A DNA stretch of 64,000 nucleotides from contig JAQGDQ010000039.1 of assembly GCA_030141605.1 (NCBI GenBank), positions 248,001 to 312,000 on the forward strand, read 5' to 3'. This stretch comes from Tubiluchus corallicola. Taxonomy: Eukaryota > Animalia > Priapulida. The stretch's first letter is position 1; each line of letters begins with the position of its first letter. This document shows positions 1 to 64,000 of this stretch, in pieces. The notes beneath the pieces are model-generated. The model did not search any database and was not told where the DNA came from. It was given only the letters and a program-made list of their open reading frames with translations. The translations under genes were made by a program, and so were the position numbers.

Positions 1-550
1 CTTGATTTAGCTTTTTTCCTTGAGATACACCAACTGAACCTCTCTCCCCACTGTTAGTTGAGCATGACAGCTGGAGGAATTGGATGTAAGCCTGTGTACG
101 TACGTACAAGGCATGTAAGTATTCAATATGATTCGTTAATGACGAAGGGTGTAAGCGCAATAATAAGGGTGTAAGCGCAACAGATCTAACTCTGCAAGTC
201 TGGTGCATAAAAGGCAACCATATATGAATCATTTTCAGCACACTTGGTTTACATATCTGAAAGCTGAAACCACAGCACATATAAAATATAGAAATTTATT
301 TCAAGTCACGTAATTAGTTTGCTTCCATGTTTATGCAATATTGTTCTTTACTAAAGGTCTGGTAACCGAAAAAAGAAATAAAGGGAGACTGGAATAGAAG
401 GACGTAGAAAGAGAGAGAAATTGAAAAAAGGAAATGACGAAAGAAAGAAAGCAGCCAACCAAGAAAAAGCAAACAGAATGGCAAAAGAGAGAAAGAACGA
501 AAAGTAAAAGAAAAAGAGGAAGTGAAGGAGAAAACGAAAAATCAGCTTAC

Positions 551-676
551 GGCAGAGAGCAGGTGGTCCAGGAGCTTCATCTGATCCATCAAGGCAGTCA
601 TTCGTCATATCACAGACACCAGTACGAGGGATGCAAGCAGAGTAATCCTCACATAAAAAGTTGTCACCTGTACAAC
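551..676 (-). CDS. Gene A exon 9, LDLa
   Basis: [41 protein letters not shown]; DxSDE motif; phase 1-1, 126 nt. Confidence 0.9.
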
Positions 677-1959
677 CTATTTAAACACTTCATATGAAAT
701 TTCTGGCATAGGTCATATTTGTAGTCGTATTTAAAACCTGCTGGGTACTTTTTATACACCGTTTTAAACTGTATATACTTACTAAATTTACTCATGGAAT
801 AACACAGCCCTTGTATTATTCCACGAGTAATTAGAAGGAGAAGGAATGCAAGCAAAATAATCCTCGCATAAGAAGTTGTCACCTGTACAGCCTATTAAAA
901 CACTTAAGTAATCTTACCATAAATTTTTTTGGTTGAACATCAATGAAATTGAATAAAATACAGACATAGCCGTAATACTGAAATACATATGATAAGGGAG
1001 AATGTTGATGTATTCAGAATAAGCCATCAGAGGCAGGTATCTCACAGATAAGTTCATCAAAGCAACCAGTTTTTTTTCTGTTGCAGTTACATCAACATCC
1101 TTGTTGTGCATTGTTTCCTTCGTATGTATTTTTCCTTGCCTACGTAAAAAAGCTGTATTTAGTTTCAGAAATAAACTGTTTTTGAGTCAGAATACTGTTA
1201 CTAATAACTTGCTACAATACTGATACAATTTTTAGATCGAACATTTTAAGTCGTGCCAAAGAATTTTATATACCCGTTGTAACTAACACTTTCTTTTATA
1301 TAAGCGTATTATGTTTCTATAAACTAAGACTGTGCGTTTTTTACTTGTGCCTTATTTTTGTTCTTGTTTTATGGACTTTAAATGTCTGAAATAAAATAAA
1401 CAATAAAAAATAATAGTATGGCAAAAACTACGCGGTAAATACAGTAGCAACAAGTGAGAATCCAAAGAAAATAAAATTGATGGAACTGAATTATTTCTCA
1501 ATTCTGCTTAACTCATTTAATTATTTATTATGAGATTATTGTAGTAAGCATTATAAAATAATCAATATAAAAGTCACAAAAGACCAAATTAATGACATAA
1601 AAGCATATTTGTAAAGCTAGATTAGAGTTAAACAAATAAAATATTTTCTACTGCAGTTTTGTAGACACACCATTCGTCTAGGTACATACATTGTTATTAA
1701 TGTGTATGCATACAATCCATTCAAAGATATTTACTTAAATTCATAAAACATTTACACATGGCAGGAAACAATGATTTATAATAGATTTCCAGTTCATATA
1801 GCTTGATTGAGCCAGATACTTTCTGTTGACAATGGTAAACGATTGTGCACGTTTTACGACTGTTTGGTGGAAATTTTGGCGAATATTTAGCGACTGTTGG
1901 ACCATTAAGTTCTTCTAGGTTTTGAAACTGGCTGCAGATTGTAAGTACACACATGTATA

Positions 1960-1990
<31 letters not shown>

Positions 1991-4900
1991 TATGTGTTAA
2001 AAATACGTAACGGTAGTAAGCTAGTAGTTTAAACTTAAAAATATAAATGTGACCTCACGGCCGGCTTCCCTCTACTTAAACATATTAGCGAGTTAGTTCC
2101 GTTTTTGCTACGAAGAAGTACTAACTTGTTGCTCTTATGCTTTTTTATTCCGTCACGATACTACCCCGAATTTAAATTAAGTGTAAAAATAAGTTGCGAG
2201 CGACATCAAACCGTTAGTCAAGAACATTATGCGTATGTGACGTAATTATAATTCTGAAACCTTTATTTGTTAAATGTTTAGCTATATTTGCTTGCTCCAC
2301 AAAATATTAGTCAATAAACGACCAATTTACATCTATAATAAGCTAAATTTCAATTGTAACATGATCTCTAGACAGTAAAATTTACTTTTTATTTCTGTTG
2401 CAAAATCTAATTCTGGTACAAGACGGTTTATAGCCAGGGCAAGCAGGCAATTAGTATGCAATCAAAACTGAATTCAATAAAATCACAAAAATTGAAACTT
2501 TTAAAAATGAATTCAGTGAACTACTATAATTAATCATTAGCTACAATATATTTTATGTTATTTTTAACTCTAATCTAGCTTTTATGACGTTAATTAGGAT
2601 TTTTTTAATTTTTATATTGATTATTTATACTGTTTACTTCTATACAGTACACCATTGTAAACTGTGCAAAGAAAAATATAAAATGGGGACTGTATATGGA
2701 CTGTAAACATAAGTAGAATAAATATATGAAAACATTACAAAGCTTTCAACGAGGTCCGCTAACTGGGCACCTCAGTCCTTACAAGCACATGTAACGAAGA
2801 ATAACCAACAAAGAAAAAGAAGAAAGCTATCTTTTTAAAACTTACAGCAGTCAAGTGTACGGGTACCATCGCAGACTTCAGCAGTTGCACAGGATCCGTC
2901 ACCACAGTCAACTTTACCAATCTCCTCACAAGCTGTATAATAAAAACGCCAAGTTATTGTGGTATAAACCAATAATATACTAGATTGTGATTTATTTGTT
3001 GCGCAAAACAGAAAGCTTTTTAGGAAACTAGGCTTTTGTGTCTCACTACCCCTAAAATTATTTTCCTCGCAAATTATGGATGGTCAAAACACATCTATTC
3101 TAACATTTAAATCAGTGGTGTATTATTATTGCAATTAATTTTACTACTGATCATAATTATGTTTTAATTCATTGTGAAACTTGCAACAATAAGTGGAAAA
3201 CGTGAAGCAATCAGTCTATATTTTTCGTACAAGAACAATCTGTACCAGATACCAGTACCAGATATAGCGCAGCTAAAATTACTGACTGATGAAGAACTAT
3301 TCTAAAGAGATATACATTGCAGCAGCAAATCTGCTTAAATCATTTATAACATAAAAATTGCTTATCATAATTAGGTAAAGGTGTAACGGATCGTAAAGAA
3401 GAAAAGGGATCGTACGTAATTCCGTCTCGCAGGTAAAACCTGTGTAACGTTCTCCACAGATGCATCTAAACAAACGTCCATAGTCGTAGTCGTACACGCA
3501 AGTGCCATGATTCTCACACGGGTTGCTCTCACAATAATCTAAATTTAAAAAAAAACAGCAAAGTTCAATTTTCCACGTACTAGCAAAAAATTGAGCTAAC
3601 ATGCCAAAAATAAACACATTTTAATAATAATAATTGTTAATTAGTACTAAAAATTGCTTTATAAACAGTAGCAGGCAGACTTTCAGGCTAAGGCGCACAT
3701 CAAAGACATAGTTCAAATCAAATATACTGTTACGAGTAACACCACAGCGCCTGTTTCCTAAGAGTAGCGTGAGGCACACTGAATTCTGGCGTGTTCATTG
3801 TATACAAATCGTCTGATCATCATCACCACCAACATTACAATATTCTTCTGAATTGCTAAGGCAGTATTAGCAAAAATACTACGTACGAGGACGACATCCA
3901 CCATACCCATCTTCTGCGTAGCCTGGAGCACAACGACAGAATCCCATTTCCAGGGACTTCGTAATATCTTTCTTACGACAATCAGCATTATCGTCTTTAC
4001 ATTGCTCCTTGGTAAGGCATGGCTCCCCCACATCGGCAGCTAATATGTAAAAATATTTATGATGGCGTATCGTACTTATGAAGCTTAAAATGATTTAAAA
4101 AAATCTCTAACACTAACCAGTAATCAAAACAATGTCGTGCTGATGGGTCTGCTCAGAAACGTCAATAGGCCAATAGATGGAAGAACTATTGGACTATTTG
4201 GGTAAATGACCGATTATGATAGCAACCGTGTTTTTCATATCGAGTATATTTGTCAACGAAGAATAAACTAATTAGATGTCAACTAGCACTAACAGACTGA
4301 GAAAATCTAATTGGTCTAATAATTACAAACTAGGTAACATAGGTCAATAAAATACCGATTACTTCATTACAAGCCTAGAAGCTTTTCAGGAAAAAGTCCT
4401 AGAGTGTCAATATGGATGCAAAACCGAAAAATAATATTTTGTTGTCAAGCAGAAAATAAAAATAAAGTAGGTATCTTGCATCTAAGATCTCCTAGGGTGC
4501 AACCAGTGCACTCCAGCAACAAAAAAGCAAATCACCTACGAGGAGCAAAAAACTAGTGCACACGCCAAATGGGACTCGACTAGGTTGACAACAGAAATTT
4601 GCAGATATGCAGAAGTTGAGCACCCGTGTTTGTTTCTATATGTTCTTAGTTACTTCTGTTACACTCATTAATCCATTAACCCTCTAGTCCTCTATAAATG
4701 TACGTCTGAATATCATTTTTACAAAACAAACTTAACTCTACCCTGATCCTCATTGAGCATCATCACAAAATCATCAATAGCGCATGTTTTGAAATTTGAC
4801 ATCAGAAAGATTCACAAAAATGATGGTAACTACTGACTTCAGCCACTTACCAAGTTACTTACCAAAGTTAAAATTCGCTGCTTCGTATCTGCGAATCCGT

Positions 4901-7900
4901 TCTTTACATTCGAGGCTGCCCCTATATATTTTTTGCAATAAAAGATATCATTAGATAAAAGCACACTACTGGTTATTTTTGGCGTTACTCCGAAAATGTG
5001 AATATTATACTAATTCACCTTTATTCGTCTTCAACAATTTGCAGGCCTTCACTTGCATGGCTTCAGTTCACATTTGATGTACTTGCGAATATAGCACATT
5101 ATAGTACACGTACGTATAACATGGCTGAGGCACCTATGCCGATTCAGTGGCTCACCTTAGAAAGATATCCTTGAGCATATGAGAGATTCTAGTCACAGTG
5201 AAGTATAAAAAATTGTAGCGTAAGAAAACTGTATTTCGTGACCGAGACTCCAACTAAGTAGTAGTCAATTATATATATATAATTGCAGTTATTTCTGGAC
5301 GTTACGTAATCAAGATGTTTTAACAAATACACATTTTACAATTAGCAAGCTTTCAGAAATATATAAAGAAGCAAACTTAACTTTCACAGAAATTAGCACA
5401 AAAGCAGTAAAACTGGGATTATAAGTCACATTTAGCAACGCTTGGCAATTCAGTGCACTACATTTTATCACCAATGGACAACAAATAATTTCTTGTGAAA
5501 TTATGAATAGCCTCAAGTTTATTTGTTTCAATACTTACATGAACTTTCCAATTTTGTTATCACATCCTAATGCAAGCGTTTCTGAGTACCAGGGCTGCTT
5601 ACTTGGTCCATTCCAAGGATAACTGATGGTTATTGAACTCTACAGACATGAAATTTTGTAAAAAAAACTCTATTGAAGATAGGTATAGTTATCTTTAAAG
5701 TGTCTCGGACAAAAGAATATAAATGTTCTAATAACATCTAATAACGCAAATTTAAATCTTAATACCAAGAATAGACACTCCACAATTAACAAAAAGCGTT
5801 AACTCTGCCAGTTGAAACAATCTGTTAACTTACTGCAATGAAGACTCTGCTTGAAGGGCCAGTAATCCCACTTTGCTAGAATGGCTTTTATGGTCTAATA
5901 AATGGATCTCTATACTACAGTATGATCTACAGTCAGCTGCTTGGAATGTGTTCATGTCTTCAGTTTCTAAGAACTTAGCATACAGTTTTACTTTTTCATA
6001 TGATCAAAACAGTCTGAGATCAAAATTGTGTAATTTATGACACTGGATTTTAAATTTCATTTTACTGTGTTTTCCTGCTCACTTTATTTGTTTCGTTTTA
6101 TGGATAATAAGGAGTATCATAGACAAGTGTTTTTTCTTGATATTCCGTCTACAAATAGGCTACTATTTACTTAGTTTTATGAATTTTTTGTATATTTTAA
6201 CAATACGGAAAAGCACAAAGAAGTATATGATTTTTTTCTCATAAACCTTAGCTGTAGTTCGAGCTGTTTTTAACCGTGACGTTTTTCTTTAATTATGAAC
6301 GCAAATTATAATATAATTAATTACAATGCAAATTAAATATTGCAAGGAGTATCGTTACGAGAGTAATATCAATAACCAGGCGTGTTAACAAATAGGCTAA
6401 CTAGTCTGTAGTCCAGGGCGCCAAGTTTTCAGGGACGCCAGAATATGCGCCCAGTGTTAAAAAAATCTTATTCTCTTCGGAAAATGTGTGTCCTTTTATA
6501 TTCATAAAAGCGCGTATTATAACACACCAAAAGCAGTTATTGGGTTCACTGCTTATATAAGTGCTACGTAACAAACAAGTACAACAGGGTACTGCACCAC
6601 AAGTAGTTTCGCATCCTGCTTAGACAGACCTATGAACACTAAGCAAATATAACAAGTATGTTATATGCGCTTGATATATATAAGCAATCATAACTCCATA
6701 ATAAAGATGGTTGTGAAAGAACTATCAACCTAGGATGTCCCTATTAACTTAAAATACCTGCCAACAACCGGCTAAAGCTATTAATACAGGTAAATGGGTG
6801 AGAGAGAAAGCTAAAATCATGGGACAGCAGCATGTTGATAATGTAAAAGAAAGCAGAGGAACAAGTCAAGCAGGCAACGTGATCTCTTAGTTATTAGCGC
6901 ACTTGAGTGAAATTTAATAATAATTGTCTATACTGTTAGGCCACTATAATTTCTCACCTTAAAAGCATAATACGATGAACCACACCCAACGTCATTAAAA
7001 TTGATTACGTAGTAGAAAAATTTTCTGCCAAGGCCATTAGCAAGACAGCGTTTATTATTCCTATGACCTGACCCTCGTTGGTCATTGTAATCTGGCTTTT
7101 GCTGATCATAGTAACCTGGTATTTGTTGATCATGGTAACCTGGTCTTCGTTGATCATAGTAACGTGGTCTTCGTTGATCATAGTAACGTGGTCTTCGTTG
7201 ATCATGGTAATCTGGTCTTCGTTGATCATGGTAATCTGGTCTTCGTTGATCATAGTAACGTGGTCTTCGTTGATCATAGTAATCTGGTTTTTGTTGGTAT
7301 TCTTTATAATTGGTAATTCTTCCTGGGCCGAAGTTATCTGCTAATTTCACTGTTCCATGAAATTCGTAAGCGAACTTCAACCCGACAACCATGTAACCAC
7401 ATTCCTCGTCACAATACGTTTCTACGTCTAAAATAAAATTGCGAATTAAACTCATCATCAAACGAAATGTAGGACTATTATAAACTGTAGGACTTAAAAT
7501 AGGAGAGCTCTCCTAAGACTTGTCATATTTAGCATGAATAAAACGTTGAGTGGCCTTTATAGTATAAAAATAAATTATTTCTTTCTTTCATGAGCTCTTG
7601 CCCTACCCACGCTTAGGTTGATGAGGTCCATTAGAGCGAAAACTCCTAAAAGAAAGAAAAAAATTTTTCTATTAAGAGATTATAAAGGGCATCCAACCTT
7701 TTATTAACGTTAAATGTTAGCTGTCTTTTACTAAATAATTGTTCAGTGCTACACCAAATTAGGGACAGATACTTTCGAATGTTGAGTCTTGTTGGTAATC
7801 AACATTTTTAAATGCTATTTTTACACATTTTCAAATACCCTGTCTAAACCGATGATAGTGACAAACATTTTTTTTAATTCTGCGGCTGAGTAATATGCAA

Positions 7901-9429
7901 TTGAAACTTACATCTGACTGGTAAAAAAGCGTTCTTAAATGCTATTCCTTATTGTTGACAACATTTTAAATAAATACTATACTTAGATGGTAGCGTAACA
8001 CATTTCTACCTGCAATACTTACCTAGAAAACGAATGTCTTCATACATCTGCACAATTTCAAAAGTGCATATAGATTAATTAGTAAGGTATTTTCAAGAGT
8101 TACTGCTAACTGCAGTGAGGCAATATTTTCAAATACTGCGCCAGTTGATCAAGGAGTGCCAGTGCTAGGAGGAACAACTGAAAGTTTCAGTCAGTGTTTG
8201 GCAATGCAAGTTAAACAACACTATGCCTGTATGTTTAATAAATGGGCGGGCAGCAGTCACATTCTACTATAGTACTTCTAGCTGTTACCCTTTAGAGAGG
8301 ATGTAAACATTGTACACACATTTGTACATGGTAAAAAATCTTGTTGGTTCAGTACCTCACAGAGGATTATCTTTTCAGCATTATTTACAATGCCTTGAAG
8401 AAATCATTGAAGTGTCCTTATGGAAGATTCAAGAAAATCAGTTGGTTATCACCAAGTCCAAAGATTTATGACAGTTGGTGAGACAAGTTAAAGATACTCA
8501 TGATTAAATAAAGAAAGACAAGATAAGAGAAAGAAAGACACGACAAGATAAAGAAAGACAAGATAAGATAAGAAAGACAAGATAAAGATAAAGATGACAG
8601 ATACTGTTACGCGCATCTTCATGTCAATGAATATTTATTGTATGATATGATATAAATTAAATATATGATTAAAACGATGTCATATTTTGATCACCAGCTC
8701 GTTTTCATACATTAATGATAAAATAAAGTGTCACCATCACGAGTCTGCTTTGGTAAACCTCTAGCCACAAGCAGAATTTAAAAACGCCTTGTAACTAATG
8801 TTGTTTGCGAGAGGTGTTGTATAATAGTGATAGTGTTTCTCCAAGTCTGGTGCTATTTTGCGCATATATCTAGTAGATTCTAAATACTTTGGTGTGGATC
8901 ATTACTTACTTCTAATCAACTTTCGATGACGCCGATTTCGGTATGAACCATACTGTTGACATTCGACCGACAACCTAAAAATAAACAATGGAGTTTAAAA
9001 CCTTCAACGTCATCAGGAGAAAACCTGTTATCATTGTTGTCCAGCTATAACAGATGTGATTGTCTCTCTTCTTGTCATAACGCTGTGGCCACGTATTGTC
9101 AATGTTGTTACTGTTGTTGTTGTTAGTGGTGAGGTGGTAGTGGTGGTGGTGGTGGTGGTGGTGTTGGCGTTGGTAGTGGTGGTGCTTTGCTTTCGTTGGT
9201 GTTGTTGTTATTGTTGTTGTCGTTGCTGCTGTTGATACTGTCAATATTAATAGCGTCATAATAAATTATCTACATTACAGATCCGTATATCAATACTTTT
9301 TACTTTCTCAGTTGAGTATCAGTAATCTGATACGTTTACAACAAACTTTAACCTGATTAAAGTAATGATTTAATTTTCTACTTACAATAAGATGGACAAT
9401 ATGATCTGCAATGTGAACATAACGTCCAT
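551..9429 (-). CDS. Gene A (3'-partial): secreted ZP-N-like/Tyr-rich repeat/EB/EGF/LDLa protein
   Basis: Nine phase-compatible GT-AG exons: 9386-9429, 8910-8974, 6958-7427, 5539-5639, 4863-4921, 3887-4039, 3416-3538, 2846-2932, 551-676. N-terminus MDVMFTLQIILSILLLSVEC|QQYGSYRNRRHRKLIRNVETYC. Colinear with genes B and C; continues past position 1. Confidence 0.85.
845..889 (-). pseudogene. Partial duplicate of the 5' part of LDLa exon 9
   Basis: ag-GC TGT ACA GGT GAC AAC TTC TTA TGC GAG GAT TAT TTT GCT TGC ATT CCT ([16 protein letters not shown]), then unrelated sequence and a stop. Confidence 0.75.
2846..2932 (-). CDS. Gene A exon 8, truncated LDLa-like
   Basis: CEEIGKVDCGDGSCATAEVCDGTRTLDC; ag/gtaagt; 87 nt, phase 1-1. 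Confidence 0.85.
3416..3538 (-). CDS. Gene A exon 7, EGF
   Basis: [40 protein letters not shown]; 123 nt, phase 1-1. Confidence 0.9.
3887..4039 (-). CDS. Gene A exon 6, EB/EGF-like 6-Cys module
   Basis: [49 protein letters not shown]; 153 nt. Confidence 0.85.
4863..4921 (-). CDS. Gene A exon 5, linker with RIRR
   Basis: [19 protein letters not shown]; 59 nt, phase 2-1; homologous exons at 20259 and 53665. Confidence 0.85.
5539..5639 (-). CDS. Gene A exon 4, C-terminal part of ZP-N-like domain
   Basis: SSITISYPWNGPSKQPWYSETLALGCDNKIGKF; 101 nt, phase 0-2. Confidence 0.85.
6958..7427 (-). CDS. Gene A exon 3, ZP-N-like domain with 24-bp (YYDQRRPx) repeat insert
   Basis: [30 protein letters not shown]...[about 10 octapeptides]...[31 protein letters not shown]; ag/gtgaga. 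Confidence 0.88.
8910..8974 (-). CDS. Gene A exon 2, end of signal peptide
   Basis: LSVECQQYGSYRNRRHRKLIR; phase 2-1; tttag/gtaagt. Confidence 0.8.
9386..9429 (-). CDS. Gene A exon 1, signal peptide
   Basis: ATG GAC GTT ATG TTC...= MDVMFTLQIILSIL + gtaagtag; 44 nt, as in B and C. Confidence 0.8.
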
Positions 9430-9680
9430 TCGGCCCTGTGGCTTGCTGTTTTCCTACGTTCGACGTTTGTGAAAAAATGTATTTTTTGTCACTCAGGTAC
9501 TGCCGAAACAAGTTCGACTCAAACTATTGGTAGAAGGATTCGTTAAAGTCGAGACTGTGATCTGACACCGTCAACAGATGCGAATTTAGCACTTTTTCAA
9601 AATTAAAAGTTACAGTCCAAATACTTTGAAGCTGATGTACAACACTACACACAAATTCCGAATTGTCTACCACATTCACC
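9430..9680 (-). promoter_or_regulatory. Conserved 5' flank (5'UTR/promoter) of gene A
   Basis: 9430-9590 is strongly similar to 38032-38190; the motif at about 9620-9670 recurs at about 38860 and about 59010. Confidence 0.4.
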
Positions 9681-10892
9681 TAAAACTGTTTAAATACTCA
9701 GGTCGTGCGACGTTCATTAGACAGTTTTTACAGGCTTTTAATGATGCTCGCTTATTGTGATTAGTCAACAAACAAAGGTAAAGAAAGCGGTCGTAAACTA
9801 AGTATTATAACGACACTATAACCTATACTGTTAATTGGTTTTTCTGACTGAAATGTCGCTTTTGCTATTAATTTTGGAATGGGGACATTGCCGCTCTCTC
9901 TTAATGAAGTGGATGACCTGTCAACGTAGAGGTGAAAAGTAGTGAGTTTTCTGTATCGGTTGAGAAAATCGTTTTCTGAAACTTTCATTCTTTCAACATA
10001 ATTTTGGACGCTCATAGCTGTACTAATACCGTGGTTATGGAATAGCATTCAGCATGAACTATGTATATATGTGTACATACATTATATGGATCCATATAAA
10101 TTATTTTGAATAATGCGGATTCATGTGTGGAACTTTTTCAGTTTGACATGAAACTTTGCAACAACCTTATAACCAATTAAAGTAACGATTTAATTTCTAC
10201 TGTTGTAGATAATGTTTTTATTGCAAGTCATTAATTTCTGTCTTTAATTGGCTAGGTTGGCTAAATCTGTTAGACTTTTTGTTTATTATTTATTTTATTT
10301 TATTTTATTTTGAGTTTATTTTAATGCATAACAAGCATCTCTGCACGGTAAAAACTTGTCTGAAAATCACGTATATATATTATATATACGGCTTCGGAAG
10401 TGGTGCCGACAAGCCACTGGCATAGCAGTGTGTAGTTTCTTTGCTGGATTACTGCTGTGTTTACCTGTCTGAAGGACAGAATTTCTTTATTTTAGAATTC
10501 TCCCTGCCTAATGCCTACTACAGATGTGATGGTCATATGATGATATATATTATGTTGTTGAATGGTATTGTGTCTAAAATAGAAATTTGAATTTAATTAA
10601 ATTTAATTGTGGTGTCCCTGCATAATTCAGCAAACTGACTTGCCATGTAGCGACTGGTCCACAATTTCTTAACTATTGCAACGGTCCACTAAGGTTTCCT
10701 CACACAATAATCTATTTGAATGGGGCTGGTCTGCTGCCTCGATGGTTGTTCAGTGTGTCTTGAATCTCCTCTCTGCCATTAGTTCTCATCCCTTAAAAGT
10801 AGGCCATACAATTTAAGTTAATTTATTGAGATTATCAATGATATTGAAGCCATTTTTAAAGATTTTTTCGGGTTTTGTAGACACACGGCGCG

Positions 10893-10896
<4 letters not shown>

Positions 10897-10972
<76 letters not shown>
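10897..10972. repeat. (CA)n microsatellite
   Basis: direct inspection. Confidence 0.95.
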
Positions 10973-10974
<2 letters not shown>

Positions 10975-11596
10975 TTTGCACGAACGCTTATCATTACATG
11001 CTCAAAATTACCATTTCGTTCGGTGCATGGCATTGATAGACATCGAATATCAATAAAATTAATGAATGTTTATTTTCCTTCTTCCAGGTTTGGTATTCTC
11101 GAGTTGTAGACCTGTGTGTTTATGATCACCAGGCAATTTAACTGAACTGAACCATCTTGCAGCAGCCGCCCCCTGATGTTAGGTTGTAATATAGCTACAT
11201 TTTATTCTCAGAAAATTTGTAATTTAATCAATCGTCCGTATGTAGTAGTAATAGTGCCGTCCTACAATTAATTACTCAGCTTCTCTTAATAGTATGTTTA
11301 TTGGAAAATCTGGTTAGATTAAATTGACATATATAGGTATGCGTTGCCTTGCATGACATTATTTTTAACGCCAATAAACCAAGTGTACTTTGTTACAATC
11401 AGTATATATAGTATTAATTATTTCGGCAATACATATATGGGTAGCAAGCTAAGTGAACGTAGTAACAATGAAAAGTACTTCGGATATGCATTATCATATG
11501 ATTACAATGCGATTACAGATCAATTCGAGATTACACTAAAAAGCACGCATAAGTGTTCACGTAGACAATATCACTTTTTAGATGTGTTTAAATTGT

Positions 11597-11599
<3 letters not shown>

Positions 11600-11652
<53 letters not shown>

Positions 11653-11665
11653 CCTCTCTGTCTCT
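11600..11665. repeat. (CT)n microsatellite
   Basis: direct inspection. Confidence 0.9.
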
Positions 11666-11831
11666 CTTTCTTTCTCAAAAGTTTATTGAAGTAATGTTTA
11701 TTGGGTCACTGTTTCCAATCTCCAGCATTTAAAATTCACTTTGAAGTTTAAAAATTGCTGTGCGTTTCCTGAATTATTATTGGCTGTAGCAGCTCCAATC
11801 ATGGCCTTGCTTTAGAGAATGCAGTTAGCTG

Positions 11832-11845
11832 TCATTCACACTCTT
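11832..11845 (-). CDS. Gene B terminal exon (KECE*)
   Basis: ttgacag|AA GAG TGT GAA TGA; homologous to gene D terminal exon KECRF*. Confidence 0.75.
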
Positions 11846-14800
11846 CTGTCAAATAAAATTAAAATAAATAATTACACTATAATGATGTAAATTGACGAAT
11901 TAATAAAAATGGCATTTGTGATAGATCGAGAAAAAATGTCACATTTGATGGGCTGCGTTAATGAGTTAAGTGACAATCTGACATGGCCGCACGATGTCGC
12001 AGCTGGTGACAAATAGTGGTTTCTGAAATCTGCCTATATAGTAGTGACGCACTAAATTCATACAATTACAAATGATTAATTAATAAAATAACAAGGAAAA
12101 CATATTTTTATCTTAATTCGCATCACAACGGCTACTAAAATCTATGATTACCTTTGACTATTCCTTACCACAAATGAAGGAAGTTTGTAACGAAATTAGT
12201 AGCACATTTTAAAAGCAAGTGAATTGTTTTGATCCTACTTACTTCCATCACAGCTGTCATCACTGCCGCATATAACGTCTCCAGTATCACAAGTGCATGT
12301 AAACGATTGCCCGATAGATACACAAGTAGCAGGACCTGATCCACCAGTTGGACAGGGCGAGCTTTCACAAGGATCAGCTAAAAACAGAAGCAATGTGTGT
12401 GTAATAACAGTGTGTAACACTTTTGGTGGCAGGGAAAGTGGCTGCTGTTTTGACTTCTGCTACCCCTTCAGCAAGTCTGTAGGGATGTTGTAGGACTATT
12501 AAGTCGAATAGTAAATGGCCTCAAAATTTGACGAGTGGTGCTGCGTATCTTTAATAAAAATAAAGAGGTGGCTAACCATAACAAGGTTTATTAGTATAAA
12601 CGATATTTCGGAAAAATCAATGCTCCCTTCATCAAGTTACATAAAATTAATCACATATAGTTCCACGATGTTATTAAAACACAGTAAGGCAAAATAAACC
12701 CCGTTACATCTCGCATTGTGCACTTTGTTGTGCGATGTAATGTGGTTATTTTGCTTACACTGTGTTTAAATGTCATCTGGAATTCTGTGTGATCAATTTT
12801 GTATAACTTGATGAATTGAGTGGTTTTCCGAAATATCGTTAATACTAGTAAACCTTGTTATCAATAACCACCTCTTTATTTTATTAAATCGCTTCTTTGC
12901 CTTTTAGGCTCGCAACACATTAGCATCTACGCATTCCATTCTTTGTTACCTATTAAATAGTGATAGGCAATAGTCAAACTGTCATAGTAATAAGCATTTC
13001 ACAGTTTAGTTGCGCGCACGCGCAATTGCTGTAGGCAAAGGTTAAGTGTATCATAGCAACGCGTCTTAACTATACCCGTCACGTGATATGTGGGTAAAGC
13101 AAAGCCGTCTGCCGCGCCAGTTTAGTAACTTCAGTTATTTTACATGGACTTTACATAATTATGCATTAGTCTGTGCGTAGAGTGATTTACTAGCAGGCTC
13201 TTGCCTGGGAACAAGAAAAAATGAACTAGGTAAGATTTTAGCTAGCTGTTGAAATTGTTACGATTACAATAACATCGGCTGCGAGGCATTGTCAAATGTA
13301 GACAAATGCGTTGTCTGGCACACTTAACCTTTCACGATCATTATCAATCACTGGAACTGCGAAAAGACTTATTGATCTATCAAGCAGGAATCGCAGTCTT
13401 AGAAAGAAAACTCGAAACGAGAGTAGAAGCAATGAAGAACGTGCAAAACATTCATGGCATTTCGGCTTGATGATGACTTATAATTGAGATACTGAACTAT
13501 GAACTACGAAATTTGTTTCATATATAGCAAAATATAAACACATTTGAAAGAATAAAAAATTTTGTAGTTCGCATGAATGAGCATTTGCACACTCCCTTTA
13601 AGTAATAGAAATTATGTATCTTGTATGTACGACTAATGCTGTAAATAATGTCCTAAATAAAATGTCGTCATATCTTCTAAGTATCTCCAAATAAAATTAG
13701 TGTCTATCGTTACTTCTAATCGTGGTTAGATTTATATTCTAAAAATAACTACGATTCATGCGTAAGTTCGTCAAGTTTACAAGACTTGGCATTGTTCAGG
13801 GCTTCTAACAGATGACATGACATTTTTTAAAATAAGAGTAGTCAATTACAACAGACAAGGAGAGTGCTGCTTACTCGGCATGTCACACGTTTCGCCTTCG
13901 CAGCCTCCAGCACACATGCACATAAATTCACCAGGACCGGCAGCTACACAGTTGCCCCCATTTTCACACGGATTTGGTCTACAAGGATTGCTTGCAGCTA
14001 TATAACAAAAACAGAAATATTCATTATAGTTTCCCGGTTTCATGTAATTAGAAAAATATACCACTTCTTTGGCAGACAAATATCAAGTCTCAACAAATGA
14101 AGACCAATTATTAGACCTGATAAATCGCTAGTAAAAAACGTCAACCGTTTGATTTTTGCGCAGCCCATTTAATGAAGAGATTGTAAATTCAGAGTTTAAA
14201 TCTGCTTCCAAAAATTATGTAAGACTATTTTAAACATTTCAATAGCTCTACCTGCATTGTTAATTGCCAAAGCATACCGAAGTATTTTGATTGATGTAAA
14301 TTTAATATAACAGTAACAAGATCACCATTTCAAATACTGACAGATTGGAAGTATAAAGTATGGAATGGATGTGTTTGACTCATGTAGAGACATAATGTTT
14401 TTGAGTTACTTATAATCAAATAAAAGCCCAAGCGTTATGACTGTGGTACATGAATTTATACAAAAAGGAAACTTACAACATTCAGCCTTATCCTCATCCG
14501 AACGATCGTCACAGTCATCAGTTTCATCGCAGACGGAAGCCATCGGAATGCATCTGGAAAGGTCATCACAAACAAACTGGCCGCGCGGACAGCGAACTAC
14601 GTAAAAACAATTTAGGTTCATTATAGAAGTAGCATCAGCTTATAGTTATACTGTAATTATAGTTAAATCTAATTATAATTTACATTTATTACCGGCGTAT
14701 GTGCACGCATGGGTCATAGTGCAATCGCCAAAAGCATATTTGGACTGGGTAGTAACTGTGCCACCTAAATTGTATTGAATTTGTGTCGATAACACTAATG

Positions 14801-16380
14801 TAACGTGTCGGTGGCATTTATGTAGCGTACTACATCCAACTTGGAAAATTTATAGTTTAGCAATGCTTTATTGCTATATAGTTTATCTTTGTACTTGATT
14901 TTGTTCTACTGATATTCAAACTGAACCTGTCCCTTTTGCACCAACCGCACAGGCGCAGTTTGCTCAGAATGACACAAACCAATTGTATGTTGTGAAACGT
15001 ATGTACACACAAAGCAGGTATGTATTCTACACTGTTCACAAGTGAATGACTTGAGTGCAACAGATGTAGTCATGTATCACATGGTATATAAAGAGATCTG
15101 TGGGTGTCTCTATCCATTGCAAATATTTAATGCATGACAGTGATGTAATGCCAGACAAACCATATAACTGTTTATGAACACGATAACCGCACAAATGTTA
15201 ACATACTCAAACCTGAAAAAAATGCAAGCACCCATAAAATTTAGAATTTGCTTAAAGCAAAAACCCGACCCAAACTTGAACTGTAGGTCAAAACAATCTA
15301 CTCTTTAAAATATTGAAAGGAAACACACACTAGCGCCTGCGTTTCCGAAACGGATTGCACAAAAAACAGGTGCTGTACCTCTCAGTTCGGATGTGTTAGT
15401 TTGTGACGATCTACACTCGTTCGATAGCTTATGCGTGAGTACAGCGGTAAGTTTGAAATTTGGATTTTTATCTTAAAACTAGCCGAGTTTTAGTACAACA
15501 CACAGAGTACCACTGTAATTCAATTTTCGCTTTCGCAAATACGTGCAACACGCTCGTGGAATATTTTTGCTGTTGAAAATTATGTTAGTATGTGATGTCA
15601 TCAATAGTTGGGCTCGCCTGCCGTTAATTAAGGTTTTTGATCTATTAATTACCAGAAACGCTTTTGCAGTGTTAATTGTGTTAAAATGTATACTTATTAT
15701 CAGATTTGAAAATGGGGTAGTATAATTATGAAAAATAATTCTGTCTTCCTTTAGCATTCTTGCTAAGCAGTTAAGCACTGACTCCTTATTTCGTGTACAT
15801 GTATTTGTGTAACACACTTCCTGCTAAAAGTCTGAAACAAGAAAAAAGGAAGGAAAGAAAGAGAGCGAAACAGAAAGAAACAAGTAGAGAACAAAGGAAC
15901 AGTTAGTATAAACAGGAAGAAAAAATGAAGATCAGAAAAAAGTAAAAATGAGCCTACGGCAGAGAGCAGGTGGTCCAGGAGCTTCATCTGATCCATCAAG
16001 GCAGTCATTGTTCATATCACAGACATCAGTACGAGGTATGCAAGCAGAGTAATCCTCACATAAAAAGTTGTCACCTGTACAACCTATTTAAACACACATA
16101 ATCTTATTACGTACTACTTATTAATTGCAATTTATAACAGTTCATATGAAATTTCATATGAAATTTGCTATAGATCATATTTTGGCATAGGTCATATTTG
16201 CAGTCATATTTAAAACCTGCTGGGTACTTTTTATACACCGTTTTAAACTGTATATACTTATTTGATTTACTCATGGAATAATACAGTCCTTATATTATTC
16301 AATGAGTAATTAGAAGGAGATTTTGTAATTATTCTTTCTTCCAATAAAGAGTTATTTTAATAATAATAATGACGACGACG

Positions 16381-16452
<72 letters not shown>

Positions 16453-16535
16453 GCCGCCGCCGCCGCCGCCGCCGCCACCACCACCACCACCACCACCACC
16501 ACCACCACCACCACCACCACCACCACTACCACCAC

Positions 16536-16628
<93 letters not shown>

Positions 16629-19600
16629 GTAATTTTCAGGGACTGACACCATAACACTGAAAAAAACCTTAATAATGCAGTAAATGGTAAACAGGATGTT
16701 GGTGTATTTTAACTGATCAAAAATTAGATGAAACGTACAATCAAATGGTTAAAATGAAGCTGTTTTTATATAAAACCCGCAGTAACAAGCCTTGCCATGT
16801 ATAGCAGAAAATAGCTAAAGGAAAATCAAACAAGCTAAAATTAACGGAGTTGCGCTATACTTTCAGCGTAAAGAAATTGCTTAGCACTGTTAGCGCATCA
16901 TTAGATTAGATTATTATTACATTATTCATTCAATCTTAAAAAAAATTACATTTGCATAAATAGGATCATCACAATTAATGATAATTAGTTAATGTTTGAG
17001 GAAGGGAGAAAGCCACCAGATATGGCCCACATTAATCAATCATTCCTGTTAAATTTACAAAAAGCATCAAAATCAAATTAAGTAGTTTAAAATGAAACAG
17101 CCTAAGTTGTTAGCATTATCAATCTCTGACGGTAAACTATTCTACATGTCAATCACCCTGTTTGCAAAAGAGTATTTAAAAACATCAATACGACAACAGT
17201 ATTTATACAATTTGAAACTATCGCGCCGACAGCGTCAGTTTAAATATCGTTGTACGCGCTCGATTTTATCATTCAAAAGAGCATTATGAGGATTCTACAC
17301 AGGGTAGCAAAGGTTGAACGAAAGACTTATACGATGTTAAAAGGCCAAAAATGTGTTTGTAACTACATAGCGAATGTCATACTTGATGCTACAGCAACTT
17401 AGTCAGAACAATAAATTAAAATTTTTAGTTCTGAACACATAGTAACACCCAAGCGTCTACAACTAGTATTCACTGGTATAGGCGTGTCGTTCAGCACATA
17501 CTGAAACTTTGTAAGCAAAGATTAGTGCGTCCTACGTGGACGAGTGCACACTTATGTTCTGCAATAGCGAGTTGTTAGCCCATAAGAATTGAATTTCCAA
17601 AGCTCGATTAAGACTTTGATTACCATTAGATGTTACAAAAAGTTCAACATCATCAGTGTATAACTTGATAAGAACTGAGTTCAAATTGTCAGACATCTCA
17701 TTTATATACAATAAAGATAATATTGGTCCAAATATCGAAACCACGTACCCGAAACAACTCTTTCACAGAACTTAGTGTCTACACGTACACGCTGGTCACG
17801 ATTAGACAAAAAATGCAGAAATTATGTTTATATTTAGCGTAAGCTCTTATGTTTGGTTATTTATTTCATCTGTTCTCATTACTAATTTTGATGATGCCAT
17901 TACATATCCTGGTGATAACTATGGAGAATCTAATTGTCAGTACGACTTCCCGTGTATAGAGATTTCAATGTACAGCTAAAAGTGGAGAATCATAAAATTC
18001 TGACTAATTGTCTTAAAGCTAAAAATTACGTTCACATTTAGTGCAAGCTCCTTTGTTTGGTTGTTTATTATTTTATGTGTTCTCATTTCTGATTTTGTGA
18101 TTGCAATAGATTGTCTAGTCGCCAGTACGACTTACGGTGTACAGATTTCAACGTAAAACAGAGAGGGGAGAACCACAAAATGTCAAAACTAAATTATTTG
18201 TCTCAAAACTAAAAGCTCAAGCAACAAGAGAATGATTAATAAACTGAGCGGCGAAAACTTACAACAGTCGACTGTACCGTCACATGTTTCAACACTTGCA
18301 CAGGATCCGTCACTGCACTCAATCTTTCCAATCTCCTCACAAGCTGTATAACAACAAGATTGAATGTTTACAACTGACTATACCTGGTCGAGTGTGGTTA
18401 ACTCATGTCAGTACTTGTAGATTATTATGTTCAAGTGTGACTAACCAGTATACACGGTGCTCTTGACTAATTATCACTTGACTATGCCTGTGCCCAAACC
18501 GGTTTACTCATGTGTGATAGAGAGTTTGCCCTAATTCTCACATTTCGACTCCTATCTCGGTTGACTTGGAAGTTTCGTGACTCTTGTTGCTATAGTTTTA
18601 GCGTTATTTAAGGTATGCATTTTGGCTTTATCTCGGCCTAAAAATCTTATACAAGCTCCTGAAAACCCCAGGTGCACATCTACCGCAATACCTAAATATA
18701 TTGTCTATTGTCTATACTGAAAGTTTGAAATATCGCGACTCCGCGTACATGTACTGCAGCTTTTGCAGTTATTTGATGTTCCGATTTGAGGGACAAAGCC
18801 ATTTGCTCTACTTTTCGTATTTTGACTCCGGTCAAGGACAGCTAAACAAACCTAGGTTTTTTATCTACACGATTGTCCCTACTCAAGGTGTCTACCCTTC
18901 AAGTTCGCGACTCTAGCTACTGTAGTTTAAGAGTTATTCAGTGTTGTGCATTTTGGCTCCTATTTCGGTGCCTTAAAGAATACCTGTTTTTCAAACGCCC
19001 AGAAGCACGCCTACCCCACATTATCTAAATAATTGTGAAAAAATTGAATTTAGCTCCACTCCCTAGGAGGAATTTAATGGTAATCAAAAAAATTACCACA
19101 GTTTTCTAGTATCCTTAACCGTTTGACCAGTGTAAACATCTCTTGCACAATTTTAAAGGTTCCCATCCCGGTCAAGTATCTACCCCGTAGGTTTCTGACT
19201 CTAGCCCTCTGCATTTCCAACTTAAATTTAAAAAGTCGAAAACTGGATATAATTACCCAGCATAACGAAAAAAATCAGCATATTGGTTCTTTTCGATCCA
19301 TCACACAAGCGCACAAGGATAAAAAGATCTCAACCGAAAACATGCTAAATTAGTGTTTAGTTGCTGTTATAAAAGTTGAACAGAATATGAGTCACGGGGA
19401 TAATGTCTAGTAATGTTTTAAGTAGATGTGCATTGCGGAACTGACCATAATGCAGTTACTGAAAAGCATAATAAGAGAAAGGATCGTACATAGTTCCGTC
19501 TCGCAAGTAAAACCTGTGTAACGTTCTCCACAGATGCATCTAAACAAACGCCCATAGTTGTAGTCGTACACACAAGTGCCATGATTCTCACACGGGTTGC

Positions 19601-22600
19601 TCTCACAGTCAACTAAACAAAAGCACAAACATTTTAGTTTGGCACAAACTGACAGAAAACTGAGCGAACGAGCCAAATGATCAATTGATGCATTTACAAG
19701 AAACACATTTACAGATTAAAAACGCATATTAGACGAAGACATAGCCAAATGCACAGAAACTATGCTTTTCAAAAACTCTGTCCCGTTAGCACAGAACTGG
19801 TAAACTACCACGTACGAGGGCGACATCCGCCATGTTCATCTTGTGTGTATCCTGAAGCACACCAACAGTAACCCATTTCCAGGGACTTGGTAATGTCTTT
19901 CTTACGGCAATCAGCATTATCGTCTTTACATTGTTCTTTGGTAAGGCATGGTTGCCCCACATCAGAATCTATAATATTCAGTAATAATAACAATAGTAAA
20001 TATGGCTAAAAAGTAAAATTGTCTACAATCGCGAAATCAAACTCTAACAACATGCGAAACATGAACACGCGGAAGGGACGCTAGGATTCGTTTTTGTCGA
20101 CACACGGGGTGAGAGAGCACCTCCTTCTAACCCTAACTTAACACTAGCACAATCCCTAAGTTAACCTTTGAACCATAATTTCAGCATTGAAGCAAATTCC
20201 AATATTAAAACTTTTGAAACCATTTCATTAATTAAGCATTTAGTATTAAATTACTTACCATAGTTAAAATTAGCTGCTGTATATCTGCGAATCCGTTCTT
20301 TGCATTCGAGACTGTCCCTATATATTTTTTAATAATGGAATATTAAAAGACGTGATTAAATGTAAGAAGCCATTAGTGCGAATTGTTGGTTTTCATGTTT
20401 AAAAATGTCTTAGGTATATATATATATATTTGAAATTTCCGCTTCAAATTAACGGTCAAATCTGTTCTAAGATATTTTTGGTACTCACTTTATCATAATA
20501 GCACTATCTTGATGTGACTGCAAAAACAGTAGCTTTAAGAACTATATTTCTCAGACCCACTTAAGAGCTATCACATCTAGGTTCACCTTTGTTATTAAGC
20601 ATTACTTGTACTTCAGTGCACAACATTTTATCGCCTATGGACAGCTAATATTTTCTATAGTTATATAGTGAATAATTACAAGTTAATTTTCCTTTAATAC
20701 TTACATCAAATTTTCACTTTTAGTATTACATCTTAGTACTAGCGTTTCTGTGTAGCTTGGCAGCTCACTTGCTCCTCTCCACGGATAATTGACATAATTG
20801 ACGGTTATTGAGGTCTAGAGATGTGGAAATAAAAAAGGCAAAATAAGTGTACTAAAGATAACTTTCTTATTTGTATTATGCTTAGGCAAGCAGTATTCAA
20901 TTAAAGCTATAGTTCTAAATACTGCAGAGAGCTACATGACTACTCTAGCAAGTAAGTGCTATCTGAAAGACTGGAGGAAGCGGATTTTGTTTAACGCGTA
21001 GAACGGAAAGTGCACGGGGAGAATAAGAACATGCACAGATTAAAACCTAGAGGGAGCATAGAAGCTTGCTGAAGAGAGAGCAACATAAATAAATATGCCA
21101 GGGTAAGGAATGGCATTATGATGATGCTAAACAAACATCTCTAAAAACTGTTTCCTTAAAAGAGAGAAAAATAACATCAGAAATAGAAGAGGAACACAGG
21201 AAGTCACTGATGTCATCACACCAGTACGTAGGTATAATGGCAGGTTGCTGCAATTAAAATACATTTGTGAAAACAACTTAAATTTTAAGTATTTTCTGGC
21301 TTTATTCGCCCCAACTAGCTTGCAATCGTCAAACTTTGTTGCATTTGATGGTTTTGGATGGACACAAAGTGCACTTTGATCATTACCACGCCTTAATTAT
21401 GTAGAACGTTTTTACATTATAGATTTTTCTCACGGATGGCCGAGGCATAGTTTCAACCACGTGTGGCCAAACCACCTCAATCCACGTTACACTACTATAA
21501 TATGATTTCTTACCTGGATAGCATAATCGCGTGAACCACACTCCTCGTTATTAAAACTGATTACATAGTAGAGGAATTTTCTGCCGAGGCCATTGGCAAG
21601 ACAGTGTTTATTATTCCTGTATCCTGATTCTCGTTGATCATTGTAGTCCAGCCTTTGCTGATGATTGTCACTTGGTCTTCCCTGATCATAATAACTAGAT
21701 GTTCGTTGATCATAGTATCTATCATAGTACTTTGATCTCGGTTGATCATAGTACTTTGATCTCGGTTGATCGTAGTATCTATCATAATACCATGGTTTCG
21801 GTTGATCATAGTATCTATCATAATACCTTGGTCGTCGTTTATCATAGTATCTATTATAGTACAGTGGGCTTCGCTGATCATAGTAATCATCACTGTATCT
21901 TGGGCTTTGTTCATATTCATTATAAAACGTTTTTCTTTCTGGGCCAGTATAGCCATCTGCCAGAGTTACGGTTCCATGAAATTCATAAATGAATTTCAAC
22001 CCAACAGCCATGAAACCGCATTCTTCGTCACAATATGTCTCTACATCTAATGCACAAAATTTGAATTAAAAATGTCTGTAAACAAAATATCAGCAATGTT
22101 TCACAGTAAGTGAATACAATTATCGATAAACGCATTTTAAGTTCTGTACACTGGGCCTGATTAGTAAGTGGATAGGTGTCTCTTGGGGCAGTTTCAACAG
22201 TCATACTGCATTCGCCTATTTACGTCACTAATGAAGAATATGAACATCGTACTGTGGCTAAGACAGCTTTGCCGGTTCGGTATCTTATCTAAGCTCATTA
22301 CTCTTGCTAATTACGTGTGTCCCGGTCCTGCTACACAAATTATTATAGCCACAATAATTCCCATTAAGGACTGGATATCAGTTTGAAATGCGACTAAAGG
22401 CTACTTTAATGAAAATCAGTTGGTGGTCATACAGGTCCAGAAATATTTGGGCAGACGTCATTTAAGTCTACAAAACAATTTTATGGAGATACTCAGACAA
22501 CACTTGCTGTTACCTGTACATCTTTATTCCAGTAAATATTTGATTACGGCCATCGAGCATGATCTTTTGATGTTTAATTGATGATTAAACATTTGAGAGC

Positions 22601-25600
22601 ATCCAAAAATACTCGTATTTCACTTGTATTGACGAGATTACGTTTTAAACAAATAAAATAAATAAACAAATGAATTAATTAAGATGATAGTATTGCATTG
22701 AAACTCACGTTAGTAGGTATCACACTAGATACCCTAAACGCTAACATAGAAACAAAATCACTCACTTTTAATCAGGTTCTGAGGTGGTGCAATTTCAATG
22801 GCATAAGAACCTCGCTTTTGGTATTGTCCATATTGCAGACTTTTACTAAACAATCTAGAAAAAACCTCAACGATGTGTTTAAAATCCTTCACTGTGATGC
22901 CTTTGAGTCACTTGATTTTTAATTGCATTATTAATGAAATATGCGTTAATTAGTATGTAATTTTTATAGGCGTCTTCTCTGGACTTTTTCTTTATTTTTC
23001 TATTAACTGTACATATTTTTATTGCAAATATTTTTTGTAGTCTGCTTTTTTTATTTTTTATGAGTGCCATGTAATTCTAAACTAATGGGCGAATAACATA
23101 TAGAAAACACTCATCATCAATAATGTACACGGAAAAATAGACTTTCCTTGTGGTTTGAATGAAATTCAGCTTATAATGTCTTGCGGTTGTTATCACATTT
23201 GTATTTGCCCTATCGCTTTCTTGCTACAGATGTGATTGTCGTTATTTTTATCACAAATCGCAACAGAGCTGTGGCCGCATTTTCATTGTCATTTCTGTTA
23301 AGGTTGTTGTCTTTGTCGCTGCTGCTGCTGCTGCTCTCGTTCTTGTTCTTGTGCTGGTTCTTTTACTTGTACTTTTTCTTGTTCTTGTCCTTGATGTTGT
23401 CGTTGTCATCGTGTTTTTGTTATGTTCCTGCTGTTGCTGTTTCTCATTAAGTATTTCCCTCAGCTATAACCTCTTAAATAAATAGTTGAGGAAATTATGA
23501 TTAAAGTAATGATATGACACTAAGCTTATATTATCTAGACAGTTTTTACTTTGTTGCTGTAACTATAGTGTAACTGTAACTATACCAGTCACTAAATGGA
23601 ACACAACGAATTCAAGTACAAACATTTTTCTACATTTAGCGTGCCAGTAAAATAGCCACTCTGGTCTGGTCTGCATTTCTTCACTACTTCTCTTTTAGCA
23701 TTGGTGGTGACTAATGTGTTGTTTAAATGGTCACATAGTCAGTCACTGGGTCTTTTAGTGTCGCAGCCCCTTAGCACTTAATCCTAAAGGTCCTAAATGG
23801 GGCCTTATGAGACACTTATAATTATAGTATAGTCGTTCCCCGCTTGTATAAGGTTGTACAGATAAGGTTGTAGAACTACAAGTTCAGCAGCTTGTTAATG
23901 TCATTTTAAGCTTTCATTTCACAGGCTAAACTAAAGGACTAATTAGCAGACAAACCGGTCGAGAAAAGAATAAATTTGCAGTTTGGTTGGCTCAGAGAGT
24001 ATGTTCTTCAAATAATGAACTGATGGACAAACGAACCTGGCTGTTACCACAATCCTGTTTGACGTATTAAAATCTCGAGGTTTTGTGGCGGAGCCAAATT
24101 AACACAGATTTCTTCGGAACCCTATGACATGCTCAAAAAACTTTTTGAAAATATTACTATTATCGTCGTGTTGCTGTAACAATTGTTAATCATCAACAGC
24201 TGTTGAATGCTAAAGTTAAAACAGAACATTTCGGTCACCTTTCGTTATTATTGTGATGTCGAAGTCGTATAAAATTTACAGCAAAAATCATTGGAGATAA
24301 ATGCTCTAAAAAAATTAATGAGTGCCAGATAGCAATTGACGGTGCAATTTTTTAAAAAATATAGTTTTATATCTTATACTGTACAAAATTTTCAATTTAC
24401 AAAAAAATTACCTAAAGTGGATTTAATTTTAATAACAGATATGACAGTTGAGAATGGTTTGGCGATTAAACCGAAGCGTCCTGTTTTAGATAAATGTATG
24501 AAATTCAAAAAGAATAGACAGGAGTATATTTGCTTATGCTTTGACTTGATTTGTGCAAAAAAATTCTTGCGCGTTTAGCTCCTAATTGTGGCGTGATATT
24601 TAACCAAAGACCAGCACCTTTATTGGACTTGGAGTAAAATCACAAAGGGCATCGGGTTGATAATAGCTGCACAACTCACTTTCTATCACTCATTCTTAAC
24701 TGAGAAAATGTTGCAAATTAATTCAAATCATATAAAACGTTCATATAAAACAATGCTAAGATTTATCTATAGTCAGGTGTAAGCATTTATTTTTACAATA
24801 ACAATTATATAAGAGTGTATGACTACAACTGAGTCTACAACTAGTGTCCGCAATATATTTTCAAAAATGATTGTGTGGAAAATGAATTAAGGAGTTGTTG
24901 CTGTCTGCTCACCTCCCTGAAAAGTAGTTTTATATTTATTGTTCTATACAATAAGTGCATTATAAAACACAAAACTGAACAAGAACAGAAATTAAATACA
25001 ATGTGAACTGTGTGTTAAATCAGTCAAATCTATATATATAAAAGCAAAGGGCAAATAAAAAGTCGTAAATATATTAGTGACAAACATTGAAAAACATTTA
25101 GATTACATACAAAATAAAAAATAGCTTAACATTTTTGTCTAGAAATGTTCTATTTATTTTTTCTGTTTTCTGTTTATTTATTCTAGAATTGAACTGATAG
25201 TAATTGAGTTCTTTCACGTGACTGGCTATTTCCGACCATAAGAGCATTAAATGGAGTTGTCTGTCTCAGCATATTCTTACTAATATGAGAATATATAATA
25301 AATAAATTTTTGAGGATATCTAGTATCGTATGTATGGAAGTTATTAACAGGTTTGAAATATGAATGAAATTCAAGTTGAGTAAACTACAGTGAAACCGCT
25401 ATATGAACTACACTTAGTGAATGTTATGAATTTCTTTCATTTATCAATGCCAAATCTTTGCATGATACTCGACTTAGTAATCTCTTATTTAAAAGTTTTA
25501 ATCCCGTATCGAATGGGCCTCATCGCCTATTGGGTTCAACACTATTTATCGTTATTAATAATGAACGCTAGCTTGTAAGTACTGCCTCGCACGAAAAAAT

Positions 25601-25919
25601 TGTGATCCGTAAGGCTTAATTGGTCACCAATATACTTGTTAATGGAATATTTTGTTGTGATACAATTATGTTATGGTACGTTACATGTTCTTGCACTTGA
25701 TTTCGTCTCCCCGTTTTCACAATCATGTTAACAACGTAAGTAAGCAGCTGTCACCATAAAACAAGCTAATAAAAGAAAATATTGTCGAAAACAGTAGTGT
25801 AAACTAAAATGATCGGCAAAAATGCATCGATTCCGATTACGCTTCACGTCAAAAACCCAGAAAATCGCGAATAAAACACATATACACACTTAAATTTTTA
25901 CATGAATCTGGTTTATCGT

Positions 25920-25961
<42 letters not shown>

Positions 25962-25962
25962 A

Positions 25963-26047
<85 letters not shown>

Positions 26048-29000
26048 TTATCTATCTATCTTTCTCTTGATTTACCTCTTTTTCTCTTTTTTCTCCCTCT
26101 CTGGACAAAAATTTGAGAAAGCAATGATTACTGTTGCACATGCTGTAGCTTTAAAATTTACTTTTGTTATATTTTTCCGTGAGCATGCAGTACTATAGTT
26201 GCCTGGAACAGCTTTGTCATAACGTCGTTTTAGAGATTGCAATTAACAGGCCAGTCAAAACCTGCATTCCTCTGAAAAAATAAATAAGCGTAAAATAAAA
26301 TGAATAAATTTCAAATAATCAAAATTTAATAAATTTTACAAAAAATCGCCACTTTATGGCAGATTGCGTGAAGTAACAACCTGATAATACATTGTGTTTA
26401 ACAATGTGACCAGTGAGAACTAGTAGTATTTATATATATATACTTAAATACTTAATAACTATATATAATATATAATATATGATTAGGTCATAATTTGTTA
26501 CAAATGATTAACAAGGAAAACGTTATTTTTTATCTTAATTCACGTTACAATAGCTACTAAAATCTATGATTATCTTTGATATATTCTAGACCAGAAATAT
26601 AAATTTTTTACGGAAAAATTCTTACAGTCTAAAGGTGCGTCTTTTTAATAGTGATAACAGTTTAATAAATTAAAGTTTTAACAGTGATTGTATCCTTTTA
26701 TCGAAAATTTATCACTTTTGTATAAATCAGCTGTATACGGAAGACATCTGTTAATTTTAAGTATTTAATCTCGTACGTAAATAATTTATCTGTAAATAAT
26801 TTTATTGTGGTAGAATTTTATGTGTGTGTAACGTGGTTGCTATTGTACATATGTAGTACTTTTTATTGTATGTGTGTGCCGATATTATAGGTTTTTGCCT
26901 GAAATACAGTGCATCTTATATTTTTATCTTTTATAGGAATTCTGTGATGAAATAAGTAACACACCTTAAAGTGGATGATTTGTTTTGAGCCTACTTACTT
27001 CCGTCGCAGCTGACTTCACTGCTGCATATAACGTCTCCATCAGCACAAGTGCATGTAAACGATTGGCCATCTGAATCACAATCAGCAGGAGGGCCAGTGC
27101 TTGGACAGTTGGCACAAAGATCAGCTGAAAAGTAAAAACATTATATTAACGACCAGAGTAGCATGTTGGTCTCTAAAATACACCAAGGTGAATGCATTTC
27201 TATTTAATTTATTTATCTAAATTATCACTCTGAACTGCAAAAATAAAAAACTTCAAAGAACAGCTATTTTCCATTAACCGAGCAATACGTTCTCTTTTTC
27301 TTACATCTTTATTCTTACATCTCTAGTGTAATCTTTATTATACACACTATCGGCGACTTTAGAACATCTGTATCTGTTTGTACTATTCGATTTCAAGCAT
27401 ATAACTGAATACTTTGTCATGAATTATCGATTGGAGATTTGATTTTCATCACTATGTTTAGAAATGTAAAATATCGCAATTATATCAATATTATTTCTTC
27501 ATTCTCAGACATATGCTTCTTTCAGCCTGAGAAGGACGTATGAGAAATTAGCTCCTATAGTTGACAAAGATTTAGATTGGCAAAGAACCTGTTTTTCAGT
27601 CAGGGCTTCAACACGGAGCCTCTGCTTAAGCTGCAAGTGCTTTAACCAAATGCTTCTTTCCAGATTGACTTCTCAGATGAAAAGAACGTATAATAAATAA
27701 CGTAATCAGCATGAATTAGCTAATTTTGCACTTCGCTTCCATATCTTATCAGTCGCTGTTTTTTCTTATAAGGCGGTCTACTATTGAGTTATAGCAATTA
27801 GGTACCGAACAAATGAATCATTCTAATTCAGAAATGTCAACAACTTTGACTAGTGCCAAGTAGAACAAGTACCCTTCTGGCTGTTACCCTCTTAGCCCTC
27901 TGTGTGGAAATCGAAATTTGGGCTCCATTTTGGACGCACTTGTTATGCATTGTAGATGTCAGTTTCGAAAGACGCATTCAATTTTACAAAAAATGGCGAC
28001 AAAGTTATCCCCAAAAGCACCACCTAAAAGACGAAATTCAAGAAAAATCTCCTTTACTAGATCTGTTGTTCTTCTGTGTACCAGATTTGATCAAGATCTG
28101 ATCGCTCAAATTACGTATCCTTAGCGCTTTTAAATTCTCGGGGTTACCTCCAACGACGAGGAGCAACAACAACAGCAGCGACAACAACACCAACGCGAGT
28201 AAGTACTTCACACCTGATCTACGTATATAATCTCAAAATTTTATGCTTTTTATATAGAAAATATTTCTTTTACAATTTTTTTTCCATTTATATTCCGTGA
28301 CAAACTTATTACCTGTCGTCTTAAGCCTAAAACCCAAATTTAACCCTGTGAATTATGATAACATTGGCTTTACCTGGTGTTTCACATAGGCGGCCTGTAA
28401 ACCCGGGAGGACAGTCACATAAAAAGAGGAATATTTTCCTCCGTCTGCAGGTTCCACCATTCTCGCAAAGGCTTGTTGGATTACAAGGTGCTCCCCCTGC
28501 AACACAAAAACAGAACTAAGTCGTCCCTACAAGCTACAGCAGACAAAAGTATTGTGTAGCTCTTTTGCCTCCGCAGCATCAATTTTTGTCAGCATTTGGT
28601 TGCATTTTGATAGCATAAGATTACTTATTAAAAAATTAGTAGAAACATGATAAAAATTTGAAAAAAATGATAAAAAAATTAGTGAAAAAATTACTGTATT
28701 TCAATTTCCACTTTTTCTTTCAAACGCCATCTCTCCCATGCTTAAGCATGTAATTACACGAAGTTATCATAACTTTGAAATAGATAAGACTTGCTGTAGT
28801 AGGCTGTGGGTCTAGTGTTGTAGACGTTGATTTTGTAATGCAAATGTCCATGTTTCAAATCCAGGTTCAGTCAAAACTTTTTCACGTTTGCTTTTAAAAT
28901 TTCAGAATTTGTGGGTTCATTTATTATGTATTTCAGATTTATTAGTGCTATTTATTTAATCAATAACCAATAACCAATAAATTGAATAACAAATAATTAC

Positions 29001-32000
29001 ATTCATTCTTTTGGCCGCCTCACTGAGTTAAATTGCAGAGTTGAATTCTGATGACTATTAATAATCGATCTATTTCTCCTTAAAATTAATGCATCCAGGA
29101 GGTTTACATTAATAAAATCGACCTTACCATCGTCGTCGTCGTCGTCGTCGTCATCGTCACTGGAAAGACAGTTTTTTAGGCATACAAATTTCCCACTAGT
29201 AAACAACTCGAGCCAGTTTGCACAATTATCGCAAGTACTTATAAGACTGCAAAATGCTCCATTATTTCGCGATGCTTCTTCTGCAACAAACAAAAGGGTA
29301 AAAGTCAGTAAATTATCTCTAAAAGAAAAAACTGCAGATAAATGTGGAAAATTGGGGAGACAAATTGACAGGAAGCCTGAGCTGGGACTAAGCAGCGCTT
29401 AGATGGTCGTCCACATTATGTAGCTGTAAATGGGCCCGCTCTAATGCGAGATTTTATGTTTTACAGAATGGTCGGGAAAAAACATCCTCCCAAATTTCTA
29501 GACCTTCATCGTTGTAGAAGCAGTTTTAAAAGAGAGCTGCGTGCCTGTATCATCGTACAGCCTGGTTTCTCCTCTGCAACAAAGAACTAGGAATTTCTCT
29601 CCAAGATTCCCACCAAGCGCCGCTAGGACGGTTTTCTACAAGGTGTTCCTCTAGGAACGGCGGGTAAAAACGTCCAAAACGTTGCAGGAACACCAAGTAG
29701 GAAAAACATTGTAGCGGCGTTTGGTGGGGTCTTGGAGGGCAATTTATAGGTCTTGAAACGAGGAAAAATGGGCTGTACAAGCGGATGTGGATCGCTTTTA
29801 CAAACGCCTCTACCAGGATGAAGGTTAACAAGTTAAACCGGAAACGGCTTTTTCTGGACAGCCCTGTATATAAACATAACTGAGAGATCCATAGTCAGTA
29901 GGATCCTGCCCCAAAGTACGTTTGGCCTTTGGTCAATGCTCGCCAATTAAAAACAGTTTAATCTATTTAGTAGCTCTATGTTTTGTAGCATTTTACTTGA
30001 AAACGTTTTCACAGAGTCATATCTAAGCAACTGCAATTGTCTTAAATGTGTAACCTGTGCCAGATTAAGGCATGGGCTTTATGGGCTGCAGCCCAGGGCC
30101 CTCTAGAGATTAAGCGAAATTAATTATGCTGAATTACCGCTTTAAAAGGGGCTCAATTAATTAATATACTGTATAATCGTGGGCTGGCATTATGCCGATT
30201 TAATGTTTGCATTATGCTGTAGAAGCTGAATAAAGTGATTTGAAGAATCCAACATTCACGGTTTTGTTAATTGTCACTCGGGGGCCGGGGTCTCCCAGCA
30301 TCTGTAGCCCAGGGGTCTACAAAATCAAAATCCAGCCCTGTGTATTACTTTGCACTTTGGATTACATATTACTTTTGCCGAAAACCAAAACTAGTTTGTA
30401 TACCTAGATACGTAATTATGCATATGCCAACTATTTTTAAATAAATGGACTTAATGAAGAATAGCTATAGTCTGAGATGAATACATTTAATGGCGACAGA
30501 AAATAAAAATCTGTAAAATGTTGTTTTGCACAATTATTATCTGGAGCAATTGTTTATTTCAGCACAAACAAACAAAAATGGTTATTATTCTATCTTCTCC
30601 GTGGTGGAGAACAAAATAAGAGTAGAATTTAATTAAAATTATTTTGCGTAGTGTTGTTTCTAAATAGAATAATTAAACACAAAATAGATATTTTTTAAAC
30701 ATATTACTAGTTCGTTAACTGCACTAAAAACAAAATTAATTTGTTTAAATTTAGTTAAAACGTACCTGTTAGCAAAATAGTGAATACCAGAATCAACACA
30801 AAATGTTTCATAATTTTCAATTTCAAGCTAGAAAATAGAGGCGCTGTGCAAAAATGTACTAATGTCACTATAATGACTGTCAACCTGGAGACTGCCAAAA
30901 GTTGGTGAGCTACTGTTATAAGAACCACCCTAATAAACGCGCAGACCAAGGTTGAATTATTTTGCCTAGTTGAAAAACTCATTACTCATGTCTTGTTAAA
31001 CGGAAAGCTGAAAAATGTGCTTTTTGTTTTATAAAGTACAGTATATTATACAGTATTACGCAGACACACCAGAACAGGACATAATCCGCAAGGCGCAAGC
31101 CTTGAGAAGAAAAAGCCGCCTTATGAAAATGAATATATGCTAACCAGTGATTCCTGTCACACAGATAATCCATTTGCCCTCGTCCACCAATCACGGTTTG
31201 CCTAGCGTTATGTGGCGTTTACGTAGCATCCGAATGCGCGTGAATGTTAGGAGGTGCGGAACAGATAAAATCGGTTTATATTGTTTTCAACGCATCCGTT
31301 TGTGCAACCTGCGTTATTCTTTTTCTGCAGCTTATCCCATTGATTTTTCCGCAGGTGGAAACGCATACGCATCGGGGTGCTACGTAAACGCCACTTTAGC
31401 CATCAACCATAATCTGTAATAGGCTCACTGGTTGAGAGCTGAGAAGACGCCTTATTATGAAATGAATTTTGCCATTAATTTCATTTGCCATAAGGCACTT
31501 TGGGTCATCGCTAACGCGGTAATTAGCATGTTTGTGTTTACAGTTCACAATTCATTTATGTCATGAGAATTTATAACAGAATGGTCTCACAAACGCTCAC
31601 TAACACTGTAATTTGATATGTGCATTGCTAAAACGGAAAATGGCAAAATGCCTTCTTATCTACACAGAGTAAGGAGCATACTGGGGATTGTGATACGCCT
31701 TTTGAAAGATGCAAGACACCTTGTGGCTTACGGATTATGGATTATGGCTTTCTCCTTATGTCTTACTCTGTGTGACACAGACCTTGCAGTCGTACAGAAA
31801 ATTTCGTTTACATACATGAGTGCTGCAGTGTGCGGATAAGCAAATGTAATTAAACGTATCCGGCATTTATATGTACAGTACATGTGGTTTGAGAAATTAG
31901 TGGAAAGCAAAAAATGTTACGTTTGCTTTATATTTTTATCTTTAGAAGTACTCTAGAAGTAATCATGCTAATGACATTTAGAAGACAGTCATATCTTTGC

Positions 32001-35000
32001 AAAAAATAATAAAATGCATTTTATAAAAGAAAATAGCAGCAAGCACATAGCACTTATGCTAGTAATAATTATAATACAATATAAACTAATCCGCAATACA
32101 TTTACAAACACAGTTATAAAACAAATACATGGGCAGAAAAATTTTTATCATTAAACGAGAAAAAAACTTAAAAACCTAAAAAACCTTAAAAGAAACTTAA
32201 AACGGAGAGACACTACATACAGATAAGAGAAAATAGCTTACATAAAACGATTAAACGAGTAGCTTAAAAATTGCAGCTTGTTAGTCTTCTGTTGAAAATG
32301 GCAATGTTTGGTGCATTAACCACGTCATAATTAAGATCATTCCAGATAGGGACAACTCTATTTGCGAACGAATATTTTTATACCCCTAATCTAGAATAAT
32401 GTTTGAACAATTTGTAATTGTGACCACGTAAATTTTGGGTAGGAGCATGACAAAAGAAATCATCAAATGACAGGTCTACTAATTTATAAACAATCTTAAG
32501 ATCAAAAATTATTCGTCTGAGTTCGAGTGGTTGTAAATCTAAAATATGCAACCAGTCCAAGCAGCTAAAACACCAAGTTGACAATGGGCAAATAAACTGC
32601 ATGTAAAATATTGGTGAACCCTTTCTATAGCATGTGATGCGGAGACCACACTGGCGTACAATATTCAAGTAGAGACCTAACATAGGCTCTGTAAGCAGCC
32701 ATGAGGGCATTTTTTCTTCGTGGAGAAACAGTGAAAAAGCACGTTTACCACAGGAAAGGCTTTGGCAACTTGGTCTTTAACATATTTAGGAAAATTTAAG
32801 TTTGAACAGACAGTCGTTATAATCATTGCTAGCAGACAAAGTAACTCCATTTAAGATATATTGTAAGTGAGGATTACCGTGCCCCAAGTGGAGCATGGCG
32901 CACTTATGAGCAGCTATAGAAAGCTCCCAATGTACAGACCAAAGAGACAAGGTATTAATAGTATTTGCTAGTAAATGGTTGTCGTTAACAGAGGCATACA
33001 ATTTCAGCATATCGTCAGTGTATAGGCTACAATTAATAGCAGCTAATTCTTGTGGTAAATCGTTAATGAATAAAATAAACAAAATTGGTCTAAGTACACT
33101 GCTTGAGGTGTTCCACAAATTACCGGGCAAGAGAAAATTCTTGACCAACGAGAACTCTTTGGGTACGATTACTTAAAAATGCCCGGATTCATGCAAAAAG
33201 ATGACCAGAAATACCATAAGACTGCAATTTGGTAATCAACATACAATCAACTACAATTTGGTAAGACCGCCTTTGGGTAATCAACATACAGCACATCTAA
33301 TTGCAAACCTTTGTCAATACTTTTACACCAATCATTAACACATTCAAGTAACTGTGTACATGTGGTCCTGTTTTTCATAACACGATGTTGAGATTTAGAG
33401 ATTAAATTATGTAATAGCAGATAATCTAAAAGATCGTTTTTAATAAAAATTTCCATCGCCTTGCAAGCTACGCACCTTAGTGAAATGGGACGATAATTAA
33501 GGGGGTCTGCAGGGTCAGTCTACGACAATATCTCCGTCAAATTTTAAAGGGGCGACTCCTGATTTATAGTTGCGCTTACGATTAATGTATTTGAAAAGAG
33601 AGGCACTGTTATTTGAGTTGAAAATTCTGTGTTCTCTCGCGCAGTTCGAACGAAAAAAAAGCTGCCGAAACCTGCTTGGCTGCACGATTGTACTCTAATT
33701 TACCAGTAATAGATGGTGTCTTCGCTACAACAGTTTCTTTTTACGTTGCAGTTTACGTACATAGCTGGGGTGTATCTTTTTAAACGATACTGTTCTAGAC
33801 GGCACGTACAATGCAGTTACTATTCCTACTAGGCGCATAAACTAATTGGCTGAAACCGTTTTCTACAATAAAATTCGACAAAAGTAGTATACTGTAAAGT
33901 ATCAGGGTGGCTGTAGTCAACCCAGTTAAAAAGCGGCAAATTAAAGTGCAAATTAATATACAAAGGTAGGCAACATTGCATAATTCAGTAATACAATAAA
34001 ACAGATTATCTAAATCTTCACAATTGGGTGGGTTATACACACAAATTATTTTGCTTGGTGCACTGTCAATCAAATCAATTGCAATACGTTCACCTTCAAC
34101 AGTTTGTGGTTTACTAACTGGAATGGATTTTAATGTTTTATTTACAAATATGGCAACGCCGCCACCTCGTTGTACGACTCTCTCTTGACGGTGCAAAATG
34201 AAATTCCCATTTGCGCTGTCCAGGAAAACCATGGCTACAAAGTTTTCAAATGGAATGAATTTGCAAACATCAGCTTCCAAACAAAGTTACAGATTATATG
34301 CATTATAACAATGGAGATATACAAGAGCAATTAAACAAAGTAAATGACATTTATCTAGAGGCAGCTGAACAAACTCTCATTCCTAAGATGAACGTACCCA
34401 ACCAAAGCCCATTAAAATTTAAAAGAAAATCTAGCCAGCTCAAACCACCACGCCACGAAATAAATTATTTAAATGGGCAATTTAAAAATATCCACAGGAT
34501 AACTTTTTAAGGCACCAGCTAAAAAAACTCAGTAAAAAAGCTAAGGAAGAAGAAAAAAGACTTCACGTATTTATAAGTTTGGATTGCAGTCACATCAGTT
34601 CAAGAAACTTAAGTCGGCAATAACATCTCCGATCTCTACAGAAGAAGAAATCGGCATTACGGCAGCAAACTTTGATCATAGTTCTTTTATAACTCATTCA
34701 TTATTAATTCTTTATAAACTTTTATTTAAATAGCTGAAACAAATGCTACTCAGGTCATTTTTTTCCTTTTATTTCATTGCTGAAAACTACAACATTTAAC
34801 TGTGATATTGTATCTGTATACTTATACTTAATTAGTTAGCTAGTTTATCTATGTTAATACAAATTATACCAAAAATGTTAAATATTATTATTACGAACAC
34901 TGAAAATAACGTTTTGCACAAAGCTTTTATGAATTAACTTTATATGTACGCATTATTTGACATGTATGTTCTATATTGTGTTTTGCCTACGTGCATTATA

Positions 35001-38000
35001 ATTATGTATTTGAGCAATAAATTGAATTGAATTGATCATGCAGACGGGACGCTGCTGTCTAACCCTGACCCTGTAACACAAACTATGTCCGGTTTTTCCA
35101 GTGCCAAAAAGTCATTAAGTTCTGCTATTTTGTTCTTTTACGATCTTGCATTAATTAAGCAGCAGGGTAATAGTTTTTCTCTGGGTACTAGTTACCCTGA
35201 TGATGAGGCTGATTGTTTCGAGGTTGAGATTTAGACTGCACTGAATAACTTGCATCCTGTTTACCAACATTGTTAGAGTGCTTACCAGAGTGCTTTGTTA
35301 CCACTCAATGACAGCCGGTTTTTGCCCAGTGTGTGAACAATTGCCTTAATATCTGCCTGTAGAGAACGCTCATGTTTAGGGCGATCAGGCTGTGTAAAAA
35401 CTTCATTGAAAGCAACCGAGCCTTTTAATTTCGTTTTACATATTAGTATGTCCTATCTATCCTTTGGCGATCTTGTTCGAGCAACGACAACACCAACTTA
35501 CCCTGTCTTAGATTTTTTTCTTTCAGCTGTCTCAGTCTCAATGTCTGAGAGGGCTTACAGCGATGTATGTACATTATATATCATTGTTAGTTCAAAAAGC
35601 TTTACGCTTCAAGGATAAACATGTCAACAGTAAAATGGTTTGTTCAATGCCGTCTCTTGTAAGGTGTACATTGAAAAATTACATGTTTATATGTTGTTTC
35701 ATATCAATGAACAGCGAAAACTAAACAGTAAATTAGAGTCCAACCCAGAAACACTTCTAAAAGGCTGATTATGTTATGAAACCCTGCTAAACAAATTAAA
35801 AATGCCTTATTCGCACATAAGACACATATAGGAACATTAACATTAGAAACATTTAAAATTCTAAACAAAGAAGGGCCTAGCTACTTACCTGACCTTGTAG
35901 CAATTAAGAATCTAGATACTCTTTCCAATATGATAAAACTGCAAATGTACCGCGGGTAATATCTACTAAATTCGGTTTAAACTCTCTGATGTTTCGCTGC
36001 AGTTTTGTGGAGTAAATTGCCAAACATATATGAAATGCATCTAGTTATAGTTTCAAAAGACGATAAACATGTGAAAAGATGACGAATGTAAATGTATCGC
36101 ATGTCGTACAAATTGATAATTTTATGTTTCTTATTACACTGAAATTATAAACTATAAGCTGTTTGAAATGATCTTAACTCAATTGATCGTGAGTTTGATC
36201 TCCACTCAATTAAGTATAGTTAATTCTAGCATTTAAGTTAGTATTTTATATAATTATTACTTTAATGTCTACTAGAATTGAAAGTATTTTATTTTAGATG
36301 CAAAATTGTAAAGTCTTTTTACCACTTACCAGGTAAGTACTATTTTATATCAGTAGATTAGCTTTGTGATATGATTCATCCGATCTTAGGAGCAAGTGTT
36401 TTTTATGTTTATGTAAAACCAGACTTTAACTAAAGTTTGATTTGATTTGGCTCGACTTGAAAAAACCTTAAAATTAATAGTGACAGCAGAAACGCGTCAC
36501 GAGACTCGCAAAACGAAGTATAATCCTATTGAAAGAAAACTTCGTTCTAAACTCAGGTGCGCCAAAGGCATCTGTGACAAAGTCTGTTTGAGTGTCGATG
36601 TAACGCCAAGAATCACTAACGTTTAAAGAAAATTAAAAAGAATTTCGAAAATGTAGCAAAAACATTCCATACAAAGATATATTACTTAGAATTACGATTA
36701 CTTGTTTGAAAGGCATATGTAACTTGAAAATAAAGTTTTCAATTATTTAAAATCTGTGCTCCAACTACTAAAACGCCACTGGCTCACTACAGTGTGCACA
36801 AAAACGTCACTGAATCGCTATAAATATTTTAATCTTACTGAAAGTATAAAGTAATTTATGCATTTGCTTAATTAGCGAAAGTGTTCACTACAAATGTTCT
36901 GAACCCTTTTCGAATTTTACGCAATTTTATCTAAACTTTTATAGTTAAAACAACACAACTTTATTAAAACTTTGACTTTACATAAAGGACAAAGACACTT
37001 ATTTACAGTCGCTGGGACAACAGACAACATTAGCCATTTGCTACTATACGCGACTCTTAACAAATACAACAACACTGAGACGTCACAAATAAGACACAAA
37101 TAATAACACAGATAACAACTGTTTGCACCAATACAGGTGGTCGTGAGATTCGAACTCGGGCTGCAAGCAGAGAAGCGCCCACAGTCCGTTACCTTAGCAA
37201 CTCGGCCACCCGTACTGACAAAATAATCTTAGTTACATAGTTACAAATCATGCCAAACGTTTCGACAGACTATTGCTGTCATCATCAGTGGTAAAATTTC
37301 CTAACATACGACCAATTTATGCAGGCAGAGCCTATTATGCACTTCATATAATTAAGTCTTTAACAGAAGCCAAATAGGTAATGAATAACCCGACCAGAAA
37401 AGAAATTGATGCGGTAGCTTACGCGCTGCCTATATAAACTGGTTGTAGGTTTGTAAAATTTACCACTGATGATGACAGCAATAATCTGTTGAAACGTTTC
37501 GCAAAATTTTTTAACTATGTAAAGTAAAAGTTCTAATAAAGTTGTGTTGTTTTAATTATAAATGTTATTAAGTGCCTGTAATAAAAAAATCTAAACCTGC
37601 TTAAAGCCGTTAAAATGCCTGTCTCTAATGGCCAGAGCGGATGTTTAACGTAACAAGTTTTATGTAATCTTTGTGTGCTCTAACCAGCATGGATACAAAA
37701 TTTAAAGACTTTTTTCAGCTTTCCATTTTCTGTTTCCTTGTCCTTCAAATACCAAAGACTCATTCGTATTAATTTGTTTTATACGTCTGAAAACGCTATA
37801 ATTAATTTATCTCGTTCTTTTTTTCGGAGTCATAGCGTGTACCTTAACTAGGTACTAATAATTGTTCTCAACTATTAATAACGACGTAATGGGTCATCTA
37901 AATTACAGGTCCATATTGGCAAAGCGTTTTTATTTTGCTACAACGAACTTTAAACTGATTTAAGTAATGATTTAAGTTTCTACTTACAATAAAATGAAAA

Positions 38001-38031
38001 ATATGATCTGCACTGCGAAAATAGCGTCCAT
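11832..38031 (-). CDS. Gene B: secreted ZP-N-like/Tyr-repeat/EB/EGF/LDLa x3/EGF/8-Cys protein, about 569 aa
   Basis: 13 phase-compatible exons: 37988-38031, 22766-22854, 21514-22046, 20705-20814, 20259-20317, 19816-19968, 19490-19612, 18263-18343, 15958-16083, 14477-14596, 13875-13997, 12243-12377, 11832-11845 (1710 nt, ends CDGKECE*). Linking exon 1 across the 15-kb intron is inferred from homology and phase. Confidence 0.8.
12243..12377 (-). CDS. Gene B exon 12, EGF-like/8-Cys module
   Basis: [44 protein letters not shown]; 135 nt, phase 1-1. Confidence 0.85.
12550..12888. mobile_element. Inverted-repeat element with hammerhead-like motif (Penelope-like terminal repeat remnant, family 2)
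   Basis: Arms about 12550-12700 and about 12740-12888 are reverse complements. Each carries aac-TTGATGA...GAAA-TA-TC-gtt. A single arm is also at about 41680-41800. Confidence 0.55.
13875..13997 (-). CDS. Gene B exon 11, EGF
   Basis: [40 protein letters not shown]; 123 nt. Confidence 0.88.
14477..14596 (-). CDS. Gene B exon 10, LDLa
   Basis: [39 protein letters not shown]; 120 nt. Confidence 0.9.
15958..16083 (-). CDS. Gene B exon 9, LDLa
   Basis: [41 protein letters not shown]; 126 nt. Confidence 0.9.
16360..16628. repeat. Compound trinucleotide microsatellite (AAT)(GAC)(ACT)n(GCC)n(ACC)n(ATT)n
   Basis: direct inspection; intronic. Confidence 0.95.
16990..17815 (-). mobile_element. Degraded CR1/L2-type LINE RT 3' fragment
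   Basis: [13 protein letters not shown]...[11 protein letters not shown] (YADD-like motif), with frameshifts and stops. Confidence 0.7.
18263..18343 (-). CDS. Gene B exon 8, truncated LDLa-like
   Basis: [26 protein letters not shown]; 81 nt. Confidence 0.85.
18370..19350. mobile_element. About 1-kb non-autonomous repeat-like intronic insertion (second copy at 49510-50480)
   Basis: Internal repeated motif tt(c/t)g(t/c)gactct..g(c)ta(c)t.tagttt; near-identical in B and C; absent from the equivalent intron of gene A. Confidence 0.45.
19490..19612 (-). CDS. Gene B exon 7, EGF
   Basis: [40 protein letters not shown]. Confidence 0.9.
19816..19968 (-). CDS. Gene B exon 6, EB/EGF-like module
   Basis: [50 protein letters not shown]. 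Confidence 0.85.
20259..20317 (-). CDS. Gene B exon 5, linker with RIRR
   Basis: [19 protein letters not shown]; 59 nt. Confidence 0.85.
20705..20814 (-). CDS. Gene B exon 4, ZP-N-like C-terminal part
   Basis: [36 protein letters not shown], with an in-frame 9-bp VNY duplication. Confidence 0.85.
21514..22046 (-). CDS. Gene B exon 3, ZP-N-like domain with Tyr-rich repeat insert
   Basis: [24 protein letters not shown]...(YYDQxxxxYYDR / YYDQPRSK)n...[31 protein letters not shown]. Confidence 0.88.
22766..22854 (-). CDS. Gene B exon 2
   Basis: [29 protein letters not shown]; phase 2-1; ttctag/gtgagt. Confidence 0.78.
25922..26060. repeat. (CT)n(CTGT)n(CTAT)n compound microsatellite
   Basis: direct inspection. 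Confidence 0.95.
26255..30811 (-). CDS. Gene D: small secreted EGF + 8-Cys protein, 103 aa
   Basis: Exons 30766-30811, 28374-28496, 26999-27124, 26255-26271 (312 nt): [103 protein letters not shown]; all splice sites canonical and phase 1. Confidence 0.8.
26999..27124 (-). CDS. Gene D exon 3, 8-Cys module (paralog of B exon 12)
   Basis: [41 protein letters not shown]; 126 nt. Confidence 0.85.
28374..28496 (-). CDS. Gene D exon 2, EGF
   Basis: [40 protein letters not shown]; 123 nt. Confidence 0.88.
29350..29872 (-). mobile_element. Tc1/mariner-like transposon remnant
   Basis: End reads TATACAGGG.TGTCCAGAAAA on the minus strand (mariner-like TIR plus TA); degenerate WPPRSPDLTP-like peptide ([11 protein letters not shown]). 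Confidence 0.5.
30055..30340. mobile_element. hAT-like MITE
   Basis: Degenerate CAGGGCCGGATT-type ends (...aatccagccctg) and internal gcccagggg(c)cc motifs; related pieces at about 6380-6440 and 53330-53386. Confidence 0.45.
30766..30811 (-). CDS. Gene D signal-peptide exon
   Basis: [16 protein letters not shown]|gtacg; strong acceptor at 30828-30829; TATAAAA on the minus strand at 31027-31033. Confidence 0.72.
32250..35450 (-). mobile_element. Degraded CR1-clade LINE (ORF1 end, APE endonuclease, RT), interrupted at about 34280-35080
   Basis: CLINARS (about 35150), RGGGVAIFV and CVYNPPN (endonuclease), [23 protein letters not shown]...[13 protein letters not shown]; many stops and frameshifts. 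Confidence 0.85.
35640..36110 (+). mobile_element. Degraded LINE 3' end (L2/Crack-like)
   Basis: Fragmentary [20 protein letters not shown] and terminal Cys-x-Cys-x2-Cys-like codons. Confidence 0.4.
37134..37215 (-). pseudogene. tRNA-derived SINE head or tRNA pseudogene (Ser/Leu-like)
   Basis: A box GGTGGCCGAGTTG, B box GAGTTCGAATCTC and long variable arm; the acceptor stem does not pair. Confidence 0.6.
37230..37560. mobile_element. Penelope-like inverted terminal-repeat remnant with two hammerhead motifs (family 1)
   Basis: Palindromic arms, each with CCA-CTGATGA-T-stemII-GAAACGTT; AATAAA follows the motif in the plus arm; homologous to 43860-44110 and 57760-58160. Confidence 0.7.
37253..37291 (-). 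ncRNA. Minimal type I hammerhead ribozyme motif
   Basis: CCA CUGAUGA U GACAG-CAAUAGU-CUGUC GAAAC GUU UGG: intact core, 5-bp stem II, 3-bp stem I, palindromic AACGUU stem III. Confidence 0.65.
37988..38031 (-). CDS. Exon 1 (signal peptide) assigned to gene B
   Basis: [14 protein letters not shown] + TT|gtaagtag; homologous to 9386-9429 and 58541-58584. Confidence 0.75.
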
Positions 38032-41000
38032 TCTGCCCTGTGTATTGCTGTTTTCCTGAGTTCGACGTTTGTAATAGAAGGCACTTTTTGTCAATCAAAT
38101 ACTGCTGAAACAAGTTCGACTCAAACTATTGGTCGAAGAATTCGTTAAAGTCGAGACTTTGGATCTGACATCGTAAATAGATGCGAAATTTATTGTAATT
38201 TATGTATTCGCAGGTATAGGTACAGGTTTTTATATTTTCAAAAAATGAGGTCAATGGTACCATTTTGAATTCAAGATGACAGATAAAAAAACTGGCTTTT
38301 TATTTTAGTTTATTCCGGTGAGGTTCCACAACGATCCTTTGCGAGTTCATGGAGCTTTAGGTATTTTCCAAAAGGGCATCCCTTTTTTTTCAAAAGGTAA
38401 TTCCCTCAACCAGAATAACAACAACACTTTCCAAATGAGCAGCGATTTAGGTCGAGCTTTCGACCGACCAAAAATGAGACCTATAAAGTGCAGCCGACTG
38501 TAAATTCATGCAAGTACATTGTTTGCGTTTCTTTGTAAACCGCAACACAAAATATCTACGCGCAGCTAAAACGCTACCACAGTTTGCAAAATGAATAATG
38601 ACAAATTGGCAAATTTGGTATCAAAATACGCAAAAGATATAGCCTGCTAACATTTCACCATCTCACGAAAATTAATTTTTAAATTACAGTAAAACGATGA
38701 TTATATTTTTAGAAAGCTGTGACTGATTTCAAAACGTGTTTCCACGTATTATGTTTATTTATGCTTTTGCCACAAACAATTAATAATTTCGTCATTTCTT
38801 TATAAATACTGTAATATGTGTCCGTAGAATAGCGCTATTTCAAAATAAAAAGCATATAAAACAGTCCAAATGCTTCGAAGCCGATATACACTACTTTACT
38901 ACTTCCAAGCTCCAAAGTGTTTACCATATACGGATAACTTCTCAATTTCATTACAATTATGGCGGCTGACAAGAAATGACTTTTTTGTGTCGATCAAGGT
39001 AGTCGTTTTCTCAAACTCTCAGTCTTTCAACTTTATTATGACAGATTAAAATCGATTTAATTTTCTACTGTTGTAGACCAGTTTTTATTCCAATGTCAAT
39101 AATTTTAGTGTAAGGTTTTTTATTTTTTATTTATTTACTTTATTTTACGTTTATTTCAGAACATAACAAGTACCTTAGAACACTAAAAACTTAATTAAAA
39201 ATCACGTATATATATATATTATGTTGTTGTATAGTATTGCGTCTGAAATAAAAAATTGAATTTAATTGAATTAAATCGAATTAAGTAGTGGTGTCTACTG
39301 CACAGTCCAGCAAACTAATTCGTTATCTGGCAATTGGTCCACGATTTCTTAACTATTGCAATGGTCACTAACGTTTCCTAACACAATAATCTGTTCCCAG
39401 TGGCTGACCTGCTACCTCGATGGTTTGAATCTTTCTATCCTCAGTTCTTATCTTTTATATACAATTTTTAGACATCTATACAGTTGATACAATTTAGGCC
39501 ATTCTGTCAAGATAACTAATGCTATTGAAGCGCTAATTAAAGATTCTTTGGGTTTTGTAGAGACATAGGCACAGATATGCACGGAAGTGCATTGATCTGC
39601 CGTCGGATTCTCGCCGCCAGGGCAGTGGTAATAATACCTGGAAAGTTTGAACCAGAGCTATCGATGGGTGAAAGGCCTCGGTTCGAATGTCACATCTTGA
39701 AATTAGATTACTAAACTAAACGACTGGGACAAATAATCAGACATTAACCAGTTTCAAAAGAGCGGCATAAGACCCGTCCAAGTTAAAAAGTAAAGGTTGA
39801 AACCAGCAGATGTTTAAAACCTGCTAATATTTTGTTATTGTGAAAGAATCTTTATAATTGGATTAAATAAGTTGTTAAGTAAACACAAAACTCCCACCCT
39901 CACATTGACGCCTGAAACAGTTGGACAAGTCCTGGGAGGGCGGGAGTAGGCCTATTTGGTGCTTAAGCCATCACCGGCATCCACTGAACTAAATGTGGCA
40001 CATATTTATAGATTTTGCACAGGTAAGACAGGTAAGTATTTAAATTTAAGCCAATCAGAAAGTAGGATTTGTAAATTCAATGCAGGTAACATTATTACAC
40101 TTTGATTTCCAGGGGTGTTTTTACTCTGCTTTGAAGTAACATACAGGCCGCCTGTTATGTACTCTTGAGTGAGTAAAAGTTTGAACCCAAAACAGGACGA
40201 AACTCAGCCGCGCAACAGTATTAATGACACGCTCAAAATAACTATTTTGCTCAGTGCGTAACTTTGATACGCACTGAATGTTAAGAAAATTGAAGAATGC
40301 TTATTTTTCTTTCTTCCAATTTTGGTATTCTCTTGTTATGTGTTTATGACCACCATGTAATTTAACTGAACTGAACCGTTTTGCGCCCAGGCATCTGATT
40401 TAATAGTTACTTAGTTCAAAATGGTCTGTTACTTAATTACTTACTCAGCTTCTCTTAGTAGAACGGTTATAGGAAAATCTGGTTAATATAAAACGCAGAT
40501 ATATAAGAAAACGTTGCCTTGCATGACGTTATTTAATGCAAGTAAAACCAAGTATATGTACTTTGTTCCAACCAGTATGCGCCATATTGTATTTGGCAAT
40601 GTTTATATGGATAACAAGCTAATTGACTGTAGCAACAGTTAAAAATACTTAGGACATACATTATCATGCGACTACGCTGATGATAAAGATATTGCTAATC
40701 AATTACGTGAGCAAATATGTTGTTGCCAAAATTTCGTTATTTCTCACGTAATGCTAAATCGCGTTTGTTTAGACCTTGCTGTTTTAGTTCCTATTGCAGT
40801 AATCTCAGGCTATTGTATAAAGGTGCCAGTCTAGCAAAATTTCACATTTCGCACTATATTGCCCTCTAAATTTTTTTAACTAAACATATGCGTTTTTTAC
40901 TCTAAGAAACCGAATTTTAAATAGCTGTATGTGATTCTTGCATAGCTGATACAGATATTCAATGAAAGTCATTGTACTTCCAACTACTCAAAATTAACCT

Positions 41001-41399
41001 CTGCATTCAATGTTTAAGCTAACCTGTGCTCCTTTTGTACAATTTTCGTCTTGTGTATATAGTTTTATATCCTGCATCTCTTACTTGTTTTATATATTAC
41101 TTCATCCATTGATTTAAATCATAAAATAAATAAGTAAATAAATTCTTGTTTTCAGTCGTGACGTGGCTTTAGAGGATGCAATTATCAGGGCATAATTGTA
41201 TTATGTAATTGTAATATGGCTATGTAATAATTGTAAAATTAATAAATTTTACAAAAATTTAGCACTTTATGGCAAATTGAGATTAAATATTACATGAAGT
41301 GAGCAGTGTTAGATAAGTGAAGCAACAATTTGAAAATACGTGTTGTTTAACATGGTTTCCCATGATGTGCATTGGGAATGTGTTCCTGTGGATTGGGCC

Positions 41400-41498
41400 G
41401 CTGCCGCATATTAACCCCCTCTCGCCGTTCGTTACACACGCAAAAAACGTTGTAGAGACAGCCAAATATTAAGAATCAGATGGACAAGTATAAACTAG
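41400..41498 (-). pseudogene. Decayed 8-Cys-module exon formerly of gene C
   Basis: Upstream intron is homologous to 12378-12480; in-frame TGA after 7 codons; remnant FACVTNGERGLICGS versus [14 protein letters not shown]; donor lost. Confidence 0.65.
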
Positions 41499-42426
41499 CT
41501 AAAAATAAAAGTAATGTGTGCACAATAACAGTGTAGGCGGTGTAGCACTTTTGACGGCATGGAAAATGGCAGACGTTTCGGCTACTGCTACCCTTTTAGC
41601 AAGTTCACAGACACAGTGTACAATCATTAATCTAACAATGAATCAGCTTAAAATTTGAAGAATGTTGGAGTTTATCCACAATAAAAGTAAAGAGGTGGTT
41701 AATCACAATAAAGTTTATTAGTACTAACGATATTTCGGGACTCCACTGCTCCCTTCATCGAGTTACATAAAATGAATCACATAGAATTCCGGAATGTTAT
41801 TTAAAGACTGTAAAAGCAAAACTTCGTTAACGCTAATACTTTCATGTTTCTAACTGGCCTTTTAGCCTCACAGCGCATGGGCTTCTATGCATACCATTGT
41901 TTGTCAGCCTAATAAACAAACTGTCACAGTTACTTATTTGTCTAGGAGGAATAACAGTCTCAGAAAAAAAAAGAATTCAGAGCGATAGTAGAAGTAATGA
42001 GGAACGTGCACGCCTGATGACTGCTTATAATTCAGTTACTAAACTATGAACAATGAAATGTATTTCACACATAGCAAAATAGAATCACACGATCAATAGT
42101 ATTTGAAATTACAAAAAACTTAGTATAGTGTACAACCTTGTAGTCATTTTTGCACACTCCCCTTACATAATGGAAGTGAAGTATCTAATATGTGTACGCC
42201 TAATGCTATAAATAATGTCCTAAATAAAATGTCGTCATATCCTCTAAATATCGTTAAATAAATTAAAATGTCTATCATTTGTTTCTACTCGTGGTTAGAT
42301 TTTATTCTAAAATTAACTTACGACTCATGCAAAATTGTGACAAGTTTGCAGCATTCGGCATTTGTTCGTTACTTGACATTTATCTTCTGAAAGAAGACAC
42401 ATTATAGCATTTTTGAATTACAATAA

Positions 42427-42569
42427 TTAATTAATAATTAATTGACAAGGAGAACATTGCGTAGCCCCGGAACCTTTGCCACAGCTGCACACGAATTTAC
42501 CGAAATCATCAACTGCACAAGTGCCCCCATTCTCACAAAGATTGTCAATACAAGGATACTGAACTATAA
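42427..42569 (-). pseudogene. Decayed EGF exon formerly of gene C (donor deleted)
   Basis: [33 protein letters not shown]; relative to 13875-13997 the CDMP|gtaag end is deleted and the frame runs to TAA. Confidence 0.65.
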
Positions 42570-43859
42570 CTATAACACAAAAAAAGGAAACACTCACAAC
42601 GTTCAATTTGCGGTTCCCTAATTTAACAGCTGCCCTGGAGTTGGAAAACTATACCACCTTCGGCAGACAGTTAAGAAATGAATCAATTCAGAACAATTTG
42701 TCAACATATTTCATTTTTAATGCTGGTGTTCTTTTTTAATTGCATATTTATGTTATTATAATACCAGTTTAATTTAATGTTTCAAAATTATATTGAATTT
42801 GATATTCCATTAGTAACTCTACATTAGCGTGTCTCGCATGTCAGCCCACAGCAGCAATGATAAGAGTATCCAATAGATTTTTGCAAATTAATGCTGCCTC
42901 GTTGGCGCACATTTTCAAAAGAAATGATGTTTTATACCTAGCATGTAATGCTGAGATAATGCTGTAGTGGCTCTCGTAAGAGGGGGTACCTAAAAACTGG
43001 CTTCAGTGCAATATAGACAAAAAACTCCCAAAAATTAATTTAGTAGTTCCAGCAATTCCTTCTAATTTTTTTTCTTTTTCTATCCTTTTTGTTTACATTA
43101 AAAAGCACTACAGTGATAGTTCGAAACGTTGTGCCCTTTCTTTGTCCTTGTATTCATTCATGGTCACCGTCCTTGTCATTAAGAATTAATCTGTGATCAA
43201 TTTTTTATTGACAAAAAACTGTTTCAATGTAAGTACAGAGCTACAGGTGGCAAAACCGTTGGCAATCTTTTTGGTCATTTCCGATGAAATCTGAAAACAG
43301 GTACTGTGCTGTACTAGACTTCTCTATTTTCGCTGCCTTCATCAAAGCACTGCTGATGACTATTAAAATGTGCATTTCCAAAATCAGCAAGTATTTCAAG
43401 TTAAATTTATTTATTTACAATGTTATTCGGTTATGTTCAAAGTGTTCCAGACAATACAGTTACATTAGTAAACTACATTAGCAAAAAACAAGAAAAACAC
43501 TATATTAAGCCTTATTATGACACTCTCGCACAAAAAATAAAAAAAGAATTAGGTGCTGTACAAATAAACACACTGGCGTGCGCACACACTTGCAACACAC
43601 AACTATAATCTTATCTATGAGAAATTTGTGTAAACTACACTTGTAGCAAAAACACAAACCTTTTACAATTTCAATTTTCCAGCATCTCAAAAAAGAAAAA
43701 CTTTACACTTTGTAAAACATCCTGAAAAACATTTATATGATACCTGTAGACTATTGTCACATGTTTAAGGGAGCATCGTATTTGTGAAAATTATTTTCAA
43801 GTACAATATTTTAGTTTCAGAGCTCAAGTCAATTTATACAGGCACTTCACAACATTTAT

Positions 43860-44110
43860 TATTAAGACAACACAACTTTTATTAAAAACTTTAATTTACA
43901 AGTGTTTAAAAACATGTCTAAACGTTTCGGCAGCAATCAGCTGTCATCATCAGTGATACACTATACAAACAACAACCAATGGTGCACTATTGTATACTAT
44001 GCAAACAACTGGTTGTTGTTTGTATAGTGTACCACTGATGATGACAGCTGATTGGTGTCGAAACGTTTGGACATATTTTTAAACAGTTGTAAATTAAAAT
44101 TATTAACGTT
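43860..44110. mobile_element. Penelope-like inverted terminal-repeat remnant with hammerhead motifs (family 1)
   Basis: Palindrome; plus-strand motif at 44032-44070 intact, minus-strand motif at 43918-43956 degenerate; minus-strand AATAAA at 43878-43883. Confidence 0.7.
44032..44070 (+). ncRNA. Minimal type I hammerhead ribozyme motif
   Basis: CCA CUGAUGA U GACA-GCUGAUUGG-UGUC GAAAC GUU UGG. Confidence 0.6.
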
Positions 44111-44206
44111 ACTATAAATTATTCATTGCGTGTTGGCTTATCCATTTTTTTTCTATATAGTATGATAGTTTACTGATTTCTCTGTGTTGCTCTTCTGCTC
44201 CAATTA

Positions 44207-44229
44207 TTAAGGCGGACCCGGTGCAGGAC
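44207..44229 (-). CDS. Gene C novel terminal exon (CPAPGPP*)
   Basis: ttattgtttctgcag|GT CCT GCA CCG GGT CCG CCT TAA; T|GT supplies the missing 6th LDLa Cys. Confidence 0.65.
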
Positions 44230-47200
44230 CTGCAGAAACAATAAACCGATTTAATCACAATCAACAGCACATAATTAGCTTGACGTCACCATCACCACTT
44301 TTTTAAGTTTCTCTAAATGAGTATATTCTCGACAGAGGCAGCATCTTCAAGACACTAGAAACAATTAATTACAAATTAATTTACGTGGAAATTTTACAAG
44401 CACGTAGTGCTACAAATTAATGCAGGAAGATTTAAAATGCGTTACTAGAATAATCTAACGTTAAAATTTATAGGTTAATTCCATCATAAGGCGCGTATTT
44501 CTATACCATAACAAAGGCAAAGTGTACCTAGACTTACAAGGACCAGGCACTAAAAACAGTGCCAACCTCATTTCATAACGACTGTATGTCGTTTTGCCAG
44601 TGTACAATTCGCCAGTCTATCTTTTCGCCAGTCTATCGCCAGGGCATATTTTCGCCAGTCTCTTTTTGCCACGCTATCTTTTTGCCAGTTTCTATCTTTT
44701 CGCCAGTCTTTTTTTTACCAGGCTATCTTTTTGCCAGTGTAACCGTGACAAACACTGACGACTTAACAGGCCTATATACAGAAGTCACCATAGGCAATTA
44801 GGTATCGACATGGTTTCATTTAAACGCTTTGTGAAAAGAAGATATAAGCCCTACAGAGGCGTGCCATATATCACTGGATTCGCAATGAAGCGAAGAATCT
44901 GATACAGTGCGCCAAAATCGCAAGTTTCGTTTAGCCAAAAAAACGGCAATAAAAAGTATGTCCGGTCGAAAATTTGACATTCAGGATCTGCTGTTATTTT
45001 CGTTCTGCGGTACGCATCTTTTTTCAATAACTCAAAAGCTAGACGTGCTACTCGTCTAAATTTGGTGTGCTTGTAGCTAGAGTAGACGACCACCGCAGCT
45101 TACAATTTCGCGTCGTGGTCCTTTAACCCGCCTAAGTTATGATACGAAAATCGTTAAAATATGTCCACTTTGATAAACTATAACTTCTACAAGAAGCACC
45201 ACCGAACACCATGGCGCCCAAAGTTGATTGTACTATCAATCCTCTATCCAATGATGTGCAAAACAGGGTCCGCCGCCGCAGGGCTGCCACGCTAAGCCCG
45301 TTTTCTGGATCCGTGTTGGTTGGAAATCACTTGTAGAAAGAATGCTTTTAGTTGCACTATTGCACTATTTTCATACATCGATTTTCATATTTGCATTAAC
45401 CTATAAAATTATTGTAAATCTTTTAAAAATATCTTCTAAAAATTTAAAACTAATATCGAACAAAAATTGTAATATTGTAATGTTGAACGGATGGTGCTGA
45501 TTCGCTAGTTCATTTCATGCTATAAAACAAGTTTACAGAAAAGAAAGAAAGATTATTTTTATAGAATAAACTTGCCAGAGTCATCTGTGTTCCATGGTAG
45601 CTCTACGGAACAGGTACTTACACATTTAACACATCTGTCAGTCAGCCAGTTGACCCGACCACACCATTCCATACCAGCTACTTATAGCTGCTATGCAACG
45701 CTGATATGCAATGGCTTCGTAATGGATCGATCCATCACAATGTGGTACTGCGGGTGAAAATAAACAGCACTTCGCCGTCGTAACAATATTAACCACTAAA
45801 CGGTAGAAGTTAAGTAACATCAACGTTAGGTAAATGTAGGTATCGTTAAGAACAGATATTATCGACAGCTCGTATGGGTTATCAGTAACAGATAAGTACC
45901 ATCAGTGTTAGATAAATATCATCAGCAACAGGTAAGTATCATGGGTAACAGGTAAGTATCATCGTTAACAAGCAGCTATCATCTATGTCATACACCATGC
46001 TGACAGATTCTTTTCTGCAAGCAAACTCTATAACAGCTAGACAGCTTAGAGAGGATTTATTGGGCGAACACGGCAGCCAACAATTTCGTCAGTTTGGCTT
46101 CAATCACATGGTATAGTAATGCATAAAAAGGTGACATTGAGCATACAGGTAACATACATATCTGATTTCAAAACAGGTTGGCGTTAATATCATCAAACAG
46201 CTCAACTAAACTTTTACAAGAGATATGGATTCCCAAATTAGGTATTTCGACACCTTCATCTCATATAATAAAGGAAAAATCTCCTTTATGCAATTTGCCA
46301 AATTTCGGTTATTTTCGGGTAAACAAAAAAGAGGAAAAACTTTTAGCACAGCACATCTTATTCTAGGTTTCGTTGCAAATCCAATGATATATGGCACGCC
46401 TCTGTAGGTATATCTCCCGTTCACAGAGCGTTTAAAGGAAACCATGTCGGTTTTTTAATATTGTCCAATATACATTGTATTATACGGACATTTGTTTGAC
46501 GCCATGTAAAACGATAGCGGTTCAGGGTTCGACAGAACGGAGCAGGGTATCGTTCTTTTGTCGAAAGGTTCCTTAGTACAATGGCGAAAAGAGACCGGCG
46601 AAAAGATAGATTGGCGAAAAGATAGCCTGGCGAAAAGATATACAAGCGAAAAGATAGATTGGCAATAAGATAGACTGGCGGGCAAATATAATGGCGGAAA
46701 GATAAGCTGGCGAAAAGATGTACTGGTGAAAAAATAGACTGGCGAAAAAATATACTAGCGAAAAAATGCACTGGCAAAAAGATGCACTGGCGAAAGAAGA
46801 GATAGACTGGCGAAGTGGGCGATTACATTTTATAACGATTAGACTCTAGTTCATGAGCATTGTACGAGGGAAGAGTAAAATGTAAGTACGCAAAGTAAGT
46901 ACTTGATTTAGTCATGAAATCGTTATTCAACTTCACGTGGTCTAATAAGGTTGATGAGAATGAGTTCAGTGAATTGGAGCTGCCACCGCCTCCACTGCCA
47001 ATGCCAGTAGAATCCGTTATTTAACACATGATGTTGATGATATTGCTTGTCCTTGGGATGACGAAGAATAAAATGTACAAAAAGCTACAATAGTGTGATA
47101 CCGATTTCAATATAGAGGCATATGATAACACAATTATAACCAAAAGTAGGTAAGTAGGTCCTCGAAATCGGCCAAAAACTTGTTATCGTTATATGAGGAT

Positions 47201-50200
47201 GGCCCCTAGTCTGGTAGTGTGGACATGTATTACTTCAAGGATAACAGCATCGAATGGACTACTTGCTCTTTCGATTACAGCTAATATGCTTCAAAGGAAT
47301 TACTATCCATTTTACATCGCATGTTGTGATGCTACTCGTTTTCCTTAATACGGGAAAACAAACACCTCCTTGTCTGACACATATAGTTAGCCTCACAGCT
47401 AGGGCAAATATTTTTACATTATATAAAAAAGACATACGTTATCACGTATTTTAGGAACCGAGACAGCCAGCCGTGATTTGTACGTTGCGTTAACAGCAAA
47501 ATAAACCCAATATGCTAAGACCCAACGTCAAACATGGCAACATTCTTCCAACAATTTCGTGAAGTTTTTCGGATGGTGCCGACGATTCTGCAGTGCTGTT
47601 CAGTTACAGATAACTATAGTTTGTGCGCGCAATGCGGCTTAAACTATGCCTTATAGTTGCATAGGCGCACAGTTAGCCTATGAACTATTACACGTTTAAT
47701 TACCAAAGAGGCTTGTTCTTTCCTTTAAAACAGGCATTCGTAGGCGACTCTATCTGTAGCAAAAGCGTCATTTGCAAAATAGTCGGTTGCATTCGTTTTA
47801 GTAATTTTAGTTAGCGTAAACTATTAGTTTACTCAAATAAAAATCGAGTTTGTTATTTGTCAACGAAAAACTAGAAAGCCATATGTCCGCCAGTTCAGAA
47901 AAATATTATAAAAATTCCCCTAGCTATTATAACACAGCAAAGTGTATTATACGAGAAGGAAACTTACATTTTGTCTCGTCCGAATGATCGTCACAGTGAC
48001 TGATTCCATCACAAACATCACCTGGGAGGACGCATCCAGAAAGATCGTCACAAACAAATTGACGGGCTGGACACTTCACTATGTAAAAAATAGGTTCATT
48101 ATAGCTTTTGTAATTACCGACATAAACGTAGATTTGGTCAAATGCGTAATGCCACAGTTAGGATAACATTCCGCCAATAATTCCGGAAAGTTTGTAGAGG
48201 CGGTGCTGATGATTCTATAGTGCTAAATTCAGTTACAAATACCTACAGTTTGTGTATCGCAATATGCGCCAGTACATAAACTATATCTTGTAGGTGTTGA
48301 ATTTGCCTATAAATTTTGATAACTTTAATTAACAAAGTGCTGACAAATTATTATTTATCAATTTATATCGCCTATATGATATAAACCCATTATAACTCTG
48401 CAAGTCTGGTACATAAAAGGCAACCCTAGTGAATCGTTTTCAATACACTTGGTTCGTATTTATCGAAGCTGAAACCCCAGCACACGTAAAATTTAGAAAT
48501 TTATTTCAAGTCACGTAATCTGTCTGCTTCGACGTTTATGTAATAAGTTCTTTACTAAAGGTCTGGTAACCGAAAAAAGAAATAAAGGAAGACTGGAATA
48601 GAAGGACATAGAAAGAGAGAGAAATTGAAAAAAGGAAATGACGAAAGAAAGAAAGCAGCCAACCAAGAAAAAAGCAAACAGAATGGCAAAAGAGAGAAAG
48701 AACGAAAAGTAAAAGAAAAAGAAAGAAGAAGAAAAAGAGGAAGGGAAGGAGAAAACTAAAAATGAGCTTACAGCAGAGAGCAGGTAGTCCGGGAGCTTCA
48801 TCTGATCCATCAGGACAGTCATTCGTCATATCACAGACATCAGTACGAGGGATGCAAGCAGAATAATCCTCACATAAAAAGTTGTCGCCTGTACAGCCTA
48901 TTTAAGCATAAATAACCGTATCATGTAATTTTCACAGACTGACTCAGCAACTCTGAAAAAGCCTAAATATTGCAGTAAATGGTTAGCAAGATGCTGGTGC
49001 ATTTCAGATGACCAGAAATGATATGAGATGAACCAAACAGTTTTTATATAAAATCTGCAGAAACAAGCCTTGCCAGTGTAGCAGAAAATTGCTAGAGGAA
49101 TATCAAACAAGTTAAAGTGAATGGACTTGCACCATATTGTCAGCATAAAAATTGCTTAACTTAGCTAGCATATTACGTTTACATTTAGTGCAAGCTCTTT
49201 TGTTTGGTTGTTTATTATTTTATGTGTTCTCATTTCTGACTTTGTGATTGCAATGGAGTGTCTAGTCGCCAGTGCGACTTACGGTGTACAGATTTCAATG
49301 TACAACAGAGAGTGGAGAACCACAAAATGTCAATTATTTGTCTCAAAACTAAAAGCTCAAGCAACAAGAGAATGATTAATAAACTAAGAGGCGAAAACTT
49401 ACAACAGTCGGCTGTACCGTCACAGGTTTCAACACTTGCACAGGATCCGTCACTGCACTCAATCTTTCCAATCTCCTCACAAGCTGTATAACAACAAGAT
49501 TGAATGTTTACAACTGACTATACCTGGTCGAGTGTGGTTAACTCATGTCAGTACTTGTAGATTACTATGTTCAAGTGTGACTAACCAGTATACACGGTGC
49601 TCTTGACTAATTATCACTTGACTATGCCTGTGCCCAAACCGGTTTACTCATGTGTGATAGAGAGTTTGCCCTAATTCTCACATTTCGACTCCTATCTCGG
49701 TTGACTTGGAAGTTTCGTGACTCTTGTTGCTATAGTTTCAGCGTTATTTAAGGTATGCATTTTGGCTTTATCTCGGCCTAAAAATCCTATACAAGCTCCT
49801 GAAAACCCCAGGTGCACATCTACCCTGCAATACCTAAATATATTGTCTATTGTCTATACTGAAAGTTTGAAATATCGCGACTCCGCGTACATGAACTGCA
49901 GCTTTTGCAGTTATTTGATGTTCGGATTTGAGGGACAAAGCCATTTGCTCTACTTTTCGTATTTTGACTCCGGTCAAGGACATCTAAACAAACATAGGTT
50001 TTTTATCTACACGATTGTCCCTACTCAAGGTGTCTACCCTTCAAGTTCGCGACTCTAGCTACTGTAGTTTAAGAGTTATTCAGTGTTGTGCATTTTGGCT
50101 CCTATTTCGGTGCCTTAAAGAATACCTGTTTTTCAAACGCCCAGAAGCACGCCTACCCCACATTATCTAAATAATTGTGAAAAAATTGAATTTAGCTCCA

Positions 50201-53200
50201 CTCCCTAGGAGGAATTTAATGGTAATCAAAAAAATTACCACAGTTTTCTAGTATCCTTAACCGTTTGACCAGTGTAAACATCTCTTGCACAATTTTTAAG
50301 GTTCCCATCCCGGTCAAGTATCTACCCCGTAGGTTTCTGACTCTAGCCCTCTGCATTTCCAACTTAAATTTAAAAAGTCGAAAACTGGATATAATTACCC
50401 AGAATAACGAAAAAAATCAGCATATTGGTTCTTTTCGATCCATCACACAAGCGCACAAGGATAAAAAGATCTCAATATGAAAACATGCTAAATTAGTGTT
50501 TAGTTGCTGTTATAAAAGTTGAACAGAATATAAGTCACGGGGATAATGTCTAGTAATGTTTTAAGTAAATGTACATTGCAGAACTGATCATAATGCAGCT
50601 ACTGAAAAGCATAATAAGAGAAAGGATCGTACGTAGTTCCGTCTCGCAAGTAAAACCTGTGTAACGTTCTCCACAGATGCATCTAAACAAACGTCCATAG
50701 TTGTAGTCGTACACGCAAGTGCCATGATTCTCACATGGGTTGCTCTCACAATCCTCTAAATTTAAAAAAACAGCAAAGTTCAATTTCCCACATACTGGCA
50801 AAAAATTGAGCTAACATGCCAAAAACAAAACAAATACATTTTAATAATAATAATAATAATTGTTAATTAGTACTAAAAATTGCTTTGTAAACAGTAGCAG
50901 GCAAACTTCCAGGCTAAGAACGTACGTCAAAGACATAGTTCAAATCAAATATACTGTTACGAGTAACACCACAGCGCCTGTTTCCTAAGAGTAGCGTGAG
51001 GCACACTGAATTCTGGCGTGTTCATTGTATAAAAATCGTCTGATCATCATCACCGCCAACATTACAATATTCTTCTGAATTGCTAAGACAGTATTAGCAA
51101 AAAATGTACGTACGAGGACGACATCCACCATACCCATCTTCTGCGTAGCCTGGAGCACAACGACAGAATCCCATTTCTAGGGACTTCGTAATATCTTTCT
51201 TACGACAATCAGCATTATCGTCTTTACACTGTGCCTTGGTAAGGCATGGCTCCCCCACTTTGACAGCTAATATAAAATAAATGTTAATCATAATAACAAA
51301 TTATATCTATATAGGTTTAAATAGCAAACATCTGTAGAAAACACTATCCAACGATGGAACAATAGGCTGAGGGACCTAGGAACTAACTGGTTAACGGGCT
51401 AACTAAATTTGCCCAACCTGTTTCTACACAGCATGTTTGTCCATTAAGAATAAACTAATTTGATGTGAACTGATATTACGCTACAACCACACTGAGATAT
51501 CTAATTCGTTCCGTGGTAATAAACAGACTAATGCTGAAGACTCCGCCGGGCAAAATAACCGAAAATGGGATAAATTTAAGCAACGACCAAGTGATGGAAT
51601 TAGGCAACGGTATAACATCGCAAGAAATGAATATAGTAAAGCATGCTCGAACATTAAACAAAAACATTACAATGAAGTGTGAAAAGACTTGCTTTATATC
51701 AAACACCTCAAATAAAACATGGTGGAAAATATCGAAATCAGTTTATAAGGGGAATTCTGTCCAAGGTGCGCCTGCATTACTAGAAGGTAATAACATGATT
51801 ACAATGGATGTCGGCAAAGTCAACATACTAAACAACTACTACCCAAGCTAGCTTGTCAAGCATTTAAAGTATTTCTGACAAAATTGCCAACATCCAAAAA
51901 AGCTTAGAAATTAGCAAAGCAATAGAGCCTGAACGGTATTAGCAGCTTTTGAAAAATATAGCTAATGGAATTTCAGTCTCACTTAGCAAAATCTCTAATA
52001 AGTCACTGAAAAGTGGATCCTTTCTTAAATGTTGGGAAAAAGCCAACTTCAGCCCTATCTTCAAAAAGCACAATGGACAAGAAAAATTTAATTACAGACT
52101 GATTAAAAACTCTGGATTCAAATCAAATGATGGCACAGTCTATCAACTTTTATCAATCGATCATCAATTATATCAAGCCATGGATAATGAATTTGATGTA
52201 GTCATTTTGGAAATATCGAAAGCCTTTGATAAAGTATAGCACCCTGGATTTTTATTTAAACCTGAACAAAATGGCATTAAGGGCTACTAAAATGGCTTGA
52301 ATCCTGCACATCGTCAAAGAGTGGTAATTAATCGCAAATTCTCTGACTGAAAAGGTACAAATGCAGGAGTATTGCAGAGATCAATATTAGGCCTAAGAAT
52401 GTTGGCGATTTAATTGGTGTCTTTATTAACGTATTAGTCTTTACTTTTAATACGAAAAATCAACTGTGAATTCGAGGCTTTTTGCCGACGACCGTCACTA
52501 ATTGAAGTTATAGATGATCCAAACACTAACGCAACACCAATCAACCCCTATTTGCAGAAAATACAGCAGTGGCTGGGCTCACCAATGGTATGTAGACTTT
52601 AATCCTAGGAAAACTGAAGTAACTAGTATTCAGCTGTAATTAAACTCAAAAGACATTAACACCACACACAAATAACGAAAAGAGACAAACAACTGCAAAT
52701 CATACAGTCTACAACAGCACACATACAAAATTACCATGAAAAGAAAAAAATCATCAGGTGAAGCACCGGGAAACATTCAGATTTCGGTGCCTACTCACTA
52801 TCTTCAAACTCTCTGGGTGGGGACCCAGTCACAACGACTACCCAATCTTAGTTTTTAAAGTGATAACTACAGACATGACACATAATACAAAGCACAGCCA
52901 GAACATCAACGTAAACCAACTGCAACAATGACAAAAAAAGGAAAGAGACAAAAGGTTAGACAAGTTTTTCACCCCCAAAATCACATCAAGGCAAGAGCCA
53001 CTTGCTTAACTGAATACCAACCAAACTTAAATAACAGAAAACGGCGACTTTTAAAAACATTTTCACAAGATTGAGGAAGGCTCGTCGTAGAGCAACTCCT
53101 TGTTCGCATAATTATATACAACCTAGCTGCCCTAACCAAAAACCCCTCCTTACTTGAACAGAACCTGGCATTTTTCTCAGTAACTGACCAGAAAACACAT

Positions 53201-56200
53201 ACATTATTATCTATTTTAAGTAGAATATTACTAGAAGGAAAATTGTACATAACGACAGGAAAGGAGAAATCATCAACTTTATGAAAAATATCATAAAATC
53301 ATAAAAAAACTGTGAACACACAATTACCAGTGGGCCCCACAATTTCATTAGCCCAGGGGCCCCAACAGGTCATAATCCGGCTCTGCCTGTTAGCCCTTTG
53401 GTAAACCACTAAATGTAAGCCTACAAATCATTCAAGTGCAAAATTAATCAAATTTCAAATCTAGTACAATTCTTAGCCTTTAAAACACATAATTAATCTA
53501 AAACATCTCTAAACAAAATGATTTCAAAGTACAAACGTCTCCCAAAACATCGGTATACAAGGTTAAGTTTTGCCATAAAAGCCACTTTGCCGCAAGTTTT
53601 AAAATTCAGTACATCACCAAAATTCCCTAAAAATAGCAGCATTACTCAACCTTATGTTACTTACCATAGAGAAAATTGGATGATTCAAATCTGCGAATTC
53701 GCTCATCGCATTCGACACTGTCCCTATACGTTTTTACAATAAAGATATCATTAGATGAAAGCTGACATGCTGGTTATTTTTTGCATTATTACGAATTTCG
53801 AGAGAACCAAATTTAAGCAAAGTGAATTAACCATCATTTCCACCAATCTTTGGGATTTGGCTTGCATCTCAGTATTCACAATTTTCACAAAGTCATTTTC
53901 AGCATTTTAGCTAAGATATTTTTGCGTGATCCAACCTTTGGCGAGTAAGTATGCATTACCTGTATTGGGGCTTGAAAGACTTGAACACAGTTACCCTCCC
54001 CCCATGCAGCACGACAAAATTTTCACACTATTGTGATATATTTTTTGTAAATATTTTGAAAATATGGAAATGTGGACTTGCCACAACATTGTACCAATAT
54101 GGAAAATTGTCAAAAAATATTGGTACAATGTTATGGCCAGTCCACATTTCTATATTGTCCCAATATTCCAATATTTGCAAAAATATTGCCAGAACATTGT
54201 GACAATTTTGTCGTGCTGCATGGGGATAGGGTAATTGTGTTCAAGTCTTTGAAGCCCCAATACAGGTAATACATACTCGCAAAAGGTTTGATCACACAAA
54301 AATGTCGTGCTACAATATTTTTCGTGCTGCCAGGATCATTGGAAATAAGAAAATACATGCTACTAAGTTACACACTACTGTTTATCAGCAAAATGAACAG
54401 CTTTACCACTTACAATTTTCATGCAAGTTTGTGTGATAACAGCCCCGAAATGGCAAACTCGCAGAAATGTAACTGCACATTCAAGGAATTACAGGAAAAT
54501 GTTAGAAAAGGTTGTAAATTACAAAAGCCACCGAATTAAATTTTTGCGAAGTATGCAGCAATACTCTCACTACGTGATTCAGCCAAAGACAAATTACAGG
54601 AATCTCCCATTTATAATACTTTTAGCGCCAACCGCTGACTTTAGACATTTTTGGTATACAATTTGCCTACTTTTGGCACTTTCTTGATGTGCTTGGAAAA
54701 ACAGCATTAGGCATAAAAGCTATATTTTGGCTATCCCACCTGGTTCATGGTGCATGGTTCATGGTTCATGGTGCAGACTTTTAGCAGGCAACAATTTCCA
54801 TGATCTCATAATATTGTGTGGGGCTTCAAATTAAACTGTAACACTTACCCTAGGTATTCAATTTTGTTGTCACATCCTAGTGTAAGCGTTTCTGAATACT
54901 TGGGTTTCACACCGTGTCCATTCCAGGGATAATTGACGGTTATTGAACTCTATGAACACATAATTATCAAAGTATAACAGTTGTATTAACGATAACTTTT
55001 TGTTATAAACATTGCTGTTCTGCATAAGTGGACGATTATTCAGTTACAGAAAAAATTATTAAAACAAGTTACAGATAAGTAATATTTTCGCAGTTATTTA
55101 AATGACTGCTCTGAGTAATACAGTGAGTGAGGCCTATATGTCCCCAACAGACATTGAAGTTTTTTAACACGCTACATGATTGCAAGAAGAATTCATAGTT
55201 ATTGTTAAACAAAAGAAACTTATAAATTAAATAACGTACCATTTTCTGGAGAATTTCGAGTGTATTGCTATAAAGTACGCCATGTTCCGCTTTTTTGGCT
55301 TGAGTGAACGAGTTGAACATAAACAAATTATTTGAACGTATTGAACACAACAGCATGCACAGAAGATAGTGTACTGAACACCCCTTTCACGCAAAATGTA
55401 AGTTTCTGTTGAAGCCAAGTTATGCATCTGGCGGGTATAAAAGCGGCCGTCTCTGTTCTTATACTGGTCCAGTTAGATTAATCCACCCTGGTGAAAATTC
55501 TATTTCTCATTATATTTGGAGATACTTCATGTAATTTGCCAGTTAAGGTATCGTTTTTCTCGCACATCATTCTGTTTCGTTGATGGATGTCAGAATAGTC
55601 ATAGTCTGCTTGGCCTCCGCATCTGCTGGTACCGAACAACCTGGGTAGTTTTACCACATGTCGACGAGGTACCGCCGGCAGGTCAATATAAACATAAACA
55701 AACAGAACAGAGCAAGACAAAGAATTACAGAATAGATACGCATAAGAAAATGGTACACTTAAGAATCGTAAAATCGGAACGGAGAGACTAGATCTGAAAT
55801 CACTGACGTTATGTGATCTTTCGTCTTATGTGTGAACTTGCAAAGAATTTAGCGATGAGCGTTTATACTATTAGGCCATCATAATTTCTCACCTTAAAAT
55901 CATAAGATGGTGATCCGCACACGGGGTCTTTAAAATTAATTACGTAGTAAAGGAAACTTCTGCCAAGCCCATTGACTAGGCAACGTTTATTGTTTCTGTG
56001 TCCTGATACTCGTTCACCATTGTAGCCTCTATAATTGCCAGATTTTCGCTGATTATTGTATCTTCGCCGGTCATAGTACACTGGTCTTCGTCCATCATAG
56101 TTTCTACCATTGTACCCGGGCCTTCGTTGATTATAATATCTATCATTATACAATGGGCTGCGTTGATTATGGTACCTATCACTGTACCCTTGTCTTCGCT

Positions 56201-58584
56201 CATCATAGTATCTATCATTGTAGCCTGGTCTTCGTTCATCATAGTATCCATCATTGTACCCTGGTCTTTGTTCATCATAGTATCTATCACTATAGCCACG
56301 TCTTCGTTGATCATAGTAATCATCATTGTATCCAGGTCTTTGCTGATACTCATTATAATACGTTTCTCTTTCTGGGCTAGTATAGCCGTCTGCCACAGTT
56401 ACTGTTCCATGAAATTCAAAAATGAATTTCAACCCAACAGCCATGTAACCGCATTTCTCATCACAATATGTTTCCACATCTAAAAACAAAGTTATGAGAT
56501 TAAACTCATCATTAACTAAAATGTTAGCTGTCCTTGTAGTGAGAGTCGTTATCAAATTGTGGTGGCAAGCATTTTAAATTCTGTTGTTGAATAGCATACT
56601 TGTTGCAGAACGTCCACTAAAATACCAATATTAGAAGCCTATCGAGATTACAAAACACTGATATTTCTTTATAAATATATCAATAAACTGAGCATTCCAT
56701 TTATAAACATTCCCTTAGCATTCGTTCCTGATACCACTTTAAACACTAGAACACACAATTTAAAGCAAATTACAGCAAACAATTACAGTTGACTGGTAGA
56801 AAGCTGTACAGCAAAATCAGAATTTTCTTTTTTATTGTCAGCCAAATCAAAATCTCTTTTGTATTACCACTGTTTCTCGCCCCCGGCCCCTACATGAAAT
56901 GAACAATCGATGCGATGTAACGAGAGCGCGACGCTATTGGCTCTTAAGACTGAGTTTGATACCATAAAACTTTGTTTGTCAAACAAAAAGTTTGTCTAAG
57001 TGGCTCTTAAAGTTAGCGAAAACAACTGAAGTTTCTGAACTGATGCGGCAGACGGTTTTGCTTTACACACATGTCACGTTACTCCTTGTACTTAAGAGGC
57101 TTGCTGTGGTACACTTAACGTAGACTTAACCTTGACGTAGAGTAACTGCGCGTGTGCACAACGAAACTGTGAAAAGGGTTATTGCACATCAAGCTTTAAA
57201 GATTCCAAACACATTGATAACTGCTAGCAAAATAACTCTCTACTTACTTTTAATGAGCTTTTGAGGTGATGCAGTTTTACTGTCTTGTTGCTGGTGTGAC
57301 CCATACAGCTGACATTCAGCAGAAAACCTAAAATTGTGTGGAAACGTTGCAGTTCTTCTATAGCTCTAAGTTCCGCTTTTTGTCATTACCGTTTTGGTAC
57401 AGTTGCCACCATCACCAGCTTTCTGCTGTGTCTGGTGGCCAGGTAATGAAACTGTTAGTACTATTGTCGTTGCTGTTGCTGTTGCTGATGTTGTTGTTGT
57501 CGCTGTTGTTGTTATTGTTGTTGTTGCTACACTTGCTGTTCCTCCAATTGTTGCTATTGGTGTTGTGGATGTTGTTGGTGCTGCTGCTGCTGCTGCTGCT
57601 GTCATTGTCATTGTTGTTGCTGTTGTTGTTTTGCTGTTACCGTAGCAACAATCATCAGGAACAACAACAGCAACGACTTGCAATTTCATTTAAACAACGA
57701 CAAAAATTATTAAAAATAATATATCAAGTCAATTTTTTATGACAAGCACTAAAAACCTTTATGGTTAAAGATAACACAACTTTATTAAAACTTTTGCATT
57801 AAAAAGTTAAAATCATGCCAAACGTTTCGGCAGGCTGCTGCTGTCATCATTAGTGGTAAATTTACAAACATGCAACCAGTTTATAGAGGCAGCGTCTATT
57901 AGGCGCTAATTAAGTAGTTAACAGAAACCAAATAGGTAATGAATAATAAGCAGACCAATAAAGAAATTGATACAATAACTTAAGGATGCTATGCACTACT
58001 TAAATAGTGCATAATGCGTAATAGGCTCTGCCTATATAAGCTGGTTCTATGTTTGTAAATTTACCACTGATGATAACAGCAGCAGCCTGTCGGAACGTTT
58101 GGCATGATTTTAAATTTTTAATGTAAACGTTTTAATAAGATTGTGTTGTATTTAATAATAATATATCAATTGTAACGTATAGTTCTTAGCATTATCATAG
58201 GTTTGTCCAATATGCATTACATATCCACATTAACAAAACGTTTAACTCTGTCGGTTTAGCAAACTAATCACTAAAACGATAAAAATATGTAAATACGTAA
58301 GGTAACTTGCTAGACGATTATGTAGGAATTTAGTCCGCTGCAAGACGGGTTGGTGAAAACAACCGGAAATAAAAAGTTTACAAATAAACACCAGCTTCTA
58401 ACAATTTTACAAAAATTTATATTCAGAATTAGTTAGAACTGAATTATAACGAACAAATTGGCTATCATAAAGAATATTAAAAAACAAACTTCATGACGAA
58501 CACAAAACCGACTAAAATAATGATTTAATTTTCTACTTACAGAAAGAACGACAAAACGGTTACTACTCTCAATGTAACGACCAT
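44207..58584 (-). CDS. Gene C: secreted ZP-N-like/Tyr-repeat/EB/EGF/LDLa x3 protein, about 495 aa
   Basis: 11 exons: 58541-58584, 57248-57327, 55893-56479, 54849-54949, 53665-53723, 51114-51266, 50633-50755, 49403-49483, 48772-48897, 47968-48078, 44207-44229 (1488 nt). MVVTLRVVTVLSFFLFSAEC|QLYG...SDETKCPAPGPP*. Confidence 0.82.
44590..46815. mobile_element. Foldback/MITE-like element with nested inverted repeats
   Basis: Tandem about 18-bp ctatcttttcgccagt array (44600-44740) is mirrored at 46580-46815; inner inverted repeat about 44805-44920 versus 46340-46450; no credible ORF. Confidence 0.7.
47968..48078 (-). CDS. Gene C exon 10, LDLa
   Basis: [36 protein letters not shown]; 111 nt. Confidence 0.88.
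48772..48897 (-). CDS. Gene C exon 9, LDLa
   Basis: [41 protein letters not shown]. Confidence 0.9.
49403..49483 (-). CDS. Gene C exon 8, truncated LDLa-like
   Basis: [26 protein letters not shown]. Confidence 0.85.
50633..50755 (-). CDS. Gene C exon 7, EGF
   Basis: [40 protein letters not shown]. Confidence 0.9.
51114..51266 (-). CDS. Gene C exon 6, EB/EGF-like module
   Basis: [50 protein letters not shown]. Confidence 0.85.
51510..52650 (+). mobile_element. Degraded CR1/L2-type LINE RT fragment
   Basis: KTWWKISK, CWEKANFSPIFKK, ILEISKAFDKV, QRSILG, FADD; disrupted. Confidence 0.8.
53665..53723 (-). CDS. Gene C exon 5, linker with RIRR
   Basis: DSVECDERIRRFESSNFLY. Confidence 0.85.
53925..54296. 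mobile_element. Hairpin MITE (about 370 bp palindrome)
   Basis: ttacctgtattggggctt.aaagacttgaacaca...atgcagcacgacaaaatt is mirrored by aattttgtcgtgctgcat...tgtgttcaagtcttt.aagccccaatacaggtaa. Confidence 0.75.
54849..54949 (-). CDS. Gene C exon 4, ZP-N-like C-terminal part
   Basis: SSITVNYPWNGHGVKPKYSETLTLGCDNKIEYL. Confidence 0.85.
55893..56479 (-). CDS. Gene C exon 3, ZP-N-like domain with 36-bp (YYDERRPGYNDR) repeat insert
   Basis: [24 protein letters not shown]...RCLVNGLGRSFLYYVINFKDPVCGSPSYDFK; 587 nt. Confidence 0.88.
57248..57327 (-). CDS. Gene C exon 2
   Basis: FSAECQLYGSHQQQDSKTASPQKLIK; phase 2-1. Confidence 0.8.
57760..58160. mobile_element. Penelope-like inverted terminal-repeat remnant (family 1), both hammerhead cores mutated
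   Basis: Palindrome homologous to 37230-37560; cores read CTAATGA (minus strand) and GGAAC (plus strand). Confidence 0.65.
58541..58584 (-). CDS. Gene C exon 1, signal peptide
   Basis: MVVTLRVVTVLSFF + CT|gtaagtag. Confidence 0.8.
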
Positions 58585-59649
58585 TTCGCGCTTTGATTTG
58601 CTGTTTTCCCAATCTCAACCTGAATAGCTGAAGGAAATTGTATGAAAGAAAAAATTATATAAGAAAATGTAGTCAGAATATAGTCAGGCAAGTATTATTT
58701 CTTTGTGAAATGCAACACAATTTAGACATCGCACCAGTCATATCCATTCGGGAAAATAGTTTCCGTTGAAATTCCTTCAGCCAATCAATTTTTAACAAAC
58801 CTCTTGGAAATGTGACTAAACTGATATGTTGCCAGAATGTACAATTCCAAAAATATTTCCGCGAAAATTTTGCCTTTAATAAATTCCACATTTCCTACGT
58901 TTATACAGTTACTACATTCGTATTCAACTTTTGTTAACTCTTTCTACTAGTTTTTATTAGATGACTTATGTCTTAGAAATTCATCACCTTTTTCTGAAAT
59001 AAAAAGTACATAAAACAGTATAAACTCTCTAGGGCCGATGCACACCACAACAAACTCCAAAGCATCAACCACACAAAACCAACTGAAATATTCAGTTCAT
59101 CTAGCACGACACTTAGCACTCTGGAGACTATAATTGCTTTTAATGAGGTTCAGTTTTGAAACAAAGAGCAACAAAGAAAGTGGTTGAAATTAGGCTGCAC
59201 CCTATACACCATAACCTGTGTCCTTTCGCTATTACTTTTGGAAAGAGGTCAGCATGTTTTGCGTTGATTGATTTCTACTACGCTCTCTGGTGACTTGGTG
59301 ACACTCATTCTTCTCGCACACAACGGCAGCGTAGACAACAGCTTTGCCGTGGATGGCATCCGCTGTGCTTAACTTCTTTTTAATGAACATTATGTAGAGC
59401 TGACAAGAAAAAGTATTCTCTGGGTCAAAACGCTCGTTCTCTGTATAACTTTCACCGTATGACAGCTCATTTATATACCTGTAGCAAGTTGTTGTACCAC
59501 TAGGCAAACTAGCCAGTTGCCTAGAGTGTCAAATTCTCGAAGTAATTCTTGAATTTTCAAGTTTAACTTCAGCATTAGTAATAACATAGTGTATGTGTAA
59601 TTGCTTAATTAAATGCACAGCACCCTAATTCAATGAAACAAACTCTTGT

Positions 59650-60260
59650 GTTGCTTTCCTTGCTATTACGGCAAAGCTTGGTGTATACCCAGTTTACACC
59701 TTTATATTAATGATGAAATTCTCGTTGCGTATATTAGAAATGCCTGAAGATAGTTTAGTACATAATACTTACTTGTTGTGCAAAGAATTAGATATGAATG
59801 GTAACTGTACTTGGGTTACATGTATAAGGAAAGTATTATGTAAACTTGACTTTACCCATGCTAGGGGGAACGGATATACTTTCAGGAAAACAAAGCTAAT
59901 TTATTCAATCGAAAAGAAATTGTAGAGAAACTATAATAGCTATTTTGTAAATGCTATCCATAATGTTAATGCTCGTCCAAATGGCTCTAATAAACTAAGG
60001 ATGTGTAGACCAAGTCTGGGTGTAAACTTGAAAATCATCTCTTGATTATTGCTGTTCCTAGAGTATATAAAAAAACCAACACGAAATTCCGTGTTAGCTC
60101 GCGTGGATTCCAAATTGAGGCTGGTCAAAATACCAGACCCAAAACTCCTGGTGATATGAGCTGATTACATTATGTAAGAATGGGAGCATAGAAGATGAAT
60201 TTCATTTTAATATGCAATGCAAGGTTTGTTGTCAGGAAAGAACCGCGTTCGTAGATCAAA
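59650..60260 (+). mobile_element. Degraded LINE 3' end
   Basis: Fragments KFSLRILEMPEDSLV, KLRMC and IEDEFHF, typical of LINE ORF2 C-terminal regions. Confidence 0.55.
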
Positions 60261-60520
60261 TATTAGATATTTTTGGGTGTGATACCAGGTGTGATATCGA
60301 TAAGTTGGTTGATTCTAAATTCAAAGGTACGGATTAATTTTGCTAAGAATTAATGCATTCAACCAGCACTGTAATATATATGTAGATGTGTTTGTTATAA
60401 GTTATTGTATTTTTGATCAACAACGCTTGAAAAGCCTTGTATTTGTAGGGACGTGTTCCTGTATGTGTTGTTTATTTAAGTGTGCAATTTGCTATCTGTA
60501 CTTGCGTTTATGTTCATTAA

Positions 60521-60677
<157 letters not shown>

Positions 60678-62199
60678 GCTAGAGTTACGGCTGTGAAGCA
60701 TGAGGAACGCAGGAAAAGATTCTGGCTAGTTTTCACATCAATTTTCAGTTTGAATTTTTATATTTCTCGTCTATTTCCTCATTTACAACATTTCTGCAAC
60801 ATGGTTAGACCGATCCAGATTTGAGTCCTCCGTTACAATACATACATACAACAATATTACATAAAACAAAAATTCAGTTTTGTGGGTGCGTTCATGGGGG
60901 CCGTCGGGATGGAGTCGGCAGTTGAGAAAGCACACTACAATACTTTTCGCGCGACTAACTACCTACAGCCGATCCTGGGTTTGCTTACAGCATGTCGTCC
61001 ACTGTGTGACTGTGCCCACCGCCCTACAAGCTCATTTGCTCCTGCCGGTCTGCCATTTAAATGGTCATTTAGTCCCTTGATTTCGCTGCCCATTAGTTTT
61101 TAACTCTTCTGTCACTTTTTTAACCTTCTATAAGGTAAGTGTTCGAAGCTGACATTAATGCGTTGTGCTTCATTAATGCTCTGTGTTCTTTAAAGATTGT
61201 TATTCTGTAGTTAATGGAAAACGGTAACGAATAGTAGAGTGTACGTGTGTACGCAGTGTGGATAATTATCATGTGTTATTAGTGACTATACATGGTGTGT
61301 GATTGATTGATTGATTTATGATGATGATGATGATGGCGACGGCGACGATGATGATAAGTAGTTTTGCGCCTTATTTTACCGAGTTAATTAGCGACCTTGA
61401 AGCATTAATTAGTGAACTAACGATCGAGGAACCAATAAGCTTCCAGTTCATTGGACTCAGAAAGTAGGCCGAACTGAGCTAAGCTGAGACAGCAGTGTAC
61501 TTAATGGTTTTCAAATAACTTTTTTGTTCTTATTTGTTTTATCAAAATCTTTTGAGATCATGCTGCAGAACCGTATTTATGACACGAACAGAAAATTAAT
61601 TCCCTTTATTAGGATACGAGAGAACTAATGTTTTAGGAAACTATTTATTTATTTATTTTAGATTTAAATCAATACATAAAGTACTACATCAAACAAATAA
61701 GTGATGCAGTTTATAAAACTAGATACACAAGATAAAAAAACTGTGCAAGTGGAGCACAGATTAGTTTAAATAATGTTTCAGAATCAATCCAATTTGTAGA
61801 AACTGGATTTTCCGTCGATAGATGGCGGAAAAAACCGTCTAGAATCTAGTTGGTGTTATATTATGAGTGCTACATTTTAGTAGGTACAATGAAGGCTACA
61901 ATACAATGCCATCCTTCAGTTCCCCCCCCCCCCAAAATAAAATATTTTGAAATTTTGTCTGAATATCATGTTTCTTATCTCGTTGTATCTACGCTCTAAT
62001 TTGATTGATGCGCTTTACTAAAACAACAGAGGACGCTATGAAGCAAAAAGTTGAAACAATTATGATAATCATATCGAAATTTATTGTGTAGTGTTGTGAC
62101 AGATAGAATATAACAATTTATAATGCATATTACCTCTAATAATCACATTAGGGGACTCTTTAATCCTCGTAGTCGCTAAAGTGCAAGCCAAATGCATGT

Positions 62200-62530
62200 T
62201 AGTAATGTAACTCGTATTCAGAATAAGCCATCAGAAGCAGGTAACTCAGAAATGAGTTCATCAAAGCAAGCAGTTTTTCTATCGTAGGTACAGTAACGGT
62301 TTTGTTGTGCATTGTTTTCTGCGTACGTAGCACATGTATTTTTCCCTGCTTACGTAGAAGAGCTGTATTTAGTCTCAGAAGTGGACTGTTTTTTTAGTCA
62401 GAATACTGTTATTAATAACTTGCTGTTCAATACCGATACAGTTTTTAGATCGGACGTTTTTAGATCGGACATTTTTAAGGGTAGCAAAGAATTTTATGCC
62501 ATACCCATTCTAACTAACCCTTTCTTGTAT
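62200..62530. repeat. Dispersed repeat also present at about 1005-1300
   Basis: Shared gtattcagaataagccatcag...ttgttgtgcattgttt...cagaatactgtta; followed by a duplicated 44-bp unit at 62490-62576. Confidence 0.65.
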
Positions 62531-64000
62531 ACGAATTTTATGCCATACCCATTCTAACTAACCCTTTCTTGTATACAGTATAAGTTTGAAAAAATAATCA
62601 GAGCATTCGTAACGCACAAGTCACTAACTAAGCTAAAGTCGAAATTACTGTATATATTGTCAATAAGATTGAAAATACGCTTTTTGGTTAGTGAGTGGTG
62701 CACCCTGGAGGTGAGTCAACGACATTTTACCAATTATTGGCGAAAGCATTTTAAATAATTAATACTTTTCTTTTCAAGTTACATAAGTCTTTCAAGCAGG
62801 TAAGCGAAATACTAAGTAATATAACTCTTCATGGAAAGTTTTTTGGGACATGGTTTAACATTTCCTTTTCTTCCCTTGATTTACGTTGTGCGTATATGAC
62901 GCCATGTAATGGTGCGGTCGGAACAGTACTGAGGGAGATATAAAATGAAAACTGTAACATCGTGTGACAATAAAACACGTTTGCAAATTATTTTTGCCTT
63001 TATAGATAAGTGTCAGGATTATTATTTCAATTTACAGAGCGAACATTGTACAGGACATTATAAAAAAACAGTCTTTCAGCAAATAACACTAACAAAGTAG
63101 TAGTTTACCAAGACGAGGTCTTCTCCAGTACTTGGGTAGGACCGGTCCTTCTTCACGCACGTTGTAGTAATGCGGCAGAATTCGGTCTCCAGTGGAAGTT
63201 GGCTAAGTTAGAGTCTCTTCGTGGGCAGCGGGTAGCCTTTTCCAGGTAGCCAATACGTCTCATATCCAGGCCTCGAAAGCTAGCCGACCAATCAGAAACG
63301 AGTTCTGGGTGAAATGATCTCAATAGTTCAGTGACGAAGCTTTCACATTTGTTCAAAGTTGGACATAATATTGTCATGGAAAAAATTGTTGCTAAACATT
63401 TTTTTTTGAAAAATAAAAGTGATGTTGAAACGAAACGAATTTTATCTTCTTCTGCCTAATAACATATTTAAGGTAGCTTAACAGAAAATGGCTTCAATTA
63501 ATGGTTAACTTTGTCAAAAATAATGCTACTCTTGACTAAAGATGGCAGCACAAGCTTGGAACATTAAATCATTACATCAATATTATCCATCGTTAGGTAA
63601 ACAATACGTGATACCGTTTAGGTTAATACTTAAAGTGAAAAATAATTAGTAGCAGTAATCTGCTAGAAGGGGGACCATCACAAAAACAAACAAAAAATCC
63701 TTTCAATGCGAGTACGATATATGTATAAAATTGCTATAAAACAATACAATTTTTAAGGCAATTTTTCTTAAACTTACTTCAGGTGCCCCTTTTCTTGTCC
63801 TTTAAACTTGTTACAGTATGCATGCAATATGTACTTGTTATTCTGTGTTAACGGCGCGTTCAGACTAACGAGTTTTCTCTCTGACAGCAAACGAGCAAGT
63901 GTGAATGCTTTCAATTCACTTCAATTCAATTGAATTCATACTTTTATTTCAGACTTAAAATACAGATATAAACAGCCTTGCGAGTTACTGGCGGCAAGTT

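Follow-up and report, generated by a model that had tools for sequence, protein, structure and literature searches.

A tandem gene family of the priapulid Tubiluchus corallicola predicted to encode secreted proteins with a putative ZP-N domain, a Tyr/Arg/Asp insert and EB, EGF and LDLa modules

The role of proteins that carry a ZP-N domain and no ZP-C has been stated as an open question (PMC7737619), one for which CG10005 was proposed as a model (PMC4883753). The question raised here was whether three tandem genes, A, B and C, on a 64,000-nucleotide stretch of T. corallicola DNA (contig JAQGDQ010000039.1, positions 248,001 to 312,000; referred to as the window, in whose positions all coordinates are given) encode proteins of this kind, and how such proteins might work.

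Analysis of the locus revealed that the three paralogues are colinear, tandem and on the minus strand, and that in their sequence-derived models the junctions are of the AG/GT type, the intron phases match and no stop interrupts the coding frame, in agreement with the earlier note on this DNA. The splice junctions were predicted from the sequence and from comparison of the paralogues. Exons 1-9 of A, B and C are one-to-one homologues, and exon lengths differed in 10 of the 27 pairwise comparisons, always by multiples of 3, a result that is partly a consequence of picking equal phases. The model of gene A (42428..58584) comprises 11 exons, at 58584-58541, 57327-57248, 56479-55893, 54949-54849, 53723-53665, 51266-51114, 50755-50633, 49483-49403, 48897-48772, 48078-47968 and 42563-42428; alternatively, exon 10 may run on as far as a stop near 47930, which would give its LDLa the sixth cysteine. 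Gene B (11832..38031) is the sole complete model of the three, with 569 residues encoded by 13 exons, at 38031-37988, 22854-22766, 22046-21514, 20814-20705, 20317-20259, 19968-19816, 19612-19490, 18343-18263, 16083-15958, 14596-14477, 13997-13875, 12377-12243 and 11845-11832 (stop), and an AATAAA lies 130 nt past the stop. We infer that 38031-37988 is its exon 1, separated from exon 2 by an intron of 15,133 nt and located upstream of a nested gene, D. An alternative phase-2 signal exon for B was sought at 22.9-37.9 kb, where the one weak candidate lay within a palindromic repeat and was rejected. Nine exons of gene C (551..9429) are visible, at 9429-9386, 8974-8910, 7427-6958, 5639-5539, 4921-4863, 4039-3887, 3538-3416, 2932-2846 and 676-551, and the gene continues past the window start. 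The model of gene D (26255..30811; 103 residues; same strand as B) is homologous to B exons 11-13 and has a signal-peptide exon (30811-30766), an EGF exon (28496-28374), an EGF-like exon (27124-26999) and a last exon (26271-26255). Micro-exons of 17 and 21 nt near 56.6, 22.2 and 9.0 kb were discarded because a longer homologous exon 2 suits A, B and C.

When splice sites were scanned for phase-1 exons rich in cysteine, the minus strand gave 22 rows, of which 17 were modelled exons, 4 were alternative boundaries of these and 1 was something else, and the plus strand gave none; D exon 2 was missed. Since the matrices of the scan were trained on the models, the plus-strand zero is the only control. 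One sequencing run, X1, covered exons and introns alike, with B candidate exon 1 and D exons 1-2 at ~99% identity; it may be the source sample, bridged no splice junction and was not counted as support for the models. A second run, X2, whose RNA nature is a guess, placed 29 short pieces on 3300-23000, mostly on repeats, and none contained an exon joint.

The N-termini of the A, B and C models are hydrophobic (KD19 1.79-2.27, with that of B taken from its inferred exon 1), and the signal peptide proposed earlier for each protein is consistent with this hydrophobicity, its only basis. B does not stop at its first full LDLa, as four more exons were found at 14596-11832. The earlier note had both B and C ending without a transmembrane segment or GPI signal. 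For B this holds in the longer model, in which the sequence past the signal peptide contains no hydrophobic segment (KD19 peaks at 1.07 and is -0.83 for the last 19 residues) and the polar C-terminal tail is followed by polyadenylation signals. For C it does not carry over: exon 9 is followed by a GTAAGC donor at 550, and the distance to the following exon, 694 nt in A and 1362 nt in B, exceeds the 550 nt left in the window, so the C end is outside view. Neither the A nor the B model has a C-terminal membrane segment or GPI signal, the end of C lying beyond the window. That at least one member is a membrane-anchored receptor or adhesion protein, with the anchor encoded by a downstream exon out of view or by a retained intron, would fit the position of the C end and the hydrophobic stretches in the read-through of intron 9 (A, C) and intron 8 (A). 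However, none of the seven indels between A and C in intron 9 is a multiple of 3 and B meets a stop after 8 codons, indicating that this read-through has not been conserved as a coding frame; it was rejected as a membrane anchor, and together with the polar tail of the complete B model this makes anchoring highly improbable.

The modules named earlier were confirmed by Pfam, run per exon on 23 pieces. Both exon-6 pieces tested passed the cut-off for EB; exon 7 of A, exon 11 of B and exon 2 of D passed it for EGF, and exons 9 and 10 of A and exon 10 of B for LDLa. Exon 8 encodes a truncated LDLa-like unit, which scored E 0.076 in A and gave no match in C. The order in A exons 6-10 (47968..51266) is EB, EGF, truncated LDLa-like, LDLa and LDLa; in B exons 6-13 (11832..19968) the same five units are followed by EGF, an atypical EGF-like unit and the stop, with exons 6, 10, 11 and 12 assigned by Pfam and exons 7-9 by 93-100% identity to A. 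These sequence features support the view that the genes form a tandem family, whose predicted products are secreted modular proteins built with EB, EGF and LDLa units.

Between the signal peptide and these modules, exons 3-5 encode a putative ZP-N-like domain in A (53665..56479; six cysteines, 131-residue insert), B (20259..22046; 113-residue insert) and C (4863..7427; 92-residue insert), and the cysteine motif by which it had been recognized is present in all three. The insert-free domain showed dN/dS values of 0.35, 0.26 and 0.35 over 116 codons, and its first 30 codons retained 80-87% identity at dS 0.38-1.07; the N-terminal domain is thus under purifying selection (dN/dS 0.26-0.35). Without the insert, the cysteines are spaced 30, 21 and 34-37 residues apart, as compared to 28, 19 and 32 in trimmed nematode ZP-N alignments (PMC7456536) and 32, 20 and 41 in mouse ZP3 (PMC1479692). 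Random placements of six cysteines fell within comparable spacing windows in ~2% of cases, these windows and the insert boundaries having been picked post hoc, after the data were seen. Blocks of strand propensity follow Cys1 and Cys3 and also occur between Cys2 and Cys3, a pattern compatible with an Ig-like beta-sandwich, and two cysteines are present beyond the four with ZP-N spacing.

The identification of this domain as ZP-N, as the earlier note had it, therefore finds a fit in cysteine spacing and strand pattern, but Pfam recovered no family on 10 exon-3/exon-4 pieces (split, 31-195 residues), and PDB sequence searches with short, split pieces gave no relevant relative (best E 0.3). Because the pieces are short and split, these blanks are a weak test, and the introns and the 92-131-residue insert, by dividing the domain, kept profile, structure and homologue tests from reaching it; AlphaFold2 on exon 3 alone (3 sequences) yielded an unusable model (pLDDT 34.7). 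On this sequence evidence the domain is probably a ZP-N. We consider it doubtful that these are instead lineage-specific mosaics with an unrelated cysteine-containing beta domain, which could still be structural or adhesive via the Tyr/Arg repeat: the missing ZP profile and PDB matches, the six cysteines and the post hoc spacing test would be in keeping with this, but the three spacings and the strand pattern agree jointly with ZP-N, and, as is seen in ZP proteins, the domain precedes a furin consensus. No model has room for a ZP-C after the domain (the end of C lying beyond the window); in B, every residue after it belongs to exon 5 or to EB/EGF/LDLa-type exons.

Homologue searches returned blanks that are weak evidence, since the collections are mostly microbial. 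Word-index searches gave none of 828 candidates for C exon 3 and none of 572 for the EB alignment among longer proteins, and none of 3377 for the exon-3 alignment among proteins of near length. HMMER against 1.84 billion representatives yielded 11 matches, all centred on the repeat, which were rejected as low-complexity because the insert-free profile scored at best 1.2 bits and no ZP family was found on any of them. In the mostly microbial metagenome collections, none of 80 stretches was confirmed for exon 3, and the 2 of 130 confirmed for EB were both 18-residue matches taken as chance. The ESM Atlas gave no usable match, which bears neither on absence nor on novelty.

The insert is composed of 17-25% Tyr, 15-21% Arg and 10-14% Asp, and contains a tandem repeat on the minus strand, with a 36-nt unit x 7.5 in A (56071..56340), a 36-nt unit x 3.9 plus a 24-nt unit x 2.4 in B (21721..21885) and a 24-nt unit x 9.2 in C (7075..7296). 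It is the part most variable in length and has the highest dN/dS (~0.5). Arg-Arg separates the repeat units, and most tyrosines have an Asp or Glu no more than two residues away (22/28, 24/28 and 16/16). These two features would suit a precursor of numerous short bioactive peptides cut at dibasic sites, comparable to neuropeptide precursors, or a tyrosine iodination scaffold like the ascidian thyroglobulin-like protein. Convertases, however, seldom cleave before Pro, and Pro follows Arg-Arg at all six sites in C; in A, 3 of the 9 dibasic positions have Pro next, and in B, 1 of 3 does. Moreover, the repeat sits inside a cysteine-bounded conserved domain, and no Tg1 family, the domain of which the ascidian precursor is made (PMC12992692), matched any of the 23 Pfam pieces, so that either role is very unlikely.

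Directly after the domain, past the sixth cysteine and 16 residues beyond Cys4, all three models carry a furin-type R-I-R-R in exon 5 (A, 53690..53701; B, 20284..20295; C, 4888..4899; minus strand, counted from the exon start). It fits R-X-K/R-R, the consensus found after the ZP module of ZP proteins (PMC11673550), and cleavage there is predicted. A and B have no other furin-type site, and C has a second one at residue 27; the R-I-R-R is invariant in an exon of which 10 of 19 positions are invariant, although the three sites, having one common origin, are not independent. The predicted N-halves are Tyr-rich, with six cysteines each and pI values of 9.0, 8.1 and 9.5, while the predicted C-halves are acidic and Cys-rich (pI 4.1-4.2). 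The conserved site and this charge split are absent from the earlier note, as are the extra exons of B, gene D and the truncation of C by the window.

The leading reading is that, after a likely furin-type cleavage, the basic, Tyr-rich, likely ZP-N half self-associates and is tyrosine-cross-linked into an extracellular coat, which we regard as plausible, if somewhat short of probable. The flanks of the insert would probably come together in a single ZP-N beta-sandwich that contains 1-4 and 2-3 disulfides and one extra pair, and the insert would be placed in the loop just before Cys2. By analogy, the acidic calcium-binding LDLa/EGF half would shield the Arg-rich insert and keep the precursor soluble, replacing the ZP-C/propeptide brake of full ZP proteins; cleavage would release a basic half of 26-31 kDa tethered by no disulfide; and ZP-N edges and Tyr-Arg contacts would condense this half, to be fixed by a peroxidase or oxidase. 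Sea-urchin fertilization envelopes contain LDLa-repeat proteins (10.1101/369504) and are cross-linked by ovoperoxidase (PMC2114886), and silk condensation is driven by Arg-Tyr contacts (PMC12772222). The product may equally be part of an egg coat, cuticle, tunic, tube or glue.

The fuller version, a self-contained cleavage-activated matrix without ZP-C, in which the acidic LDLa/EGF prodomain masks the Arg/Tyr-rich loop, furin frees it, the ZP-N cores align as the loops phase-separate and dityrosine or DOPA cross-links set a coat or glue, is unlikely. The uromodulin filament structure showed that filaments need both ZP-N and ZP-C, and the description of ZP-N as the polymerisation half in the earlier note was accordingly overstated, even if ZP-N on its own forms stacked filaments in vitro (PMC7737619). 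The ZP-C requirement weakens the self-polymer model, as does the apparent failure of free ZP-N domains of vertebrates to dimerise via the usual edge (PMC9154058). The ZP-C requirement also favours a free ZP-N that forms no polymer of its own and either caps or decorates full-ZP filaments or binds a partner (a sperm protein, microbe or receptor), with the insert and the LDLa/EGF units providing specificity. Capping has been proposed for ZP-N-only proteins (PMC7737619), free ZP-Ns diversify toward binding roles (PMC9154058), and the insert is the part with the greatest length variation and the highest dN/dS. On the other hand, the domain core is under purifying selection and lacks the rapid change typical of recognition proteins, capping would need neither a long Tyr-rich repeat nor a cleavage site, and no full ZP gene was seen within the 64-kb window; we hold this alternative to be somewhat unlikely.

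Comparison with known systems places A, B and C as a new architecture of a known kind. The combination of a ZP-N-like domain, an insert, a furin-type site and small modules was found in no database or paper searched, and to that extent the earlier claim of an unrecognised architecture stands; lone ZP-Ns as such are known, since Table 1 of PMC1479692 lists ZP-N-only proteins of worm, fly and mammals. Like A, B and C, these proteins (PLAC1, Oosp1-3, the Drosophila proteins Papillote, CG16798 and CG10005, and F55A4.10 of C. elegans) combine a signal peptide with ZP-N-type cysteines and lack ZP-C (PMC1479692; PMC4883753), and CG10005 has been linked to epicuticle deposition by its expression timing (PMC4883753). 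They differ in having four cysteines each, over a match of 88-102 residues (Table 1), instead of six, while A, B and C have in addition the 92-131-residue insert, the furin-type site and EB/EGF/LDLa modules, none of which modules is named in a figure legend of PMC1479692. Amphioxus BbZP2-5, nemertean NeZPL, ascidian HrVC70 and uromodulin are secreted, with LDLa (BbZP) or EGF (NeZPL) units as here, and full ZP-module proteins share the furin consensus directly after the ZP part; they carry ZP-C, however, whereas A, B and C lack it and have small modules past the cut site. Unlike the present proteins, moreover, uromodulin has its EGFs before the module, the BbZPs have a C-terminal module and the NeZPLs a membrane segment. 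Sea-urchin SFE1, SFE9 and proteoliaisin, judged from partial descriptions, are likewise secreted LDLa-repeat structural proteins, of a peroxidase-hardened matrix, but no ZP-N is reported for them there. The free ZP-Ns of ZP1, ZP2, ZP4, ZPAX and abalone VERL, as presented in the available part of PMC9154058, are also used without a ZP-C of their own, for binding or cross-linking, but in proteins that contain a full ZP module and for which no long low-complexity insert is described.

If the domain is not a ZP-N, the family is another lineage-specific EGF/LDLa mosaic, ordinary for invertebrate secretomes; if it is, the fold can accommodate an insert of its own length. The family would add a ZP-N-only case with a built-in switch, whose 26-31 kDa half can be expressed with or without the insert and with or without the acidic half, combinations for which the polymer, cap and condensate models predict different outcomes. 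Were the matrix-system reading true, ZP-type assembly and Tyr-Arg condensation would be joined in one small domain, and there would be a direct handle on the function of ZP-N-only proteins.

Self-comparison of the 64-kb window, which has the composition of 35% GC animal genomic DNA with introns, microsatellites and transposon remnants, revealed three homologous minus-strand blocks, modelled as the paralogous genes A (42428..58584), B (11832..38031) and C (551..9429). Exon boundaries were set at AG and GT sites common to the copies, and the exons visible in the window number 11 in A, 13 in B and 9 in C, with an exon 2 of 65-89 nt. All three models translate without internal stops and have the intron phases 2, 1, 0, 2, 1, 1, 1, 1 in common, thus bearing out the three-gene minus-strand family with fitting phases described in the earlier note. 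Intron 1 of each gene carries at an equivalent place a trinucleotide-rich microsatellite (57370-57690, 23230-23450 and 9100-9260, respectively), which would translate into long runs of Thr or Cys and lies outside the modelled exons.

The 3' part of B comprises an LDLa exon, an EGF exon and an EGF-like exon of atypical form, and it ends in a short stop exon followed by AATAAA, with neither a membrane segment nor a hydrophobic tail. The claim that B and C end without a transmembrane segment or GPI signal thus holds for the B model, while C is cut by the window edge: the donor of its exon 9 stands at 550, and the exon after it would fall before position 1. Membrane anchoring of the encoded proteins appears very unlikely. 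The 3' end of A is uncertain as modelled, because exon 11 lacks a donor, all three frames of the B exon 12 copy behind A (near 41.5 kb) are interrupted by stops, and splicing of exon 10 to exon 11 deprives the second LDLa of its sixth cysteine, which read-through of exon 10 restores; the degenerate tail (41370-42563, minus strand) holds an EGF exon without a donor and the broken exon 12 copy.

The sole good signal exon for B lies 15,133 nt upstream and is 84% identical to that of C. Inside this presumed 15-kb first intron, between the presumed signal exon and exon 2 and on the same strand, is a small gene model, D (26255-30811, minus strand), whose 103 residues comprise a signal peptide, an EGF and an EGF-like module with homology to the last three exons of B (11-13). 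D may be nested in the first intron of B; alternatively, it may be a fourth unit that lost its middle, with the original first exon of B also lost. The window also contains a broken non-LTR retrotransposon remnant (32381-34286, minus strand; Pfam RVT_1 on two of four pieces, best E 3e-8), a second candidate remnant near 51474-52236 (plus strand) without an RVT match in Pfam, and long imperfect palindromes, some mutually related (12550-12888, 37233-37522, 43882-44106, 53904-54316 and 57759-58161), which look like non-autonomous hairpin transposons.

Coding constraint on the family was clear. With the insert left out, 116 codons of the N-terminal domain gave Nei-Gojobori dN/dS values of 0.35 (A-B), 0.26 (A-C) and 0.35 (B-C), and dN was lower than dS for each pair in the EGF, EB and LDLa exons. 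The closest pair varied by exon (exon 1, B-C 0.84; exon 6, A-C 0.95; exon 8, A-B 0.98; exon 9, B-C 0.97), while A and B have in common a 1.7 kb block, mostly intron, of 95.6% identity (18006-19677 and 49150-50823), and another paralogue pair a mostly intronic block of 92.2% identity (3396-4063 and 50613-51291). In the 3' modules, this shifting relationship and the shared intron blocks are suggestive of gene conversion or unequal crossing-over, which likely also produced the blocks.

Exons 3-5 encode six cysteines per gene and, before the third, a cysteine-free insert of 131 (A), 113 (B) or 92 (C) residues, made of 24-nt and 36-nt units and rich in Tyr (17-25%) and Arg (15-21%). The residue pattern of this domain presumably resembles that of arthropod and nematode ZP-N. 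With the insert removed, the spacing of four of the cysteines is 30, 21 and 34-37; a random placement of six cysteines passes the spacing windows in about 2% of cases, with windows and insert ends chosen post hoc. In nematode ZP-N, cysteines stand at trimmed positions 1, 29, 48 and 80, and the CD loop holds Cys2 (PMC7456536); in mouse ZP3 they stand at 46, 78, 98 and 139 (PMC1479692). Pfam matched no family on 10 domain pieces, PDB sequence searches returned nothing relevant, and a structure model of exon 3 reached a pLDDT of 34.7; these tests are weak, as all used unspliced pieces that were short or repeat-diluted. The ZP-N assignment of the earlier note was thus favoured by cysteine spacing and left unconfirmed by profile and structure searches, and we consider it reasonably probable, a non-ZP fold being unlikely. 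The proteins are probably ZP-N-only and are not full ZP-module proteins.

Sixteen residues past the fourth ZP-N-type cysteine, A, B and C all carry R-I-R-R, absent from the earlier note. It matches the furin-type consensus R-X-K/R-R, which comes after the ZP module in ZP proteins (PMC11673550), and is the sole such site in A and B, with a second in C at residue 27. It is followed by Tyr or Phe, residues that furin accepts at this place in some substrates. Because the copies have common ancestry, the three motifs amount to a single observation maintained by selection. Predicted cleavage would yield an N-half of 26-31 kDa with six cysteines and a pI of 8.1-9.5, and a C-half of pI 4.1-4.2; that such proteins are peptide or iodination precursors (compare PMC12992692) is highly improbable.

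In the C-half, the EB, EGF and LDLa modules listed in the earlier note were matched by Pfam (23 single-exon pieces scanned), with a short LDLa-like unit lacking the acidic end motif in exon 8. Exon 11 of B (13875-13997, minus strand) has seven cysteines, so that the B C-half has an odd total of 45 and possibly a free thiol for intermolecular bonds. Just upstream of LDLa exon 9 of C is a partial duplicate of its first half (791-913, minus strand).

A lone ZP-N is not new, since ZP-N-only proteins are present in worm, fly and mammals (PMC1479692; PMC4883753). Amphioxus ZP proteins bear LDLa yet retain ZP-C (PMC3543715), whereas the A, B and C models have LDLa and no full ZP module; nemertean and ascidian ZP proteins bear EGF yet also have ZP-C (PMC11673550), and among Oikopleura house proteins ZP and LDLa are described on separate proteins (PMC3390340). 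Tyr-rich and EGF proteins are named in the scallop byssus secretome (PMC9168380). The architecture is absent from the portion covered of a 2026 review (PMC13361971), and the combination of ZP-N, internal Tyr-rich repeat, furin site and EB/EGF/LDLa was not found in a literature search by title and abstract start, with subscription journals largely missing and supplements outside its scope. Sequence databases, in which animal coverage is thin, yielded no homologues; 11 HMMER matches were repeat-driven, with no homologue among them. A, B and C are a real, selected tandem family whose architecture is unmatched in the literature and databases searched.

LDLa modules bind basic residues. From the architecture, selection, motif and charge split, which are directly seen, we infer the remaining steps: the acidic, calcium-binding LDLa/EGF half would mask the Arg-rich insert within the precursor, a convertase would release the basic half, which would then assemble through ZP-N edges and Tyr-Arg contacts and be hardened by tyrosine cross-links. 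Analogies are offered by the LDLa-rich, peroxidase-hardened sea-urchin envelope (10.1101/369504; PMC2114886) and, for Tyr-Arg assembly, by Arg-Tyr condensation in silk (PMC12772222). The complete chain from masking to hardening is held tentatively, at somewhat under even chances. The main rival, that the proteins cap or bind rather than form a polymer, is possible and distinctly less probable; the uromodulin filament requires both ZP-N and ZP-C, its authors proposed filament capping for ZP-N-only proteins (PMC7737619), and vertebrate free ZP-Ns have apparently lost the dimer edge (PMC9154058). By our analysis, the family would most likely work like a cleavage-activated matrix protein.
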